Shown one piece after another: positions 1-64,000 of a stretch of DNA of 64,000 bases; the first letter of the stretch is position 1; each line of letters begins with the position of its first letter. Where the stretch lies: contig CAXXKM010000002.1 in assembly GCA_963664435.2 (NCBI GenBank), positions 800,001-864,000 of the forward strand, given 5' to 3'. This DNA comes from Longimicrobiales bacterium (GTDB lineage Bacteria > Gemmatimonadota > Gemmatimonadetes > Longimicrobiales > Gaopeijiaceae). The notes beneath the pieces are model-generated. The model saw nothing but the letters and a program-made list of their open reading frames with translations, did not search any database and was not told the origin of the DNA. The position numbers were made by a program, and so were the translations under genes.

Positions 1-1
1 C

Positions 2-2890
2 GATCCCGCCGCACCCGACCCCGCCGCCGCCGCACCGGAGCCGAACCACGCCGCCGCCGCCGCCGCACCCGCCCCCCCCCACCGGGCCCACGACGACATC
101 GACCGTTTCGTGCTCGCGAAGCTCGAGGAACAAGGACTCGAGCCGCTCGCGGCCGCCGATCGCCGACAGCTCCTCCGGCGCGCCACCTTCGACCTGACCG
201 GCCTGCCCCCGACTCCCGATGAGGCCGACGCCTTCGTCAACGACACCTCGCCGGACGCCTTCGAGAAGGTCGTCGAGCGGCTGCTGACCTCCCCCCACTA
301 CGGCGAGCGCTGGGGGCGGCACTGGCTCGACGTGGCCCGCTTCGGCGAAGACGACACCCGCGGGCTGGCGCCGGGCGGTTCGGGACGCGAGCGGTATCCC
401 AACGCCTACATCCAGCGGGACTGGGTGGTGGAGGCCTTCAACCGCGACATGCCCTACGACCTCTTCGTCAGGGCGCAGATCGCCGGGGACCTGCTGGAGG
501 AGGCCGAACGCGAGCGCGCCATCCCCGCCCTGGGCTTCCTGGGCGGCGGCCCCTGGTACTACGACATCGCCGATCCCGCGGTGGCGCGCGCGGACGAGAG
601 GCACGACCGCGTCGACGTGACCACGCGCGGCTTCCTGGGCCTCACCGTGGGTTGCGCCCGCTGCCACGACCACAAGTACGACCCGATCGGCACGCACGAC
701 TACTACGCGCTCGCCGGCATCTTCAACAATGCCAACTATCACGAGTATCCGATCGCGGAAGAGGACGAAGCCGAGGCCTACGAGAAGGAAAAGGAGTTCA
801 TCGACGGCCTCAGAAAGAGCCTGAACGAGTACCTGAGCACCGAGGGCGACCAGCTGGCACGCGTCCTCTCGCTCCAGGTGTCGCGCTACATGATGGCCGC
901 GTGGCAGGTCACCGGCAGGCCGCAGCTTCCGCCCGAGCAGGCCGCGTCGCAGGCCAAGGTCGACCTCGAAACGCTGCAGCGCTGGATCCGCTTCCTGGGC
1001 AAGGAGCCGAAGCACTACCCGTACCTCATCGACTGGCAGGAGATGATCGCGCGCGGGGACGCCGAGGAGGAGGAAGCCCGGGGGCTGGCCGACGCCTTCC
1101 AGCGCCTGGTGCTCGAGGTGGTCGCGGAGCAGGAGAAGCTGGAGGAGCGCAACAGCCGCATCATCGCCAAGGGCACGCCGCTCGAGGAAGTGAAGTCGAC
1201 GCCGATGCCCAACGGCTTCGAGAGCTTCTTCGACCAGCACCAGCTCGAGCTCGAGACCATGGAGCGGGAGCGCTTCAACCTCTACTCGGACATCTTCCGC
1301 AGCGACCTCGACAACGAGCTGGACACCTTCTTCCCGGCGCCGGGGCTGTTCCGGTTCCGCGGATGGGGGCTGGAGCGGCAGCTCGGGCGCGTGGCGATGG
1401 ACCACATCTCGGCCATGCGCGAGCGCATCGAGGAACTGGAGGAGGAACTCCCGGACCTGCCCTTCGCGATGGGCGTGGCCGACAAGGAGCCCGAGGACCT
1501 GACCGACATCGCGCTGCACATCCGCGGCAGCCCCACGAACCTGGGCGAAGCGGTGCCACGCGGCTTTCTGACCGTGCTGGACGAGGAGGGCGCCGAGCCG
1601 TACACGGAGGGAAGCGGACGCCTGCAGCTCGCCGAGGCCATCGCCGGGCACCCGATCACCGCGCGCGTCATCGTGAACCGCGTCTGGCGCTGGCACATGG
1701 GCACGGGCATCGTCGACACCCCCAGCAACTTCGGGACGATGGGCGAGCGGCCCACGAACCCCGAGCTGCTCGAGTATCTGGCTTCGCGCTTCGTCGAAGG
1801 CGGGATGTCGATCAAGCAGCTGCACCGCGACATCATGCTGTCAGCGACCTATCAGCGCGCGAGCGGCCAGCACGCGGGCAACGAGGAGATCGACGGGGCG
1901 AACCGCTACTACTGGCGCGCGGACCGGCGCCGGCTCGACGCGGAGAGCATCCGCGACGCAATCCTCTACGTGTCCGGCGATCTGGACGCGACGGTGGGAG
2001 GCCCCTCGAAGAGCCTGCGCGACGAGGAGAACAACCGCCGCACCATCTACGGCGAGGTGAGCCGCTTCCAGGTCGACGAGTTCCTGCAGACCTTCGACTT
2101 CCCGAACCCGAGCCTGTCCGCCGAGCGCCGCTACACCACCAACGTGCCGGGCCAGAGCCTGTATTTCATGAACAGCCCCTTCGTGCGCAGGCAGGCGGAG
2201 CTGTTCGTGAAGAGGCTGCTGGAGGAGACGGCTGCGGAGGAATTGGTTGCGGAGGATGGCGGGGACGGAAGCGGTGGCGTCGGCACCGGGAACGGAACAG
2301 GCGGCAATGGGAACGGAGCAGGCGGCACCGGGAACGGAGCAGGCGGCACCGGGAACGGAGCAGGCGGCAATGGCGGTTCAGCCAACGGGCTGGCTGGTGT
2401 CGGCAACGGAAACGGGGACCACGACAACGGCGCTGCAGAGGACGCCGTGACCGACGGTATCTCCGTCGTTTTCCGCAATCGAGAGATGATCGAGGCCGCA
2501 TATCCACTGCTCTACGCACGGGACGTTACCGAGGCCGAGATCGCGGCGGGCCTGGAGTTCCTGGAGGAACGCCGTGCCGCGTTCCTGGCGGAAGAGCTGG
2601 CGAAACTCGAAGATGAGTCCGGGGATGAAGCTGAAGCGGATGCCTCGGCGGAGGATGCGAGGGCTGCGGAGGATGTGAGGGCTGCGGAGGATGCGAGCGC
2701 TGGAGCGGAGGATGCGAGCGCTGGAGAGGAGGCGAGCGCTGAAGGGGATGCGAGGGCTGGAGAGGATGACGCCGCCGAGGAGGGCGCGGACCCCGAACCC
2801 GACACACCCGAGTACCGAGCCTCCATGCAGGCGTGGGTCCAGTACGCGCGCGCCCTGTTCAGCGTCGCGGAATTCAGGTTTGTGGACTGA
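2..2890 (+). CDS. PSD1/DUF1549-DUF1553 (planctomycete cytochrome c-associated) protein, 5'-truncated by window edge
   Basis: Motifs LLRRATFDLTGLPPT, YGERWGRHWLDVARF, CARCHDHKYDP, ARVIVNRVW, RRLDAESIRD; the frame is open to the window start. Confidence 0.9.
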   Translation, partial: DPAAPDPAAAAPEPNHAAAAAAPAPPHRAHDDIDRFVLAKLEEQGLEPLAAADRRQLLRRATFDLTGLPPTPDEADAFVNDTSPDAFEKVVERLLTSPHYGERWGRHWLDVARFGEDDTRGLAPGGSGRERYPNAYIQRDWVVEAFNRDMPYDLFVRAQIAGDLLEEAERERAIPALGFLGGGPWYYDIADPAVARADERHDRVDVTTRGFLGLTVGCARCHDHKYDPIGTHDYYALAGIFNNANYHEYPIAEEDEAEAYEKEKEFIDGLRKSLNEYLSTEGDQLARVLSLQVSRYMMAAWQVTGRPQLPPEQAASQAKVDLETLQRWIRFLGKEPKHYPYLIDWQEMIARGDAEEEEARGLADAFQRLVLEVVAEQEKLEERNSRIIAKGTPLEEVKSTPMPNGFESFFDQHQLELETMERERFNLYSDIFRSDLDNELDTFFPAPGLFRFRGWGLERQLGRVAMDHISAMRERIEELEEELPDLPFAMGVADKEPEDLTDIALHIRGSPTNLGEAVPRGFLTVLDEEGAEPYTEGSGRLQLAEAIAGHPITARVIVNRVWRWHMGTGIVDTPSNFGTMGERPTNPELLEYLASRFVEGGMSIKQLHRDIMLSATYQRASGQHAGNEEIDGANRYYWRADRRRLDAESIRDAILYVSGDLDATVGGPSKSLRDEENNRRTIYGEVSRFQVDEFLQTFDFPNPSLSAERRYTTNVPGQSLYFMNSPFVRRQAELFVKRLLEETAAEELVAEDGGDGSGGVGTGNGTGGNGNGAGGTGNGAGGTGNGAGGNGGSANGLAGVGNGNGDHDNGAAEDAVTDGISVVFRNREMIEAAYPLLYARDVTEAEIAAGLEFLEERRAAFLAEELAKLEDESGDEAEADASAEDARAAEDVRAAEDASAGAEDASAGEEASAEGDARAGEDDAAEEGADPEPDTPEYRASMQAWVQYARALFSVAEFRFVD
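2280..2420 (+). repeat. In-frame Gly/Asn-rich tandem repeat (~21-bp units, GGTGNGA)
   Basis: ggcggcaccgggaacggagca units repeated with variants. Confidence 0.85.
2640..2775 (+). repeat. In-frame Ala/Glu/Asp-rich tandem repeat (18-21 bp units, AEDARA/AEDASAG)
   Basis: gcggaggatgcgag units repeated. Confidence 0.8.
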
Positions 2891-2927
2891 CAGGTTTGTG
2901 GACTGATAAGGCAGGTATGTGGACTGA
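2879..2927 (+). repeat. Triplicated stop-codon segment TGTGGACTGA
   Basis: tgtggactga occurs three times between the PSD1 stop and the DUF1501 start. Confidence 0.8.
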
Positions 2928-4414
2928 TGTCTGACAACCATCACGGTGACCATCAGGGCTGCGGCATGATCCACGGGGAGCCGCGCACGCGGCGCGAGGC
3001 CCTGAAGACCATGGGCGCGGGCTTCGGCATGATGGCGTTCGCGAGCCTGGTGGGGACGTCGATGCTTGAGGCCTCCAGCGGGCTCGTGTCGCCGGTGGGC
3101 ACGCCGCTGCCCAGGCCCGATTTCGAGCCGCGCGCGAAGAACGTCATCTTCCTGTTCATGAACGGGGGCGTCTCGCAGGTCGACACCTTCGATCCCAAGC
3201 CGGAGCTCGAGAAGTATCACGGGCAGCCGCTGCCCACCGGCGAGATCAAGACCGAGCGGCGCACCGGCGCGCTCATGAAGTCGCCCTTCAGCTTCAAGCG
3301 CTACGGGGAGTCGGGGATCGCCGTCAGCGAGCTCTTCCCGCACGTGGGCGAGTGCGCGGACGACATCTGCGTGATCCGCTCGATGCACACCGAGATCCCG
3401 AATCACGAGCCCTCGCTGCTCATGATGAACACGGGGCACATCCAGCCGGGCCGGCCTTCGCTGGGCTCGTGGCTCACGTACGGGCTGGGGACCGAGAACC
3501 GGAACCTGCCCGGATTCGTGGTGCTTTGCCCGGATCAGCCCACCGTCGTGGGCCCGCCGCTGTGGAGCAACGCCTTCCTCCCGCCCATCCACCAGGGCAC
3601 CTACATCTCCGACAAGGTGCCGAGGATCGAGGACGACTTCGACCCGGAGCGCCTCATCCCCAACATCCGCGGCGAGGACATGAACGGCGACGGCCAGCGC
3701 CGCGAGGTGGACCTGATCGAGAAGCTGAACCGGCTGCACATGCAGCGCCTGGAGGAGGAGGATCCGCAGATCGAGGGCGCGATCCAGGTGATGGAGACCG
3801 CCTACCGCATGCAGACCGAGGCCCCGGACGTGTTCGACATCCGCGGCGAAAGCGAGGCGACCCAGAAGCTGTACGGCCCGGGGAGCACCGCGCGCGGCTG
3901 CCTGATGGCGGTGCGGCTGGTCGAACGGGGCGTGCGCATCGTCCAGGTCTACTACGCGAAGGGCGATCCCTGGGATGCCCACACCGACATCTTCCAGCAC
4001 CGCAAGAACGCCCGCGACTCCGACCAGCCCTTCGCCGCCGTGATCAAGGACCTCAAGTCACGGGGCCTCTTCGACGAGACCCTGGTGGTGTGCGGCACCG
4101 AGTTCGGACGCACGCCCGTGCTTGAGACGGGGGGCGGGGGCGCCGGAGGCCGCGTGGTCAACGGCCGCGACCACAACCCGTTCGGCTTCAGCATCTGGCT
4201 CGCCGGCGGGGGCATAAAGGGCGGCATGACCTACGGCGCCACCGACGACTTCGGCTTCAAGGCCGTCGAGAACCCGGTCCACATCCACGACCTGCACGCG
4301 ACCATCCTCTACCTGATGGGCATCGACCACGAGAAGCTGACCTACAACTACAGCGGTCGTGATTTTCGGCTGACGGACGTGGCCGGCGAGGTGATCCACG
4401 ACATTATCGCGTGA
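2927..4414 (+). CDS. DUF1501 domain protein (sulfatase-like, Tat-type N-terminus)
   Basis: TRREAL N-terminus, AKNVIFLFMNGGVSQVDTFDPKP, EFGRTP, GRDHNP, HDLHATIL; canonical partner of DUF1553. Confidence 0.92.
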   Translation: MSDNHHGDHQGCGMIHGEPRTRREALKTMGAGFGMMAFASLVGTSMLEASSGLVSPVGTPLPRPDFEPRAKNVIFLFMNGGVSQVDTFDPKPELEKYHGQPLPTGEIKTERRTGALMKSPFSFKRYGESGIAVSELFPHVGECADDICVIRSMHTEIPNHEPSLLMMNTGHIQPGRPSLGSWLTYGLGTENRNLPGFVVLCPDQPTVVGPPLWSNAFLPPIHQGTYISDKVPRIEDDFDPERLIPNIRGEDMNGDGQRREVDLIEKLNRLHMQRLEEEDPQIEGAIQVMETAYRMQTEAPDVFDIRGESEATQKLYGPGSTARGCLMAVRLVERGVRIVQVYYAKGDPWDAHTDIFQHRKNARDSDQPFAAVIKDLKSRGLFDETLVVCGTEFGRTPVLETGGGGAGGRVVNGRDHNPFGFSIWLAGGGIKGGMTYGATDDFGFKAVENPVHIHDLHATILYLMGIDHEKLTYNYSGRDFRLTDVAGEVIHDIIA

Positions 4415-4432
4415 ACGGGGAGCCCTGATCGC

Positions 4433-4825
4433 GTGACCAGGAACTTCCTGCTGGCAACGGGCGCGGGCGCGGTCACGCTCTTCGTTGTGGGCGGCGTCTT
4501 CTACGGGTTCCTGGAAGACTTCTTCGCCAACGAGGTTTCGAGGGCGATGCCCGTCTGGTGGGCGCTGGGCCTGGCCGAACTCCTGTACGCGGCGGTCCTC
4601 ACCCTCGTGCTGAGTTGGAGGGGTGTCATCAGCGGCTGGGAGGGGTTCCAGGCCGGGGCCGTGTTCGGGGCTCTGCTGGGCCTGGGCATGGCGCTGATGG
4701 GCTACGCCACGCTGGACGACGTTCAGACACTCGCCACGGTCGGCGGGCACACCCTGATCGGGGTTGTCAACAACGGGTCGGCGGGGGCGCTGATTGCGGT
4801 GGTGCTGAACAGGGGCGGGGGCTGA
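4433..4825 (+). CDS. Small 4-TM membrane protein
   Basis: Four hydrophobic segments, RBS gggag upstream. Confidence 0.7.
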   Translation: MTRNFLLATGAGAVTLFVVGGVFYGFLEDFFANEVSRAMPVWWALGLAELLYAAVLTLVLSWRGVISGWEGFQAGAVFGALLGLGMALMGYATLDDVQTLATVGGHTLIGVVNNGSAGALIAVVLNRGGG

Positions 4826-4873
4826 GGCCATCACCTGAAACGGCGGTCCCCGACTGCCGGCAGCCCGCAGTCG

Positions 4874-5502
4874 TTATCCGGCAATCGGGATGCGAACGGA
4901 TCCGACGAGCGAGATGGTCCGGTTCCGGCCCTCCGGTGCCTCGTCGCTGGCGAAGATCTCGGTCAATCCCTCGGTGAACAGCACCGTGACGCCGAGGGGG
5001 CCGACGATGTAGCCGGCCCCCGCGGTGATCCCGATATCGGTGTTCGTGTCGATACGCATATCGTCGCAGCTCTGCTCCCTCGACAGGTCGACCCCCTCGA
5101 CCGAGACGTCGATGGCCACGTTGCATCGCCTGTCCCGCGCAACGCTCGCGCCGGCGAGGAAATGGAAGTCGCCGCCGATCTCGAGCAGACCGCGCAGCAC
5201 GAGATAGTCGATCTCGATGTTCACCTGACCGGTCGCATCGCCTTCGCTGAGCTCCGCCCCGGCGCCCTTCTCGATGTAGCCGGCTTCCACCCGCAGGCCG
5301 ATCAGGTCGATCACCCGCAGGGAGAATCCCCCCCCGCGGCATTCCGTCCGATGCGGCTCTCCGTGGCCTCCTCATCCGTCGCGAGGCCCATGGTCGCTCC
5401 GGCTCCCAGGATCAGATCGGAGGTTCTCTGCTGTGCGTGGGTGTCGGCGGCAGCGATCACCAGCAGGAATGCGCAGAGAACCGGTGCGAGCGGCTGGCGC
5501 AT
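4874..5502 (-). pseudogene. Outer-membrane beta-barrel/porin-like protein split by a frameshift in a G8 tract (5328-5335)
   Basis: Signal-peptide ORF 5311-5502 and barrel-like ORF 4874-5314 join in frame if the G8 run is G9 or G6. Confidence 0.65.
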
Positions 5503-5557
5503 GATGGGGGCTCCCTTCTCGGGGGGTCAGTGGCAGCGGCTGACCGCCGGCGATGGC

Positions 5558-5941
5558 CTACCCCGACGATGAACCGAGCTCGACATGCACGCTGTACCAG
5601 TCGAAACTCTGACCGGAAGCGTCCAGCGTGACAGACTGCTTCGCCCCGGCCGCGAGGTCAACCCTGGGCGTCGGACCGAGTTCGGTTCCGTTGGAGAGGT
5701 GGATTTCAACGCGCACGGCAGTGACCGTCGCGCTGGTCGTGTTGGTTACGGTGCCGCTGAACCGCCGGCCTGATGCATCGTAGCTGATGACCAGGTCCAC
5801 GCCGCTGCGGGTATCGGTCGCGGTCTCGTCGGCGTTCCAACGCGTACCCGACTCGCCCGGTTCGGTGGGGCTGTCGACGCAGGCGGCCACCATGGCCAGG
5901 AGGGCCAGGGTCGCTGCACGGGATGCTGTATGTCTAGTCAT
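5558..5941 (-). CDS. Lipoprotein with FxLYD-like Ig-fold domain
   Basis: Lipobox VAAC; VTNTT..VRVEIHLSNGTELGPT paralogous to the 7581-8357 protein. Confidence 0.7.
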   Translation of the reverse strand: MTRHTASRAATLALLAMVAACVDSPTEPGESGTRWNADETATDTRSGVDLVISYDASGRRFSGTVTNTTSATVTAVRVEIHLSNGTELGPTPRVDLAAGAKQSVTLDASGQSFDWYSVHVELGSSSG

Positions 5942-7097
5942 GAGTCTCTCCTTCATTGTTGTCGTTGTCGTTGTCGTGCTCGAGGCTCGTGGGAGACCTG
6001 TGCTCCCGCGGCTGCTCGTGTTCCCCCTGTCGCGCGCCCTCGACGGCGCGCTGGTCCTCGTGGGGCCCTTCCGGTTCGGGTGCCACCGCCGGGGCGAACA
6101 ACGGGGCGAGAACCAGAACGCCCACCGCGCTCATGCGGCGCCAGGGGGACGATGGCGCCTGGGGTGAACCCTGTCCGGACATGAGCCTCCGAACGCGCTG
6201 CTCCAGCTGTGAGCGATGCCTGCCGATGCACGGAACCGGAGTGCGCCGGTCCCTGCCGATCACCCATCCGGCCACCTCGGTCAGGCAGCTCGCCATCGCG
6301 AAACGGTCATCGACCTGACTGGCGGCCCAGTCGTCGCACAGCTCCTCGGCGGCGCATCGAATCTCGCGCGCGGCAAGCCGGAAAAGCGGCTGGAAGAAGA
6401 AGACGGCCTGGAAGACGTTCAGAACCGCCAACCGGATCGGGTCTCCGCGCAGATGGTGCGCGACTTCGTGACCGAGAAGCGCACGGAGCTCTTCTTCGTC
6501 CAGTTCATGGAGTGCGCGCACGGGGACGCAGATCTCGCGACCTGTCCCAACGCCCAGGGCAATGGCCGAGCCCAGGTCGTCGCTCTCGGTCAGACGAGGC
6601 ACCGGTGCCAGGGACGCCCTGCGGCTGAGCGATGCCAGCGCGCCCGAGGCCCGCGGGTCCGCTACCGGCTCACGCTCGCCGAGTCGGCGCCGCAGCTTCC
6701 CCAACCGCAGGATGTAGAGGGCGAGCAAGCCCCCGGCGAACACGACCCACAGCGTGCCGGCAGAGTCCAACCAGCCCGCAGGAAGCGCAATCGCGGGGCT
6801 GTGGGCTTCTTCGCCCGATGGCGAGAAGACGGAGGCCACGCCGTCCCGATGGCCTGGTTCGCCCTGGGCGTGGCGCTCCTCGCCGGCGATGAGGTTGGGC
6901 ACGGGGAGCCGCCAGACGGCAGAGCCAGACGAGGTCACGGAGTGGACCGTCGGAGTGATCAGGCTGGCGGCGAGCACCGTGTGCCAGATTGTTTCCCGCA
7001 GGCGCGCATGCGCCCCGGGGAAGAGACGCAGGCCCAGCCAGGCAACGCCGCACCACAGAGTGCTGTGGACCAGGAAAGTGAAAAGCCACGCCGTCAT
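5934..7097 (-). CDS. M56 family (BlaR1/MecR1-like) membrane metallopeptidase
   Basis: HEVAHHLRGD zinc motif, EELCDDWA, LEQRVRRLM; follows blaI. Confidence 0.9.
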   Translation of the reverse strand: MTAWLFTFLVHSTLWCGVAWLGLRLFPGAHARLRETIWHTVLAASLITPTVHSVTSSGSAVWRLPVPNLIAGEERHAQGEPGHRDGVASVFSPSGEEAHSPAIALPAGWLDSAGTLWVVFAGGLLALYILRLGKLRRRLGEREPVADPRASGALASLSRRASLAPVPRLTESDDLGSAIALGVGTGREICVPVRALHELDEEELRALLGHEVAHHLRGDPIRLAVLNVFQAVFFFQPLFRLAAREIRCAAEELCDDWAASQVDDRFAMASCLTEVAGWVIGRDRRTPVPCIGRHRSQLEQRVRRLMSGQGSPQAPSSPWRRMSAVGVLVLAPLFAPAVAPEPEGPHEDQRAVEGARQGEHEQPREHRSPTSLEHDNDNDNNEGETHD

Positions 7098-7495
7098 TTG
7101 GATTCCCCCTTCCGGTCCCCTTTCCGCCTGCTGGACACGATCGTCTTGAGGCCCTCCAGGTTGTCCGGGTCGATCTCGCCGGATCGGACCAGGTGGTTGA
7201 CCAATGCCGTGCTGTCACCGGAGAACAACCGCGTCACCAGGCTGGCCACCATCGTCTTGCGGACATCCGCCTCGGCGATCGCGGGCCGGTAGATGAACTG
7301 TCGTCCGGTCGTTCGGTGCTCCACGCATCCGTACTCCTCCAGCTTGCGCAGCATCGTCTTGATGGTCGTGACGGCGAGGCGCCGCTCTTCAAAGAGCGCC
7401 TTGTGAACCTCGATGGCCGGGGCCTCGCCGCGCTCCCAGAGCACGCGCATGATGGCGAGTTGCAGGTCTCCCAGTTGCCGCTTCCGCTTCATCAC
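7094..7495 (-). CDS. BlaI/MecI/CopY family repressor
   Basis: LGDLQLAIMRVLW, TTIKTMLRKL, FIYRP, LFSGD..ALVNHLV. Confidence 0.93.
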   Translation of the reverse strand: MMKRKRQLGDLQLAIMRVLWERGEAPAIEVHKALFEERRLAVTTIKTMLRKLEEYGCVEHRTTGRQFIYRPAIAEADVRKTMVASLVTRLFSGDSTALVNHLVRSGEIDPDNLEGLKTIVSSRRKGDRKGESK

Positions 7496-7523
7496 AGGGC
7501 TCTCCGTCGATATGACCGGGGAC

Positions 7524-7554
7524 GATTACTCGGGTGGTTACTACCGGAGTAGTC
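7524..7554. promoter_or_regulatory. Tandem BlaI-type operator upstream of blaI
   Basis: GATTAC-tcgg-GTGGTT next to palindromic ACTAC-cgga-GTAGT. Confidence 0.7.
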
Positions 7555-7580
7555 ACTCACGGGTTCCTCCAACCGCTCCC

Positions 7581-8357
7581 TTACCTGGACCTGGCCGCGA
7601 GGGCGACCTCAAACGCACGCATCTCGCCACGCAGGATCTGGAGCTGGTTGTACACCGGCCGGAAGGCGGCGCCGCGCGGGCGGGCGGTCTCGCCACCTCC
7701 GTGTTCGCCGGGCCCTTCGCGTCCGCCATGCTCGTTGGCGCCTTCGCCGCGCTCTTCGCCCCCTTCTGCTCCGCCCTCTCCCTCACCTTCCTCCCCGCCT
7801 GCGCCGTGCCCCGCCTCGACGCCGGCTTCGGGGTGACTGACCCACTCGCTGAAGTCGTTCCCGAAGGCTCCCAGTTCGACGGGCACGGTCTCGCCGGGAC
7901 CGACATCGATGCGCCTCGTCGGGCCGAGTTCCGTGCCGTTGTCCAGGTGGACCTCCACGCGCACCTGCGCGAGAGGCCGTGCGGTGCTGTTCGTCACCGA
8001 GCCGACGAAGACCTGCGTCGCCGGGTCGAACTGCAGAACCAGACGAGCCCCGTTCGCGAAGAGCTTGTCCAGCTTCGTCATCTTCGACAGATACGCACCC
8101 TCGCCACCCTCGTTGCTCACGCGCCGCGCTCGTTGCGGGTCGCGGTAAACGGAGAGCCCCGCCCTCGCGCGCATCTCGCGGAGGTCGGCACGGGCCTGCT
8201 TCACGAGATCGTAGAGGTTGTCCGCATTCGCACGCTCCTGCGCCGGCTGTTGCTCTTGCAAGCCGGGTGCCGGAGCTTTCTCGCCGTCCACGTGCGCGGA
8301 CAGGCCGGCCCCGGCCATGCCGAGAACCATCAGGGACATCAGTGTGATCTTCATCAT
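7581..8357 (-). CDS. Secreted protein with FxLYD-like domain and Gly/Glu/His-rich linker
   Basis: Signal peptide; VRVEVHLDNGTELGPT; GEGEGGAEGGEE..EHGG. Confidence 0.7.
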   Translation of the reverse strand: MMKITLMSLMVLGMAGAGLSAHVDGEKAPAPGLQEQQPAQERANADNLYDLVKQARADLREMRARAGLSVYRDPQRARRVSNEGGEGAYLSKMTKLDKLFANGARLVLQFDPATQVFVGSVTNSTARPLAQVRVEVHLDNGTELGPTRRIDVGPGETVPVELGAFGNDFSEWVSHPEAGVEAGHGAGGEEGEGEGGAEGGEERGEGANEHGGREGPGEHGGGETARPRGAAFRPVYNQLQILRGEMRAFEVALAARSR

Positions 8358-8410
8358 CGGTCTCCTCCGGAGTTGGGTAGCGACCCCGGGGCGACACCCG
8401 CCGCCGGTCC

Positions 8411-8442
8411 GACTACCGCACTAGTTGACGACCGTAGTAGTC
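8411..8442. promoter_or_regulatory. Second tandem BlaI-type operator
   Basis: GACTAC-cgca-CTAGTT directly followed by GACGAC-cgta-GTAGTC. Confidence 0.7.
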
Positions 8443-8627
8443 ACCACGGGGCGCGAAGGTTCCTCGATGGAGAAGGGTCAACCGGGTTACGAGGGTTCCG
8501 CGATGGGAAGGGTTACCGGGTTACGGAGGTGCAAGTCCGTGCGAAGCATGACTTGCTGACGTGAGAGCCGCCTCTCATCTTGGGAGCGCGCACAATAGTT
8601 GTCCGGCACGTGACGAGGAGACAAGGC

Positions 8628-9011
8628 ATGTCAGGGTGGTTCGGCGAGTGGTGGCCGCTGTTGGCAACGCTCCTGATCCTGGTCGTCGGTTTGAGTTGGC
8701 TGGTCCTTCGACTGGCCGGAAGCTCACACTCCGGCCGCAGGACCGCATTCGAGACGGTCTTCCGGAAGGGGATGGTGCAGCCGATCATCACCCACATCAT
8801 GGCGTGGACTTTCGCCCTGATGGCCTCCAGCCTGATCATCTTCTTTCTCTATGTGAGAGAATTTGACCGGGCCGAAGACGTTTTCTCCTACGTCGTCGCC
8901 GTGATCGGCCCCATAATCGGGTTCTGGTTCGGATCCAGAGGTCGAGAGGGCGGCACGGAGACCGGTGAGACCGGTGGCACGACGGAGAACCGCGGTCCCT
9001 CGCAGCCATAG
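8628..9011 (+). CDS. Hypothetical 3-TM membrane protein
   Basis: RBS gaggag; hydrophobic helices; GPIIGFWFGS motif. Confidence 0.6.
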   Translation: MSGWFGEWWPLLATLLILVVGLSWLVLRLAGSSHSGRRTAFETVFRKGMVQPIITHIMAWTFALMASSLIIFFLYVREFDRAEDVFSYVVAVIGPIIGFWFGSRGREGGTETGETGGTTENRGPSQP

Positions 9012-9037
9012 GCTGAGTGACGGCGCGTCCGAAGCGG

Positions 9038-9724
9038 CTACCGCGTCTGGAACATGATGGGAAGCGAGATCCACACCGGGACCACCTTGTCCAGGTTGAG
9101 CGCCGGGGTGAACCTGAACACGGTTGCCACGCGCAACGCCGCGTCGTCGAGCGAAGCGTATCCGGAGGTCTCCGCGACGAGGGTGTTCTGAACGATCCCT
9201 TCCTCGTCGATGAAGAAGTGCACCGTCACCCTCCCGCCGATGCCGTTGTCGCGCAGGATCGGGGGATACTCCCGCTCCAGCGCACGCTCCACTTCACGTT
9301 GGTTGGTGAGGTCGGGACGGACGGTGTAGGGCGTGAACGACGGCGCCGCCGAGATGTCGACCGCCTCCTCGTCGGGAGGAGGAGGCAGCTCCTCGACCGG
9401 ATTGTCCTCGAAGGTGGTGGGCGCGATGGTGATGTCCTCGCTGATGTCGGCCGCGGCGATCACGGGGGTCGCGGGCCGGCTGATCGCCTGGGGCGGCGGG
9501 GGAATCTCGATCTCGGGCGGGAGTTCGATCGCCACGAGCTCCTCGGAGTCGAAGGAGACGTCCTCCGCGGTCATGCTCGGCCAGAACATGAACACCACGA
9601 AGTGAACCACGGTCGCGGCCAGAACCGATCCCCAGAACCAGGTGTCGAACGACTTCTTGAAGCGGTCGTTCGCCGTCTCCAGGGGCGCACCTTCCTGCAC
9701 CTGTACGGATTCGTTGTCGCTCAT
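9038..9724 (-). CDS. tonB: TonB energy transducer
   Basis: N-terminal TM, Pro-rich linker, C-terminal YPPILR..GRVTVHFFIDEEG..SGY..LDDAAL..FTPA. Confidence 0.9.
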   Translation of the reverse strand: MSDNESVQVQEGAPLETANDRFKKSFDTWFWGSVLAATVVHFVVFMFWPSMTAEDVSFDSEELVAIELPPEIEIPPPPQAISRPATPVIAAADISEDITIAPTTFEDNPVEELPPPPDEEAVDISAAPSFTPYTVRPDLTNQREVERALEREYPPILRDNGIGGRVTVHFFIDEEGIVQNTLVAETSGYASLDDAALRVATVFRFTPALNLDKVVPVWISLPIMFQTR

Positions 9725-9788
9725 CGCCTCTCCTCGTCATGCGGTCGAAGAACACCAGTTGGTACGATGGGGAGCAGAAACGGATCTG

Positions 9789-9808
9789 TCAACTAAGTTT
9801 TTAGTTGA
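9789..9808. promoter_or_regulatory. Perfect inverted repeat operator TCAACTAA-N4-TTAGTTGA
   Basis: AT-rich palindrome immediately upstream of the XRE/HipB-like gene. Confidence 0.65.
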
Positions 9809-9844
9809 TGGTGGGAAGCGACTCCTTCCCCCATCCGCGGTACG

Positions 9845-10216
9845 CTGCCACTTCCGGTCCGGCGCATCCTCAGGAAGCTCGGCAGCGACATCCGGGACGC
9901 CCGGCTGCGACGGCGCATCCGCGCATCGACGATGGCCGAGCGCGCGCTGATCAGCCGCACGACGCTGCACAAGATCGAACGGGGTGATGCCGGCGTTTCC
10001 ATGGGCATGTATGCCACGGTCCTGTTCGTCCTGGGCATGCACGACGGCATCTCGGACCTGGCCGACCGCAGCCGGGACGGGATCGGGCTCGATCTGCTGG
10101 AGGAGCGCCTGCCTCAACGCGTCCGGGTACCGTCTGCCGGGCGTCGTCGGAGGGGCGGCGCGCGTCGGAGGGGCGACACGCGCCTTCCGGGCGCCGACGA
10201 CCAGGGTGCGGGATGA
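9845..10216 (+). CDS. XRE-family HTH regulator (HipB-like antitoxin), start uncertain (CTG)
   Basis: LPVRRILRKLGSDIRDARLRRRI..MAERALISRTTLHKIERGDAGVSMGMYATVLFVLG. Confidence 0.75.
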   Translation: MPLPVRRILRKLGSDIRDARLRRRIRASTMAERALISRTTLHKIERGDAGVSMGMYATVLFVLGMHDGISDLADRSRDGIGLDLLEERLPQRVRVPSAGRRRRGGARRRGDTRLPGADDQGAG

Positions 10217-10248
10217 TGGACACCCCGGTCCTACGACGAGGAGGGCGC

Positions 10249-11565
10249 TCAATAGGACTGACGATTGTGGTTCATGAGGCCGGGGAAGGCGGCTACTGGC
10301 TCGACCTCGTATACCTCGATGAACTCGCGACCGAGTTCATCCTTGCGCAGCACCACGATGCGGTCATCGGCGATGTCCAGCAACTCATGGACCGGGCTCG
10401 GGATGGTGACTTCCCATTCAACGAGCGCGCGGCCGGTGATCGAGCCTTCACGGATCTGAAGCCAATCCGGACGGAAGACGGGAAGACGAATGGAGCCGAC
10501 CGGCGTTCCGTCCGGGCGGAGCATCGTCCAAAGCCGCTGCTCGGCCGATAGCTTCGCGTATTCTCCGATCCAGATCCTGCCACTGGCATCCACCTTGATG
10601 GACCCGAACGCCGGATACGTATCCCGTATATCTGATTGCGCCAATCTCCTCCTCCGGTCCGCCCGAACGATCTCCGGGAACATGTCCAGGTACAGATTGG
10701 TCCATTCCTCGCGTTCGCCCGGGGTAACCCTCCTCATGGAAGAACCGCCGCGGATCCTGGTACGCACGTTCGTGCCGTCGTACAGCGTCACGTCCAACGA
10801 GTCGTTCGTACCGACGACTGTATGGTCTCCCCGTCCGTCGTACAGTGCCGTACGCCCGAATCCGACGGCGTTCCACTGATTCGATGCGACGTAGCGCTCC
10901 TTGCCCGCCCACTCCCCCAATGTCTCGAGTGATCCTTCCCTGCCGGCACAGGCCACCAGGAACAGCGGACCGCGTTGCACGCCCGGCGGGAGATCGGGGC
11001 GGGTCTCGAGGACGCCGAGAAAGGCTTGCGCGTTCACATCCGCAAGGGGAACGACTTCTCCCGTTGCGACCGTGCATCGGCTTCGCTGGACCCCGATGAC
11101 GCCGCCCTCCCGATCGAGGAACGTGAACCGCCGCAAGGCTCGGTCATAGACGAACAGCGATCCATCGCTGGTGAGCCCAATCCGCGAGATCTCGGTGTAC
11201 TCGCCGGGGCCCTCTCCCTCTCGGCCCGCCTGTGCCCGCAGGCTCCCGTCCGGACGCAGGAAGCTGAGGTTGGGCGCAGCCTTGTCGGCAATAACCAGCG
11301 ACGCATCAGGTAGCAGGACCGCGCCCACCACCTCGACCAGGTCAAGATCGTCGGCCGTGGAGTGAAGCAGCGTCAGGCTGAGTTCAGGAAGGTCGAGGGC
11401 ATGCAGGTTCGGGATTCCGGCAACGCTCACTCCTCCAGAATCGACTACGCTTACCGGCCGGGCATCTGCGCCGGGATCAAGTCGTTGACCGGGCTCCGGC
11501 AGCTCCTCGCAACCGAGGGCCGGAAGCAGCGCCAGCAGGCAGGAGACGGATCCAGCCAATCGCAT
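10249..11565 (-). CDS. 6-bladed beta-propeller lipoprotein
   Basis: Lipobox ALGC; GREGEGPGEY motif; VDASGRIWI. Confidence 0.8.
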   Translation of the reverse strand: MRLAGSVSCLLALLPALGCEELPEPGQRLDPGADARPVSVVDSGGVSVAGIPNLHALDLPELSLTLLHSTADDLDLVEVVGAVLLPDASLVIADKAAPNLSFLRPDGSLRAQAGREGEGPGEYTEISRIGLTSDGSLFVYDRALRRFTFLDREGGVIGVQRSRCTVATGEVVPLADVNAQAFLGVLETRPDLPPGVQRGPLFLVACAGREGSLETLGEWAGKERYVASNQWNAVGFGRTALYDGRGDHTVVGTNDSLDVTLYDGTNVRTRIRGGSSMRRVTPGEREEWTNLYLDMFPEIVRADRRRRLAQSDIRDTYPAFGSIKVDASGRIWIGEYAKLSAEQRLWTMLRPDGTPVGSIRLPVFRPDWLQIREGSITGRALVEWEVTIPSPVHELLDIADDRIVVLRKDELGREFIEVYEVEPVAAFPGLMNHNRQSY

Positions 11566-11606
11566 TGGGAACCCGCGTCTTAAGAAGGACCCCATTTGCC
11601 GCCCCC

Positions 11607-13352
11607 CTACGCGCCCGGCGCCTCCACCCGCACCGTGAGGATGTCGGTGTCGTGGTACTTCTGGTGCCGGACCGACCCGGCCAGGTGCCGCAGCAGCCGC
11701 AACGAGAAGTCGTGCTGGGCTTCGATCTCGACCGATTGTTCCGCGGCCAGCGCCATCCGGTCCTCCAGGTTCCCTCCTCCTGACACGGCAAGGAACTCCA
11801 GTTCCGCCGCTCCGCGCTCGGAACGCACGCTGAGTCGCAACCGCCGCGCCGGGCCGTCGGCGTCGCCCTCTTCCCCCATCAGGCTCACCAGCGCCTCTTC
11901 CGAAGCCAGATGTACCCGCTGGAGCATGTCGCCGCCCCATCCCGCACCCGCCGCGGCACTCTCGATGAACGCCCTGATCCCGGGCAGCGCGTCCACCTCG
12001 AGCGTCGTCACCAGACGCTGGCGGCGCGGGCCGGCGAGCTCGACGAACACCGACAGCGCGAGCGCCGCCAGCCCGCCCGAGGTCATGCCGTTCCCCAGCA
12101 TCTCGGCGAAGAAGGGGTTCATCCGGTCGACGAACAGGCCGCCGCTCTGGAAGCCGTAGCCGACCCAGAACGAGACCCCGACGATGGCCGCCTTCTGATA
12201 GTTGATGCCGTCCGCTACGACGATGCGCATGCCCAGAACGAACAGGATCGCGATCAGCACGATCAGATAGGTGCCGATGATCGCGTCGGGGACCGAGAGG
12301 ATCACCGCCACGAACTTGGGTAGCAGGGCCAGCGCGCAGAACCCGACGCCGATGGCGACGCCAACCCGCCGCGCGGCCACCCCCGTGATCTCCACGATCG
12401 CAACGGTGCTCGAATAGGTCGTGTTGGGAACCGTGGCGAGCAGTCCCGAAAGGAGGTTGCCCAGACCGTCCGCCATGACCGCCCCCTGCACCCCGCGAAA
12501 GTCCGTGGCCCGCTCTTTCCGCCACGACACGCGCTGCACGGCCACCGCATCGCCGATGGTCTCGATCGCCCCCACCAGCGTGACGAACACGAACGCCGGA
12601 AGCAGCGCCCAGAAGACGGGCCCGAAGCTGAAGTCGAATCCCGGCCAGCCCGCCAGCGGCAGTCCGAACCACGGGGCCGCGGCCACCGCGTCCCACGAGA
12701 ACGCGCCGAAGAAGCCGGCGACCGCGCTCCCGGCCAGGATCCCGATCACGGGCCCCCACAGCCGCATCGCCCCGGTGGCGCGCAGCACGATCACCATGGT
12801 GACGCCAAGGGTTACCGCGGCCGTGACCGGCCCGGCCGCCGGCGCCACCCCCTCGGGCACCCGCGCGATCAAGTCGAGGATCAGCGGCATCACCGTCACC
12901 GCGATCAGCATGATCACCGTCCCCGCGACGGTCGGCGTGATGATCCGCCGCAGCAGCGACAGCCGCGACGCCAGCACGAACTGAAACACCGCCGAGACCG
13001 CCACCAACGTTGCCAGCAGCGCCGGCCCCCCCTGCGCGAGCGCCGTCACCGACACCGCGATGAACGCCCCCGACGTGCCCATCAACAGGATGTATCCCGC
13101 TCCGAGGCGTCCCACGCGCCTGGCCTGGACGATGGTCGCGATGCCGCTCACCAGCAGCGCGGCGCACGCCGCCCACGACAGAAAGAGCTCGCTCTGGCCG
13201 GCCGCCCGTACCACGATCGCGACGGTCAGAACCACCGGCCCCAGGGTGAGCAGACAGTACTGCAGAGCCAATCCGATGGTGACGGGCCAGCCGGGATTCT
13301 CGTCGGGTTGGAATCGAACACCGGGACCGGATCGGCTGGTGGGCAGCGCCAT
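11607..13352 (-). CDS. NCS2 xanthine/uracil permease fused to a C-terminal RsbW/HATPase-like domain
   Basis: GAIETIGD, ADGLGN, PNTTYS NCS2 signature; C-terminal HLASEEALVSL..LRLLRHLAGSVRHQ. Confidence 0.8.
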   Translation of the reverse strand: MALPTSRSGPGVRFQPDENPGWPVTIGLALQYCLLTLGPVVLTVAIVVRAAGQSELFLSWAACAALLVSGIATIVQARRVGRLGAGYILLMGTSGAFIAVSVTALAQGGPALLATLVAVSAVFQFVLASRLSLLRRIITPTVAGTVIMLIAVTVMPLILDLIARVPEGVAPAAGPVTAAVTLGVTMVIVLRATGAMRLWGPVIGILAGSAVAGFFGAFSWDAVAAAPWFGLPLAGWPGFDFSFGPVFWALLPAFVFVTLVGAIETIGDAVAVQRVSWRKERATDFRGVQGAVMADGLGNLLSGLLATVPNTTYSSTVAIVEITGVAARRVGVAIGVGFCALALLPKFVAVILSVPDAIIGTYLIVLIAILFVLGMRIVVADGINYQKAAIVGVSFWVGYGFQSGGLFVDRMNPFFAEMLGNGMTSGGLAALALSVFVELAGPRRQRLVTTLEVDALPGIRAFIESAAAGAGWGGDMLQRVHLASEEALVSLMGEEGDADGPARRLRLSVRSERGAAELEFLAVSGGGNLEDRMALAAEQSVEIEAQHDFSLRLLRHLAGSVRHQKYHDTDILTVRVEAPGA

Positions 13353-13695
13353 GGGGCTCCCTCTTCTGCGGTTCGTGGATCGAAGGATTCTGAATCTGGG
13401 AGAGACGGCTGCTCTCCGCGAGGACTCCGATGGCTGGGGGTCAGCTCTCAGCAGACATCCGCGCACTCGCCGCGCACCACGCCGTAGAGCATCACCCAGA
13501 GCATCTCGCCTGGGTAGTTCTGCTCATCCTCGCGGGTAGACCATGACGCAGCTTTCCCGGCTGCGGGCGCAAGTCGAGGCGCCGCCAAGCCTTGTTGCGC
13601 CTGGAGGCGCATTGCTCAACCTTGCGGGCCGCCGAAACGTTGCGCAAGTATAATGGGCGCAGAAATTTAGCCACGATATTGAGGGAGCATCCCCA

Positions 13696-14886
13696 ATGCC
13701 GAGTACCCGGCTGTGCCAGCTAGCAGTGGGGAGCTTCTTTGCTCTCTCCTCCCCGGTGCTCCAGGCTCAGGAAGTGATCGAGCTTCCCGCCGAAGACCGG
13801 ATCCTCGAGGCGGAGTTCGAGGAGGTCTACCGGGTGGGGTCCCTTGATGGTGCCGCGTGGGAGCAGTTCAGCCGGGTCTTCGCGGTCGGCTTCGGCCAGT
13901 CCGGCGACCTGTATGTGATGGACGACCAGGGCGGACGGATTGTGGTTGTGAGCAGGGAGGGCGAGTTCGTCCGCGAATTCGGGCGGATTGGCGATGGGCC
14001 CGGGGAGTTTGCCGCCAATACCAACACGGCCGTCGGATTCACGGTGCTCCGCGACGGACGCACGGTGGTGTTCGATCCGGGCCATAGTGCATTTGACCTG
14101 TTCGGACCGGACGGCGAGTTCGAGCGCTCGGTGCGCATGCCCGGCAACTCACTCTACACGATCCGGACCTTGTTGCCCGCCAGGGACGGTCAGAACGTCA
14201 TCACGCCACGCGTATCAGCCTTCGGCAGGGGAGGCCCTGCCGGCGGCCCCGAGCCACCGTTCCGCCCCGTCTACCGATTGGTCCTTACCGGCGATGAGGC
14301 TGTGCAGGACACGGTGATCCGGGCCTGGCGGCCATCGGGAGATCCGGACGGCTTCAGACCGGAGCTGGTGGCCGGGGCGCTGCCGGACGGTCGCCTGGTC
14401 TACACCGACTCTTCCGCCTATGCGATCAAAGTGGCTGCGGGAAACGGGGACCTTGCCCGGGTGCTCACCCGGCCGTTTCGACCTGAACCTGTCACCGGCC
14501 GCATCAGGGATCGGGAGATCGAACGCCAGTTGGAGGAAAACGAGGAGCGCCCCGCCAGATCGAATGCCCGGTTCGCCGCCGCGCTGGCCGACATGAGACG
14601 CGAGCGGATCCAGAACATGGAGTTCTACCCCGAAGTCCCGGTGGTCCGCGACCTGAAAACCAGCTGGGAGGGGACCATCTGGGTGCTTCGGCGCGGGGAG
14701 GAACCTGCCAGCGATGGCCCGATCGATGTGCTGGCCCCCGACGGCCGCTACATCGGGACGTACGCTGCCAGCGCGACCGAGTTGCCCGACGCGTTCGGGC
14801 CGGACGGGCTGGCGGCGTTCATCGAGCGTGACGAATTCGACGTGACGAGCGTGGTGGTGCGGCGACTGTCGGGCGATGTGAGGTAG
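13696..14886 (+). CDS. 6-bladed beta-propeller secreted protein
   Basis: Signal peptide; [30 protein letters not shown]. Confidence 0.85.
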
Positions 14887-15016
14887 GGCTCACCGGCCCA
14901 ACTTCCTGGCCGGCCAGGCCCCGGGTCTCTCGAGCTCAACCCTCACCAGATCGAGGATCCTGGAGGGCCGAACCACTTCGCTGGCGGCCCCCTTCCACAA
15001 TCCCCCTCCCGGTCTC

Positions 15017-15985
15017 CTACTCCACGACCGTATGCCGGCCGGGCAGGTTGGCGGGGGCGTACCCCAGCGCGGGATCGTCCATGCGCGCCAGGACGCTTCT
15101 GTGGATGAGCGCACCTGGCGGGATGGTTCGCGGCGCCGGCCTCCACAGCTTCCACAGGCCGGTTCTCGAAACGTGGAGGCGGCCGGCGGGATCGGGTGAG
15201 AGCCTGCGGCGCCAGTGCGGTCTCAGGCGCAGGCCCCGGGCCTCGGCCCTGTTCAGCATCCATTCCAGTGCGATGTCGGAGAGGCCGGCATCCGTATACC
15301 AGCCGCCGACATCGGAGTGGACGCCGGCGAACCAGACCTGCTCGATCGTCTGGTGATCGGCCTTGACGTCCTCGCTCCACATGTTGGCCGGGAACTTCTT
15401 GCGCTGCTCGTCGATGGAGACCGCGTGGTAGCCGTACTTCACGTCCTGGTTCAGCGTTGAATCGAAGAACTTCCGGCCCCAGAACCAGCCCATCGAGCCG
15501 ACCGTGTCCCATACGCCGATGAGGTGCGGACGGCAGTCGTGGCAATAGGTCCGCTTGAACCCGGGCGCCATGCCGTGACGCGCGCGGTCGTTGTAGATCC
15601 GGGACGCGTACGGCACCAGGTTGAGGCTGCCCTTCTGCAGCAGGCCGCAAAGGTTCAGCATCCCGGCCAGCGCGCGCACGGTGAACGCGCCGCGGCTGAA
15701 GCCGAACAGATACAGCCTGTCACCCGGCTCGTACCGGTCCATGAGGAACCGGTAGGCATCCTCTATGTTCTGCTGGAGCCCGGCACCGAACGCCTTCCCC
15801 AGCGTCCGGCCCACCCGCCGTCCGAGCGTCCTGCCGAGAAAGCTGAAGGTTCCGACGCCCGGATCGTAGAAGGCGACCTGGTCCCCGTCGCGAACGATCG
15901 CCTCGTACAGCTTCACGACGTTGGTGTTGTTCGAGCCGTATTCGTTGCCCGTGCCGTCACAGCACACGACGATGTTCTTCGACAT
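15017..15985 (-). CDS. DUF2235 alpha/beta hydrolase (Tle1-like)
   Basis: KNIVVCCDGTGN, FGFSRGA, GVWDTV, WFAGVHSDVGG. Confidence 0.92.
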   Translation of the reverse strand: MSKNIVVCCDGTGNEYGSNNTNVVKLYEAIVRDGDQVAFYDPGVGTFSFLGRTLGRRVGRTLGKAFGAGLQQNIEDAYRFLMDRYEPGDRLYLFGFSRGAFTVRALAGMLNLCGLLQKGSLNLVPYASRIYNDRARHGMAPGFKRTYCHDCRPHLIGVWDTVGSMGWFWGRKFFDSTLNQDVKYGYHAVSIDEQRKKFPANMWSEDVKADHQTIEQVWFAGVHSDVGGWYTDAGLSDIALEWMLNRAEARGLRLRPHWRRRLSPDPAGRLHVSRTGLWKLWRPAPRTIPPGALIHRSVLARMDDPALGYAPANLPGRHTVVE

Positions 15986-16111
15986 GTGTGTATTCCGTTG
16001 GTGATGGTTGCAGTCGAGAGTCGAGTTCGGTCATAAGTCTGGCAGAGAAGGCTTGTCTCCGCGAGACTTCCGATGCGTGGATTGTGCAGTCCATCATCGA
16101 AGGGAGGCAGC

Positions 16112-16474
16112 GTGCAACGCGTTCAGGGATTCGGCGGGTTCTTCTTCCGGGCGCAGGACCCGGCAGGACTTGCGAAATGGTATGAGGATCACCTCGGCAT
16201 CAATCCCGCCCCGAAGAACATGGAGATGCCGCCCTGGGTGACCGAGTCCGGGGTCACGGTCTTCGGACCCTTCGCCGCCGACACGGACTACTTCGCCGCG
16301 GACAAGACGTTCATGCTGAACTTCCGCGTGGCCGATCTGGACGCGATGATCGCACAACTGAAGTCCGCGGACATCGAGGTCAGCCACGAAAGCGAGATGG
16401 AGGGCATCGGCCGCTTCGCCCGCATCCACGACCCCGAAGGCAATGCGATCGAGCTTTGGGAGCCGGTGGGGTGA
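16112..16474 (+). CDS. VOC/glyoxalase family protein
   Basis: GFGGFFFRAQDP..WYEDHLG, NFRVADLD, DPEGNAIELWEP. Confidence 0.9.
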   Translation: MQRVQGFGGFFFRAQDPAGLAKWYEDHLGINPAPKNMEMPPWVTESGVTVFGPFAADTDYFAADKTFMLNFRVADLDAMIAQLKSADIEVSHESEMEGIGRFARIHDPEGNAIELWEPVG

Positions 16475-16482
16475 GAAGGGCT

Positions 16483-16920
16483 TCACTGCCAGGCGGGGAC
16501 GCGGATCCCCACAGCGACTCCTCCCGACCGGTACCACGCCGGCCCAACCCGCAGCTCCGCGTTGCTCTCCTCAGTAATGGCTTGTTCGATGGCACGGACG
16601 ACGACCATCGCGGGCAACCCGATCAGAGCTCCAACCCCCGCCGCCTTGGCGATGGTCTCGGCGTGCTCACCCGCGCCTTCGCACTTTGGTACGGGCGGCG
16701 CGACACAGAAGCCGGCCGCGGGTGCCGGGGGCGGGGCGAGGTAGCTCTCCCCGGAACACTGGCTCACCCCCACGAGACTTCCGACAACAGCGCCAGCCAG
16801 GATCCCCTCGACGATGGCCCTCTCGTACCAGAGCCACTCGGTGTCAGCCGGTGGTTCCTGATTCTGTGCAATGAGCGGAGAGGAGGTCGCGAGCGCGACC
16901 AGGGCGAGTCGCTTGAACAT
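16483..16920 (-). CDS. Hypothetical secreted/membrane protein
   Basis: Signal peptide, Gly-rich hydrophobic segments. Confidence 0.55.
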   Translation of the reverse strand: MFKRLALVALATSSPLIAQNQEPPADTEWLWYERAIVEGILAGAVVGSLVGVSQCSGESYLAPPPAPAAGFCVAPPVPKCEGAGEHAETIAKAAGVGALIGLPAMVVVRAIEQAITEESNAELRVGPAWYRSGGVAVGIRVPAWQ

Positions 16921-17034
16921 GAAGGAGGCTCCCGAACTCAAGGGTCACCGCGTAGCGCAGCGTTTTACGGTGATCCCCGAACGTAGCGACCTGCTTCTGG
17001 CGTCGCGAGATAGCCGATAGGATCGCGCGTGGCA

Positions 17035-17650
17035 TCAGTGCCTCCTCTTCGACTACAGCCGCCGGTGCCGGCAGCGAGGCGTTGACGCACCGTATGACTT
17101 TGTTATCCAGGAGCACGCTCCTCGCTCTTTTACCGCGGCAGCCGACCGGGACCGGCTCGCGCGCCGTGGCATCAAGCTGCCGACGACAACGGCAGCCCGG
17201 GCGGCGGCCTTCTCGCAACGATCGGCTACGAAGGACGAAGCTACGAGGCCTACTTGAACCAGCTGCTTGGGCTGGGGATCTCTCGTCTCTGCGATGTTCG
17301 GCAGAACCCCCTCAGTCGCAAGTGGGGATTCTCGAAGCGACTCCTCTCTCAAGGCTGTGAAGAGCTCGGCATCCGGTATGAGTCCTTTCCGGAGCTGGGC
17401 ATCGCATCCAGGCACCGCGCCAGTCCCGGCGACCGGGCATCCTACAGCCGCCTCTTTGCTCGCTACGAAACCACGACTGTGCCGCGCTGTTGGGACGCCG
17501 TGGCTCGAATCGCGGGGGATGGATCGACGCGCGAGAGCGCGTGGCGATCACCTGCTATGAACGCGATTCACGCGACTGTCATCGTTCCCGCCTCGCTACG
17601 GCCATCGTCAAGAGCGCCTCCAGGTCCCTCTCGCCGAGACACCCGTAGGA
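17035..17650 (+). pseudogene. Degraded copy of the DUF488 gene at 28939-29814
   Basis: LCDVRQNPLSRKWGFSK matches; internal deletion and frameshifts relative to the intact copy. Confidence 0.85.
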
Positions 17651-17739
17651 GGGCATAGCCCGCCCAGTCAGGTCCAAGACGGTCACCGACACGCCATCAC
17701 CAGATCCTGCCGATTCCGCAGGCGTCCGATGCCGCATCC

Positions 17740-18360
17740 GCGGATACGACCAACTGGAGCGCGCGTCCGCCGCGAGAGGATGGTGCCCGGGCGGGCGCGG
17801 CGGGCGAGGGCGCCGGTCGACGAGGGGTGGGTCGACATGGAGGCTTGGCGGCGTGCCGAGGCGCAGGCTTGGGAGAAGGTCGAGGATCGGCGCATGCTGG
17901 AACTCTCGCGGCTGGAGAGCCGGGCGCGGGAGGAATGGGCCGAGCTGCTCAAGCGGCAGGAGGACATGCGCCAGAGGCTCGACCGGGAGAGCCGCTCGCT
18001 GCTCGGGCGGCTTCGGATCTGGCGGATCGACCGCTCGTTGCGGGAACTGGCCGGGGCGGTCCGGGGCCGGGAGGACCTTGTCGAGGGCTGGCGTGAGGAT
18101 CTCGACCGGTACAACAAGGGCGAGCGAGCCGCGCCGGGCAAGGCACACGCCGACAGCGCTCGGCAGATCGAGAGGAAGGTGCGCGAGGTGTACCGAAAGG
18201 GGCTGCAAGACGAGGAACGGCACGCACGGATCACTGTCCGGACCTCGTCAAGCGGGCGGCGCAGGAGATGAAGGAGCGCGGCCTCAGCATAACCCGCATC
18301 CCCGTACGGCCGCCCCGGCCCCTAGGCCCCGAGCGTGGCGGCGGAGGATTCGAGAGGTGA
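17740..18360 (+). pseudogene. C-terminal fragment of the IME-4-type relaxase
   Basis: VDMEAWRRAEAQAW..LGRLRIWRIDRSLRELAGAVRGREDLVEGW matches 57780-58100. Confidence 0.85.
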
Positions 18361-18764
18361 ACATTGACTCCTCGTTCCTCGCCAAGCGGGTCGTTCCAGA
18401 ACGGCCGAACCCAGAGCGGTTTTGGCGCATCTCTAGGGGCTCTGGGGATCGCCCAAGATCGACGATCGCCGACCTCCGAAGGGTGCTCGGGTCGGGTGAG
18501 AGTAGGGCTCCAGCACAGCCTCGACGAGGAACCGAGGGGATCCCGAAGCGGACCCGGATGGCTGCCGGGCTCTCGCCCTGAGCTAGCGCCATCCTCGCCC
18601 GGTCTTTCGCGACGAGACCGTCGAAGCCCGAGACTGCCTTGATGGCATGAATGGTCGCAGCACGGTAAAATAAGGTTGTGGTGTTCCGTTCCCCTTTGAC
18701 TCCCGGTTCCCCCCGCTCCGAGCGGTTGACCGCGAGCCCATGTCATGCACGTTGGAGGGTTCCC

Positions 18765-19190
18765 TTGCGCCGAGCCATTGATTCTCACACGTCGTATTCG
18801 GAACGGGTTGCTCAACTGATCCCGGCAGAGGTCGTCGCGGCCCACCTGACCATCCAGGGGTTGGTCTACAACCAAATCACGATCCGGGACCGTGCCATCG
18901 AGATAACGGCAGGAGTGCTGTTGGTCCTTCTCCCCTTCTATCTTTGGAGGTTGGGAGTTACGACGATGAAGCAGATCGTTCTGACGATGGGGAGCTTCGT
19001 CGCCTGGGTTCTCGCAGTCAGCCTCCCCGTCCATCAGAGATCCGGGTTGGACCCGCTTTGGGGGTCGATCATCCTGATCCTGTGGACCGTAGTGATTCCT
19101 GTCATCGCAGCCCCCAGCGTAGCGGGATCCTCTCCAGATGCGGACGATATGACGGCAAGTGGGGGAGGCCAGGGAGGGAGAACGGGATGA
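18765..19190 (+). CDS. Hypothetical 4-TM membrane protein (copy 1)
   Basis: RBS ggagg + TTG; paralog of 58710-59093. Confidence 0.7.
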   Translation: MRRAIDSHTSYSERVAQLIPAEVVAAHLTIQGLVYNQITIRDRAIEITAGVLLVLLPFYLWRLGVTTMKQIVLTMGSFVAWVLAVSLPVHQRSGLDPLWGSIILILWTVVIPVIAAPSVAGSSPDADDMTASGGGQGGRTG

Positions 19191-19975
19191 CGCGCGTCTG
19201 GCTGTGCCTCGCGCTAGCGGCGGCTCCGCTAGCTTCCCCAGCTCGGGCGCAGGATTTTCTGGAGCCCGACCGAATCATTAACCGCACGCGATTCTACGCT
19301 TCCCCGCTCGGAACTCTGGCTTTCCTTCCGCAAGTCACCAGGTCTGAGAACGCCAAGTACGCTGGCCAATGGGATTTGCTCGTCGAGAGCGGACGGTACA
19401 GGATTGCCCCAAGCGGTCAGTATTGCTTTGTCCTGAACCACCGGGATCGCGCCCAAGAGGGCAGACGTTCATATGTCGTGATCGGAGCCACGTCCATTCT
19501 CCCTTCTGGAACTCGACCGGCGCGCCCCATTTCGATGTTCAGGAATCCGGGATGGTCACGAAGTGATGACCCGGAATACTCTCGCGAGAACGGTTTGCCG
19601 AAGCACGTATCACTAACGCTGGAGACGTTCGTCGGAGCGCATGATCAGAGTGAGCTTGAGGAGAACGACCGGCTCTTGACTCACCGTTGGCACGGTGATT
19701 TTGGCGGTGGGGAGTCGTGGGTGGATCGCGATTTGTGGGTCGAAGCGGCTTCGGTCGAGCCAGAAGTGATTTCCGGCTTGGTGGGAGACGAAGAAGGACG
19801 ACCCGATTTGCGATTCGACGCCAAGCTCCTCCGGTTTATCTTCACGGGGGAACGCAATTCCGATCGGCCTGTTGCATTCTGCATGGAAGGTGATCGCCGA
19901 ATCGCCACCATCGTGACGGTGTTCAGCCCGCACTTCCACGTCGCGGAGAGACGGTTCGAGCTGGTCTTCCGGTAA
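19187..19975 (+). CDS. Hypothetical secreted protein (copy 1)
   Basis: Signal peptide ..ARA-Q; near-identical to 59098-59883. Confidence 0.8.
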   Translation: MTRVWLCLALAAAPLASPARAQDFLEPDRIINRTRFYASPLGTLAFLPQVTRSENAKYAGQWDLLVESGRYRIAPSGQYCFVLNHRDRAQEGRRSYVVIGATSILPSGTRPARPISMFRNPGWSRSDDPEYSRENGLPKHVSLTLETFVGAHDQSELEENDRLLTHRWHGDFGGGESWVDRDLWVEAASVEPEVISGLVGDEEGRPDLRFDAKLLRFIFTGERNSDRPVAFCMEGDRRIATIVTVFSPHFHVAERRFELVFR

Positions 19976-20229
19976 ACACTCACGCTCGGGGTGGGGTCTT
20001 GCGGTTAGGGCGTTCGCGAGGCGCTCCGTTCACCCCGTGGCGCGGAAGGTGGATCGATTCGCTGGCCTCCTGTCCGAGAGCCGGCGCGAGACGCTGAGTC
20101 CGGTCGCGGCGAGCACGCGCCCTCCCGCGGTCAGAGCGGCCGTTCGGCCCCGGGAGCGCCGCGCCTGCCGATACGGACCTAGGCTGGAAGTTAGCCGAGG
20201 CGCGTGCCTCGGTACCTTTGATCGTTCCC

Positions 20230-20990
20230 CAGTGACGCAAACGGGCAGGGAATCGGTTGGGACCGCCCATATCCTGCCGTTGCCGCCGTGGAATTCCTGA
20301 TAGACGCATGCGTGCAGGACGAATCCTGACTTGAGCCAAAGGGTGTCACAGACACCTAACAGGTCGTTGGCCGGACCATGGGCAATGACGCGCTCTCGCC
20401 GTGCCACCAGCCGGAGCCCTTGTCGGGGATTTCCCTCGCCTTTACGGCAGCCTGACGAAGGCGATTGACCCGCGTGATGGGAAAGAAAGTGGTCTTCATC
20501 GGCCTTGGTGACTCCTCCCCTCGCTTGGCCCCGAAGGAGCCGCATACCTTCCCGACTGGCCGCGCTTGGCGTCCGTGAGGCTGGCGACCACGAGGCCGGC
20601 GAACCTGCCCGCGACGGCCCCTCCCCCTGACCCCTCAGCCGCTCCCCGCGTTTCAAGCTCATCTCTGGGGTGAGAAGTCTCGGATCTCCCCTGCTCGCAC
20701 CGAACCAGCGTATCGCTTGCGTGCTCGTAGCGTCGGTTGACGAACTGGAAGAATAGCATGGCGCCGCTGCGAGTGACCGTTAGATGGCCGATCTCGCTAG
20801 CGATCAGGAGTCGCGCCGGTCGCATGCCCGTCGTGATCGTAGACGAACATGGAGATGCCGCCCTGGGTGACCGATTCCGGGGTAACCTATGCTGGTGGCC
20901 GGGACGGGATAGCGCGCTTGTCCCAACCGCAGTTGGAGGTTGATGTGGTTCCCGATATCCTGCCTCGCGGCCGAAACCCTCACGTTAACG
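20230..20990. repeat. Duplicate of 30290-30853 (gene fragment + istB fragment + VOC fragment + attB-1 left half)
   Basis: Near-identical sequence blocks. Confidence 0.9.
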
Positions 20991-20998
20991 TCAGGGTT
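20975..20998. other. Empty or scarred attB-like site for IME-1 (AACCCTCA-CGTTAACG-TCAGGGTT)
   Basis: Left side matches the flank at 30839-30846, right side matches the flank at 43134-43141. Confidence 0.8.
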
Positions 20999-21012
20999 CT
21001 CGCATTGTCGCC

Positions 21013-22150
21013 TCAGTTGGGCATCATCCGTCCCATGGCGGTCATCGGATCCAGCACCTCGTAGCTCCCCCCATCCTCATGGGGGCGCCTCCAAGGAAGA
21101 GCCTCGCTCCCAGGGACAGCACCCAGAACGACGAGTCTGCCCCGGGAAACTCGCCTCGCGGCAGATTGCCTCTTTCGGCGCGAACCCGGTGATACTGCAC
21201 TTCCAGTAAGGGGCGCAGACTCACTGGATCCGAGGTCAGCTGCCGGGCGTAGGCCGCCGTGGCGATGAGCCATCGCGTCGCGCCGGTCACGTGCGCGTCG
21301 TGATCGTAGCGGAAAAAAGTCGTCCGAGCCGGCCGGCCCCATCCGCGCATACTCGGGACGCGTCGCGGATTCCAGCCGCAGATAGGGCTGGTGACGGTTC
21401 GCGTCGTAGCGCATCTCCGCGAGGAGGCTCGTGTATCCGTCGGAGTCTTCGGGAACGCTGCGCGAGGCTTCGGCCAACCCGTAGAGCATCCCCGGGGCGG
21501 CCGGCCCGGAACGACGCAGCACCGCGTTCAGCAGCCTGGTGGTCTCCTCGTGGCCATGGTGTGACTCGGTGACGCGCGCGTGGGAGACGGAGGCTTCCCA
21601 CTCGGTGGCGGCACCGGCCCCCGATGTCCATCTCCGCGTCATCCGGCCCGACCAGGAGTCGGGGCAACCAGCGACAACCCTCCGCCGGCGATCTCCCAGA
21701 GGTTCCAGCTGAGCATCGCCTCGTGAAGGAGCGTGTGCGGATGCCGTTTGTCGATGAAGCCTTCTCCCCAACCGCCGTAGGTGAGCTCACCGCTTCCCAG
21801 GGTCACCCCCTCGAAGTTGAGCGTCGTGCGGAGGACAAGCCCGCGGGACGGGCTCTCCAGGTTCGCCATCAGGGCCGGCTGGGTCAGATACCACTCGGTG
21901 CGGCGAGCTCTCCGCCGTTCCCGTTGTCCGGGCCTCCGGTGGTGACCACGGGAAAGACCTGGCCCATCCCGACGACGTGCCAGTCGCCCAGCGGGAGCCG
22001 GAACATCCGGTGCTGCATCCGGTGTTGCGCTTCGGGCTCCATCGCGTGGTCCATCTGTTGCGCGGGCGCCTGCCGCGGGAGGAGGAGCAGGAAAAGGCCT
22101 GCTGACGTGACGACGGCGCGGGCGGTCGCCACGGGTCGGTGCATGTGCAT
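21013..22150 (-). pseudogene. Fragmented outer-membrane protein with Met/His-rich N-terminus (possibly metal-related)
   Basis: Signal + QQMDHAM; GWGEGFIDKRHPHTLLHE; several frameshifted pieces; pieces recur at 24640-24710, 28628-28680, 43134-43480. Confidence 0.6.
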
Positions 22151-22211
22151 GAGTACCTCGCCATTGGGAAAAACATCCGAGAGAGACGCCCGGGACGGGC
22201 GCTACTGAGGC

Positions 22212-22563
22212 TCAGATGTCGTGGCGAGGCGGAGGGGGATCGACGCTCGATGCGACGATGGAGGGGGCCTGCTGGACGAACGGGCCAGCCTGGAAGGCGA
22301 CCCCGGGGAACGATCGGATGTCAGCTCGGCGCAACGGTTCACCCGAGGTGACGGCGCAGGCCAACATCATCGCGCACTCTCCATGCTCGGAAACTTCGTG
22401 CTGATGGGAGTGGGAAGACTCTCCGCCCGTGGGATGCGGGGCTCCGGGGTGGTGTGCCGTCGGGGCTTCCTGGATCATCGATTCGCCCGTGGCGCAGCGG
22501 ATCGCGGCGACAATGGGACCAAGAGAGGGCCAAGAAGGCGAGGAGGGCGATGGGGCGGTTCAT
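22212..22563 (-). pseudogene. Frameshifted His/Cys-rich secreted protein (metal-associated leader-type)
   Basis: Signal MNRPIALLAFLAL.. plus HHPGAPH..HSHQH..CAMMLAC..PPPR in another frame. Confidence 0.5.
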
Positions 22564-22625
22564 GGGGGAAGATGCGGGGGAGGGGTGGGGGGGACAAGTT
22601 TCCGCCGGGGTCGGGTTCAGCAGCA

Positions 22626-22765
22626 GGGCCGATCTGGACGCGATTGATCACACAGCTGAAGTCTGCGGATATCGAGGTCAGGCACGAAAGCAAGATGGAG
22701 GGCATCGCCCGCTTCGCCCGCATCCACGACCCCGAAGGAAACGCAATCGAGCTTCGGGAGCCTGT
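22626..22765 (+). pseudogene. 3' fragment of the VOC gene
   Basis: QLKSADIEVRHESKMEGIARFARIHDPEGNAIEL matches 16330-16460. Confidence 0.85.
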
Positions 22766-22947
22766 GTCCTTAGAGGCAACCATCGAAACTAGCTTGGGGA
22801 ACTGGACGGGGCCGACTCGTGGCGGTGCACTGCAGGAGTATTTCGGTGCTCTGCGGGAGATGCGGTCCAAATGACTACTTTTCCCGGCGATAAGCCGTCA
22901 CCATGAGCGCATCCGGGCCGCCGTCTGGCTTCGGATGCGCCGCCGCA

Positions 22948-23000
22948 TGTCAATTGCCGTTGAAAACGTCCCGCTTACGGTCATCGAGAATGTCCCACTC
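22948..23000 (+). mobile_element. IS21-family terminal repeat remnant
   Basis: TGTCAATTGCCGTTGAAAACGTCCC..GAGAATGTCCC with internal tandem repeats. Confidence 0.55.
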
Positions 23001-23473
23001 TTGGAGCCGCTCCGCGGAGGAACCGGAGCCATCGGAGCGGGGCGGCTGGCGGATGCCTATGAACACTCGCCGTCCTGGCGGATCGCGAAGCTGCGGCTGA
23101 TGGCGGGGGGATGAGGGGGCCCTTCGGCTCAGTGCCTCCGAAGACGCCCCCTTCCAGGCTCCATCCCCCAAGACGCCAGATCGCGTTCACGGTCCAGCGC
23201 TCGAGGAGCTGCGAGAGATGATGGTTCGTGGGATACTTGAGCCCGGGGGCGGGACCTGGGATCGTCGGTGCCGTAGGGAGGACCGGAGCGAACTACGACA
23301 CCGGCGAAACCAAGCCGGGACGGGCGCTACCGGAGGCTCAGATGTCGTGGCGAATCCTGATTGACATGGCCCGTTGTCTACAGGAATGCTTGTACAAACT
23401 AGGTGTCGCGCTTTGACCCCAGTGCCACGTACATTCCCGATCCTGCCTCGCTAAGTGCGCGTGCGGAAGGCCC

Positions 23474-23824
23474 CTAGCCGTTACAGGGCGTAGCGTAGTT
23501 GTCTAGGAGGTCGCTTTCCTCGGCAAGCCGACTGCTCTTGCTTGAGTTTGTGTGGGCGTGGAAATGCGTGGCCTCGCTTCGCTTGATGCAATAGCCCTTG
23601 TGGTGGCTGTCGGTGTCGGAGCGTTCCTTGAGGTTGCCCTGCCCGATGTAGACGGGGCTCCAAATCGTTGTGCCCCTCTCGTCAACGTGGCTGACGCGTG
23701 TATAGACGTAGTTGCCATCCACATCGCGCATCGACGTTCCTATCGGGTGGATGAAGTAAACGTACCGCGTACCGCTCCTGCCGTACCATTCGCATGTAGG
23801 TGTCTTGTCGGTCATCCTCTTCAT
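23474..23824 (-). CDS. Small GIY-YIG-like hypothetical protein
   Basis: GNYVY..VYIGQGNLKER..EESDL; lower GC than flanks. Confidence 0.65.
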   Translation of the reverse strand: MKRMTDKTPTCEWYGRSGTRYVYFIHPIGTSMRDVDGNYVYTRVSHVDERGTTIWSPVYIGQGNLKERSDTDSHHKGYCIKRSEATHFHAHTNSSKSSRLAEESDLLDNYATPCNG

Positions 23825-24040
23825 CGCTTGTTTGCGCCGTGGCGCGTGGTCCGTTCCAAGTCCCCCACGAACTGGCTGCGTGCCCGTTTTGTCAACCCCT
23901 GGATTGGGACGTCACATCATGGCGTCATCGATGTCAGCGCGTATTACGTTTTCCGGGTATTCGTGAACTTACCGCAGGCGTCACAGGCGACGGTCCACGA
24001 GTCGTTGCCACGGTTGCAGCTCTCGCCGCTGGCTATCCTG

Positions 24041-24490
24041 TGTCAATGGCCATCCAAGATCTGACACTTTTCGGGACGCTCCGTGGAGGGAGCGTAGCGA
24101 CCGGAGCGGGGCGTCCCGGGAGGATCCGATGGGCGGGCATCACTGGGGTCCCGTGTGCTTGGAGCGCTCCGCCGAGACGGCTCGGACGGCGGTCGGATGG
24201 ATGGCCTTGGAGATTTCGGTGTGGCGGCGCATCCGATAGCTGTTGCCCCGGATGTTGACGATGTGACAGCGGTGGAGGAGCCGGTCCAGCAGGGCGGCGG
24301 CCATCACCTCGTCGTGCAAGATCTCGCCCCAGCGCTCGAAGCCCTGGTTCGAGGTCAGCACGGTCGAGGCACGCTCGTAGCGTCGGTTGACGAGCTGGAA
24401 GAAGAGGATCACGCCGCTGCGGGCGACCGGGAGGTAGCCGATCTCGTCCACGACCAGGAGCGCCGGATGGGTCAGGGTCTTGAGGCAGCT
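24041..24490 (-). mobile_element. istB: IS21-family right end with truncated istB ATPase
   Basis: LLVVDEIGYLP..FFQLVNRRYE..LTSN..AALLDRLLH..GNSYRMR; TGTCAATGGCC end at 24041. Confidence 0.88.
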
Positions 24491-24816
24491 GCCTGGACGA
24501 GGAGGCAGTGAGCTACCGGACGAGGAGCCCCCGTCGCGCAGGGATTTCACCTTCTTCTGCGGAGGATTCCGCTACGTCAACTGCGTCCCCCGCATTCCCC
24601 CGCAGGATGGTGGCTAGCTTTTCATGCGCTCTCATCCCGTCTACTCGGTGTGGCCGAGCTCGCCGCCGTCCCCGTTGTCCGGGCCTCCGGTGGTGACCAC
24701 CGGGAAAGGCCGCTGCTCGTTCCGGGAGCCGGTGTTACCTTCGGGGGACACAAGAAAGGCCCGTGATGGAGCCACCCGCCACGGGTCGGGACATCACCCC
24801 TTGCCATCAGGAGGCG

Positions 24817-25134
24817 ATGGCCATGAGTATCAACCGCGAGCAGCGTTCTCCTCTGGAGCCGCGTGACCTCGATTCTCTGCTAAAACAGCTTCGTTTTCGT
24901 CACCGAGAGATTCAAGCCGAGTGGCATGAGCACGACCACGCTCTTGAATTACCCGATTCTCCGCTAGAGCTGGACGACCCTCGGCTAGCTGCTCATGCGC
25001 GGCGGTCGCGAAAGTATCTAGACGAGGTTTCTGAGATCGAAGATCGGATGGAAGCGCTCGAGGCTCGGAGGCAATCCCGGACATCGTCGGGAACCTTACT
25101 GAAATCGGGCGGCGTAGCTACTCATCCAGGCTAA
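24817..25134 (+). CDS. Hypothetical coiled-coil protein
   Basis: RBS aggagg; ORF only. Confidence 0.5.
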   Translation: MAMSINREQRSPLEPRDLDSLLKQLRFRHREIQAEWHEHDHALELPDSPLELDDPRLAAHARRSRKYLDEVSEIEDRMEALEARRQSRTSSGTLLKSGGVATHPG

Positions 25135-25177
25135 CCCTCTCCCGGTAGTTCCCGCAGCCCACTTCTCGACACCGCCA

Positions 25178-25930
25178 TTGAACCTCGCAACTTGGATACA
25201 GACGTTGGCGGCCGTAGTCGGAACATGGCTGACCGTGATGCTCTACTACCGTCCCCAGCGCGAAAGGCTGGGTGTGACCATGACGCTAGGACCCCATGGC
25301 TTTCAAGGCACGGTGGTGAACACGAGCGTGGCGGCCTATGCCGTTCTCACCCGCATCGACTTCACGACAGGTCGCTACAGGAAGCCAGCTCTGTCCAGCG
25401 CGCCATTCCGTGAGGAGGTATCACCGAACGGATTATTCAGATTGCGACAAGAACAGAAAAATCTCCATGTTCTCATCAGGCCAGAAGACAGGGAGCTGAA
25501 GTGGGTGATCGTCCGAACACAACGAGGCAACTCGTTTCGAGCACGGCTCAAGCACGAGAAGCGGGTGTTGTTCAAGAGACAACGCGGGCGATGCGGGAAA
25601 TGTGGCACCGAGTGCTGGTACGCTGACTCGGTTTTTCGGGAGACGGTGACGAAGCAAGAGCAGCACATGGCGTCCCGGTGGGACCTCGTATGCAGTCGAT
25701 GCCGCGAAGACAACGGTGACCCCTTAGCGTTAGAGATGCGCCGGATCCGCGAGCGTCGCGCTGAACGCCGCATTGGTAGCCGATACGGCATCAAGGACAT
25801 TGCATGGAGGATTGGCGGAACGACGAAACGGATTCCGCGTGAAGTAGACAGGCTGCAGGAACGCATCTCCAAACTCGAAGCCGAGAACCGTAGGCTTCGC
25901 GATGACATGAGGACCCTCGCCCTCCTTTAG
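25178..25930 (+). CDS. Hypothetical protein: N-terminal TM, HNH-like zinc knuckle, coiled coil
   Basis: LFKRQRGRCGKCG..LVCSRC..N; catalytic His not evident. Confidence 0.55.
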   Translation: MNLATWIQTLAAVVGTWLTVMLYYRPQRERLGVTMTLGPHGFQGTVVNTSVAAYAVLTRIDFTTGRYRKPALSSAPFREEVSPNGLFRLRQEQKNLHVLIRPEDRELKWVIVRTQRGNSFRARLKHEKRVLFKRQRGRCGKCGTECWYADSVFRETVTKQEQHMASRWDLVCSRCREDNGDPLALEMRRIRERRAERRIGSRYGIKDIAWRIGGTTKRIPREVDRLQERISKLEAENRRLRDDMRTLALL

Positions 25931-26151
25931 ACTCGAGTCAGCGACTTAGTTCCCATCAGAAAGGCCATTCGAGGGCCGGTCGAAGAGAAGGAGCCAAAGT
26001 TGGCGACGACGCCTTGGCAGAGATCGCCGAGCAGACGGAAGGCCATATAGTGCCCTTGATGTCCCTGGACAATAGTCTAGCAACCGTTCTGGGGTACAGG
26101 AGGCTCGGCGAGAACCACTGAGAGGTAGCCTGTACCAGGCCGATCGCACAG

Positions 26152-26378
26152 AGACCACTATTGCTTCGAGCGGGGCGCGCTCAAGGACTCCGGCGGTGAC
26201 GGCTGGGCGGACGTGTGGAAGCGTCACTGCTTCGCGTGGGAGTACAAGGGGAAGCGTGCAATCCTCGGTGCCGCGTTCGATCAGCTTAGGCAGTACGCGC
26301 TCGCCCGGGAGAGCCCGCGCCTGCTGATCGTCTCGGACATGAAGCGTTTCCGGATTCGGACGAACTGGACCAACGATG
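26152..26378 (+). pseudogene. Fragment of the MmeI-like R-M gene N-terminus
   Basis: WKRHCFAWEYKGK..FDQLRQYAL matches 54120-54340. Confidence 0.85.
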
Positions 26379-26457
26379 CTGGCGAGGGTCTTTGGTGCTG
26401 AGTAGATCATGCCTATCATACCAATAGCAGAATGCGCGCACCGATGCGGGTTAGGGC

Positions 26458-27366
26458 GTGCCGAGACGCTTGGAGGATCGACAGCAGGGGGCCGAACCCA
26501 TGGTTGGACAGGATCGAGAACTTGTAGGCCCGGAACCCAGGGATGGCGGCGGGAGTGGCGATCATGCCAATACATGGAAGCAACTGAAAGGCGACACGCT
26601 ACTTGAGGAGGCCAACGCCCTCGCGCTGTACGTCGGACGTCACGGGAAACGGTTGTTCACCGAGGACGCGGGCGACACCACCAATGATCCATGCGATGCG
26701 CTGCTCGCAGCGATCGCAGAGGCCACGTCATCGCCCTCGGCGTCAAGCTGGAAGACGCTGATGCGCACGTACGCAAGCGTCTCAAGCGTGACCTACGAGA
26801 AGCACGGCGTGAACGGGCGTAGCGTCCTCGACACCGCCAATGTTCGACAGTCGCGTCTTTGGAGCGTTTCCCGGTTGGGTGAATGGTGGAGGGGCGCCCA
26901 AAGGTATCGTCCTTTAGTGATCGGGGTCACCTTGTTCTTGGCGGCCTTGGTCGCCCACGCCGCACCACACCTCAGCGCCCAACAATCCGCTGGCTTCGGG
27001 ATGAATCTCTTGCGCGTGCTGAACCCTTTGCTCGTCCCCGCACTTTGGGGAGGTATCGGCGCTTGCACGTTCCTCGCCAAGCACCTCTCGAACAAGCTCT
27101 CTGAGCAGGCGTACGAGCGGGCACGACAGCAGGGGGATATCGTGCGCATCTTCCTCGGCGCGATGATCGGCGTGTTCGCCGTCGTGGTCTTGACGGACTT
27201 CGGTTCGTCGGTCGGAGTGCCGAGTGACACGAACGAGGGCAGCTCGGCTCCGCTCGCGATGGGTGCCGTCGTGATCGCGTTCGCTTCAGGTCTCGCCGTG
27301 AAGCCGATCTATGCCGCCATCGAGAGTCTGGCCAATACGTTGGCGAGTCGGCTCGGCCGCAACTAA
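26458..27366 (+). CDS. Hypothetical membrane protein (4 C-terminal TM), start uncertain
   Basis: LWGGIGAC..RIFLGAMIG..IAFASG membrane motif. Confidence 0.65.
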   Translation: MPRRLEDRQQGAEPMVGQDRELVGPEPRDGGGSGDHANTWKQLKGDTLLEEANALALYVGRHGKRLFTEDAGDTTNDPCDALLAAIAEATSSPSASSWKTLMRTYASVSSVTYEKHGVNGRSVLDTANVRQSRLWSVSRLGEWWRGAQRYRPLVIGVTLFLAALVAHAAPHLSAQQSAGFGMNLLRVLNPLLVPALWGGIGACTFLAKHLSNKLSEQAYERARQQGDIVRIFLGAMIGVFAVVVLTDFGSSVGVPSDTNEGSSAPLAMGAVVIAFASGLAVKPIYAAIESLANTLASRLGRN

Positions 27367-27759
27367 ACGTGGCCGCGAAGCACGCACCCGCCACCGCCTT
27401 CCCGCGCAGGGATCGCCGGTCTGGAAGCGACCCAAGGGGGCGGGGACAGGGGTGCGCAAGCCCACCTATCCCCGAATCCGTACCAGGCCTTCGGATTGGG
27501 GGGTTGCTCCCTGCGCGTCGCCCTGAGAGTCGCAAGAACCAGTTGGCGTCCGTCCCATCAACCGAGAGCCTCACTTGCCGCCCATCATCGACATCGCAAA
27601 ACGTCGAATCGTTGAGCGCCCACAAGATCGCTCTATCGTCGCTCCAGGAAAGCGCCAGCCCTCGCCCCTCCAGCGCCACCTCGAACGCAATCCCCAACTC
27701 GGCCGCCACATACGTCCCGGGGTATCACTCCAACACGTCGGCGGCGAGATCGACGGGCA

Positions 27760-27940
27760 CTAACTCCCTGTGCCGAGGCCGGACCATCCGTACGCATCCG
27801 CCACGGTCATCGCGATCTCGATCGCCAGCTCGGACCCGGAATCGGAGTTCGTCATTGCGAAAACGCCGTCGTCGCCGTCGATGTGCGCCATGAACGTGGA
27901 ACGGCATTCCGAGCCGGCGCCGCGTTCGAAGGCCTGATGG
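27760..27940 (-). pseudogene. C-terminal fragment of a beta-lactamase-like serine hydrolase
   Basis: Manual translation FMAHIDGDDGVFAMTNSDSGSELAIEIAMTVADAYGW. Confidence 0.55.
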
Positions 27941-27996
27941 GTGCCGACTCTGGCTACGAGGCCGTGCGCACCTACATCGACGCGCAGCTCGACTGG

Positions 27997-28482
27997 TCAG
28001 CTACGGTTGATCTGGTGCCAAATGCGCTCTAGATGCTCCTTTGGGTCTTCGGAGGACGTTTCCTCCAACGGAACATCTATCCGGGTCCTTGCCTTGTGCC
28101 AAATCGTTTCCTCGGCCCGGAGACTACGAACAATGGACAGGATGCGTCGCTCGCTCTTCTTGTTCCTTAGGAGCGCCTCTCGCAAATCTCTGAGATCCTT
28201 CCCGCGCTCGGGTAACTCGGAGCTCACAAGTTCCAAGAACCGATCCCGGTACCACTCGCCAGACAGCTTCTTCAGACAGATCGCGATGATGCGCCAGATC
28301 GCGTAGACAAGGCCGAACACACCCAGGAACACCGTGATGGATGGTGCCCCGATCCATTCCCAGCGGGCGTCGGCGAGAGTACTCACGGTAGCCAGGAGCA
28401 GCGGGATCATCAGGTCCAGCCGGTCGCCCCGCTTGCCCTTGATGATGTTCGCCAGATCGTCGTAGATCGCCACTACATGCAC
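27997..28482 (-). CDS. Hypothetical 2-TM protein, probably 5'-truncated
   Basis: Two hydrophobic helices; abuts the IS481 remnant. Confidence 0.5.
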   Translation of the reverse strand: MHVVAIYDDLANIIKGKRGDRLDLMIPLLLATVSTLADARWEWIGAPSITVFLGVFGLVYAIWRIIAICLKKLSGEWYRDRFLELVSSELPERGKDLRDLREALLRNKKSERRILSIVRSLRAEETIWHKARTRIDVPLEETSSEDPKEHLERIWHQINRS

Positions 28483-28494
28483 CCGCTGTGAAGG

Positions 28495-28610
28495 CCAAGA
28501 AGGTTGAAACTAACGCCTGCGGGGCGACCCCTGTTGGTCTGCCGCATACTCGAGGAAGGCCAAGCGCCCGAGGAGGTTGGCCGAGCAGAGGACGTGAGCT
28601 GGCGGACGGG
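28495..28610 (+). mobile_element. IS481-family transposase N-terminal remnant
   Basis: KLTPAGRPLLVCRILEEG..VSWRT resembles the IS481 N-terminal HTH. Confidence 0.6.
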
Positions 28611-28938
28611 AGGTAGATCGCGCGCGGCGACGGCACGGGCGGTCGCCACGGGTCGGTGCATGTGCATGAATACCTCGCATGAGGCAGGATGCCGGTGGCG
28701 GGTGGGTGGGGAGGGGTGGTGCTGGGGTTCGGGTTGGCATCCGGCTAACCGGCGAGGACCTCAAGGGCGGCTTGGGCCGGATTCGAGTTGCGAGCCGGAG
28801 TAGCCCTCGGTGGACCCGCAATTGGCGTCCACGTAGATTGCTCGCCATGCCCGCCGAAGGACACCCGCTTCCAGGTTCCTTTTCCAGGCTCCATCCGGCA
28901 AGACGCCAGATCCCGTCCCGAGCGAAGGATGGTCTCCG

Positions 28939-29814
28939 ATGAGTGAAGGCGTCTCGGCGGCGGCGCGTTTGCTCCATCGCCAACGCCTCCTTCTTTCTCT
29001 CCTGCGCGCCTTTGGGGGAGAGATGCGGGACCGCGACTTCCAGCGCCTCCTGTTCGACTACAGCCGCCGGTGCCGCGAGCGAGGCGTTGACCCACCGTAT
29101 GACTTTGTCGCCCGGGAGTACGGTCCTCGTTCCATTACCGCCGCAGCGGACCGGGACAGGCTCGCGCGACACGGGCTTCTCACCTCCGGTGTCTGGCGTC
29201 TCACCGAGGAAGGGCATCGGCTCGCGGGTAAGCTCGAGAACCGCGATGTGGCCGTTTTCGCGGCCCGTCAAGGGAGGCGAAATGACGCTTCCGGGGCCGG
29301 TGTGGAGGACCAGACCTCAGTCGGCGATCACGACCCCGGCGAAGCTGCCGAAGACAACGGCAGCTCGAACGGCGGCCTTCTCGCAACGATCGGCTACGAG
29401 CGACGAAGCTACGAGGCCTACTTCAACCAGCTGCTCGGGGTGGGAGTCTCGCGTCTCTGCGATGTGCGCCGGAACCCATTCAGTCGGAAATGGGGATTCT
29501 CGAAGCGACTTCTCTCCCAGAGCTGTGAGGAGCTGGGCATCCGGTATGAGCCCTTTCCGGAACTGGGTATCGCATCCAGGCACCGTGCCGGTCTCAGCGA
29601 CCGGGCATCCTACAAACGCCTCTTTGCCCGCTACGAAGCCACAACCCTGCCGCGCTGTAGGGGCGCCGTGGCACGAATCGCCGGATGGATCGACGCGGGA
29701 GAACGAGTGGCGATCACCTGCTATGAACGCGATTCGCGGGACTGTCATCGTTCCCGTCTCGCTGCGGCCATCGTCAAGAGCGCCTCCAGGTCCCTCACGC
29801 CGAGACACCTGTAG
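28939..29814 (+). CDS. DUF488 domain protein with N-terminal extension
   Basis: TIGYE, LCDVRRNPFSRKWGFSK, TCYERD..CHRS. Confidence 0.88.
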   Translation: MSEGVSAAARLLHRQRLLLSLLRAFGGEMRDRDFQRLLFDYSRRCRERGVDPPYDFVAREYGPRSITAAADRDRLARHGLLTSGVWRLTEEGHRLAGKLENRDVAVFAARQGRRNDASGAGVEDQTSVGDHDPGEAAEDNGSSNGGLLATIGYERRSYEAYFNQLLGVGVSRLCDVRRNPFSRKWGFSKRLLSQSCEELGIRYEPFPELGIASRHRAGLSDRASYKRLFARYEATTLPRCRGAVARIAGWIDAGERVAITCYERDSRDCHRSRLAAAIVKSASRSLTPRHL

Positions 29815-29843
29815 GACGGCATAGCCCCCAGCCGACTGATCGC

Positions 29844-30480
29844 TCAGAAGACGAACCCCCGTGTTGCGGTCTTGCCCACATAACTGCCGGTGGGATACCT
29901 GTCCGTGACCCGGTAGACGTTTCCTCCAGCGATAGGATTGTAGGCGTGTAGAACGACCTCCGTGGCAGTTCCTGTCTCCACAAACGTCGGTGCCCATCTG
30001 TCAGGAACCGGGGCGTGCCACGTCCAATTCCCGACGGGTGCGTCCCCGGTCTCCGGTCGCTCGCTACCCGAGACATCCGGGTCGTCGGCCTGCCGTGGAG
30101 GCTCTGAGAGAATCGTATGAACGCTCCAGTCCAAGCCGTGCCAATATGCCCCGAATTCAGCTGCCTCGCGCGACAAGATCGAAGCAGACAGGTAGGACCA
30201 GGGACTCCCGTCACCCTCTATTGCCTCCATGAGCGGGACGGCTCCCGGAGGACGCTTCATCCACTCTCTTTCGAGATTGGGATGCCCGCCTGACGCAACG
30301 GGCAGGGAATCGGTTGGGACCGCCCATATCCTTCCGTTGCCGCCGAGGAATTCCTGATGGACGCATGCGTGCAGGACGAATCCTGACTTGAGCCAAAGGG
30401 TGTCGAAGACACCGAACAGGTCGTTGGCCGGACCGTGGGCCATCGACGCGCTCTCGCCGTGCCACCAGCCCGAGCCCTTG
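29844..30480 (-). pseudogene. Hypothetical protein fragment (now fused to an istB remnant)
   Basis: EAIEGDGSPWSYLSASILSREAAEFGAYWHG looks genuinely coding; the N-terminus is chimeric. Confidence 0.45.
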
Positions 30481-30949
30481 TCGGGGATTTCCTGGCCTTT
30501 ACGGCAGACTGACGAAGGCGATTGACCCGCTTGATGGGAAGGAGAGTGGTCTTCATCGGCCTTGGTGACTCCTCCCCTCGCTGCGTGCTCGTAGCGTCGG
30601 TTGACGAACTGGAAGAATAGCATGGTGCCGCTGCGAGTGACCAGCAGATAGCGGATCTCGTTAACGATCAGGAGTCGCGCCGGTCGCATGCCCGTCGTGA
30701 TCGTAGACGAACATGGAGATGCCGCCCTGGGTGACCGATTCCGGGGTAACCTATGCTGGTGGCCGGGACGGGATAGCGCGCTTGTCCCAACCGCAGTTGG
30801 AGGTTGATGTGGTTCCCGATATCCTGCCTCGCGGCCGAAACCCTAACGTTACGGCATGCGGCATCATGTTTGTATCTTTCTGTGGTCGTTAGAGTTACAG
30901 GATTGTCAGGCCGGATTCCCGCTGTTTGACTCCCGCCGAATCGCGAACC

Positions 30950-32107
30950 TCAGCCGCGCGGTCTCGGGCGGGCTTCCAGTGCCTTCCGAAGCTGTCCCTC
31001 GTCGGCTCGCTGATAGCACTGAAGCACCGTCTTGGCGGTCTTCCAGCCTCCGAGGTCGCAGAGGACCTTGAGTGGCTGGTCCATGAGATCGCTCGCGAAC
31101 TTGCGCCTCAACGAGTGCCAGCCCCGCCCACGCTTGGGTTCGAGTCCCGCGAGCTTCTGGGCTCGGTTCCACCAGAAGCGCACCAGCGTCCGGCCCGCGC
31201 ACCGCGACGGATCTCGTGGTGCGGGGAGCACCGGAGCAACCTCGATCCCGGCGCTCCGCTCTCGCGCCTCCTCAAGGACGGCGACCGCCTCGGCCGTCAT
31301 CGGAGTCCGGTGTTCGTAGCCTGTCTTCTCGTGTTCGGCCCTCCACCGGATGGCTCGGGCTTCAAGGTCGATATCCGGCCACCTGAGGTGGCGGATAGCC
31401 CCGATTCGGTGCCCGGTCTCGTGTGCGAGCACGAGCGCGACGTGAAACCGCCAATCGACCTCCCGGGACACCCCGAGAAGCGCCTGGTATTCCTCTTCGG
31501 ACAACACCACCCGCGTGGGGTTCTTCTCCGTGGGCGTCTTCAGACCCTTCAGCGGGTTCGAGCCGAGGAGCAGCCGGCCCTCCTCGTCCTTCGACTTGGC
31601 GGCCCAGTTGAACACGGCGATCAGGAACTTCAGATCGTGTTCGATCGTCGCGTCGGACACCGGTTTGCCGCTCGCTCCGACCTTGCCCGCGCGCCGCGCC
31701 CGGATGAACCGGTCCCAGTCGCGCCGGGAGAGCGTTGAAGGCTTGCGGCCTCGTCCGAAGAACCCGAGGAACATCCTCGTCGCGGCCCGGTCGGCCCGCT
31801 GCGACGCCTCCGCCTTGGTGGGCGTCACCTCTTCACCGTAGATTTCAAACAGCTTGTCCAGCGTGAGCGGCTCGGGCTCGGACTCCGCCTTGCCGTCGGG
31901 CGCGTCGATGAACCCGGCGGCGAACTGATCCGCCTGCTTCTTCGCTCGGGTCCAGTCCCGGTGCCCGAGCGACCGGGTGAGCCTGCGACCGTTCTCGCGC
32001 CACTCAATCTGGAAGAGGCCGGTTTTCGGATCCGGAAAGACCCGGACCCGGTTCCGGCCCCACTCGCCGGCGCCGTAGCTCCGGCGGTTTCGTTTCGTGC
32101 GTGCCAT
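30950..32107 (-). CDS. Tyrosine recombinase/integrase (Int-1)
   Basis: HETGHRIGAI (catalytic R), HEKTG, WHSLRRKFA (HxxR), LGGW, LQCY (Y); N-terminal arm-binding-like domain. Confidence 0.93.
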   Translation of the reverse strand: MARTKRNRRSYGAGEWGRNRVRVFPDPKTGLFQIEWRENGRRLTRSLGHRDWTRAKKQADQFAAGFIDAPDGKAESEPEPLTLDKLFEIYGEEVTPTKAEASQRADRAATRMFLGFFGRGRKPSTLSRRDWDRFIRARRAGKVGASGKPVSDATIEHDLKFLIAVFNWAAKSKDEEGRLLLGSNPLKGLKTPTEKNPTRVVLSEEEYQALLGVSREVDWRFHVALVLAHETGHRIGAIRHLRWPDIDLEARAIRWRAEHEKTGYEHRTPMTAEAVAVLEEARERSAGIEVAPVLPAPRDPSRCAGRTLVRFWWNRAQKLAGLEPKRGRGWHSLRRKFASDLMDQPLKVLCDLGGWKTAKTVLQCYQRADEGQLRKALEARPRPRG

Positions 32108-32404
32108 CGTTCGATACCTCCGATTCGGCAGACTGAGAATGGCACGAATCACGGCGAGGAATCGTCTAACTACTTACAGGGCTGCACGATCTGCGCTTTC
32201 TGCCCTTGAAACGTGTCTCCTCCCGTCGTCCAGAAACGGCGGGTAAATCGCCTCGATTTGCGGGAATCGCATTCCGCCTCCGGCAGTGGCTGGGCGCAGG
32301 TTCGCGAAGCCGACTGCCGCGGTCAATCGTCATCTACTTCGCCCTCTGGACTGGACGTGATCGTCCGGTCTTCCTCTGTCCTTCAACCCCTTCGGATCGT
32401 GGAT

Positions 32405-33242
32405 TCAAGGAGATTCGGCTAGCGTGATCGCGTTTTGCATCGCCCACCCGCAGACCGTCCCCGTGAGCCGGGGGACCGGAGCAACGCCGCCGGCCGCATC
32501 ATCGAGCGATATCCGGCTCTCCAGCTTGTTGGCCAAGTCGCATCGTCCTCCGCGGTCGTCCAATGACCACGTCAACGTACCGGAGACATCCGCCTCGATC
32601 AGAATGCCCGCGTCGTAGGAAAGGGTGATCCGGATCGTTTGCGCCAAGCGGTCGCTGTCCATGAGGAAGGACACGTCGTCGTCGCTGAATACGCAGTCCC
32701 TCGCGGTCAGCGTGCCCTCCAACTCGGCGGACAGCGTACCCTCCGCCAGCGTCAGCATCGCATCCCCCGTGAAGGAGGCTCGGCTGCCATGCGCGCAGGG
32801 AATCTCGGCTCTCGCTGGTGACCGCCCCTTGGAAACCTTGAAGCTCGTATAGGGGCCAAGATGAAGGATCTCGCCGTGAGCCAGCAGGCGCCCGCCGTAC
32901 AGCCCCCGCACCAAGCTTCCAGCGCCGCCGAAGCCTTGGCCGCCGTGATGACATACGCGGCCGTGCCGTCCGCGACCAGCACGCCGTCCCCGTGAACTGA
33001 AGCAAACGGGCTTCGCCGGTCGTGCCCCGCAGGATACCGGCCCGCACGTCCCAGGTTAGTCCCTCGTAGGACGCGAACCGCTCCGCGTCCGCCGCGCGCA
33101 CCAGTAGACTGGCGGAAGGCGATGTGACCGGAGGTGAAGGCGACGGCCACTTCACCGGCCTCGTTAGGGTCCAGTGACGTTCGGAGACGTTCGGCTGGGT
33201 CGGAGACCCGTCAGGTCGCTCCGCCGGTGGCCTGGCGAACAC
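32405..33242 (-). pseudogene. Hypothetical protein split by a frameshift near 32915
   Basis: Two overlapping ORFs; Cys-containing beta-rich C-terminal part. Confidence 0.45.
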
Positions 33243-33423
33243 CCCCGTTGCTGATCACACGGGGCTTCCTCATCTCAGGATGGCGCGACGAGATTCGGCG
33301 CACATTCTGCTTTCTGAAGGCAGGCTGACACTGCCGTTGACAGAGACACGGTTCCTTGTATACTCCGACCGCTCGGGGAGAAAAACTCCCTGAGAGAACC
33401 TTCACAACCCAAAGGAGTTGCAC

Positions 33424-33636
33424 ATGTCTCAGGCCACATTCTCGTGGCGCGCCCGCCTGACCGCCATCGTTGCCGTCTTGGCGGTCTGCGTACTTCCGCT
33501 CGCGGCCCAAGAGATCGATGATTGCTTCCAAGATTGCCACGATCTGGGCATGCTCGCGTACGGCGACGATCAGGACTTGGACAAGGGTTCTGCGGTCTTC
33601 GAGGAGTGCATGGAGACCTTCTGCGGCGGCATGTAG
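33424..33636 (+). CDS. Small secreted acidic 4-Cys peptide
   Basis: RBS aaggag; signal peptide ..LAA-Q; CxxxC..CxxxxC. Confidence 0.75.
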   Translation: MSQATFSWRARLTAIVAVLAVCVLPLAAQEIDDCFQDCHDLGMLAYGDDQDLDKGSAVFEECMETFCGGM

Positions 33637-33647
33637 CCGCGCCCGCC

Positions 33648-34742
33648 GTGAGAACCTACAGATTGGCGGCGGTCGCTTTGGCGATCGCCGCCGCTGGCTG
33701 TTTGCGGGACCAGCCAGCGCCCTCCGAGGAGAGACTAGTCCCGGTTGCCTCCGCGCCTGTCCCGCTGAGTCGGGATAACGGTGTTGCCTTGACGTCGGCG
33801 CGGGAGGCGTGCGTGATCGACTCGTACAATTTCCGCGTTGTGTGCGTCACCCCTGACGAGCGCATCGGTGAGTTCGGAGGGAAGGGCGATGGCCCCGGCG
33901 AGTTCACTCGACCGGTTTGGCTCGGGAGAGTCGCGCTGGACCGCGTGGGCGTCGTTGACACTCGGCAGAATCGGCTAACGGTGTTCAAGACCGATGGCGA
34001 ATTGGTGTCGGACCTGTCGTTGCCTTCGTTGTTCTGGCCCCGGTCAGCCGGGCCGACCAGTCTTTTCGGCGAGGGCCTGCTCGGAGTGACTCCGGGAACC
34101 CAACCGGAAGAGGGAACGAGGCCGAGCGCTGAAACCGTGCTCGTAGAGGTGTCGCTTCAATCCGGCGAGGTACTTTGGCACCGGCGCGGTCTGGAAGAAA
34201 TCGCTACGACCGAATGCGGTAAGTTGGGGTCGGGGATACCAACGCCTAGCGGCGGCTACGTACTCAAGGCGTGCAAGCGGGAACTGGTGTTTCTGGAGGA
34301 TCGAGACGGCATGGCCGCCGCCGTGATTCAATCGCCGAATTACATGGTCGAGTTTCCAAACGAGCGCGACGTGGAGGCCTACCTTGAGGACATGGCCAGC
34401 ATGTTTGGCGGGTCCGCACCGGCATCGGCCATGGAGCCGCACGCAGCCGGATACCGAGAGGAGCCCAAGGCTTGGTTCCTGTTGGATGGACTGATCTTCG
34501 ACGACTTGGGCCGTTTATGGGTCGCCACGCATCGGGACCGCGACGCTTTTTCCTACTTCGACCTCTGGGTAGGCGTCGAGTATGCAGGGACGGTCCAGAT
34601 ACGTGACCGGCTGATCGGCTATGACATCCTGGGTTCGACCCTCGTCGCCTTGGTCGAGCGAACACCGGATCGAAACGGGATTGCTCAGCGGGCGATCGAC
34701 TGGTACGACATCGGCGCGGTCGAGGCCGGTCGTGAAGAGTAG
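33648..34742 (+). CDS. 6-bladed beta-propeller lipoprotein
   Basis: Lipobox AAGC; FGGKGDGPGEF; FDDLGRLWVAT. Confidence 0.8.
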   Translation: MRTYRLAAVALAIAAAGCLRDQPAPSEERLVPVASAPVPLSRDNGVALTSAREACVIDSYNFRVVCVTPDERIGEFGGKGDGPGEFTRPVWLGRVALDRVGVVDTRQNRLTVFKTDGELVSDLSLPSLFWPRSAGPTSLFGEGLLGVTPGTQPEEGTRPSAETVLVEVSLQSGEVLWHRRGLEEIATTECGKLGSGIPTPSGGYVLKACKRELVFLEDRDGMAAAVIQSPNYMVEFPNERDVEAYLEDMASMFGGSAPASAMEPHAAGYREEPKAWFLLDGLIFDDLGRLWVATHRDRDAFSYFDLWVGVEYAGTVQIRDRLIGYDILGSTLVALVERTPDRNGIAQRAIDWYDIGAVEAGREE

Positions 34743-34929
34743 GGTTCTTCACAAGCCGATGCCGATTCTCGTCCGGGGATCTTGAATTCGGCCAGTTTAT
34801 CCGCAACGCACAACACCCCACTCCAGCCCCGCAACCCTGAGCCCGTGTTAGAGTCAGGAGCAGCTTATTGGCCTCGCTGGGCTCGGCGGTTGTGGCTCAC
34901 CCGGATTCGCGTTTCCGCCGTGGTTCAAG

Positions 34930-35020
34930 CCGTGCTCTTCGACTCGATCATCGTGGTCACCGACCGCAAGATCCTGGACCGGCAGATCCGGAACACGATC
35001 AAGTAGTACGCGCAGGCCGA
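34930..35020 (+). pseudogene. Type I restriction HsdR fragment
   Basis: FDSIIVVTDRKILDRQIRNTIK*YAQ. Confidence 0.6.
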
Positions 35021-35769
35021 TACCTTGCGGGGGTGTTTTTCCGCCCCGTTGGCGACGACCGCCGTCGGCTACTCGACGTTATTGGACCTCCTCATACGTT
35101 ATCGACCAATAGGAGATTCCGGGCGGGTTGACTTGCTGGCGGGTGGCTACTCAGCGTTCACGGCATGGAGACGCGGAAGCACCGATTCAGCACGAGGGTA
35201 GGCACTTCCCTCGGGGACCCCGACGCGCCGTCCCCGACGGCCTCGGTGATGAAGTCCCCGAACGTCTCGAACCTCTGGATGGACGGTAAGCGGGACGGAC
35301 ATCAAGGCGCGATTGGCGGCGCGTGGCTGGACCCCGATGCTGCAACGCGTTGCCTCGGCGCGACGTGGGAAATGGCCTATTCCCCACCCACTTGCACGAC
35401 TTGCCGACTCCATGTTCGCCTTCATGCCATGGAGATTGAGAGGAGGCGGTTCGCGGCGGTCGAGGGGAGGGTTCGGGCCGGATGTCATCCCCACGACGGA
35501 CTTTCGCGCCGTCACGGCGCGGACGCCCGAGCCTGGCTGGCGGTCACTCGCCCGCGGGGACGCGAGAAGGCGCTGAAGCCCTTTGGCTGGCTGGATCGCC
35601 GGGACAGCACTGCCCGGCATCCGGGGAGCGCCCGAGTCTTGCGGCATCCATGCCCGGAACCCTTGCCCGGCGCGGGCGCGGTGAGCCCGTGGAGGACGCC
35701 GACGCGGCGGGTTGAACCGGACCGTTCACGGGCGCGGCCCACGGGCTCGTTGGACGCTGCTATTTCAGA

Positions 35770-35840
35770 CAAGCCAGCATACTCCTTGGGGCCACACTTC
35801 GCGTGTCCCCAGGAGAGGCTGGCGGGGGGCCTTGCCCCCT
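35770..35840 (-). other. ColE1-like oriT of IME-2
   Basis: Minus strand GGAGTATGCTGG^CTT after a hairpin; directly upstream of mobC. Confidence 0.75.
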
Positions 35841-35868
35841 GTGACCCCCGGACGGGCAACGGCGCGCC

Positions 35869-36207
35869 ATGAGCGCCCGACGCGCCGTTTGGGTGAAGGT
35901 TCGCGCCAGCGAGGCGGAGCGTGCCGAGTGGCACGCCAAGGCGCGTGCCGCGGGCCTCACGCTGTCGGATCTGGTGCGCCGGTCGGTGAGCCGGACGCGC
36001 ACATGGACCGTGGCGCACGCCGAGGTCGAGCGCGAGCGCGTCCAGCAAGTGGCGCGGATCGGGAACAACCTCAACCAGATCGCCCGCTGGGCGAACACCC
36101 ACCGGGGTGCCATCGAGGCGGTCGAGGTGATCGGCCACCTCGTCGCCATCAGGCGGGCGCTCGCGGCACTGTCCCCCGCCGAAGGTCCGGAGTCGGATGC
36201 TGATTAA
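35869..36207 (+). CDS. mobC: MobC/MbeC relaxosome accessory protein
   Basis: RHH-like N-terminus, ARIGNNLNQIARWAN. Confidence 0.92.
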   Translation: MSARRAVWVKVRASEAERAEWHAKARAAGLTLSDLVRRSVSRTRTWTVAHAEVERERVQQVARIGNNLNQIARWANTHRGAIEAVEVIGHLVAIRRALAALSPAEGPESDAD

Positions 36208-37798
36208 GTTCCTGGCGCACGGGACCGGATCGGCCGGCAAGGCGGCTGGCTACCTCCTCGGCGAGCTGGACGCCGCCGGGAAGCCGCGCGAGGGCGTCGA
36301 GGTCCTTCGGGGCGATCCGAACCAGGTGGCCGCCGTAGCCGACACGCTGGCGTTCGAGCACAGGTACACCTCCGGCGTGATCGCATGGGCGCCGGAGGAC
36401 GAACCGGCCGACGCCGAGATCGAGGCGGTCGTGGACGCCTTCGAGGACACGGCCTGGGCGGGACTGGAGCGCGACCGGTACGCCTGGACCGCCGTGCTGC
36501 ACCGCGAGCGCGGCGGCGGCGCGCACGTCCACGTCCTCGCCGCGCGGTGCGACCTGGAGACCGGCCGGAGCCTCAACATCGCCCGTCCGGGCTGGGAGAA
36601 GACCTTCGGCCCGCTCCGGGACGCCTTCAATTCCGAACACGGCTGGGCTCGCCCGGACGATCCCGCACGGGCCAGGGTGCAGCAACCCGGCCACCGCGCC
36701 TACATCGAAGCGACCCGACTGCGGGCCGGACTACGGCTCGAATCCTCCCCCCGCGACCTGATCCGGGACTACCTGCTCCAGCGCGTCGAGCACGGCACGG
36801 CGCGGAACCGGGCCGATATCGTCGCCGCCCTTCGGGAGGCGGGGCTCGAAGTGCCGCGCCAAGGCAAGGACTACCTCACCGCGCTGGACCCCGAGACCGG
36901 CGACCGGTGGCGGCTGAAAGGAGAACTGTATGGAGAGAACTTCGACCGCGAACGATTTGACCGAGCGGCTGCGGAGGAGGCTGGAGAGCGAGAGACGGGA
37001 GATCGAGGAGTTGACCGCGAGCGAGCTCGAAAGGCTCGGCGAGAACTCGCGGCGCGCCGCGAGGAACGCGCTGCGTTCCATCGAGCGCGATACGGAGGAG
37101 GCGGCCGGGAGGATGCGCCAGCTGCTGGTCAAGGCGTGGCAACGGCCCCTGATCGTAGGCCTGAGCCTTTGGATCGGTTTCTTCGGCGGAAGCTGGGCGA
37201 CGATGCAGTGGTTGTCGAGGAGCATCCAGGACCGGATCGAGACCCGCGCCGAACTGGGCCGGGCCATCGAGGACGCCCGGCGGACACTGGCCCAGCTGGA
37301 GGAGGACACCTGGGGGCTCGTGTTCCGCGAGATCAAGGGCGAGCGGTTCGTGGTGGTGCCGGACGAGGTGCTGGCCGATCCGCCCTGGTGGAAGGTGGAC
37401 GGACACCTTCCGGCGTTGAAGCTGTTGAGAGAGTGAGGGAGCTGTATGAGCGAGTTGGAACGGCAGTTGACGGAGGCCTTGAAGAGGCTCTCCGCGCAGT
37501 ACGCGACGGAGCAGCGGCGGCACTCCGGGCAGGTCGAAGGCTTGAGGCAGCACGTCGAAGCCTTGCGGCAGCGCGTCGAGCGGCAAAGCGAGGAGAACGA
37601 CGCCTTGCGGCAGCACGTCGAGCGGCAGAGCGGGGAGAGCGAAGCCTTGCGGAGGCGAATCGAGTGGCTGAACGAGGACGTTACACGCTTAACCGAGTCG
37701 TACGGCGCGCTCGCCGCAACCTTACGATGATGGTCACGGCGATGCGCCTGCGCGGGCTGGGGCGCGATCGCGATCGCGATTACGGTCCGAGCCGCTGA
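36197..37798 (+). CDS. mobA: ColE1-type (MbeA-like) relaxase
   Basis: MLIKF..GYLLG, VLRGDP, YTSGVI, HVHVL..DLETGRSLN, PDDPAR, RLKGELY. Confidence 0.9.
   Translation: MLIKFLAHGTGSAGKAAGYLLGELDAAGKPREGVEVLRGDPNQVAAVADTLAFEHRYTSGVIAWAPEDEPADAEIEAVVDAFEDTAWAGLERDRYAWTAVLHRERGGGAHVHVLAARCDLETGRSLNIARPGWEKTFGPLRDAFNSEHGWARPDDPARARVQQPGHRAYIEATRLRAGLRLESSPRDLIRDYLLQRVEHGTARNRADIVAALREAGLEVPRQGKDYLTALDPETGDRWRLKGELYGENFDRERFDRAAAEEAGERETGDRGVDRERARKARRELAARREERAAFHRARYGGGGREDAPAAGQGVATAPDRRPEPLDRFLRRKLGDDAVVVEEHPGPDRDPRRTGPGHRGRPADTGPAGGGHLGARVPRDQGRAVRGGAGRGAGRSALVEGGRTPSGVEAVERVRELYERVGTAVDGGLEEALRAVRDGAAAALRAGRRLEAARRSLAAARRAAKRGERRLAAARRAAERGERSLAEANRVAERGRYTLNRVVRRARRNLTMMVTAMRLRGLGRDRDRDYGPSR
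36930..37436 (+). CDS. mobB: MbeB-like mobilization protein (overprinted within relaxase)
   Basis: Coiled coil + TM + TWGL; conserved in the inverted copy 44904-45407. Confidence 0.75.
   Translation: MERTSTANDLTERLRRRLESERREIEELTASELERLGENSRRAARNALRSIERDTEEAAGRMRQLLVKAWQRPLIVGLSLWIGFFGGSWATMQWLSRSIQDRIETRAELGRAIEDARRTLAQLEEDTWGLVFREIKGERFVVVPDEVLADPPWWKVDGHLPALKLLRE
37446..37730 (+). CDS. mobD: MbeD-like protein (overprinted within relaxase)
   Basis: MSELERQLTEAL..L..Y..EQ resembles the MbeD N-terminus; conserved in copy 44616-44894. Confidence 0.75.
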   Translation: MSELERQLTEALKRLSAQYATEQRRHSGQVEGLRQHVEALRQRVERQSEENDALRQHVERQSGESEALRRRIEWLNEDVTRLTESYGALAATLR

Positions 37799-37884
37799 TG
37801 AGCGGGAAATCTGGCGCGGACGGCCTCCCGCAGCGAGCTTTGAGGCGCGCAGATCGTGCGGTCCATCGCGAGAGGAATCGAATG

Positions 37885-39099
37885 ATGGCACGCACGAAGC
37901 GGGACCGGCGCAGCTACAGCGCCGGCGAGTGGGGCCGGAACCGGGTGAGGGTGTTCGCCGATCCCAAGACCGGTCTCTACCAGATAGAGTGGCGAGAGAA
38001 CGGGCGAAGGCTCACCCGGTCCCTGAAACACCGGGACTGGTCGAGGGCCAAGCGTCAGGCGGACGAAGCCGCCGCAGGCCTCGCGATGTACGAGCTCAAC
38101 GGCAAAGCCGAAGCCGAATCCGAGCCGCTCACCCTGGAAGGGCTTTTTGAAATCTACGGTGAGGAGGTGGTCCCGACGAAGCACCGGCGGACCCAGCACC
38201 AGAACAGGGCCACGATGCGGATGTTTCTGGACTTCCTCGGCCGCGACCGAAGACCCGAGACGCTTTCCCGGCGCGACTGGGACCGGTTCATCCGGGAGCG
38301 GCGGGCAGGCAGGGTCGGACCCAGCGGCAGGCCCGCAGCCGACCGTACCATCGTGTGCGACCTGAAAGTCCTGCTCGCGATCCTAAACTGGGCCGCCAAG
38401 TCGAGAGATGAGCGGGGTCGGTTGCTGCTCGACTCCAACCCGCTGAGGGGACTCAGGGTGCCGAAGGTGAAGAACACCACCCGGGTCGTGCTCTCCGACG
38501 AGGAATACGAGGCGCTTCTGAGGGTCTCCGGACAGGTGGGTTGGCGCTTCCGTGTCGCCCTCGTGCTCGCGCACGAAACCGGGCACCGGATCGGAGCCAT
38601 CCGGAAGCTGAGGTGGACGGATATCGACCTCGAAGGCGGAGTCATCCGGTGGAGAGCCGAGCACGAGAAGACCGGATATGAGCACCGAACGCCCGTGACC
38701 GACGAGGCGACCTCCGCCTTGGAGGAGGCGCAGAGGCACGCTAGCGGGACCGGAGACGCCCCGGTTCTGCCCGCGCCGCGGGATCCGTCGACGTGCGTGA
38801 GCCGTACGCTGGTGGGCACTTGGTGGAAGACCGCCGAGAGGCGGGCGGGGTTGGAGCCCAAGCGCGGGAGAGGCTGGCACTCGCTCAGGCGGAAGTTCGC
38901 TTCAGACCTCATCGGGCTGCCCCTCAAGGTGCTTTGCGATCTCGGTGGCTGGAGGGAAGCCAAGACCGTCCTGCGCTGCTATCAGCACACCGACGACGTA
39001 CAACTCAGGACGGCTCTGGACAGCCGTCCCCGCAACGGTCGGCACCCGATCCAATCGGCGGGAACCGAACAGCGGGAATCGGATCACCGAATCCCGTAA
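37885..39099 (+). CDS. Tyrosine recombinase/integrase (Int-2)
   Basis: Same motifs as Int-1 (HETGHRIGAI, WHSLRRKF, LRCY). Confidence 0.93.
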   Translation: MARTKRDRRSYSAGEWGRNRVRVFADPKTGLYQIEWRENGRRLTRSLKHRDWSRAKRQADEAAAGLAMYELNGKAEAESEPLTLEGLFEIYGEEVVPTKHRRTQHQNRATMRMFLDFLGRDRRPETLSRRDWDRFIRERRAGRVGPSGRPAADRTIVCDLKVLLAILNWAAKSRDERGRLLLDSNPLRGLRVPKVKNTTRVVLSDEEYEALLRVSGQVGWRFRVALVLAHETGHRIGAIRKLRWTDIDLEGGVIRWRAEHEKTGYEHRTPVTDEATSALEEAQRHASGTGDAPVLPAPRDPSTCVSRTLVGTWWKTAERRAGLEPKRGRGWHSLRRKFASDLIGLPLKVLCDLGGWREAKTVLRCYQHTDDVQLRTALDSRPRNGRHPIQSAGTEQRESDHRIP

Positions 39100-39272
39100 G
39101 TGACGCGCCCGCAACAGAATCGGCAATCAAGGATTTCTGTCGATTCGATGGACTGCACGATCTGCGCGTTTGAAACCTCGCGCAGGGCACGCCCGTCGTC
39201 CAGAGTTGCGGCCCGGTCGGCTCTGGCGCGGGCGCGCCACGGGGGCGTTGGTTTCTGCGGTTTGTAGAGGAG

Positions 39273-39305
39273 CCAGATGGGTTAACGCTTCACGTTAACC
39301 TCTGG
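39273..39305 (-). other. oriT-like hairpin of IME-1
   Basis: CCAGA..GTTAACG-cttca-CGTTAAC..TCTGG; homolog of 56670-56702 with compensatory changes. Confidence 0.7.
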
Positions 39306-39372
39306 CCGGGGGAGCATCCCCCGGACCCCCGAACGACATTCCGCGCGCCACCCAAAGGAAAGGCCGCCCGTC

Positions 39373-39430
39373 ATGGTCCGTCCCCGGAAGCCCGAGGCCG
39401 AGCGCAGGACTCGCACGATCGGTGTGCGCG
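39373..39430 (+). pseudogene. Truncated mobC (IME-4 type)
   Basis: MVRPRKPEAERRTRTIGVR matches 56765-56822, then similarity ends. Confidence 0.8.
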
Positions 39431-39794
39431 AGGAGCAGCCTCCATGCGCTTGAGATCTTGACCTCTGATCGGCCGGGGTCGGTGGCGTACCGCGCGTGCA
39501 CATCGACATCGGGGGGCATGTGCACGGAATCACCGCGTCCATGTGCGCGGGCAGGGGCTCCGCATATCGCTGCCCGCGTTGCGGTTGTACCACGGCCGCA
39601 CGAACGGCGGTGCCGTTCCAGAGTGTGCGGCCGTGGCGGGAGCGACCCCGCCCTTCGGGTGCCTGGTACGGCACGGCGACGGCCGGGATGTGCACTTCCA
39701 TCCCAACCTCGCCCGGGGTCGCTCCCGATCCATCAGTCCTTGGCAGGAAGGCTAGTCGGTCACCGGAGACGGTCGCGGCCCGAAGCCGAAGGCG

Positions 39795-39985
39795 ACTGCG
39801 GTGGCCAACACCATCGGGCACGGCGACCACATCGAGATCCGGGGCTTCGGCACCTTCAAGGTGCGGCACCGCAAGGCCCGCACGGCCCGCAACCCGAGAA
39901 CCGGCGAACCGGTTCGGGTCCGGCCCGCGATGTGCCGGTCTTCAATCCGTCGAGGCACCTCCGCAGCCGGGTGGAGCGAGGCTCG
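39795..39985 (+). pseudogene. HU/IHF-family fragment
   Basis: IEIRGFGTFKVRHRKARTARNPRTGEPV..VPVFNPS; frameshifted, N-terminus missing. Confidence 0.85.
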
Positions 39986-40060
39986 GTCCATGTCGGCGAC
40001 GAGTCCGGGACGAAGCAAGGCGGGTGTTGGGGAGTGGCAGTGGTCGAAGAGGCGGCGGCG

Positions 40061-40078
40061 AGCTAAGCTAGCTTAGCT
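40061..40078. repeat. Perfect 18-bp palindrome AGCTAAGCTAGCTTAGCT
   Basis: Read directly. Confidence 0.85.
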
Positions 40079-40147
40079 TGATGGTGCCGGATGTGTGGAA
40101 AGCTGACCGTGCACTTGATCGTTCAATTTCGCTACGGGAGCGCTTCG

Positions 40148-40396
40148 ATGGCTGTAACACACTACGATGCGGGGAACGGACCCGTTTGCCAGTACAGGCA
40201 GAGCGCGAAGCAATGGAGCAAGGATGCCAGCAAGGTGAATTGCATCGACTGCCGCCGCCGATCGGGCTTCCCGCTCTTGGTTCATTGGATTTCGCCGCAG
40301 AGGAACATCGCTTGCGGCATGTGGTTCGTGAGGGAAGCGTTCGTGGACAGTGAGAAGCGCGCCGTCACCTGTCTTCGCTGCCGCAAGGCCATGTGA
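40148..40396 (+). CDS. Small protein with two H..C..CxxC zinc-finger-like repeats
   Basis: VNCIDC and VTCLRC; RBS gggag. Confidence 0.6.
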   Translation: MAVTHYDAGNGPVCQYRQSAKQWSKDASKVNCIDCRRRSGFPLLVHWISPQRNIACGMWFVREAFVDSEKRAVTCLRCRKAM

Positions 40397-40410
40397 AAGG
40401 AGAGCTCGAA

Positions 40411-40824
40411 ATGAGGAAGGGCAGGTTTGGACTCGGCGTCGCACTGGCGCTGGGGGTCGTGCCGTGGTTGGCGGGGTGCCAAGACGAAGAGGCGGCGGCA
40501 CGCCGCGGCTTCTTGCAGCAGTCCAGCGCGGCGCTCGCTCCATCTATCGATCCAGCGATCAGCGAAGCATTCTGGGACTGGCAATACTGTCGCATCATGG
40601 GTGAGCACTACTATGGGGATGCGATTCTCCAAGTGGCTGCTGATCCGGAATGGGCGGATCGGTACATGAGAGAGTTGCTCTCGAGGCAGATCCTGGAATC
40701 GGAGCTGGCTCTCTCGGGGCTTGTGGCTGAGGAGGCTCGACCTCATTGTCCTCTGAATGATGCTTTGGAAGCGAAGCTGGACTCGCTGCATGCTCTGATC
40801 GAAGCGAGACCTGATCAGCAGTAA
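40411..40824 (+). CDS. Hypothetical lipoprotein
   Basis: RBS aaggag; lipobox LAGC. Confidence 0.7.
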   Translation: MRKGRFGLGVALALGVVPWLAGCQDEEAAARRGFLQQSSAALAPSIDPAISEAFWDWQYCRIMGEHYYGDAILQVAADPEWADRYMRELLSRQILESELALSGLVAEEARPHCPLNDALEAKLDSLHALIEARPDQQ

Positions 40825-41164
40825 GCAACGTTGAACATCGCGGTCTGGCAAGGGGCGGCTCCGCCCCCCTTAGACCTCATGGGTTTCCGCGCCACTGTTC
40901 GGCGCGGTGGAGGGCGGGGGCCGCCTCCGGGAACCTCCGTCCGGTCCGCCCGGATCGCTGTCCGCCGACGGCCTGGCCGGACAAGAAGCGACCTTCCCCG
41001 ACCAGCGGGTCTCGCTCCGCCGGGTCGAGCGACTTGGGCCGGGCCGCTTGGTGGGCCCGTCGCGTTGCCGCCGGGACGACGCCGCGCGGCGGGCCGAAAC
41101 GCACTCGGGGCCGACCGCGGCCCGCGAACTCCGAGCGTCAGCGAGGGCGTTGTTTGGGGATCGA

Positions 41165-41243
41165 AGGGGCAAGCCCCTCGCCAGCCCCAAGTGTATTACT
41201 TTGGGTAGGCTGGCTTAACCACCTTAGCGTGGCTAAGCCAGCC
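41165..41243 (+). other. Orphan ColE1-like oriT with nic region duplicated as an inverted repeat
   Basis: GGCTGG^CTTAACCAC (41208-41222) / GTGGCTAAGCCAGCC (41229-41243). Confidence 0.7.
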
Positions 41244-41568
41244 CGGCGGTGCCGCCGGGAAACGCTCCTCCGGGCACCGCCCGGAAGAGTGCCCACCGGG
41301 CGAGCCCGGTGTCCTTCGGCGGCCTGCTTCGAGAGCCGTCCGCCAGCTGCTCCCTAAGCTGTTGTGGCAGCGGGTAGCGCGCTCGCGGATGTAGACCGCC
41401 CCGTTGGCCCGCGGCGGGAGAGGAGATCAGGCCGCATGGTCCTCCGTCGGGCGTGGAGGCCGACAGTCTGGAGACTCCCGCGAATCGAGGGGGCCGGACT
41501 TGCGCCCGCCAGACCCGCAACCGGACCGGCCAACGTCATGGCTGGGACAGCGGGCGGGTTACGGCCAT

Positions 41569-42039
41569 CTATCGGTACCAGTGAACGTTGAGGCTCAAGT
41601 CAACCCAAGCGATGGGAACCATCGGCTCAGAAAAGTCGCGATCCTCCGCTATCAGCATCGCCGGGTCCCACTCCACCCCCGTGTCGTACCACCACGCGCA
41701 CAGCGTGGTCACCATCGTACCGCGCACCAGCGCGTCGTTGCCCCGCAACCTACGGGCATACTCCGGACTGACCGCGATTCCCCGCACCACTGTTTCGCTC
41801 GAGAACAGTGCTCGGTCCATGTAAGGACCGGGGCGGGGGTTGCCGAACATCGACGGATCGCCGTCCTGTTTCCAGAACATTTCCGAGTCCGCCGCGCTGT
41901 CGTACGTCGATACCATGCCGCGGTTGCACGCCATGTTGCGCCACTCCCGGAGCGCGGGACTGCCGACCCTCAACTCCTGAGCCGCCGCGCCGCGCGCGAA
42001 CGCGAGCGCGGCCACGATGATTGCCAGTCTCACAGCCAT
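41569..42039 (-). CDS. Hypothetical secreted protein
   Basis: RBS ggagg; signal peptide ..AAA-Q. Confidence 0.7.
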   Translation of the reverse strand: MAVRLAIIVAALAFARGAAAQELRVGSPALREWRNMACNRGMVSTYDSAADSEMFWKQDGDPSMFGNPRPGPYMDRALFSSETVVRGIAVSPEYARRLRGNDALVRGTMVTTLCAWWYDTGVEWDPAMLIAEDRDFSEPMVPIAWVDLSLNVHWYR

Positions 42040-42059
42040 GCGAACCTCCCACGTCGATT

Positions 42060-42270
42060 CTGAGCGTGTCCCCCATGAAGTTGCACCGCGATCTCGGGAT
42101 ATCGCCGTCCGCCGCGTGGTTCCTCCTCCACCGCATCGGCGGAGGCCTCGCGGACGGGCGGATGACGTTCACCGGCCCCATCAAGGTAGATGAGAGGATT
42201 TCGGCGGGTTGCGCAAGAACATGCCGAAGCACAAGCGCGAGAAGCTAACCGGGCGGGGGCCGAACGTTGA
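42060..42270 (+). mobile_element. IS1595-family transposase remnant
   Basis: VSPMKLHRDLGIS..AAWFLLHRI..FTGPIKVDE..KNMPKHKR. Confidence 0.8.
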
Positions 42271-43479
42271 CGCTGCTCTTCGGCGCGCGCAGCTTGCGCT
42301 TCACGGCGCTCCGCCTCTTGCGCCTGGGCCTCGGAGTTCGGCAGCAGTGATCCGGTGTCTCGGGCATGTCCGAGCGTTCGCCAAGCGACGGAGGACCGAG
42401 ATTGCAAGTACCGAGACGGCCCCCCAGCCAATACATCCAATGCGTTCCGGTTTCGGGGCTGACATGGGCTCCTCCGGGGGGCGTGATGGTGCCGGGCCCG
42501 TCACCATCACCAAGACGGAGGAACCGGCAGAGGGCTGGACCTGCCCCGCTTTCACGGACAGTTGGTTCTTGGGGTTGATGGTGTCTGAGGTGGTTTGCCT
42601 CCCCCGCCGGAGAGGGGCGGCGGAAATCGGACCCTCGTTCGGATGACGGGTCTCCCGGCGTTCGAACGAGGGTGGGCAAGCGAAGCGCGGCAGCCCGCCG
42701 CCAGGTCGGCACGCGAGCCGGCCGCCACGAGATCACGGGTCCGCAGCACGCCGGGATGCGGGCACGAAGCCTATCGCGCAGGTGCGGGAACGTGGTGAGG
42801 ACGATCCAACGCGTCATTGCCACGGAGGCGGAGGGCGTGCACCTTCGCCTTGCAAAACCGTCGCAGCCTCGGCTGGCGGCGGTTCCCCCCGTCTTCCCAT
42901 CGGGAGCCAGTCCCGATGGGAAGACGGGGGTTATGTTCCTACTGGGCCTGATCAACGAGAATAGGACCGCCTCCGTGAGTGAGCCGATTCCCGCCAATCG
43001 AACCCGTTTTCCCGCTGTCGCGGCACGATCCAGCGGAGTCCAGTCCAACGGCAGAAAACGCAGATCGTGCAGTCCTGTATGACTTTACGTGATCTCTTGC
43101 CGGGATTCGGACCTCGTGTGCTCCGCCGTTACGTCAGGGTTGTCGCATTGTTGCCATCCAGGAACGGGCGCAGGCTCATCGGGTCCGAGCTCAGCTGCCG
43201 GGCGTAGGCCGCCGTGGCGATGAGCCATCGGGTCGCGCCGGTTGCGTACCCGTCGTGATCGTAGCGGAAGAAGTCGTCCGGGCCCGCCGGCCCCGAACGA
43301 CGCAGCGCCGCGTTAAGCAGCCTGGTGGTCTCCTCGTGGCCATGGTGTGACTCGGTCACGCGCGCGTGAGAGAAGGAGGCCTCCCACTCGGTGGCGCCAC
43401 CGGCTCCCGATGTCCATCTCCGCGTCATCCGGCCCGACTAGGAGTCGGGGAAGCCGGCGACAGCCCTCCTCCGGCGATC

Positions 43480-44434
43480 TCTCGGCCTTCTTCCACCAGT
43501 CCCGCGCCAGCGAGCGGCTCATGCACGCGAAGGAATCCTTCGGCGCGGCCAGCAGGGGCGCGTCCCCAATCCCGGGGTTGTGCCTCCGCGCTTCCTCCAA
43601 GGCTGCGAGCGCCTTGGAGGTGACCGGCGTCCGGTGCTCGTAACCGGTCTTCTCGTGCTCTCCCCGCCACCGGATGGTCCGGCCATCGAGGTCGATGTCG
43701 GCCCAACGAAGCTGCCGAATGGCACCGATTCGGTGCCCGGTCTCGTGGGCGAGCACCAAGGCCACTCGGAACCGCCAGTTCACCTGGGCGGACACTCCGA
43801 GCAACGCTTCATACTCTGTCTGGGTGAGCACCACCCGCCTCGGATTCTTCTCCTTTGGCAGCTTGAGGCCCCGGAGTGGGTTGGATTCGAGGAGGAGCCG
43901 TCCCTCCTCGTCCCTCGATTTCGCGGCCCAATTGAGAATCGCGAGTAGCAGCCTCAGATCGTATTCGATCGTCCGTTCGGACACGGGTCTGCGGCTACCG
44001 CCGGCCTTTCCCACGCGCCGCGCCCGGATGAAGCGGTCCCAGTCGCGTTGCGAAAGGGTCTCGGCCTTCCGGTGCCTCCCGAAGAACCGAAGGAACCTCC
44101 TCATCATGGCCCGGTCGTGGTTCTGCGACCGCCTGCTCTTCGTGGGGGTGACCTCTTCACCGTAGATTTCAAACAGCGTTTCCAGGGTGAGGGACACCGA
44201 CGCGGCTTTCGCCGTGTCCGTGGTCACGGGCTCGGCGAGTCCGGCGGCGATCTTATCCGCCTGCCGCTTGGCCCGGTTCCAGTTACGGTGTTTCAGCGAC
44301 CGGGTGAGCCTGCGTCCGTTCTCGCGCCACTCGACCTGGATGATGCCGGTTCTGGGATCGGTAAAGACCCGGACCCGATTCCGGCCCCATTCGCCAGCGC
44401 TGTACGAGCGCCGACTTCGTTTTGTGCGTGCCAT
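43480..44434 (-). pseudogene. Integrase Int-3, 3'-truncated (no HxxR or catalytic Tyr)
   Basis: Similarity ends at WWKKAER and reads into the OMP fragment. Confidence 0.88.
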
Positions 44435-44571
44435 CATTCGATTCCTCTCGTGATGGACCGCACGATCTGCGCGGTTGAAACTTCGCTTCGGCAAGGCGTC
44501 TCCGCCAGACGGGCGGTCGGCGGCGCGCCGGGCGCTGCGGCGTTGGCGTGGCAAGCGACTGGACGCCATGG

Positions 44572-46140
44572 TCAGCGGCTCGGACCCTGATCGCGGTCCG
44601 GTCCCGGGCGGCGCATCAGATACGGAGGCCGCGCGGTCTCGCGACGGCGGATGTCCCGGAATACTCGGCCAAGCGTGTCGCCAGCGCGTCGAGCCGCTCG
44701 ATTCGCATCAGCAAGGCTTCGTACTCCGCGCTCTGCCGCTCGACGTGCTGCCGCAAGGCTTCGATCTGCCCGCTTTGCCGCTCGACGTGCCCTTGCAAGG
44801 CTTCGACCTGCCCGCAGTGCCGCCGCTGTTCCGTTTCGTACTGCTCGGACAACTTCCGCAAGGCCCTCGTCAACTGCTCCTCTAACGCTGTCATAGACCT
44901 CCTTCACTCGTTGGACAGCTTCAACGCCGGACGATCCCCATCCACCCACCAAGGTGGATCGGCCAGCACCCCGTCCGGCACCACCACGAACCGCTCGCCC
45001 TTGATCTCGTGGAACACGAGCCCCCAGGTGTCCACCTCCAGTTGGGCCAGCGTCCGCCGGGCGTCCTCGATGTCCCGGTTCAGTTCGGCGCGGGTCACGA
45101 TCCGGTCCTGGATGCTGCTCGCCAACCAGCGCATCGTCGCCCAGCTTCCGCCGAAGAAACCGATCCAAAGACTCAGGCCGACGATCAGCGGCCGTTGCCA
45201 CGCCTTGGCCAGCAATTCGCGCATCTTGCCGGTCGCCTCCTCCGTATCGCGCTCGATGGTACGCAGCGCGTTCCTCGCGACGCGCCGCGAGTTCTTGGCG
45301 AGCCGTTCGAGCTCGCTCGCGGTCAACTCCTCGATCTCCCGGCGCTCGCTCTTCAGCCGGCTCCGCAGCCTCTCGGTCAAATCGTTCGCGGTCGAAGTTC
45401 TCTCCATACAGTTCTCCTTTCAGCCGCCACCGGTCCCCGGTCTCGGGGTCCAGCGCGGTGAGGTAGTCCTTGCCCTGGCGCGGCACTTCGAGGCCCGCCT
45501 CCCGCAGTGCGGAGACGACATCGGCACGGTTCCGCACAGTGCCGTGCTCGACGCGCTGGAGCAGGTAGTCCCGGATCAGATCGCGGGGTGAGGATTCGAG
45601 CCGAAGCCCGGTCCGCAGCTGCGCCGCTTCGATGTAGGCGCGGTGGCCGGGCTGCTGCACTCTGGCCCTGGCCGGATCGTCGGGACGGCTCCAGCCGTGT
45701 TCGTGGTTGAAGGTGTCGCGAAGCGGATCGAACGTCCTCCGCCATCCCGGAGGCGCGATGTTGAGGCTCCGGCCGGTCTCCAGGTCGCACCGTGCGGCAA
45801 GGACATGCACGTGCGCGCCGCCGCCCTCCTCGCGGTGCAGCACGGCCGCCCACGCGTATCGGTCGGGCTCCAGCCCCGCCCAAGCCGTCTTCTCGAACAG
45901 GTCGAGCACCGCCTCGATCTGCTCGTCGGTGGGGTGGTCGTCCGGCGCCCAAGCGATCACGCCGGAGGTGTACCTGTGCTCGAAGTCGAGCGAGTCGGCC
46001 ACCGCGGCCACCATGTCCGGATTCCCCCGCAGCACCTCGACGCCCTCGCGCGGCTTCCCGGCAGCGTCCCGCTCCCCCAAGAGGTAGCCAGCCGCCTTGC
46101 CGGCCGAGCCGGTCCCGTGCGCCAGGAACTTAATGTGCAT
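44572..46140 (-). CDS. mobA: ColE1-type relaxase (copy 2)
   Basis: Close paralog of 36197-37798. Confidence 0.9.
   Translation of the reverse strand: MHIKFLAHGTGSAGKAAGYLLGERDAAGKPREGVEVLRGNPDMVAAVADSLDFEHRYTSGVIAWAPDDHPTDEQIEAVLDLFEKTAWAGLEPDRYAWAAVLHREEGGGAHVHVLAARCDLETGRSLNIAPPGWRRTFDPLRDTFNHEHGWSRPDDPARARVQQPGHRAYIEAAQLRTGLRLESSPRDLIRDYLLQRVEHGTVRNRADVVSALREAGLEVPRQGKDYLTALDPETGDRWRLKGELYGENFDRERFDREAAEPAEERAPGDRGVDRERARTARQELAARREERAAYHRARYGGGDRQDARIAGQGVATAADRRPESLDRFLRRKLGDDALVGEQHPGPDRDPRRTEPGHRGRPADAGPTGGGHLGARVPRDQGRAVRGGAGRGAGRSTLVGGWGSSGVEAVQRVKEVYDSVRGAVDEGLAEVVRAVRNGTAAALRAGRSLARARRAAKRADRSLAAARRAAERGVRSLADANRAARRAGDTLGRVFRDIRRRETARPPYLMRRPGPDRDQGPSR
44616..44894 (-). CDS. mobD: MbeD-like protein (copy 2)
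   Basis: MTALEEQLTRAL.. Confidence 0.7.
   Translation of the reverse strand: MTALEEQLTRALRKLSEQYETEQRRHCGQVEALQGHVERQSGQIEALRQHVERQSAEYEALLMRIERLDALATRLAEYSGTSAVARPRGLRI
44904..45407 (-). CDS. mobB: MbeB-like protein (copy 2)
   Basis: Paralog of 36930-37436. Confidence 0.72.
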   Translation of the reverse strand: MERTSTANDLTERLRSRLKSERREIEELTASELERLAKNSRRVARNALRTIERDTEEATGKMRELLAKAWQRPLIVGLSLWIGFFGGSWATMRWLASSIQDRIVTRAELNRDIEDARRTLAQLEVDTWGLVFHEIKGERFVVVPDGVLADPPWWVDGDRPALKLSNE

Positions 46141-46469
46141 CGCGCTCCGGGCTCTCGAAGCGAGCCAGCTCGCCGAGCGCGCGCTCGACGGCGACCAGAC
46201 GGGCGATCACCTCGACGGCTTCGGCCGACCCCTTGTGGGTGTTCGCCCAGCGAGCGATCTGGTTGAGGTTGTTGCCGATGCGGCCGACCTCCCGGGTGCG
46301 CTCGCGCTCGACCTCGGCCGCGCGGGCCGTCCAGGTCCGCGTACGGGCCATGGCTCGCCGGATGAGCGCTGACAGGGGCACGCCCGCGGACTGCGGCCTT
46401 GGACCGCCAGTCGGCGAACTCGGTCGCCGATACGCGGGCGGTGACGACGGCGGTGCGGCGCTCAGGCAT
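46130..46469 (-). pseudogene. mobC: mobC with a frameshift near 46390
   Basis: MPERRTAVVTARVS.. and ..LSALIRR..GNNLNQIARWAN are in different frames. Confidence 0.8.
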
Positions 46470-46564
46470 CACGACGCACCGGCGCGGGGGGAAGGGGGCG
46501 GCGCCCCCATGCGCGACCGCCACGGGAGCGCGACGCGCGGGGGGTTCGAAGGGGGGGCGGGAGC

Positions 46565-46612
46565 CATCCCCTCGCCAGCCCCGTTGTATGACAACGGGTA
46601 GGCTGGCTTACC
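46565..46612 (+). other. ColE1-like oriT of IME-3
   Basis: CCAGCC-CCGTTGT-atg-ACAACGG-gta-GGCTGG^CTTA upstream of mobC. Confidence 0.75.
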
Positions 46613-47551
46613 GGGCTTAACCGCGTCAGACACCCCCGTCGCCGGCGTGTCCGAGACCCGGCGGCGACCGCCGGCCCTGCGGTGGCGGAGCTCCCCCGCG
46701 AACGCTTCGGAGAAGCCGTTCAACGGGCCTGGCGAAGCGCGGTCGGCGGCGGGATGGAGGCTCGCGATGCGGGGCCGTTCATGTACCCGGGAAACCGGAT
46801 CGGCGACCGGTCCCCGCCAGCGCCCCTGTCGAGGGGCACGGGCATCGATTCCGCCGTGGGGTGGATCAATCTGAACTACGCGTCTCCTCCCGCGTTTCGT
46901 CTCGTCTGGTCGCACTACCCTTCCACCCTTCGGTGACCCGAAGGGCGACACTTTACGGACTTGACCCGCAATTGGTTTCATCCTGGCTCTCCCGCGTTAG
47001 CGGGCAGGTCCGCGCACCGATGCGAGGAACCCTCCGTCAGCGTCGTCATACCTACAAGTCAGGAGGCCGAATCCGACCGTGTCAACTGCGCCGGAATCGG
47101 CGATGTCCAGGGGGTTCCAGCGTCGTCCCGAAGACTGAATTGACGCCGCCAGCGGCACCTCCTTCGCCCTTCCGACGCCTCACACGAGGCGCAACCATGT
47201 CCGGCCCGATTGCGGCTCTGTGGTCCTTAGGATTGTCGATCGCGTAGTCCTCTACCGTGACTTGCCGAAGCTCAACGCCGTAAAGGGCGGGGACGGCCGC
47301 CGGTCTAGCGACGGTCGCCGCGGGAGAGGTCGACGGCCCGGTCGTCGCTGGTGCATGTCGCGACCTCAGCGGAGCAGTGCGTCGTCTCCAGAAGCCGTGT
47401 GCCGTGGATGCTGTGGTTGCTGTCGATCCTCAAGCCTGTGGGAAGAGCGAGGCCGTCCTCTTCCCTCAAGTAAGGGTTGCCCAGGGGGGAGATCGTGCGC
47501 GAAGCTTCGAGGGCTGTCTGGCGGTAGAAGTCTGGCTTACTGGAGGAGATG

Positions 47552-47806
47552 ATGCCGAAGCTGTACGTGGCCCACAACGTGCCGTGCAAGGTGTGCGGGA
47601 AGGGGCTGTTGAGTATCCCTCCGCTACTGCCTACAGAGGAGGAAGCCAATGCGTGGGGAGAGCAGGAGTTTCGGCGTCTCGCGCCGGGGAAGCAGTTGGC
47701 CTTCAAGGCGCGCACTTGTTCGGGACAGTGCTACGCTGCCTTGCCATCGTGGCGGCGGATCGCGCTCAAATCGCTACCTTTTCTCGCCGGGCGGCTCGGC
47801 TTCTAG
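47552..47806 (+). CDS. Small Cys-rich (CxxC..CxxxC) hypothetical protein
   Basis: Strong RBS ggaggag. Confidence 0.5.
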   Translation: MPKLYVAHNVPCKVCGKGLLSIPPLLPTEEEANAWGEQEFRRLAPGKQLAFKARTCSGQCYAALPSWRRIALKSLPFLAGRLGF

Positions 47807-47990
47807 CTTCACTACTAGGCGGACGCGCACCAAGGCCTTCCTAGTAGCGCGCTGTGAAGTTAAGTCTAGGGAAGTCGTTCACTGAAGCTCCGGTTGCGTA
47901 GCTGGGAGCGGTGGAGGGTCCTCAGCTTCTCACACCTGGGATACGCGGCTCAGCCGTCCATGAACTGCCGCCGCTCAAACGATCCTAGGC

Positions 47991-50458
47991 TCATCGAGCG
48001 GAGGCGGTGGGCGCTCCGGCGATCGCGCGCAACCTTCCGCATTGCTCGATCAGCCATTCGGCGGCCTCCGGCCATTCGTCTTCGTCGTCACGCGTCCAGC
48101 GTCTTCGGACCGCGACTGACCAGCCTTTCACACTGTTTTGCTCCACATTGTCGTCGACATCCTGATCGGCCATCTGCTCGAAGATCATCCAGGAGTACTT
48201 CCGCATCCGAGCGGTTCTCTCGTGCGATGCCTTGCTTTCCCCGGATCGCACATAGAGCCAGAGCCTCTCTGGGTTTCCGACGTAGATCCCGATAACGTCA
48301 CCGTGCGAGTTGAAGGGATCGGTCCACTGCGTTGCCCCCCTCCACGTATCCTTTTGTCCGGGAACGCCGCCGAAACTCTTCTTGAGGAACCTCCAGAAGG
48401 CTTGTGTCCGACTCTTCTCCTCGAACTCGACTTCGACCGCCACGCCGCATCGCTCCCCCATCTTCCGGCAATGGTCGGCACTCGCGCGGTAGTCCTGACG
48501 GTACGGGTACAGCACGTAGTCCTCATGGCCGGGGACTGCGCGCATGGTCAGGGTTCCCGCCGTGGTCCCAGCCGGATAGCGCTTAGCCAAGTGAAGATTC
48601 GAGCTGATCGCTTCCCCTGACAGTCTCTCAGCGTTCTTCGGATCCAGGCTGAGTAGGGCTGCCGCTACGCTCAGCAACATTTGGCTCGCACTGCTTTCCT
48701 CATGCCAAGCCCCATCCCCAACACGCCACCTGAGGCTCGCCGACGCGACCTTCGTGCGGCTCGCGGACCCGGCCCCGTCCTGCCAGGGCCAGCGGGCCAA
48801 CGCCCGCCCCGCCAAGTCCGCAGCCCGCCGTTCAATCGCGGCCTCGTTCCAGTCGTCCTCGCCCGCGAGCCGTCTCGTCAGCCCGATCGAACTCCGGCGG
48901 TACACCCTGCGCTTGGCGTCGAACGTATCCGTGCCCATTTCGGAATTGGTGACATCGCCGCTCAGCGTCAAGTTGGGGAGCCGGTCCCGATACCGCCCGT
49001 GTACTTCCTCGGCATCGCCGCCCAACGCTTTCTTCCAGTCGTCAGTCAGCTTCTGCGGCATCACATGCTCGATCGTCAGATGGTCGCGGGCCGGTGCTTC
49101 CTCACGGTGCTCGGCCTCCATGAGCGCACACAGAACCGCGAACGACGACCGGGTGGCGCTGCCTCCGTAGGCCTTACGGCTCCGAAGTCCTTCCCGAACC
49201 TCCTCGTCGTTGGGTATCCCGACGCGCGTGTTCCGAAGCCTACGAATCCGATTTAGCCAGTACTCCGCAACGTCATCCCCAGCATCAGGTCCTGGTCCAT
49301 GGGCGAGGTCTACGATCGCCCTGTTCATCCCGGCGGTCGCCCGGTCCGCGAGCCACAAGCGGGTGGTCCACATCGCGATCCCCGAAAGGGTGGTTGCGAG
49401 GTCGTTCATCTGCGCTCCGGGAGCAGCGGGTTCGCCCGAGTCATTTAGGAGTCGCAACGTCAGCGGACGGTGAATGTCGATCCCCATCACGCGTAGGTGG
49501 CGGAGTTCTCGTTCGACTTTAGAGTTGGGGTGCGCGCCCGCCGTGCCGATCACGATGCCGTACAGCCCTGCGAGCCGGGCCAGATCACGGCACAGGGCCG
49601 GTCGCTCCACAGAAAGCTCCTTTCGCAATGCCCACCGGCGAAGGGCTTCGTAGACGTGATCGATGCCTTGAACCTTCCCCGTCCACCAGCGAAGGACATC
49701 CCGAAGGAAGATGTCGGTGGGCTCAGTTGTGTGCTCGGCGCCCAGACTTCGCTCGATCCGCTTCCAATGGTTGTCGTGGAGATCCTGTTGCTGCTCGTCC
49801 GGCAATCCCATGAGGAGCCAGTTCTTGACCTTCTCGCTCTCCGTGAGAGGTCGGCCGGTCGCATTCAGGCTCTCGAAGATCTGCTGCGGATCGTCGCCGC
49901 CAGCGAGCCCGATGCTCACCACCCGAAGCCGTTCGAGTCCCCTCAGTAGGCGGGCGACTTCGTTTCGCGCAACGAGGCGGCGGGCGACTCTCCAAGCCTG
50001 CGCTACCGCCCCGGCACCCGTTGGACGGCCATCAAGGCCGAGTCGATACTCTTCCTCGTCGCCGTTCTGAAGCCTCAGCTTGCGCAGTTTGTCCGGGCGC
50101 TTTCCAGGATTCGTGAGCCGATCATTGCGGATGATGGCTGCCGTCCAGTCCCCGCATTGGCCCTTGGGTCCGAGCTTTTCCGCTATGCACCCAGGAGGAT
50201 GCTCACGGTCGTCAGCCTCTGCTGACCATCCACGACACGGATGGTCTTGACCACGCCAGCGGCACCGGGATCCGGGAAGGTGAGCAGGTTCCCGGCGTAG
50301 TGTGTTGCGTCGGGGCCCGCGTCCGCGACGGTCAGGAGATCCTCTACCAGCCGCTCGATATCGGATTGGCCCCAGCGATATCGCCGCTGCCAGCGCGGCA
50401 CCACGTATTGGACCTGTCCGTTGAAGAGTTCCAAGAACTCGATTGGGTGGGCAAACAT
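47991..50458 (-). pseudogene. GmrSD-like DUF262-DUF1524 endonuclease with a single frameshift near 50190
   Basis: VPRWQRRYRW, VVDGQQRLTT, IFESLNATG, TIEHVMPQ..LPNLTL..NS. Confidence 0.85.
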
Positions 50459-50850
50459 GGACTCGCTTCCGTTCCTCACGATGGGTAGGGTGACCGATGG
50501 ACCAGCGTCCTATCGCCAAGAGTGGTCCGAAAGCTAGGGGCCACCGTAGGGACAGAGACGGGATGGCCGCCCAAGTATGACCTCTGCCGAAGTGGTGGGC
50601 AATCGCCGGTCGACGCCCCCTCGACATCCATGCTGCTCGCGGCGCCGCTGCCGTAGCGGCCTGCCCTCACCCTACGTCGAAACGCGGGATCAGCGGGCGG
50701 AGGGGGTGGCGGTTGGCAACAGGGTCGGTTCGTCCCAGGCCCTTGGCCCGGACACTAGATGGGATACCTTTAGCGTCGGCGTGAAGGCCGACGCAGTACA
50801 TGCTGACCTTTCAAGGACGGAGGCCGACGCGCGTCGGCACGGAGAACACA

Positions 50851-51477
50851 ATGGAGTCGTGTTTCATCTACTGGGACAATTCGAACATCTTCCACGAAGC
50901 TCAGCGGCTTGCCGAGGAGCGAGCCGAAGGTCCGGGCGCACGCTATCGGGTGCGAGTCCACTTTGACAGCCTGCTAGTACTCGCGAACGCAGGCCGGCCC
51001 GTCGAGCGGGCGTTCGCCGTCGGGTCGATTCCGCCCGAATTGCGTCAGCTCTGGAACCGAATGGAGGCCAACGATATCGAGGTGAAGTTGTTTGACCGGG
51101 GTGATCCGCACCGTGGTGAGCAGGACGTTCCGGACCGTCTTCTCCAACTGCGGATGCTCGAAGATGCGCTGGACTACAACGGCGATCCCGGAATTGCCGT
51201 ACTCCTCAGCGGCGATGGGGCTGGCTATCTCGAAGGTGCGGGTTTCCACCGGACGCTTGAGCGCATGCACAGCAGAGGGTGGCGTATCGAGATTCTGTCT
51301 TGGGCTCATTCCTGCAACCAGCGTATGCGGCGCTGGGCAGAGGAGCACGGAGTCTTCGTTGCGCTCGACGATTTCTACGAAGAGATCACCTTCATGGAGC
51401 CATCGAGTCCGGGCCACGAATTCGCTCTCCCAAGATCCCAAGCGCCACTCGACCTGTCCCGCCGTCCAATCTCCTAA
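50851..51477 (+). CDS. NYN (PIN-like) domain protein
   Basis: IYWDNSNI, EQDVPD, LLSGDG, GWRIEILSW. Confidence 0.88.
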   Translation: MESCFIYWDNSNIFHEAQRLAEERAEGPGARYRVRVHFDSLLVLANAGRPVERAFAVGSIPPELRQLWNRMEANDIEVKLFDRGDPHRGEQDVPDRLLQLRMLEDALDYNGDPGIAVLLSGDGAGYLEGAGFHRTLERMHSRGWRIEILSWAHSCNQRMRRWAEEHGVFVALDDFYEEITFMEPSSPGHEFALPRSQAPLDLSRRPIS

Positions 51478-51656
51478 CGCGAATGTTCTGCGGACTGGTC
51501 CGTCCACTCGCAGCGGCGCTCGAACCGCCTTCCCAACAGGGAATTTCTGGACGGGGAGTATCCATGTCAAGCGGATGCCCGATTTTCTTGGAGCGACGTG
51601 TCTCGCAGCGCCCCTCGCGATGCTTCCGTTGCGGTGCCCGTTCTTGCCCGGCTCGA

Positions 51657-52658
51657 TCATCCGTGAACGCTCCCCGCCGGGCTGGGCGTCGGGAAGGCCG
51701 GGCAGGAGTATTCCCGCGGCGGGTGCGCCGTCCAAGTGCGGTCCTGCTGCACCAGGGCGTTGGCGAGGATGAGGAGCTTCCGCATCACGGCCGTCAGGGC
51801 GACCTTGGGCGGCTTGCCCCGAGCCACGAGCGCTTCGTACTTGCGCCCGAGGTCGGGATTGTGCTGGACCGCAGCCACTGCGGGCATGTACAGCAACTGG
51901 CGCACCCGGCGCCTGCCGCCCTGGATGAAGCTGCGTCCCTTCCAGTGTCCGGACTCCCGGGTGACCGGGGCCAGTCCGGCGAGGCTGGCGGCGCGGGGGC
52001 CGGTGAGGGTGCCGAGCTCCGGCAAGTGGACGATCAGTCCCGCGGCGGTGATGTCCGAGATGCCCGGGATCGAGGTCAGGATCTCGGCCCGGCGCTCCAG
52101 CGCCTTCTCCTCCTCCACCCGTTGCCGGATCTCTGCGTCGATGAGCTTCAGCTGGCGCTCGATCTGCCTCAGCCTCTGCCTGGTGACCCGCTTGCCCACG
52201 GGAGTGCGCAAGTGCCTGCCGCGGTTGGAGGTGGCGGTCCGGTCCTTGCGCAGCGCGTCGCGGATCTGCTGGAGCTCGGCAAGGTCGCGCTGCCCCTCGG
52301 ACTTCGCCTGCGCCGGGCGTAGGTCTTCGATGGCCGACGCCATGATGGCCAGCATCCGGGCGTCCACGGCATCGGTCTTGGCTCGCTGGCCGAGGGACCG
52401 GGCGAAGGACCGGACTTGGAAGGGGTTGATCGCATACATGGGGAGTCCGGCCTTCAGGAGGGTGTCCTCGAGGTCGCGGTGGAAGGCTCCGGAGGGTTCG
52501 TACGCGATCCGGTCGATCCCGGAGCCGATCCAAGCGATCAGTTTCCGGAAGCCGGCCCTGTCGTTCGAGAACCGGGACGCTCTCCCCTCGGGCGCCGCGA
52601 AGGCGTCGAGCCAGTCCTTGGAGATGTCGATCCCGACGGTGCGACGGCTGGTGCTCAT
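51657..52658 (-). CDS. IS110-family DEDD recombinase
   Basis: GIDISK, YEPSG, AKTDAVDA, SIPGI, GLAP..RESG..GGR. Confidence 0.95.
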   Translation of the reverse strand: MSTSRRTVGIDISKDWLDAFAAPEGRASRFSNDRAGFRKLIAWIGSGIDRIAYEPSGAFHRDLEDTLLKAGLPMYAINPFQVRSFARSLGQRAKTDAVDARMLAIMASAIEDLRPAQAKSEGQRDLAELQQIRDALRKDRTATSNRGRHLRTPVGKRVTRQRLRQIERQLKLIDAEIRQRVEEEKALERRAEILTSIPGISDITAAGLIVHLPELGTLTGPRAASLAGLAPVTRESGHWKGRSFIQGGRRRVRQLLYMPAVAAVQHNPDLGRKYEALVARGKPPKVALTAVMRKLLILANALVQQDRTWTAHPPREYSCPAFPTPSPAGSVHG

Positions 52659-52669
52659 GTGCTTTCCCT

Positions 52670-52890
52670 TTCTCCTGTGCTTGTCGTGCGAGCCTCGATG
52701 CTCAAGTATCCATTCAGGACGTGGGAAAGACGGTGGCGACCAAACTCCCGTACGGCCCTTGCGGCCAGCGACCCGACGGCCCGACCACCGTCTGTGCTGG
52801 ATGCCCGCTCCGGCTCGCTCCGCTCGCCTCTGCGGGCATCCAGCACACCGGGCCATCCCCGTGACCCGGACCTGCAAATCAAGCAGGGAT
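52670..52890 (-). ncRNA. IS110 bridge RNA (5' hairpin, target-binding loop, donor-binding loop); ends approximate
   Basis: Guides at 52767-52775, 52745-52751, 52705-52713 and 52680-52685 inside stems. Confidence 0.82.
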
Positions 52891-53080
52891 CTCCAAGAAT
52901 GGAAGAGACAAGCGACCCGGGGCGGAGCGTGTCGGGATGTGTGCATCCCAACCTCTAGCCAGGCTCGAGCTGGACCCTCTCTGCCTCGGTCGGGGCCTTG
53001 GCAAGCCGGGGTGTGCGAGCACTAATCACGCCCGTGGATCCGCCACACGCGGCCGATGGACCGACAAGGAGGCTGTCGGA

Positions 53081-53989
53081 TTGACTAGCCACGAACGCGA
53101 CAACGCAAACAGGATCGGAAGGGCTAAGCGATGGGCTGGGCTGGCAATCGCCGTAGGTTCACGGCTCGCGGCCGTGCCCCGCTCCCTGGCCCAGATGCCC
53201 AATGAAGTCTGGCAGAAGCTGGCATCGCGCGGGACCACGATCAGTCCGGACGCCCTCTACGATCTCATCCCCGCGGGCGTAAAGACGGGGACCGACGATG
53301 TGCTGGCCTTCCTCGGGAAACGCGATCTCAGTCACATCAAGTCCAAGCACCGCCGACCAGATCTCGCGAACGACCCCACGAACGTTCTGTTCGAGAAGCG
53401 GTGGTGGAACCGCCGCCGCGGATCGCGGAACATGAAGCGGTGGGAAGTGACCCGCGCCCGGCTGGACAACTTCGCCGAGGGAGTGGTCAAGGGCGCGCGC
53501 GCCACTACAGTGGCAGCGGCCAAGGGGGCGATCCTGGGGGCTCTGATGGAATTGCCTGTGTCAGCCGCCGAGAATCTTGTTCTGGTTCGGGGCAGGGGTA
53601 AGAGCAGGAAGGAGGCGTGGACGGATGTAGCGCGCGACGTTGGCAGGAGTGCCGTGACCGGCGCGGCGGGAACCGTCGTGGCCACCGGAATCGCCATGAT
53701 CGGTGTTCCAATGGCTCCAGCAGTAGCGGTTCCGATTGCCGTGGTCGGGAGCACGCTCTACACATGGTCGGCAGCGGAACGGGTATGGAAGGCGCGAGCC
53801 AGGGTGGGATCGGCAGATCCGCCAGTGTTGGCTCGAGGATTTGATCCCGACTCTGCGCCGGACCTCTCGACGGACGGCTGGCCGGAGAAGTTTGCTAAAG
53901 CCCCCGTGCTTCGGGGGCTACCCTCCGATGGCGCGACCGAGAATATCTTTCCCCATCCGGTTGTCCCAGCGAGATACGGAGAACGGTGA
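53081..53989 (+). CDS. Hypothetical protein: HNH/His-Me-like motif plus C-terminal membrane helices
   Basis: RBS ggagg + TTG; DLSHIKS..DPTNVLFE..N..RG. Confidence 0.6.
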   Translation: MTSHERDNANRIGRAKRWAGLAIAVGSRLAAVPRSLAQMPNEVWQKLASRGTTISPDALYDLIPAGVKTGTDDVLAFLGKRDLSHIKSKHRRPDLANDPTNVLFEKRWWNRRRGSRNMKRWEVTRARLDNFAEGVVKGARATTVAAAKGAILGALMELPVSAAENLVLVRGRGKSRKEAWTDVARDVGRSAVTGAAGTVVATGIAMIGVPMAPAVAVPIAVVGSTLYTWSAAERVWKARARVGSADPPVLARGFDPDSAPDLSTDGWPEKFAKAPVLRGLPSDGATENIFPHPVVPARYGER

Positions 53990-55272
53990 CCCCCAACGAA
54001 TTCATTGCGAAGTGGCACGCCTCGGAGCTGAAGGAGCGCTCCGCAGCGCAGGAGCACTTCATCGACTTGTGCCGCCTGCTCGACGAACCCACGCCAGCGG
54101 AGGCCGACCCGAAGGGCGACCACTACTGCTTCGAGCGCGGAGCGCTCAAGGACTCCGGCGGGGGAGGCTGGGCGGACGTCTGGAAGCGCCACTGCTTCGC
54201 CTGGGAGTACAAGGGGAAGCACGCGGATCTCGATGCCGCGTTCGATCAGTTGAGGCAGTACGCGCTCGCACTGGAGAACCCGCCGCTGCTGATCGTCTCC
54301 GACATGCGCCGGTTCCGGGTCCGGACGAACTGGACGAACTCCGTGAGCAAGACACACGAGTTTGGACTGGACGATCTCGCGGACGCTGCCGTCCGAGACA
54401 AGCTCAAGTGGGCGATGTCCGATCCCGAGCGGCTGCGGCCGGGGGAAACCCGGCAGACGCTCACGGAACGAGCCGCCGAGACCTTCGCGCAGCTCGCACA
54501 GTCGCTCCGAGTCCAGGGCCACGCCCCGCAGGAGGTGGCACACTTTGTCAACCGCCTCGTGTTCTGCATGTTCGCCGAGGACGTGGGTCTGCTCCCCAAC
54601 GCCATGTTCACTCGCATGCTCGAACACGCGCGTCAGCAGCCCGATGCGTTCGCGACGCTGGCGCGCGATCTGTTCGGGGCGATGTCCGTTGGTGGCCGGG
54701 TAGGGTTCGAGACCGTGGAATGGTTCAACGGCGGGCTCTTCGAGGATGACACGACCCTCCCCATGGACAAGGCCCAGATCGAGACGACCCTGAAAGCGTC
54801 CGGACTCGACTGGTCCAACATCGACCCCTCGATCCTGGGGACGCTGTTCGAGCGGGGCCTCGACCCCGACAAGCGCTCTCAGCTCGGGGCGCACTACACG
54901 GACCGGGACAAGATCATGCGGATCATCGACCCGGTGATCGTTCGTCCCTTGCTGGCCGAGTGGGAGACCGTGAAGGCGCGGATTGGAAAGAGCATCGAGC
55001 GCGCGAACGCGGCCAAGTCAAAGGGCGTGGAGACGCGCCACCGCAACCAAGCGGAGAATTCGCTCGGTGCGTTCCTGGAGCGGCTGCGGAAGTTTGCCGT
55101 GCTCGACCCGGCCTGCGGGTCCGGCAACTTTCTCTACCTGGCGCTCCACACCCTCCACGATCTGGAACACCGAGTGCAGCTCGAAGCTGAGGCGATGGGG
55201 CTCCAGCGCGGCTTCCCTTCGGTCGGTCCCGCGAACGTAAAGGGCATCGAGTTGAACGCCTACGCGACATGA
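53986..55272 (+). pseudogene. MmeI-like type IIG/IIL restriction-methyltransferase, interrupted by IME-4
   Basis: ADVWKR..EYK, FNGGLF, ILGTLFERGLD, GAHYT, VLDPACGSGNFL; stops abruptly at GIELNAYA with no NPPF or TRD. Confidence 0.88.
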
Positions 55273-55362
55273 GCACTTTGAGTCACATATCGTTGTGAGC
55301 GTGTAGCTTACGGGATTCGGGGGTCAGATTCCCGCTGATTGACTCCCGCCGATTGGTTTGGG

Positions 55363-56523
55363 TCAGGCGCGGACCCTCGGGCGACTGTCCAGAGCCTTCC
55401 TGAGTTGTCCGGCGTCGGCCTGCTGGTAACAGCGCAGCACCGTCTGGGCCTCCTTCCAGCCGCCCAACTCGCACAGCACCTTGAGCGGAAGGTCCATGAG
55501 ATCCGACGCGAACTTCCGCCTCAGCGAGTGCCAGCCTCTCCCTCGCTCGTGCTCCAGTCCCGCGAGCCGCTCGGCCTTATGCCACCAAGAGACTGCCCGC
55601 CCCCGGCTGATGCTCGATGATGGGTCCTGCGGCGCGGGCAGCACCAACGTCTCCCCGTTCCCGGGGTTCGCTTCCCGCGCCTCCTCCAGTACCGCGACCG
55701 CCTCATCGGTCATCGGCGTGACGTGCTCGTAGCCGGTCTTCTCGTGCTCGGCGCGCCACCGCACCTCGCGACCCTCGAAATCGATGTCCCCCCAACGAAG
55801 GTTGCGGATGGCCCCGATTCGGTGGCCGGTCTCATGGGCGAGCACGAACGCGACGTGGAACCTCCAATCGACCCGCCGGGATATCCCGAGCATCGCCTGG
55901 TACTCCTCCTCGGAGAGAACGACCCGGGTGGGGTTCTTCTCCTTGGGCGTCCTCAGGCCTCTGAGCGGGTTCGAGTCGAGCAGGAGTCTCCCCTCCTCGT
56001 CTCTGGATTTCGTTGCCCAGTTGAGCACCGCGAGCAGGAACTTCAGGTCCAACTCGATGGTGCGGTTGCCCACAGGCTTCCCGCTCGGTCCGATCCTGCC
56101 CGCCCGGCGCTCCCGGATGAAGCGGTCCCAATCGCGCTGGGACAGGGTCTCGGGCCTTCGGTCCCGCCCGAGGAAGTCGAGGAACATCCTTGTCCCGATT
56201 CTGTCCCGGTGCCGGACCCGCTCCGTCTTGGTGGGCGTCACCTCCTCACCGTAGATGTCAAAGAGCATCTCCAGCGTGAGCGGCTCGGGCTCGGCTTCCG
56301 CCTTGCCTTGGGTCGCGGGTCGAGCGAACCCGGCGGCGAACTCGTCAGCCTGCCGCTTCGCTTTCACCCAATCGCAATGCCCCAGCGACCGGGTGAGCCT
56401 TCGCCCGTTCTCGCGCCACTCAATCTGGAAGAGGCCGGTTTTCGGATCCGGAAAAACCCGGACCCGGTTCCGGCCCCACTCGCCGGCGCCGTAGCTCCGG
56501 CGGCTTCGTTTCGTGCGTGCCAT
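55363..56523 (-). CDS. Tyrosine recombinase/integrase (Int-4)
   Basis: Same catalytic motifs as Int-1. Confidence 0.93.
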   Translation of the reverse strand: MARTKRSRRSYGAGEWGRNRVRVFPDPKTGLFQIEWRENGRRLTRSLGHCDWVKAKRQADEFAAGFARPATQGKAEAEPEPLTLEMLFDIYGEEVTPTKTERVRHRDRIGTRMFLDFLGRDRRPETLSQRDWDRFIRERRAGRIGPSGKPVGNRTIELDLKFLLAVLNWATKSRDEEGRLLLDSNPLRGLRTPKEKNPTRVVLSEEEYQAMLGISRRVDWRFHVAFVLAHETGHRIGAIRNLRWGDIDFEGREVRWRAEHEKTGYEHVTPMTDEAVAVLEEAREANPGNGETLVLPAPQDPSSSISRGRAVSWWHKAERLAGLEHERGRGWHSLRRKFASDLMDLPLKVLCELGGWKEAQTVLRCYQQADAGQLRKALDSRPRVRA

Positions 56524-56669
56524 CGTTCGATACCTCCGATTCGATGGACTGCACGATCTGCGCGTTTGAAACCTCGCGCAGGGCTCGTCCGTCGTCCAGA
56601 GTTGGCGGTCCGGCCGGCTCTGGCGCGGGCGCGCCACGGGGGCGCTGGTTTCTGCGGTGTGTGGAGGAG

Positions 56670-56702
56670 CCAGATGTGTTTTCGCTTCACGAAAACCTCT
56701 GG
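56670..56702 (-). other. oriT-like hairpin of IME-4
   Basis: CCAGA..GTTTTCG-cttca-CGAAAAC..TCTGG; minus strand CATCTGG^CT upstream of mobC. Confidence 0.7.
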
Positions 56703-56764
56703 CCGAGGGATGCCCCCGGACCCCCGAACAACATTCCGTGCGCCACCAAAGGAGGCCGCCCGAC

Positions 56765-57109
56765 ATGGCTCGTCCCCGGAAGCGCGACGCCGAGCGCAGG
56801 ACCCGCACGATCGGCGTGCGCGTCACAACCGCGGAAGCCGCCGAGATCGCCGAGCGGGCCGGAGCGGCCCGCATGACGAGGGGCGGCTACATGCGCCGCA
56901 GGGCGCTGGGGCAGCCGGTCCGCGAGGCAGCCGTTCACCGTCTCGGCGCTCGGGAGCGGGTCGAACTCCACCGGATCGGCGTCAATCTCAACCAGATCGC
57001 CCGCGCTCTGAACTCCGGGGCTTCTGCGCCGCCGGGGACTCTGGAGGCGGTCGAGCGGGTGGGCGAGCTTGCGGCCGATCTCCTGAGCGGCGAGGCGCTG
57101 GACCGATGA
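56765..57109 (+). CDS. mobC: MobC relaxosome protein
   Basis: RBS aaggagg; ELHRIGVNLNQIARALN. Confidence 0.9.
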   Translation: MARPRKRDAERRTRTIGVRVTTAEAAEIAERAGAARMTRGGYMRRRALGQPVREAAVHRLGARERVELHRIGVNLNQIARALNSGASAPPGTLEAVERVGELAADLLSGEALDR

Positions 57110-58308
57110 TCCCGAAGATCAACAGTCTGGGGCGCTCGTTCGCCGGTGCCGCGGCGTACTGTCTGCACGATTCCCCGACGCCGGACGACCGGAGTCCGGA
57201 GACCTCGGAGCGGGTTGCGTGGGCCGACACCCGCAACCTCGCGACGTTTCGGCCGGAGCGCGCCGCGCGGCTGATGGCCGCGACCGCGAAGGCGGCCCCC
57301 GACCTCAAGCGGCTGGCGGGGGCGGCGAGAGGGGGGCGCAAGCTGGCGAAGCCGGTGCTGCACTACTCGCTCAGCTGGGCGCAGGACGAGACGCCGGACA
57401 AGCGGGAGATGAGCCGCGCGGTGGACGAGAGCCTGGAGGCGCTCGGGCTGGAGGGCCACGAGGCGCTGGTCGTCGCACACGACGACACTCGGCACCCGCA
57501 TGTCCACGTGGTCGCCAACAGGGTCGATCCGGAGACCGGGAAGGCGGCGAAGCTGGGCAACAGCAAGCTCCGGCTGTCGCGCTGGGCCGAGGGCTACGAG
57601 CGGGAGCAGGGCCGGATCCGCTGCGAGGAGCGGGTCAGGAACAACGAGCGGCGGCGGGCGGGCCAAGAGGTGGTTCGAGGTCCGTCGAACCGGCCGCGCC
57701 ACTGGGCGCGCGTCCGCCGCGAGGGGTTGCAGCCCGGGCGGGCGAGGCGGGCGAGGAAGCCGCGCCGCGAGGATCAAGTCGACATGGAGGCATGGCGGCA
57801 TGCCGAGGCGGAGGCTTGGGAGACGGTCGCAGACGGGCGCGAGAGGGGCCTCCAGCACCTAGAGAGCCGGGCGCGCAAGGAATGGGCCGAACTGCACAAG
57901 CGGCAGGAGGAGATGCGGCAGAGGCTCGACCGGGAGAGCCGGACCGTGCTCGGGCGGCTCCGGATCTGGCGGCTCGAGCGCTCGCTCAGGGAACTGGTCG
58001 GTGCGGTCCGGGGCCGGGAGGATCTGGTCGAAGGCTGGCGCGAGGATCTCGCCCGGTACCACAGGGACGAGCGGGCCGAGTTAGGCAAGGCACACGGCGA
58101 GAGAGCCCGGGAGGTCGAGCGCCGTTCGCGCAAGTTCTATCGAAGCAGGCTGGTGGACGCGGAGCGGAACGCATGGGCGGTGCGGGAGAGGATGAGGGAG
58201 CGCCAGGAAACGAGGGAGCGGGAGTGCGGCCCGAGCATCGTCATCACCGTTCCCCGGCCGCCCCGGCCCCGAGGCCCCGAGCGTGGCGGTGGAGGGTTCG
58301 AGCGATGA
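57106..58308 (+). CDS. MOB_P-type (VirD2/MobA-like) relaxase
   Basis: GRSF..AAYCLHD, VLHYSLSW, HDDTRHPHVHVVANRV. Confidence 0.9.
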   Translation: MIPKINSLGRSFAGAAAYCLHDSPTPDDRSPETSERVAWADTRNLATFRPERAARLMAATAKAAPDLKRLAGAARGGRKLAKPVLHYSLSWAQDETPDKREMSRAVDESLEALGLEGHEALVVAHDDTRHPHVHVVANRVDPETGKAAKLGNSKLRLSRWAEGYEREQGRIRCEERVRNNERRRAGQEVVRGPSNRPRHWARVRREGLQPGRARRARKPRREDQVDMEAWRHAEAEAWETVADGRERGLQHLESRARKEWAELHKRQEEMRQRLDRESRTVLGRLRIWRLERSLRELVGAVRGREDLVEGWREDLARYHRDERAELGKAHGERAREVERRSRKFYRSRLVDAERNAWAVRERMRERQETRERECGPSIVITVPRPPRPRGPERGGGGFER

Positions 58309-58709
58309 CTCTTGGCTCCTCGTTCATCGCCAAGTGAGTCGTTCCAGAACGGCCGAATCCAGAGCGGTCTTGGCGCATGTCTTAGGGGCTCTGGGGGTCG
58401 CCCACGATCGACGATCGCCGACCTCCGAAGGGTGCGCGGGTCGGTAGAGTAGGGCTCCAGCACAGCCTCGACGAGGAACCGAGGGGATCCCGAAGCGGAC
58501 CCCGATGGCTGCCGGGCTCTCGCCCTGAGCTAGCGCCATCCTCGCCCGGTCTTTCGCGACGAGATCGTCGAAGCCCGAGACTGCCTCGATGGCATGGATG
58601 GTCGGAGCACGGTAAAATATGGTTTAGTGTTCCGTTCCCCCTGACTCCCGGTTCCCCCCGCTCCGAGCGGTTGACCGCGAGCCCATGTCATGCACGTTGG
58701 AGGGTTCCC

Positions 58710-59093
58710 TTGCGCCGAGCCATTGATTCTCACACGAAGTACCTGGAACGGGTTGAACAACTGATCCCGACAAAGGTCGTCGGGGGGCACTTGGCCATCC
58801 AGGGATTGGTCTACAACCAAATCACGATGCGGGACCTTGCCATCGAGATCTCGGCCGGAGTGTTCCTCATTGCTCTCTTTTTCTATCTCCGACATGTGGG
58901 AGCGACGTGGAAGCGGATCGCCCTGACGATAGGGAGCTTCGTGGCGTGGGTTCTCGCAGTCAGCCTCCCCGTCCACCAGAGACTCGGAATCGACCCGCTT
59001 TGGGGATCGATCATCCTGATCCTGTGGTCTGCAGCGACTGGCCTTCTTGATGCGGACGATATGGCAGCAAGCGGGGGCACCCAAGGAGGGTGA
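58710..59093 (+). CDS. Hypothetical 4-TM membrane protein (copy 2)
   Basis: Paralog of 18765-19190. Confidence 0.7.
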   Translation: MRRAIDSHTKYLERVEQLIPTKVVGGHLAIQGLVYNQITMRDLAIEISAGVFLIALFFYLRHVGATWKRIALTIGSFVAWVLAVSLPVHQRLGIDPLWGSIILILWSAATGLLDADDMAASGGTQGG

Positions 59094-59097
59094 CGGG

Positions 59098-59883
59098 ATG
59101 ATGCGCATCTGGCTGTCCCTCGTGGCGGCGGTGGTTCTGCTAGCCCCCCCAGCTCGGGCGCAGGATTTTCTGGAGCCCGACCGAATCACTAACCGCACGC
59201 GATTCTACGCTTCCCCGCTCGGAACTCTGGCTTTCCTTCCGCAAGTCACGAGGTCTGAGAACGCCAAGTACGCTGGTCAATGGGATTTGCTCGTCGAGAG
59301 CGGACGGTACAGGATTGCCCCAAGCGGTCAGTATTGCTTTGTCCTGAACCACCGGGATCGCGCCCAGGAGGGGAGACCTTCATATGTCGTCATCGGAGCC
59401 ATTTCCGTCCTCCCTTCTGGAACTCGACCGGCGCGCCCCACTTCGATGTTCAGGAATCCGGGATGGTCACGAAGTGATGACCCGGAATACTCTCGCGAGA
59501 ACGGTTTGCCGAAGCACGTATCACTAACGCTGGAGACGTTCGTCGGAGCGCATGATCGGAGTGAGCTTGAGGAGAACGACCGGCTCTTGACTCACCGTTG
59601 GCATGGTGATTTTGGCGGTGGGGAGTCGTGGGTGGATCGCGATTTGTGGGTCGAAGCGGCTTCGGTCGAGCCAGAGGTGATTGCCGGCTTGGCGGGAGAC
59701 GAAGGACGACCCGATTTGCGATTCGACGCCAAACTCCTCCGGTTTACCTTCACGGCGAAACGCAATTCCGATCAGCCCGTTGCATTCTGCATGGAAGGTG
59801 ATCGCCGAATCGCCACCATCGTGACGGTGTTCAGCCCGCACTTCCACGTGGCGGAGAGACGGTTCGAGCTGGTCTTCCGGTAA
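59098..59883 (+). CDS. Hypothetical secreted protein (copy 2)
   Basis: Paralog of 19187-19975. Confidence 0.8.
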   Translation: MMRIWLSLVAAVVLLAPPARAQDFLEPDRITNRTRFYASPLGTLAFLPQVTRSENAKYAGQWDLLVESGRYRIAPSGQYCFVLNHRDRAQEGRPSYVVIGAISVLPSGTRPARPTSMFRNPGWSRSDDPEYSRENGLPKHVSLTLETFVGAHDRSELEENDRLLTHRWHGDFGGGESWVDRDLWVEAASVEPEVIAGLAGDEGRPDLRFDAKLLRFTFTAKRNSDQPVAFCMEGDRRIATIVTVFSPHFHVAERRFELVFR

Positions 59884-60234
59884 ACAATCACGCTCGGGGT
59901 GGGGTCTTGCGGTTAGGGCGTTCGCGAGGCGCTCCGTTCACCCCGTTGCGCGGATGGTGGATCGATTCGCTGGCCTCCTGTCCGAGAGGCGGCGCGAGAC
60001 GCTGCCGCGCCTGCCGATACGGACCTGGGCTGGAAGTTTGCCGAGGCGAGTGCCTCGGCCCTTGATCGTTCCCCAGCCCGCATCCCAGCGAGCGCGGGCC
60101 AGCAAGGTCGCGGGTCTGCCCACGCTTCCCCTACCTTACCCGTTCAAGTTCGAAAAAGTCGGATACTGAACACGCTGACCGTCCGGGGACCGGTCGGCCC
60201 CACAATCACCCGGAAGGCATACCCGCCAGACCTC

Positions 60235-63200
60235 ATGGACCCGCCGCCCTTGGACTTCAACGGAGATCCCGAGCGCCTCTCGCTGTTCGTCGAACGTCTT
60301 CGTCTCCAGCACGGCTATCAGTTCAACCCGGCCTTCGCGAGCGAGATATCCCGGATCGATCCGCTGCCGCACCAGCGCAGCGCGGTCTACGACCACATGC
60401 TGGGCGAGGATCCGCTGCGCTTCCTGCTTGCGGACGACGCGGGTGCGGGAAAGACGATCATGACCGGACTGTGCGTCCGGGGGATGCTCATGCGGGGACG
60501 GATAAGGCGAGTACTCATCGTCCCGCCCGCCGGGCTCGTGGGCAATTGGGAGCAGGAGCTCCGCAACCTGTTCCGTTTGCGGTTCCGCATCGTGTCCGGG
60601 CCGGACGTGCGGATGGGCAATCCGTTCTCGGGGCCGGACAGCGACCGCGTGATCGTATCGGTGGATACGCTTTGGGGGGAGTCCGCATTCGAGGCCCTGG
60701 CCCATCCCGAGACGGACCCCTACGACCTCGTCGTCTTCGACGAGGCCCATAAGCTGAGCGCTTCCGCCGAGCGGGGGCGCGTACGCAAGACCCAGCGCTA
60801 CAAGCTCGCCGAGGCGCTGGCCGGTTGTCCGCCCCCTGCGGAGTACAGCGCGCTCGCCTGGTCGGCGCGACACCTGTTGCTTCTGACCGCCACGCCCCAC
60901 ATGGGGAAGGATTCCCCATACCATCATCTGTGGCGCCTGCTCGACCACCGGGTCTTCGGAGCCGAAGAGGCGTTCAAGAGAGCCGGGCCCGCCACCCGAG
61001 CCCACCATTTCGTTCGCCGCACCAAGGAAGAGATGGTCGACTTCGACGGCAAGCCCATCTTCCGCGAGCGGCACTGCGACACCTTCGGGTACGACCTCTC
61101 ACCCGGAACGGACGGCGAACGGGCGCTTTACGACCGGACCACTTTTTATCTGCTGCACACCTACAACCTCGCCTCGGGGAACCAACAGGCGGCGAGGCTC
61201 GCGATGGGTGTGTTCCAGCGAAGGCTGGTCAGTTCAACCTGGGCTCTGCTCAAGTCGTTCGAGCGCCGGATCGGGAAGTTGGGCCAAATGGTTGACCACC
61301 TCGAAGCAGGTCGGCTCGACCTCACGGGCCTCCGCAGCGCGCAGGGGGCTCTGACCGCGAAGTACAGTGCGGACTACTTTGACGCGCATGACGCGTCGGA
61401 TGACATGGACGACGACACTCGCCGCGAGAGGAGCGCGGACTACGAGGATTCCGTGCTCGGAGCCGTCGTCGCCGTTTCGGCCGAAGAGCTTCGCGAGGAA
61501 ATCAAGACCCTGGAGGATCTGAGCGGACGCGCCCGGCGCCTCGTCGAGTCAGGCCACGAGTCGAAGTTCGAGCGGTTGCGCGAAGTGCTGGAGCACCCCG
61601 GCCAAGGTGAGGAGAAATGGCTTGTCTTCAGCGAGCACCGTGACACGGTCGACTACCTGATCGAGCGTCTGGAAGGACTTGGTTACGCGGGACTGGTGGC
61701 GTCGATCCACGGCGGAATGACGTGGCAGGAAAGGGAGGAGCAGGTAGAACGGTTCCGCGACTCGAATGGAGCGCGGTTCCTCGTGGCGACCGACGCCGCG
61801 GGCGAGGGCATCAACCTCCAGTTCTGTCGTCTGATGGTGAACTACGACATTCCTTGGAATCCCGCGCGGTTGGAGCAGCGGATGGGGCGCATCCACCGTT
61901 ATGGCCAGAAACACGATGTGCGGATCGTGAACTTGGTGTCCACCGACACGAGGGAGGGCCGGGTCCTCCAAGTACTGCTCGAACGACTGGACGCGATTCG
62001 CCGGGAACTGCACTCCGACAAAGTCTTCGACGTGATCGGTCGCCTCTTCGAGAACGAGTCGTTTAGCGAGTACATGCGGGATGCGATGAGCGACGAGGGC
62101 GAGCGGCGCTCCCGCGTCCGTCTTGAGGCCGGACTCGCACCGGGTGCCGTGAGCGACATCGACGCACGGGAGCGGAGACGCTACGGAGGCGGGGGCGACG
62201 TGGCCCGGCGGCTCCCCACAATGCGGGACGCGATCGACCGGGAACGGTATCTACATCTGTTGCCCGCCAATGTGCGCAGGTTTGTCGAGCGAGCATGTCC
62301 GCTACTCGGACTCCGGGTGCGCGGAAATCTGGACAAAACGTTCTCTCTGGTGCCCAGCCGCGCCGGCGCGCTCGATCCGCTGTTGCAGGGTCTGGAGACA
62401 TACCCGGCGGACGCTCGCGAGCGGCTCAGGGTGCGGCGACCGGCGGAAAACGAGCGATGCGTCTGGCTCCATCCCGGCGAGCCAGTCTTTGACGCGATGT
62501 CCGACGAGGTCGCGGCTCGCTGCCGGGAGGACGCCTTCCGGGGAGCGATCTACATCGATCCGCGCGCCGAGTCCCCGTGCCTGCTTCACCTTGGCGAGAT
62601 CGGGGTCAATGAGGAGGCGGCAGACACGAATTCGTCGGCGCGAGAAACGCTCTCGCGCGAACTGGCCGTCCTCCGGCAGGACGAAGACGGGGTTGTGTCC
62701 AAGGTGTCGCTGGAGGCGTTCGCGTTTCTCCAGAACGCTGACCATGTGCCGCCCGGAGCCGTCCCGCTCGCTGCACGGGCAGCGACGCTCCGCACCGGCG
62801 CGGCCACCCGTCTCGAGGAGGAAGCGGAGCGGCTGGCCCGTGAGCGCCGTGCCGCGCTCGAAGCGGAGTTGCCGGAACGGCGCAGGAGGGTCGGGATCAA
62901 CTTCAATCTACGGGCGGCCGAACTGGCGGACCGCCGAAGTGCGCTTTCCAAGAGCGCGCGGGCCGACCCGGACGAAAGGGAACGGGTCGTGCGGGAACAG
63001 AAGGCCCTTGGGGAGCAGCGTGCCTTGACCTTCGAGGAACTCAGCGCCGCGCCTCGTCGCATCGTGCCGGGCCACGTGCGGTTCCTCGCGCACGCTCTGG
63101 TGCTGCCGGCGACCGGGGACGAAGAGAGGGAAGCCTTCGACGCCGATGTCGAGCGCACCGCGATGGCCATCGCCACCTTGTGGGAGCGGAGCCGGGGCGC

Positions 63201-63540
63201 AGAGGTGAAGGACGTTTCAACAGCGCGGCTCGCCAGGAAGGCGGGGCTGGGGGACCACCCCGGCTTCGACCTTCTGGCGGTGGGTGCCGATGGCGAAAAG
63301 CGCCACATCGAGGTGAAGGGCCGATCCGGTCGGGACGAAGTGTGGATGGAGGAGAACGAGTACCGGAAGGCCTGCAATCTCCGCCAGGACTACTGGCTGT
63401 ACGTCGTCCTGGATTGCGCCTCGTCCGTTCCGCGCCTGTCGCGGGTGAGGGATCCATTCTCAAAGCTGTTGGCGAAGCAAACGACCCGGATGAGGATTTC
63501 TGCGGGAGAGGTGCTGAGGGCGGCCGAGGCCGAGGAATGA
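60235..63540 (+). CDS. SNF2-family helicase with C-terminal DUF3883 nuclease-like domain
   Basis: LLADDAGAGKT, DEAH, TATPH, EGINLQ, EQRMGRIHRYGQ, GFDL..IEVKG. Confidence 0.92.
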   Translation: MDPPPLDFNGDPERLSLFVERLRLQHGYQFNPAFASEISRIDPLPHQRSAVYDHMLGEDPLRFLLADDAGAGKTIMTGLCVRGMLMRGRIRRVLIVPPAGLVGNWEQELRNLFRLRFRIVSGPDVRMGNPFSGPDSDRVIVSVDTLWGESAFEALAHPETDPYDLVVFDEAHKLSASAERGRVRKTQRYKLAEALAGCPPPAEYSALAWSARHLLLLTATPHMGKDSPYHHLWRLLDHRVFGAEEAFKRAGPATRAHHFVRRTKEEMVDFDGKPIFRERHCDTFGYDLSPGTDGERALYDRTTFYLLHTYNLASGNQQAARLAMGVFQRRLVSSTWALLKSFERRIGKLGQMVDHLEAGRLDLTGLRSAQGALTAKYSADYFDAHDASDDMDDDTRRERSADYEDSVLGAVVAVSAEELREEIKTLEDLSGRARRLVESGHESKFERLREVLEHPGQGEEKWLVFSEHRDTVDYLIERLEGLGYAGLVASIHGGMTWQEREEQVERFRDSNGARFLVATDAAGEGINLQFCRLMVNYDIPWNPARLEQRMGRIHRYGQKHDVRIVNLVSTDTREGRVLQVLLERLDAIRRELHSDKVFDVIGRLFENESFSEYMRDAMSDEGERRSRVRLEAGLAPGAVSDIDARERRRYGGGGDVARRLPTMRDAIDRERYLHLLPANVRRFVERACPLLGLRVRGNLDKTFSLVPSRAGALDPLLQGLETYPADARERLRVRRPAENERCVWLHPGEPVFDAMSDEVAARCREDAFRGAIYIDPRAESPCLLHLGEIGVNEEAADTNSSARETLSRELAVLRQDEDGVVSKVSLEAFAFLQNADHVPPGAVPLAARAATLRTGAATRLEEEAERLARERRAALEAELPERRRRVGINFNLRAAELADRRSALSKSARADPDERERVVREQKALGEQRALTFEELSAAPRRIVPGHVRFLAHALVLPATGDEEREAFDADVERTAMAIATLWERSRGAEVKDVSTARLARKAGLGDHPGFDLLAVGADGEKRHIEVKGRSGRDEVWMEENEYRKACNLRQDYWLYVVLDCASSVPRLSRVRDPFSKLLAKQTTRMRISAGEVLRAAEAEE

Positions 63541-63696
63541 TGACCGCTGCCGTTGCCCGAGCGGCGACCGGAGGTTGCCACGGGGCGCCGGCGGCATGAA
63601 CAATTCACCGTGCCTGGCCGCTCGTCTCCGAGCGACCCAACGACCTCCACGCCGCCTGTTGGCGGGTGCCCCGAGCGAACCCGAGTCCAAGGTGCG

Positions 63697-64000
63697 ATGA
63701 CCCGCCTCTCCGAAACTACGATTCCGCTTCGGCAGATCTCCCTCGACTCGGTCCACGAGAAGCACGTCCGCCACGGCCACATCTCAACGCTCCATATCTG
63801 GCCTGCCCGGCGTCCTCTGGCGGCCAGCCGCTCCATGCTATTGGCGACCCTGCTGCCGGATCCCGGCGACGCGGAAGAGCGGCGACGCTTGGCCGAACTC
63901 TTGGGCGGCCGTCTTGTCCCGAAGAAGCTCAAGGGCGGTGGGGAGGACCCGCACCTAAAGGAGACCGACGGGGGCATTCTCCACTGGGGCCGGGAGAACA
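63697..64000 (+). CDS. DUF1156 adenine methyltransferase N-terminus (runs off window)
   Basis: Manual translation EKHVRHGHISTLHIWPARRPLAASR. Confidence 0.88.
   Translation, partial: MTRLSETTIPLRQISLDSVHEKHVRHGHISTLHIWPARRPLAASRSMLLATLLPDPGDAEERRRLAELLGGRLVPKKLKGGGEDPHLKETDGGILHWGREN

Follow-up and report, generated by a model that had tools for sequence, protein, structure and literature searches.

Background

How an integrase changes its target has long been asked, mostly with the help of individual mutants made in the laboratory, and Rutkai reportedly described in 2006 a secondary-site specificity change in lambda.

The mv4 integrase recombines any overlap provided that attP and attB are identical, and degenerate core sites are tolerated (10.1101/2023.11.06.565760). 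The ICEHptfs3/4 elements of Helicobacter pylori (TnPZ, XerT) are credited with 'intermediate specificity', with 40 sites in 45 genomes (PMC4234485). For the Staphylococcus Sa3int phages (phi13), it is reported that integration into an imperfect site leaves mismatched attL and attR, and that excision yields better-matching attP variants (PMC8649754). IntDOT of CTnDOT is described as recombining inverted overlaps, with orientation set by the overlap (PMC2817482).

In this work we are presenting an analysis of integrative elements in a 64,000-nucleotide stretch of Longimicrobiales DNA (the window), followed through their relatives. The family has about 30 copies per genome and hundreds of natural copies overall, and its host bacteria are likely sponge symbionts. 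The original prediction, made from the window only, was of closely related integrases with fixed end geometry, relaxed or rapidly changing specificity and a different 7-bp core in every copy.

Results

Elements and end layout in the window

IME-1 (30847-43133, -; 12.3 kb including the nested IME-2) is bounded by the core CGTAACG, whose only two occurrences within the window are the integrase-proximal one (30847-30853, -; attR overlap) and the far-end one (43127-43133, -). IME-2 (32121-39147, +; 7027 bp) carries CGATTCG at both its far end (32121-32127, +) and its integrase-proximal end (39141-39147, +). It is inserted in the int-1 5' UTR, between the ribosome-binding site and a box (39153-39165, +), which was pushed 7 kb away from int-1. 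The integrase-proximal core of IME-4, CGCGTAG (55260-55266, -), has its partner at G000:C2:871239-871245, just beyond the window and 54 bp from a box; the element is 15,986 bp long and extends past the window end. All three cores, and the TGY predicted to precede each, are exact in the window.

The arm motif GCGGGAATC was located at 30914 (-), 39072 (+) and 55327 (-), within paired arm-type sites of IME-1 (30914-30937, -; two GCGGGA copies 14 bp apart with an inferred role), IME-2 (39057-39080, +) and IME-4 (55327-55350, -). The 60-bp distance claimed between arm and core is exact in all three elements, as is the 54-bp distance between box and core in IME-1 and IME-2. At the far end of IME-2 the CTGCACGATCTGC box (32182-32194, +), 54 bp from the core, precedes arm-like GCGGG(T/A) sites that reach to 32268, and the far end of IME-1 bears arm-like sites together with a box (42986-43072, -; box 43060-43072). 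Another box lies in the int-4 5' UTR (56549-56561, +), inverted relative to the far-end box.

The far-end box and the copy in the int 5' UTR are complementary to each other, but no support was obtained for the box acting as an RNA hairpin or antisense element, since the consensus of 210 far ends folds with only -1.2 kcal/mol and a 5-bp stem.

The IME-4 core had been placed at the break of a restriction-modification gene, and in silico removal of the element indeed restores a 953-aa MmeI-like ORF, the 5' part of which occupies 53986-55266 (+). The IME-1 target has an empty paralogue at 20975-20998 (+), which matches both IME-1 flanks and has the palindrome with one extra spacer base; the empty IME-2 site matches the int-4 5' UTR. 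Among the joints listed from four runs, at the level of contigs, none was convincing for an excised circle or an empty IME-1. A 7-base-overlap joint skipping IME-2 (32120-39141), with sides of 23-25 bases, was present in 4/4 runs and probably comes from uninterrupted paralogues.

Genes and cargo

The tyrosine integrase int-1 (30950-32107, -) has 385 aa. It is 73% identical to int-2 (37885-39099, +), whose open frame runs through the arm sites, and int-4 (55363-56523, -; 386 aa) is a member of the relaxed CGCGTAG clade. Truncated at residue 318, int-3 (43478-44434, -) is without the catalytic HxxR or Y and is a sister of a tRNA-Pro-targeting integrase. The far end of its element, with core TCCCAAA, is likely at C2:877246, and IME-4 is therefore probably nested inside the int-3 element.

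The combination of integrase and relaxase/MobC that characterises an IME was found in IME-2 (mobC and MbeA-like (MOBP) relaxase, 35869-37798, +) and in IME-4 (mobC and MOBP relaxase, 56756-58308, +), and the int-3 element has a relaxase (44572-46140, -). No relaxase match was obtained in IME-1 outside IME-2, and no T4SS families among the window ORFs scanned. An IHF/HU-like fragment was noted at 39801-40076. An element-internal hairpin, GCCAGCC...GGGTAGGCTGGC, lies at 41180-41213 (+), and a second copy begins at 46574; the TGGGTAG/GGGGTAG/GGAGTCG clades use hairpins of this family as their target.

Integrase proteins

PF00589 was matched above cut-off by int-1, -2 and -4, and residues R234, K261, H331, R334, W355 and Y365 of the int-1 catalytic centre are conserved in the family alignment. 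In the int-1 model, strands 21-25, 32-38 and 41-46 with helix 52-63 (pLDDT about 70-79) make up an N-terminal three-strand arm-binding fold, and the best Foldseek match of the integrase model was full-length lambda Int, over 387 columns. The architecture is thus modelled as that of a lambda-type, three-domain heterobivalent integrase, and the model's listed structural elements include no long extra hairpin such as the IntTn916-type beta-hairpin insertion. A PDB sequence search returned one weak match, an archaeal Xer, and an NCBIfam scan returned Xer models only, all below cut-off; family-wide protein searches at very strict E-values gave matches confined to the elements' own genome. The original prediction had set these enzymes apart from lambda-type ones, which is wrong as to chemistry: the architecture is lambda-type, and classically a 7-bp overlap has to be identical but is otherwise free in sequence.

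Nor is the window trio closely related, being merely 73-76% identical and differing in the most variable helices. Across the family alignment the arm domain is almost invariant, and helices 101-110 and 301-320 and residue 158 are hypervariable. Several integrase pairs with different cores show little or no difference in these helices or at residue 158. Deep clades do differ in the variable helices, and therefore protein change contributes too.

End geometry in the genome and in the family

In the elements' own genome an exact 7-mer links 26/27 intact integrase ends to a far-end partner, which bears out the expected cognate repeat of the 7-mer past the arm site; shuffling the 26 cores gave a mean of 1.6 matches and a maximum of 9 in 100,000 shuffles, against 26 observed pairs. 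The arm spacing is 60 bp in 23/26 and the box spacing 54 bp in 20/26, in support of the fixed geometry. The repeat is exactly 7 bp, with no extension, in 8/26 pairs. Pairs of GCGGGA, 13-14 bp apart, stand at 27/27 own-genome integrase ends, and the pair is conserved in the consensus of 210 far ends; arm-type repeats, putatively arm sites, thus flank the core on either side at a constant distance.

Two-ended elements in three surveyed genomes have identical ends in 61/64 cases, in keeping with the predicted difference from the mismatched coupling sequences of Tn916. Imperfect repeats, which are the intermediates expected if mismatched sites are entered, are rare and uncertain, with three candidates among these 64 and one more in part of a fourth genome; one candidate pairs an int-4-type far end with the integrase of another clade.

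Family-wide we counted 92 distinct cores, of which 46 were confirmed at both ends (84 elements). The pooled set comprised 235 rows, from which nine were dropped before counting, their core register being unresolved; six rows were shifted by one base using the C-side sequence of relatives, and one of these six was then dropped. The CG-N4-G rule, true of the three window cores, does not carry over to the family, where it fits 22/92 distinct cores. The overlap is not fully free, since position 1 favours Y (85/92 cores) and position 7 favours R (81/92). Inverted motifs flank the cores (C = YCYGY, C' = RCRGA), and for 22/92 cores the set also contains the exact reverse complement (null mean 3.8, maximum 16 in 5000).

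Target requirements of the clades

Target flanks had been described as unrelated, and relaxed flank needs are indeed found in some clades. Int-4 relatives carry CGCGTAG in 16/22 cases at mostly unrelated flanks, and of 20 int-4-type far ends retrieved with the core left open, 16 have it intact; five further relatives have CGCGTAG at both ends, with four different right-hand flanks. Position B-2 is G in 22/23 and B'+2 is C in 15/15 distinct flanks of this clade, the host requirement of which is little beyond about G-N-core-N-C. The int-2 target is without this G-2/C+2 signature. The CGCCTCG and TGCGGTA clades are likewise at unrelated flanks.

Elsewhere the description does not hold. All int-1 relatives use the palindrome AACCCTRA-CGTWACG-TYAGGGTT, fixed in sequence and dispersed in location. 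At its centre 15 of the 31 members have A and 16 have T; this base shows no clustering on the tree (9 changes vs a shuffled mean of 10.6) and matches between the ends in 14/14 paired elements. In three own-genome members the core is the 7-nt tRNA anticodon loop, and several clades insert at fixed positions within sibling elements. A single fixed attB as in lambda is hence a property of some clades only (tRNA, CGGGATG), the int-4 clade sitting at unrelated flanks.

These fixed flanks (int-1 palindrome, tRNAs, CGGGATG site) are what one would expect if each attB were fixed and recognised by the protein in the strict lambda manner, cores differing through integrase divergence and mismatch tolerance being unneeded. 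The divergence of the window trio and its variable helices, the perfect repeats in 61/64 two-ended elements and a core changing more slowly than the adjacent spacer (see below) also agree with it. We nevertheless regard it as improbable, since the Int-4, CGCCTCG and TGCGGTA clades occupy unrelated flanks, and under strict homology point mutation would hardly produce either an int-1-clade centre in which A and T are scattered over the tree or exact three-base reverse-complement flips at the same site among 94% sisters.

Inheritance and change of the core

Contrary to the original prediction of a new core for each copy, the core is inherited: there are 20 distinct cores among the 26 own-genome paired elements, and integrases at least 97% identical share theirs in 51/64 pairs (all 64 within one base; the pairs are not independent), vs just 3/13,809 pairs at 60-75% identity. 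In the both-ends-confirmed set it is shared in 31/48 pairs at identity of at least 93% and in 5/3212 below 80%. The other 17/48 pairs at this level differ in core, which upholds the predicted retargeting among close sisters. Where pairs of at least 97% identity have an unrelated right-hand flank, 18/21 keep the same core, and 98% sisters carry TGCGGTA at unrelated flanks.

Changes between near-identical integrases are found also at shared sites. In the same codon of the family's own int gene the core of 93-94% sisters is either CGAAGAA or CGAAGCG, and a backwards-inserted 94% sister there has at both ends CGCTTCG, an exact reverse complement of the latter; at another site, with identical flanks, 96% sisters have TGGGGAC or TGGAGAG. 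Most core changes between sisters involve one to three bases, and the neighbouring C-side sequence is kept. Single-base changes may come from plain drift, because changed sites are fewer in the core (37/644) than in the adjacent spacer (83/644).

Exact repeats of many different sequences, same-site sisters matching their own target allele at both ends, and the lack of a mismatched central base in all 14 paired int-1-clade elements (0/14) might suggest target-site duplication, with insertion almost anywhere and 7 bp copied to both ends at each hop, the core being uninformative. Routine duplication was rejected in view of the core retention at unrelated flanks described above (18/21 pairs; 16/22 int-4 relatives; TGCGGTA sisters), and mimicry of such retention by a protein-read target motif would demand one fold reading 92 heptamers; as a general account it is very improbable.

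End-swapping also retargets, because an int-4-like protein (L190) has a foreign end. That retargeting proceeds mainly by recombination between co-resident siblings, nested or inverted elements swapping ends by an Int-mediated or homologous route, is scarcely credible despite the many copies per genome, two G011 elements with cross-matched ends after inversion and head-to-head far ends sharing one core, for swapping redistributes existing cores and makes no new heptamers, and most sister changes are of the small, C-side-preserving kind.

Discussion

The reading we consider probable is that these are lambda-type integrases in which the 7-bp core proper to each lineage is the likely overlap and address, and in which the target's heptamer likely takes its place in rare events that tolerate a mismatch. 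The invariant N-terminal domain would bind the GCGGGA arms, and the variable core-binding helices would read the short inverted sites beside the core, with the host-side requirement mostly limited to G at -2 and C at +2. Integration may normally need a 7/7 match, which would be why the repeat is exact. Occasionally an element could enter a site with one to three mismatches, or its own target in reverse; the next excision would then make a heteroduplex attP, in which strand transfer or replication could fix the new heptamer. In this way a lineage might be re-aimed with no change in protein.

A bolder form of the proposal, which we hold to be possible but doubtful, is that Int-4-type enzymes would need only G-N-(7 bp)-N-C, the 7 bp being supplied by attP, and that a mismatched or flipped insertion would write the target heptamer on both junctions in one step, so that thousands of addresses would be open to a single protein. 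The programmable half of this self-retargeting reading is well supported, and a one-step, two-end overwrite fits the random A/T centre with 14/14 matching ends in the int-1 clade. If the int-4 rule proves true, it offers a start towards an integrase that is pointed at its target by a 7-bp change in the donor DNA.

With one end layout and dozens of addresses, the natural set would allow overlap change to be separated from protein change on a tree, over flank needs ranging from two bases to a full palindrome and with captured flips included. Because several clades target the int gene, int 5' UTR or hairpin of their own family, self-targeting accounts for the nesting of islands by which these genomes are reshaped.

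Comparison with known systems

Each ingredient has a precedent: the overlap in lambda/mv4, attP adaptation in Sa3int, and the AAGAATG ICEs of Helicobacter. For the family-wide radiation of cores our literature searches found no published account.

As in ICEHptfs3/4, the duplicated heptamer comes close to the whole target requirement and elements nest in each other, whereas there a single heptamer, AAGAATG, serves both ICE types and here each lineage has its own core (PMC4234485); AAGAATG is absent from the 92 family cores. Unlike ICEHptfs3/4, the elements here are relaxase-only IMEs with an arm-binding integrase. The Sa3int route is the one we infer here (PMC8649754), but Sa3int adapts around one primary site, and the present family would have gained dozens of stable addresses, reverse-complement flips included. 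Relaxed target choice is shared with IntDOT of CTnDOT and with Tn916/Tn1549, which routinely recombine non-identical overlaps, in contrast to the 61/64 identical ends seen here (PMC2817482, PMC8138268). Many unrelated sites, as here, are also attributed to the site-promiscuous integrase clades of TIGER/Islander (Mageeney 2020, via PMC9580842, PMC12884075).

There is a likeness in design to lambda and mv4 Int: a three-domain protein, paired arm sites and a 7-bp overlap between short inverted core sites, with the tRNA anticodon loop serving as overlap in some members of this family. Lambda and mv4 have one natural attB each, and their overlap swaps are laboratory-made; here, by contrast, one family has 92 natural cores and arm motifs in common, and in some clades no more than about two host bases are fixed beyond the core.

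Geometry and distribution of the integrase family

The fixed att geometry proposed for the integrative elements IME-1, IME-2 and IME-4 (integrases int-1, int-2 and int-4) is real and extends to the whole family. Int-1 has 32 matches in its own genome, at 68-100% identity, of which 27 keep an intact 3′ end. The 7-mer lying beyond the arm site (paired GCGGGA motifs at the integrase end) was extracted from each, and in 26 of the 27 this core is repeated exactly at the upstream far end, opposite the integrase. Among these 26 paired elements the arm spacing is 60 bp in 23 and the spacing to the far-end box is 54 bp in 20; shuffling of the cores gave a mean of 1.6 matches and a maximum of 9 in 100,000 shuffles, versus 26 observed. 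The unpaired 27th end is a junction resembling attP that lacks 3 bp. One and the same attP-like junction, where the integrase end is joined to the far end and 3 bp of the core region are deleted, is present in the chromosomes of two species (own genome, G000:C3:543-868, and G011:C2:204439). Among the joints listed there was no convincing excised-circle joint.

The integrase was found in 17 of the 18 other genomes of the genus and the far-end box in 45 of 301 genomes of the phylum, chiefly in two families; ten sequencing runs that contain the family are sponge metagenomes. The protein has a complete catalytic set and an N-terminal three-strand domain, and its closest structural match is full-length lambda Int. 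MOBP relaxase and MobC are encoded in IME-2 and IME-4, and a relaxase in the element of the truncated integrase int-3.

Element borders, nesting and cargo in the window

All coordinates of the original prediction were correct when checked on the window sequence. The IME-1 core, CGTAACG, is found at just two places in the window (30847-30853 and 43127-43133), IME-2 (32121-39147) is bounded by CGATTCG, and the IME-4 core, CGCGTAG (55260-55266), has its partner beyond the window at G000:C2:871239, with a box 54 bp away. Removal of IME-4 restores a MmeI-like ORF of 953 aa, window 20975-20998 is paralogous to the empty IME-1 site with both flanks matching, and the intact 5′ UTR of int-4 resembles the empty IME-2 site; the borders are confirmed by these independent checks. 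IME-2 is nested in IME-1 and lies in the 5′ UTR of int-1. The box CTGCACGATCTGC (window 39153-39165, 56549-56561, 37849-37861 and 32182-32194) has one copy at the far end and a second, inverted copy directly 5′ of the int ribosome-binding site. Owing to IME-2, int-1 and its box are 7 kb apart, a separation which could switch int-1 expression.

Int-3 (43478-44434) ends before the catalytic HxxR and is sister to a tRNA-Pro-targeting integrase. Its likely far end is located 13 kb past the window (G000:C2:877246), therefore the int-3 element probably carries both IME-4 and the R-M gene as cargo. Cargo of the region also includes a GmrSD restriction nuclease (47991-50627), a NYN-domain protein (50800-51477), a SNF2 helicase with a NOV_C domain (60235-63540) and a Tle1-like catalytic-domain protein (15017-15985), while IME-1 holds an IHF/HU-like gene fragment (39801-40076) scoring below NCBIfam cut-offs. 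Large cargo duplications (82-97%) between neighbouring islands relate 17174-21695 to 29342-30851, 43278-43481 and 57706-59997. In the own genome the ends of contigs C2 and C1 share an identical overlap of 3200 bases, and three nested elements cross this join.

Inheritance of the core

The claim of a different core in every copy did not hold: the core follows close identity of the integrases, and sisters share it. When 235 integrase ends of the own genome, of related loci and of public loci were pooled (9 with unresolved register removed), the core is the same in 51 of 64 pairs at ≥97% identity, all 64 differing by at most one base, and in 3 of 13,809 pairs at 60-75%. Where both ends were confirmed (84 elements, 46 cores), it is common to 31 of 48 pairs at ≥93% and to 5 of 3212 below 80%; such pairs are not independent, the contrast being nonetheless large. 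Int-1, int-2 and int-4 are 73-76% identical to each other.

Target requirements of the clades

CGCGTAG is kept in 16 of 22 relatives of int-4, whose distinct flanks have G at -2 (22/23), C at +2 (15/15) and little beyond; there are 90 sites of this kind in the own genome. Every relative of int-1 uses AACCCTRA-CGTWACG-TYAGGGTT, present in 3-21 copies in 16 of the 18 other genus genomes; in the search of these 18, the palindrome CCCTGACGTWACGTCAGGG was not found in G006 and G008. It is dispersed in the own genome (window 20975-20998, C1:121687, C3:1457564 and others), and in another family 4 of 8 genomes have a single copy of it. For the int-2 clade the right-hand flank was the int 5′ UTR in both observations (n=2). 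Three own-genome members target tRNA anticodon loops, and other clades fixed spots in sibling elements, among them int codons and a hairpin internal to the elements. The hairpin GCCAGCC...GTAGGCTGGC, conserved inside elements (window 41180-41213 and 46574), where several sibling clades land, is possibly part of a transfer origin.

The arm-binding domain is near-invariant and variability is greatest in helices 101-110 and 301-320 and at residue 158, which would fit fixed arms with tunable reading of flanks, judging from what is known of lambda Int and Cre.

At G011:C10:265270-265386 and G005:C1:4300873-4300989 two far ends stand head to head around a single core, which is an element inserted into the att site of a sibling; the shared G011 core reads CAAAATG for one element and CATTTTG for the other. 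At L262:330-2400 (G001:C1:1634779-1636900) a far-end arm is occupied by a group II intron with RVT_1 and maturase domains; the same insertion end is seen at five more G001 far ends and at G005:C1:1645225, and a similar one at a sixth G001 far end. In every case the same intron end adjoins the arm, and the intron appears to target the att arm of these elements.

Changes of the core

The core differs in 17 of the 48 close two-ended pairs (≥93% identity). At one int codon, 93-94% sisters carry CGAAGCG or CGAAGAA, with both ends of each element identical to the allele of its own target, and a 94% sister in reverse orientation at this codon has CGCTTCG at both ends; at a second codon 96% sisters have TGGGGAC or TGGAGAG between identical flanks. 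In the int-1 clade 15 of 31 rows have A as the central base and 16 have T, distributed at random over the tree, with 9 changes versus a shuffled mean of 10.6. Exact reverse-complement partners exist for 22 of 92 cores (null mean 3.8, maximum 16 in 5000, relatedness being left out of account). Changes are concentrated mid-core (7, 8, 16, 29, 14, 14 and 2 at positions 1-7, the position-4 count being inflated by int-1 flips), position 1 is biased to Y (85/92) and position 7 to R (81/92), and several core-differing pairs have little or no difference in the variable helices.

The simplest account is that insertion into a mismatched or flipped site would rarely be tolerated and subsequent excision would fix the heptamer of the target in the element. 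The mismatched intermediates it predicts are, however, rare and insecure: among 78 integrase ends in three surveyed genomes 61 have a perfect partner, 3 a candidate that differs from the core by one or two bases, and for 14 there is none in range; a partly covered fourth genome adds one one-mismatch candidate. Central bases also match in 14/14 paired int-1-clade elements, which, like the biases at positions 1 and 7 and the lack of a convincing circle joint among those listed, speaks against this account. End-swapping between elements also occurs, as in pooled locus L190 and in inversions. Drift can explain single-base steps, because 37/644 sites changed in the core versus 83/644 in the adjacent spacer. 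Near-identical integrases keep their core even at unrelated right-hand host flanks (18/21 pairs at ≥97% identity), and duplication of the target as the routine pathway is therefore rejected.

Comparison with known systems

Classically, the 7-bp overlap may have any sequence so long as it is identical in attP and attB. The original prediction had set the family apart from both lambda-type and Tn916-type elements; membership of the latter is indeed ruled out, but the distinction from the former does not hold for the chemistry: the family seems to work like a lambda-type element with the overlap as its address. The 7-bp overlap of mv4 was shown with random libraries to be free if identical (10.1101/2023.11.06.565760), attP of Sa3int phages adapts after secondary-site integration (PMC8649754), as credited for lambda to Rutkai 2006 (in PMC8371274), IntDOT recombines overlaps that are inverted or mismatched (PMC2817482), and site-promiscuous integrase clades are mentioned (PMC9580842, PMC12884075). 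H. pylori ICEHptfs3/4 use a single fixed heptamer as the near-complete target (PMC4234485), whereas the present family carries many cores; membership of ICEHptfs is ruled out. "Gemmatimonad-" is absent from PMC8138268, and literature searches, with most subscription journals outside their scope, returned no published description of this integrase family. New in relation to these systems are the large range of natural addresses found with one layout of the ends, the minimal flanking sequence that some clades require and the reverse-complement flips of the core.

Follow-up and report, generated by a model that had tools for sequence, protein, structure and literature searches.

The nested elements in the window

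The window, that is, the whole stretch of 64,000 nucleotides of Longimicrobiales DNA analysed here, contains two IMEs, one inside the other. The host element, IME-1 (30847..43133, minus strand), is bounded by CGTAACG cores at 30847-30853 and 43127-43133, has a palindromic target, and shows no relaxase match of its own. Its intact integrase gene, int-1 (30950..32107, minus strand, 385 aa), starts with the ATG at 32107 and has kept its RBS, GGAGG, at 32117-32121, whereas the rest of the leader is displaced to 39148..39204 (minus strand), where the half-site ATGGACTG, the family box (39153-39164) and an upstream motif (39192-39204) are found. Farther along lies a 26-codon remnant of the IME-1 mobC (39373..39453, plus strand), the first 19 codons of which match mobC of the int-4 element.

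Between int-1 and its displaced leader lies the complete IME-2 (32121..39147, plus strand), inverted relative to IME-1 and bounded by two copies of the 7-bp overlap CGATTCG, at 32121..32127, with one base in common with the int-1 RBS, and at 39141..39147 (both plus strand), just as the earlier note had delimited it. The same note held that the joined flanks reproduce the int-4 leader (56521-56570), that the insertion falls 13 bp upstream of the int-1 ATG and that an unoccupied target persists at the int-4 locus. All of this is confirmed: the joined flanks are identical to that leader, the distance from the core to the ATG (32107, minus strand) is 13 bp, and the leader of int-4 (55363-56523, minus strand) contains an empty core at 56537..56543 (plus strand). 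The leaders of int-2 and int-3 are, as described there, of a different type. The view that int-1 has been severed from its box, mobC and oriT stands only in part: the native box now starts at 39153, but a near-identical box at 32182 replaces it, mobC is only the remnant mentioned above, and oriT is putative.

By itself, the CGATTCG 7-mer, with 1039 copies in genome G000, is weak evidence of a boundary. The ends of IME-2 are nevertheless independently fixed, because the family-wide left-end and right-end motifs bracket exactly these two cores and because a copy in another genus (G206:C2) is identical to 32121-39147 in 7026 of the 7027 bases at a different site. The single differing base of this copy lies within the left core and the site is off-target, so that the copy fixes the boundaries and, at the level of sequence comparison, shows mismatch-tolerant movement.

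Next to the left core, IME-2 carries the element half-site GCAGACTG (32128..32135, plus strand), a putative core-binding site that differs from the target half-site ATGGACTG by transitions only, followed by the family box CTGCACGATCTG (32182..32193, plus strand, 54 bp inside the core), which was located with a weight matrix (a looser pattern search gave 401 matches), and a stretch of 13 bp, TCTGGACGACGGG (32222..32234, minus strand), that repeats the upstream leader motif exactly. The cargo consists of a predicted ORF of 247 aa without a family match (32499..33242, minus strand) and a 406-aa ORF (33522..34742, plus strand) encoding a probable beta-propeller, for which the NHL-like match (E 3e-6) is below the cut-off and the Atlas score of 0.85 is a lead only. 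These are followed, all on the plus strand, by mobC, encoding a NikA-like accessory protein (35869..36207; Pfam PF21983 and PF05713 above the cut-off), and a gene for a MobA/VirD2-like relaxase distantly similar to MbeA of ColE1 (36197..37798), with both matches below the cut-off (PF03432, E 1e-4; NF047848, E 8e-24). The leader of int-2 itself (37850..37884, plus strand) comprises the box, a short spacer of the T..G class and the RBS, and matches none of the cores used by the Int-2 clade. The int-2 gene (37885..39099, plus strand, start set by sibling alignment) encodes a tyrosine recombinase of 404 aa with intact catalytic motifs and a PF00589 match above the cut-off. The predicted structure of Int-2 is mediocre (pLDDT 62) and its fold matches are generic tyrosine recombinases; the N-terminus of the model, with three strands and a helix, presumably fits an arm-binding domain. 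Direct repeats in the right arm (GCGGGAA twice, 39058..39080, plus strand), a family-wide feature, are likely arm-type sites.

The presence of a site-specific recombinase and flanking direct repeats (the 7-bp cores at both ends), together with a relaxase and mobC of its own (the relaxase matches being below the cut-off) and no mating-pair system, places IME-2 among the IMEs. The near-identical copy at a different site in another genus indicates, indirectly, that the element travels as one unit from site to site or from cell to cell. No T4SS families were detected on IME-2 and neither VirB4 (PF03135) nor coupling-protein (PF02534) families were found in G000; a PHROGs scan of 8 proteins gave integrase matches only.

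Insertion sites of the Int-2 clade

The proposal that Int-2 elements target the integrase leaders of their siblings was to be abandoned if homologs turned up at unrelated random sites. The tabulated sites bear it out for most of the clade: 8 of the 11 Int-2-clade integrases sit at exactly this position in a sibling leader, their hosts being different and three overlaps being represented, and the remainder are one off-target member and two subclade members at other sites. A locus represented by the left end only (L103) agrees with the leader position, bringing the total to 9 loci. Two loci with Int-2-type left ends at non-leader sites (L101 and L102), in genomes with no Int-2-like integrase (best 73% and 77%), were left out of the clade count, and 21 close proteins without genomic context were left out of the counts as well. 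No further Int-2 was found in 40 relatives of G333, and viral contigs yielded 2 distant relatives only (26-30%). A match in G110 proved to be unrelated sequence and was rejected. All genomes are metagenome assemblies.

The leader insertions share a strict geometry. The site lies 12-13 bp upstream of the int start codon, the 7-bp overlap (CGATTCG, CCGATTG or CTCGATG/CGCGATG, always C..G) immediately precedes ATGGAC and the family box in every case, the guest is always oriented opposite to the host int, and the host int always keeps its RBS and start codon. The box adjoins all leader targets and is absent from the off-target site. The two overlaps of an element differ by at most one mismatch, seen in 2 of the 6 elements that have both ends, and the polarity of the mismatch in G225 is the same as in the off-target copy. 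The host integrases at occupied leaders, which belong to several leader types, are 76-93% identical to each other, and guest and host Int, from IMEs of the same family, are 72-78% identical. A target-anchored pattern retrieved 6 junctions from 215 genomes, all of the Int-2 clade. Of the 91 loose half-sites counted in G000, only 9 belong to leaders; the leader classifier has a low background (2 of 5000 random 60-mers called leader). All 4 occupied type-B flanks are each nearest to an empty leader, and the occupied host flanks are not monophyletic (p-AU 0.025), with weak inner support in the tree of this recombinant family.

The displaced leader and its possible replacement

The left end of IME-2 holds both conserved leader motifs, including the 13-bp exact match. 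This motif is 41 nt from the box in the left end vs 40 nt in the displaced leader, and the box, 25 nt from the ATG in the undisturbed int-4 leader, has come to lie 74 nt from that of int-1. GTTTCAA deviates from its native spacing by 7 nt and, for this reason, the promoter may not be rebuilt; promoter scans gave no sigma-70 match at either end of IME-2, nor in the native leader. Other left ends match the 13-bp motif over at most 7 bp (0 of 58 reach 8 bp or more), and none of 20,000 shuffles reached a 12-bp match. Judging from these similarities, the left end of IME-2 may replace the control region that the element displaces; the 13-bp match, spotted after the fact and representing one lineage event, might also have arisen as a neutral conversion tract. 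The same left-end lineage occurs also at non-leader sites. Among the evaluable host integrases, 3 of 5 are intact and 2 are broken (by a nonsense codon in G333 and a split in G011), which is to be compared with 10 of the 32 int matches in G000 that are partial or shifted. Int-1 itself is a mosaic, 97% identical to integrases with another leader, and two intact Int-1 paralogues in G000 (97% identity, same core) could act in trans.

The notion that the clade has evolved to avoid self-insertion is not supported. The leaders of its own members are T..G and every core used is C..G; most leaders (94 of 165, 57%) are, however, of the T..G class, and the clade members are kin, so we reject self-immunity as unsupported. 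The leader spacer is hypervariable, with 34 overlap variants in the 165 leaders; CGAATCG leaders were considered as possible scars.

A joint of 32120 with 39141, present in all 4 runs, was rejected as evidence of excision because its sequence is identical to that of empty sibling leaders, and no attP joint of IME-2 was found among 15 of the 27 joints, listed from 4 contig sets. The joint 30851-43157 was likewise discarded as IME-1 excision; its ends do not match IME-1 and it may be a paralogous repeat. In X1 and X4 the cargo is covered at 4-8 times the depth of the flank, in X6 at the same depth, which is not a copy number. None of the pieces listed spans the whole stretch.

Interpretation and relation to known systems

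We favour, at a probability of about 60%, the reading that IME-2 is an active IME, that the sibling integrase leader is the preferred attB of its Int lineage, and that the two elements are hitchhiker and host, without a lock. Int-2 would recognise the leader half-site by its likeness to the half-site of IME-2 itself, perhaps with help from the neighbouring box. An IME-2 circle would form on excision, to be moved by its own relaxase and a conjugative helper in trans. With tens of siblings per genome, the leader would serve as a multi-copy landing pad that leaves chromosomal genes unharmed. Thanks to the copied motifs, the host int would remain expressible, at least in part, which would make this a case of hitchhiker and host rather than a lock, and IME-2 would also provide the relaxase-less IME-1 with a mobilisation module.

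The lock envisaged in the earlier note, whereby the insertion moves the promoter 7 kb away and silences the host integrase, so that the host is stuck until IME-2 leaves and IME-2 either secures a stable site or holds down a competitor, appears doubtful. The insertion does fall between the RBS and all conserved upstream motifs, the box is farther from the ATG, GTTTCAA is shifted in the incoming end, sigma-70 matches are missing at both ends (as in the native leader) and two of the five hosts are broken; however, the RBS is intact, the incoming end re-supplies both conserved motifs, the two Int-1 paralogues could complement in trans, three of the five hosts are intact and 3 of the 11 clade members lie outside leaders. 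A bolder possibility, to be entertained only tentatively, is that Int-2 elements are regulatory hijackers that home on the integrase-bound operator of a sibling and replace it with a counterfeit control region from their own left end. The guest would then drive and time host int and, with it, excision, and the hypervariable leader spacer would be the escape or footprint zone of an arms race among sibling elements. That the nesting is an inherited composite, in which one or two ancient insertions later had their host integrases or cargo swapped by recombination in the conserved 5' end of int, with no ongoing targeting, is improbable: CGATTCG at the right end of 6 leader insertions, the same host leader at 4 left junctions and the mosaic int-1 would fit, but the three overlap types, the several leader types, the flanks that do not form a single clade, the near-identical copy that reached, by itself, a different site in another genus, and the mismatched ends in G225, which mark a fresh event, do not. 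That an element of low specificity inserted by chance, or that repeats were misassembled, is largely refuted and has very little probability left; one off-target copy, the varying overlap and some 30 similar repeats per genome, which hamper assembly, speak for it, but all 9 loci share the same position, leaders make up a tiny target (27 sites in 4.5 Mb), and 17 of the 26 right ends in G000 have a partner left end with the same core. In sum, IME-2 resembles a hitchhiker specialised on its own kin, and not a proven off-switch.

Mobile elements that hunt other elements are already known. The IME_oriT of streptococci, in the portions of the reports drawn on here (PMC7563843, PMC5704250), are, like IME-2, tyrosine-integrase IMEs with their own relaxase that integrate site-specifically into another element, an ICE or IME, at a conserved functional site, form matryoshka structures and also use secondary sites; the guest moved on its own and left the transfer of its host undiminished. 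Their target, however, is the nic site of oriT, mostly in unrelated ICEs, rather than a same-family integrase leader, their relaxase is MobT/Rep-Trans rather than MobA/VirD2-like, and, as described there, they differ from IME-2 in that only the latter has an incoming end copying displaced leader motifs. The IME-2 relaxase has no Rep_trans match, only those to PF03432 and MbeA-like proteins. Among the helper-embedded PICIs, according to the part of the report consulted (PMC10111431), one integrase clade repeatedly hits genes of another mobile element, as the Int-2 clade does, and a cis-regulatory link, with an interrupted function that awaits excision, provides a published model for the lock idea. 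These satellites of phages reside, co-oriented, in late genes of prophages and are packaged in virions, whereas IME-2 has no phage genes, is inverted, targets a non-coding site and leaves the host coding sequence and RBS intact. IME-2 lacks the PICI gene set (alpA, primase), and its target is an IME leader, not a prophage late gene.

Transposons Tn5053/Tn402, in the account excerpted (PMC7765201), likewise insert beside the recombinase gene of another element, at a recombinase-bound control site, with fixed orientation and occasional off-target events, but do so by Tni transposition with 5-bp duplications, require the resolvase of the target, and link unrelated host and guest families. No Tni family match was found for IME-2, which has a tyrosine recombinase and a 7-bp overlap. 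The integrases of Tn916 and CTnDOT, as covered in the passages used (PMC5812530), are, like Int-2, tyrosine recombinases that tolerate non-identical overlaps, but these elements are self-conjugative ICEs, and Tn916 has AT-rich, low-specificity targets, unlike the IME-2 family with its fixed position and at most one mismatch. A lineage aimed at its own family's integrase leader, with a built-in motif replacement, was not found in the open-licence papers searched.

The IME family is hugely expanded in these sponge-associated Gemmatimonadota, with about 45 integrase clusters that have matched 7-bp cores, and other clades insert in the int, mobC, relaxase and putative oriT regions of their siblings. 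The nesting of IME-2 offers a compact test of the effect on a host element, be it silencing, rewiring or nothing, and the family is a natural library for the study of target change and mismatch tolerance in tyrosine recombinases. More broadly, it points to heavy recent traffic of elements between genera of sponge-associated Gemmatimonadota.

Boundaries, content and distribution of the nested elements

The claim of the earlier note that IME-2, which lies 13 bp upstream of the int-1 ATG within IME-1, is bounded on the left (32121-32127) and on the right (39141-39147) by CGATTCG is confirmed by the sequence, as is the empty core in the int-4 leader (56537-56543); deletion of the element with one core yields that leader letter for letter. 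CGATTCG by itself is so frequent (1039 copies in G000, the genome carrying the window) that the ends have to be fixed by other means. There are 32 tblastn matches to int-1 in G000, and element ends with shared motifs comprise 45 left ends and only 26 right ends; for 17 of the latter, a left end whose 7-bp core is identical lies within 60 kb. IME-2 is one such pair with identical cores, and IME-1 (30847-43133, core CGTAACG) is the pair enclosing it.

The ends are also fixed by a near-identical copy at a different site in another genus (G206:C2), in which 7026 of 7027 bases match 32121-39147, the sole difference falling within the left core; beyond the left flank ACCTC and 6 of the 7 core bases, its site has nothing in common with the leader. 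To judge from this near-identity, the copy shows that IME-2 moved recently as a unit and that integration tolerates one mismatch. The related genome G225 has a mismatch of the same polarity: its left core matches a leader spacer that is common (10 of 165), and its right core was not found among the 165 leaders. Tn916 and IntDOT are known examples of mismatch-tolerant tyrosine integrases (PMC5812530).

IME-2 is an IME that contains cargo, mobC, a MobA/VirD2-like relaxase gene and int-2. IME-1 retains an intact int-1 and a mobC reduced to a 26-codon remnant, and no relaxase was found in it. Neither VirB4 or coupling-protein families nor, across the whole genome, any T4SS family were found in G000 (96% complete). 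The element family has expanded across the genus, with matches in 17 of 18 related genomes, reaching as many as the 45 candidates that were scored; the IME-2 element end also occurs in other records of Longimicrobiales or Gemmatimonadota, and the sequencing runs containing the window stretch include sponge metagenomes. The joined leader was found in contigs of 4/4 runs, where it is indistinguishable from empty sibling leaders, and no attP joint was among the 15 joints listed from these contigs. Elsewhere in the window, int-3 (43478-44434) is truncated after codon 319, with sequence repeated at 21492-21695 following it, defence-type cargo (GmrSD, MmeI-like fragments, an SNF2 helicase with NOV_C) lies near int-4 at 47991-63540, and an ORF at 15017-15985 encodes a Tle1-like phospholipase catalytic domain.

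Insertion of the Int-2 clade into sibling integrase leaders

Relatives of Int-2 were gathered by element-side queries only (protein, right-end pattern and left-end pattern). Eleven of the 20 integrases placed on a tree group in one clade (support 96/96), and eight of these (G000, G206:C1, G333, L095, G011, G225, G188:C29 and G189) sit in the leader of a sibling integrase gene, with ATGGAC and the family box following immediately after the overlap. The tabulation of homologue sites suggested by the earlier note thus places 8/11 at one leader position, not at random. The same left junction occurs in a leader at locus L103, where the integrase was not seen. One clade member is the off-target G206:C2 copy, and two (G228 and G000 C2:465137) make up a subclade with an altered right end and other insertion sites; because this subclade is nested among the leader-targeting members (2 changes, 85/85), there has been at least one switch of specificity. 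Six elements were observed with both ends and four with a single end.

The overlaps used in leaders are CGATTCG, CCGATTG and CTCGATG/CGCGATG, with variable left flanks. The host integrases are mutually 76-93% identical (the four long enough to compare), and the host elements themselves occupy differing targets. In a tree of 31 flanks, most inner branches of which are weak, each of the 4 occupied type-B leaders is nearest an empty leader, and their monophyly is rejected (p-AU 0.025). A target-anchored pattern retrieved 6 junctions across 215 genomes, every one from the Int-2 clade. The target is small (27 sites in 4.5 Mb; 9/91 loose half-sites), and since 23/165 leaders still have exact empty targets, occupation is far from saturating. 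At the level of sequence comparison, leader insertion is real, targeted and repeated, with fixed position and orientation and a varying overlap. Family-wide, the leader stretch from box to RBS varies extremely (72 different spacers among 177 leaders and 34 different overlap 7-mers among 165), which may reflect drift, footprints or escape. One locus, L151 (G220:C1 731323, 731477), has a 154-bp tandem duplication with two copies of the leader target; in another, L006 (G009:C2, upstream of int), a distinct AT-rich sequence stands in for the box, a few bases upstream of where Int-2 elements insert.

The earlier idea that IME-2 avoids self-insertion is not supported as an evolved trait. In those of the clade's own leaders that were seen, the overlap begins with T, and every core in use begins with C; the T-first class, however, already accounts for 94/165 leaders and the clade members are kin, so that the contrast is no sign of evolved immunity.

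Insertion into siblings across the family

Among non-redundant right ends, 26/151 fall within the backbone of a sibling (12 in int coding sequence, 6 in the leader/oriT region, 5 in relaxase, 3 in mobC) in a sample that is a subset of the database matches and deliberately enriched for Int-2, without whose 6 rows the count is 21/145; as a control, random G000 60-mers scored as sibling backbone in 60/5000 cases. The 135 integrases form 45 clusters, separate ones targeting int codons near 47 and 55, mobC and relaxase. A triple nesting at G206:C1 824276-842283 places an Int-2 element in the leader of its host and that host in mobC of a third sibling.

Further nested insertions in G000 (C2:129282-112749 inside C2:141207-111655; C1:1572352; C2:1091599) interrupt a sibling int at codons 55-58, with cores CGAAGCG and CGAAGAA. 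Each of the 24 rows of the Int-1 cluster is inserted in a ~23-bp palindrome, half of them in one orientation (12 CGTAACG) and half in the other (12 CGTTACG), as at the IME-1 cores (30847-30853 and 43127-43133); G000 has 16 pattern matches, several empty, and at L100 (6896-7012) two left ends stand back to back over a single CGTAACG core. Some clusters use tRNA 3' ends (G000 C3:1132032, 1153554, 1202411, 42362 and 80457).

As these systems are outlined in the cited texts, IME-2 resembles in its working, yet is no member of, the streptococcal IME_oriT hunters (PMC7563843, PMC5704250), the helper-embedded PICIs (PMC10111431) and the res-site hunters (PMC7765201). A literature search spanning titles and abstract beginnings, with few subscription papers, returned no description of the family or of leader targeting.

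Consequences for the host integrase

Two motifs are conserved in native leaders: one is the box, and the other, CTGG, precedes it by 38-41 nt in most of the 157 leaders. The separation of int-1 from its upstream box, asserted in the earlier note, stands insofar as both motifs are shifted by 7 kb, but the same box is re-presented by the IME-2 left end. Read outward, this end carries the box and, 41 nt from it (40 nt natively), 13 bp identical to the upstream motif, a match that is a post hoc find and one event in a lineage also present at non-leader sites. The upstream motif is present in all 6 leader-inserted left ends; it is matched at 10-13 bases in 9/10 left ends of the IME-2 lineage, at at least 8 bases in 0/58 other left ends and at at least 12 in 0/20000 shuffles. 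After insertion, the box-to-ATG distance grows from 25 nt to 74 nt, and the common GTTTCAA motif is displaced by 7 nt; no promoter consensus was found in the native or the IME-2-occupied arrangement.

A strict lock, whereby the insertion would silence int-1 and block IME-1 excision, would accord with the displacement of both native motifs. It is nonetheless unlikely, because the int-1 RBS and start codon are undisturbed, both motifs are re-supplied, 3/5 evaluable host integrases are intact (in G000, 10/32 int matches are partial or shifted as background), and G000 encodes two further intact Int-1 copies (97% identical) that share the core and whose leaders carry the box. We give replacement or neutral hitchhiking a probability of roughly 0.6, and replacement of the displaced control motifs appears the better reading than a lock.

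For IME-2 itself, the sequence evidence establishes the ends, the content, one off-target move and the motif replacement. The half-site resemblance of ATGGACTG to GCAGACTG would recruit Int-2, perhaps with help from the box, itself a putative Int arm or operator site; the predicted Int-2 structure has an N-terminal domain of three strands and a helix, which would fit an arm-binding domain. The host int would remain expressible after insertion, and the siblings would serve IME-2 as multi-copy safe landing pads.
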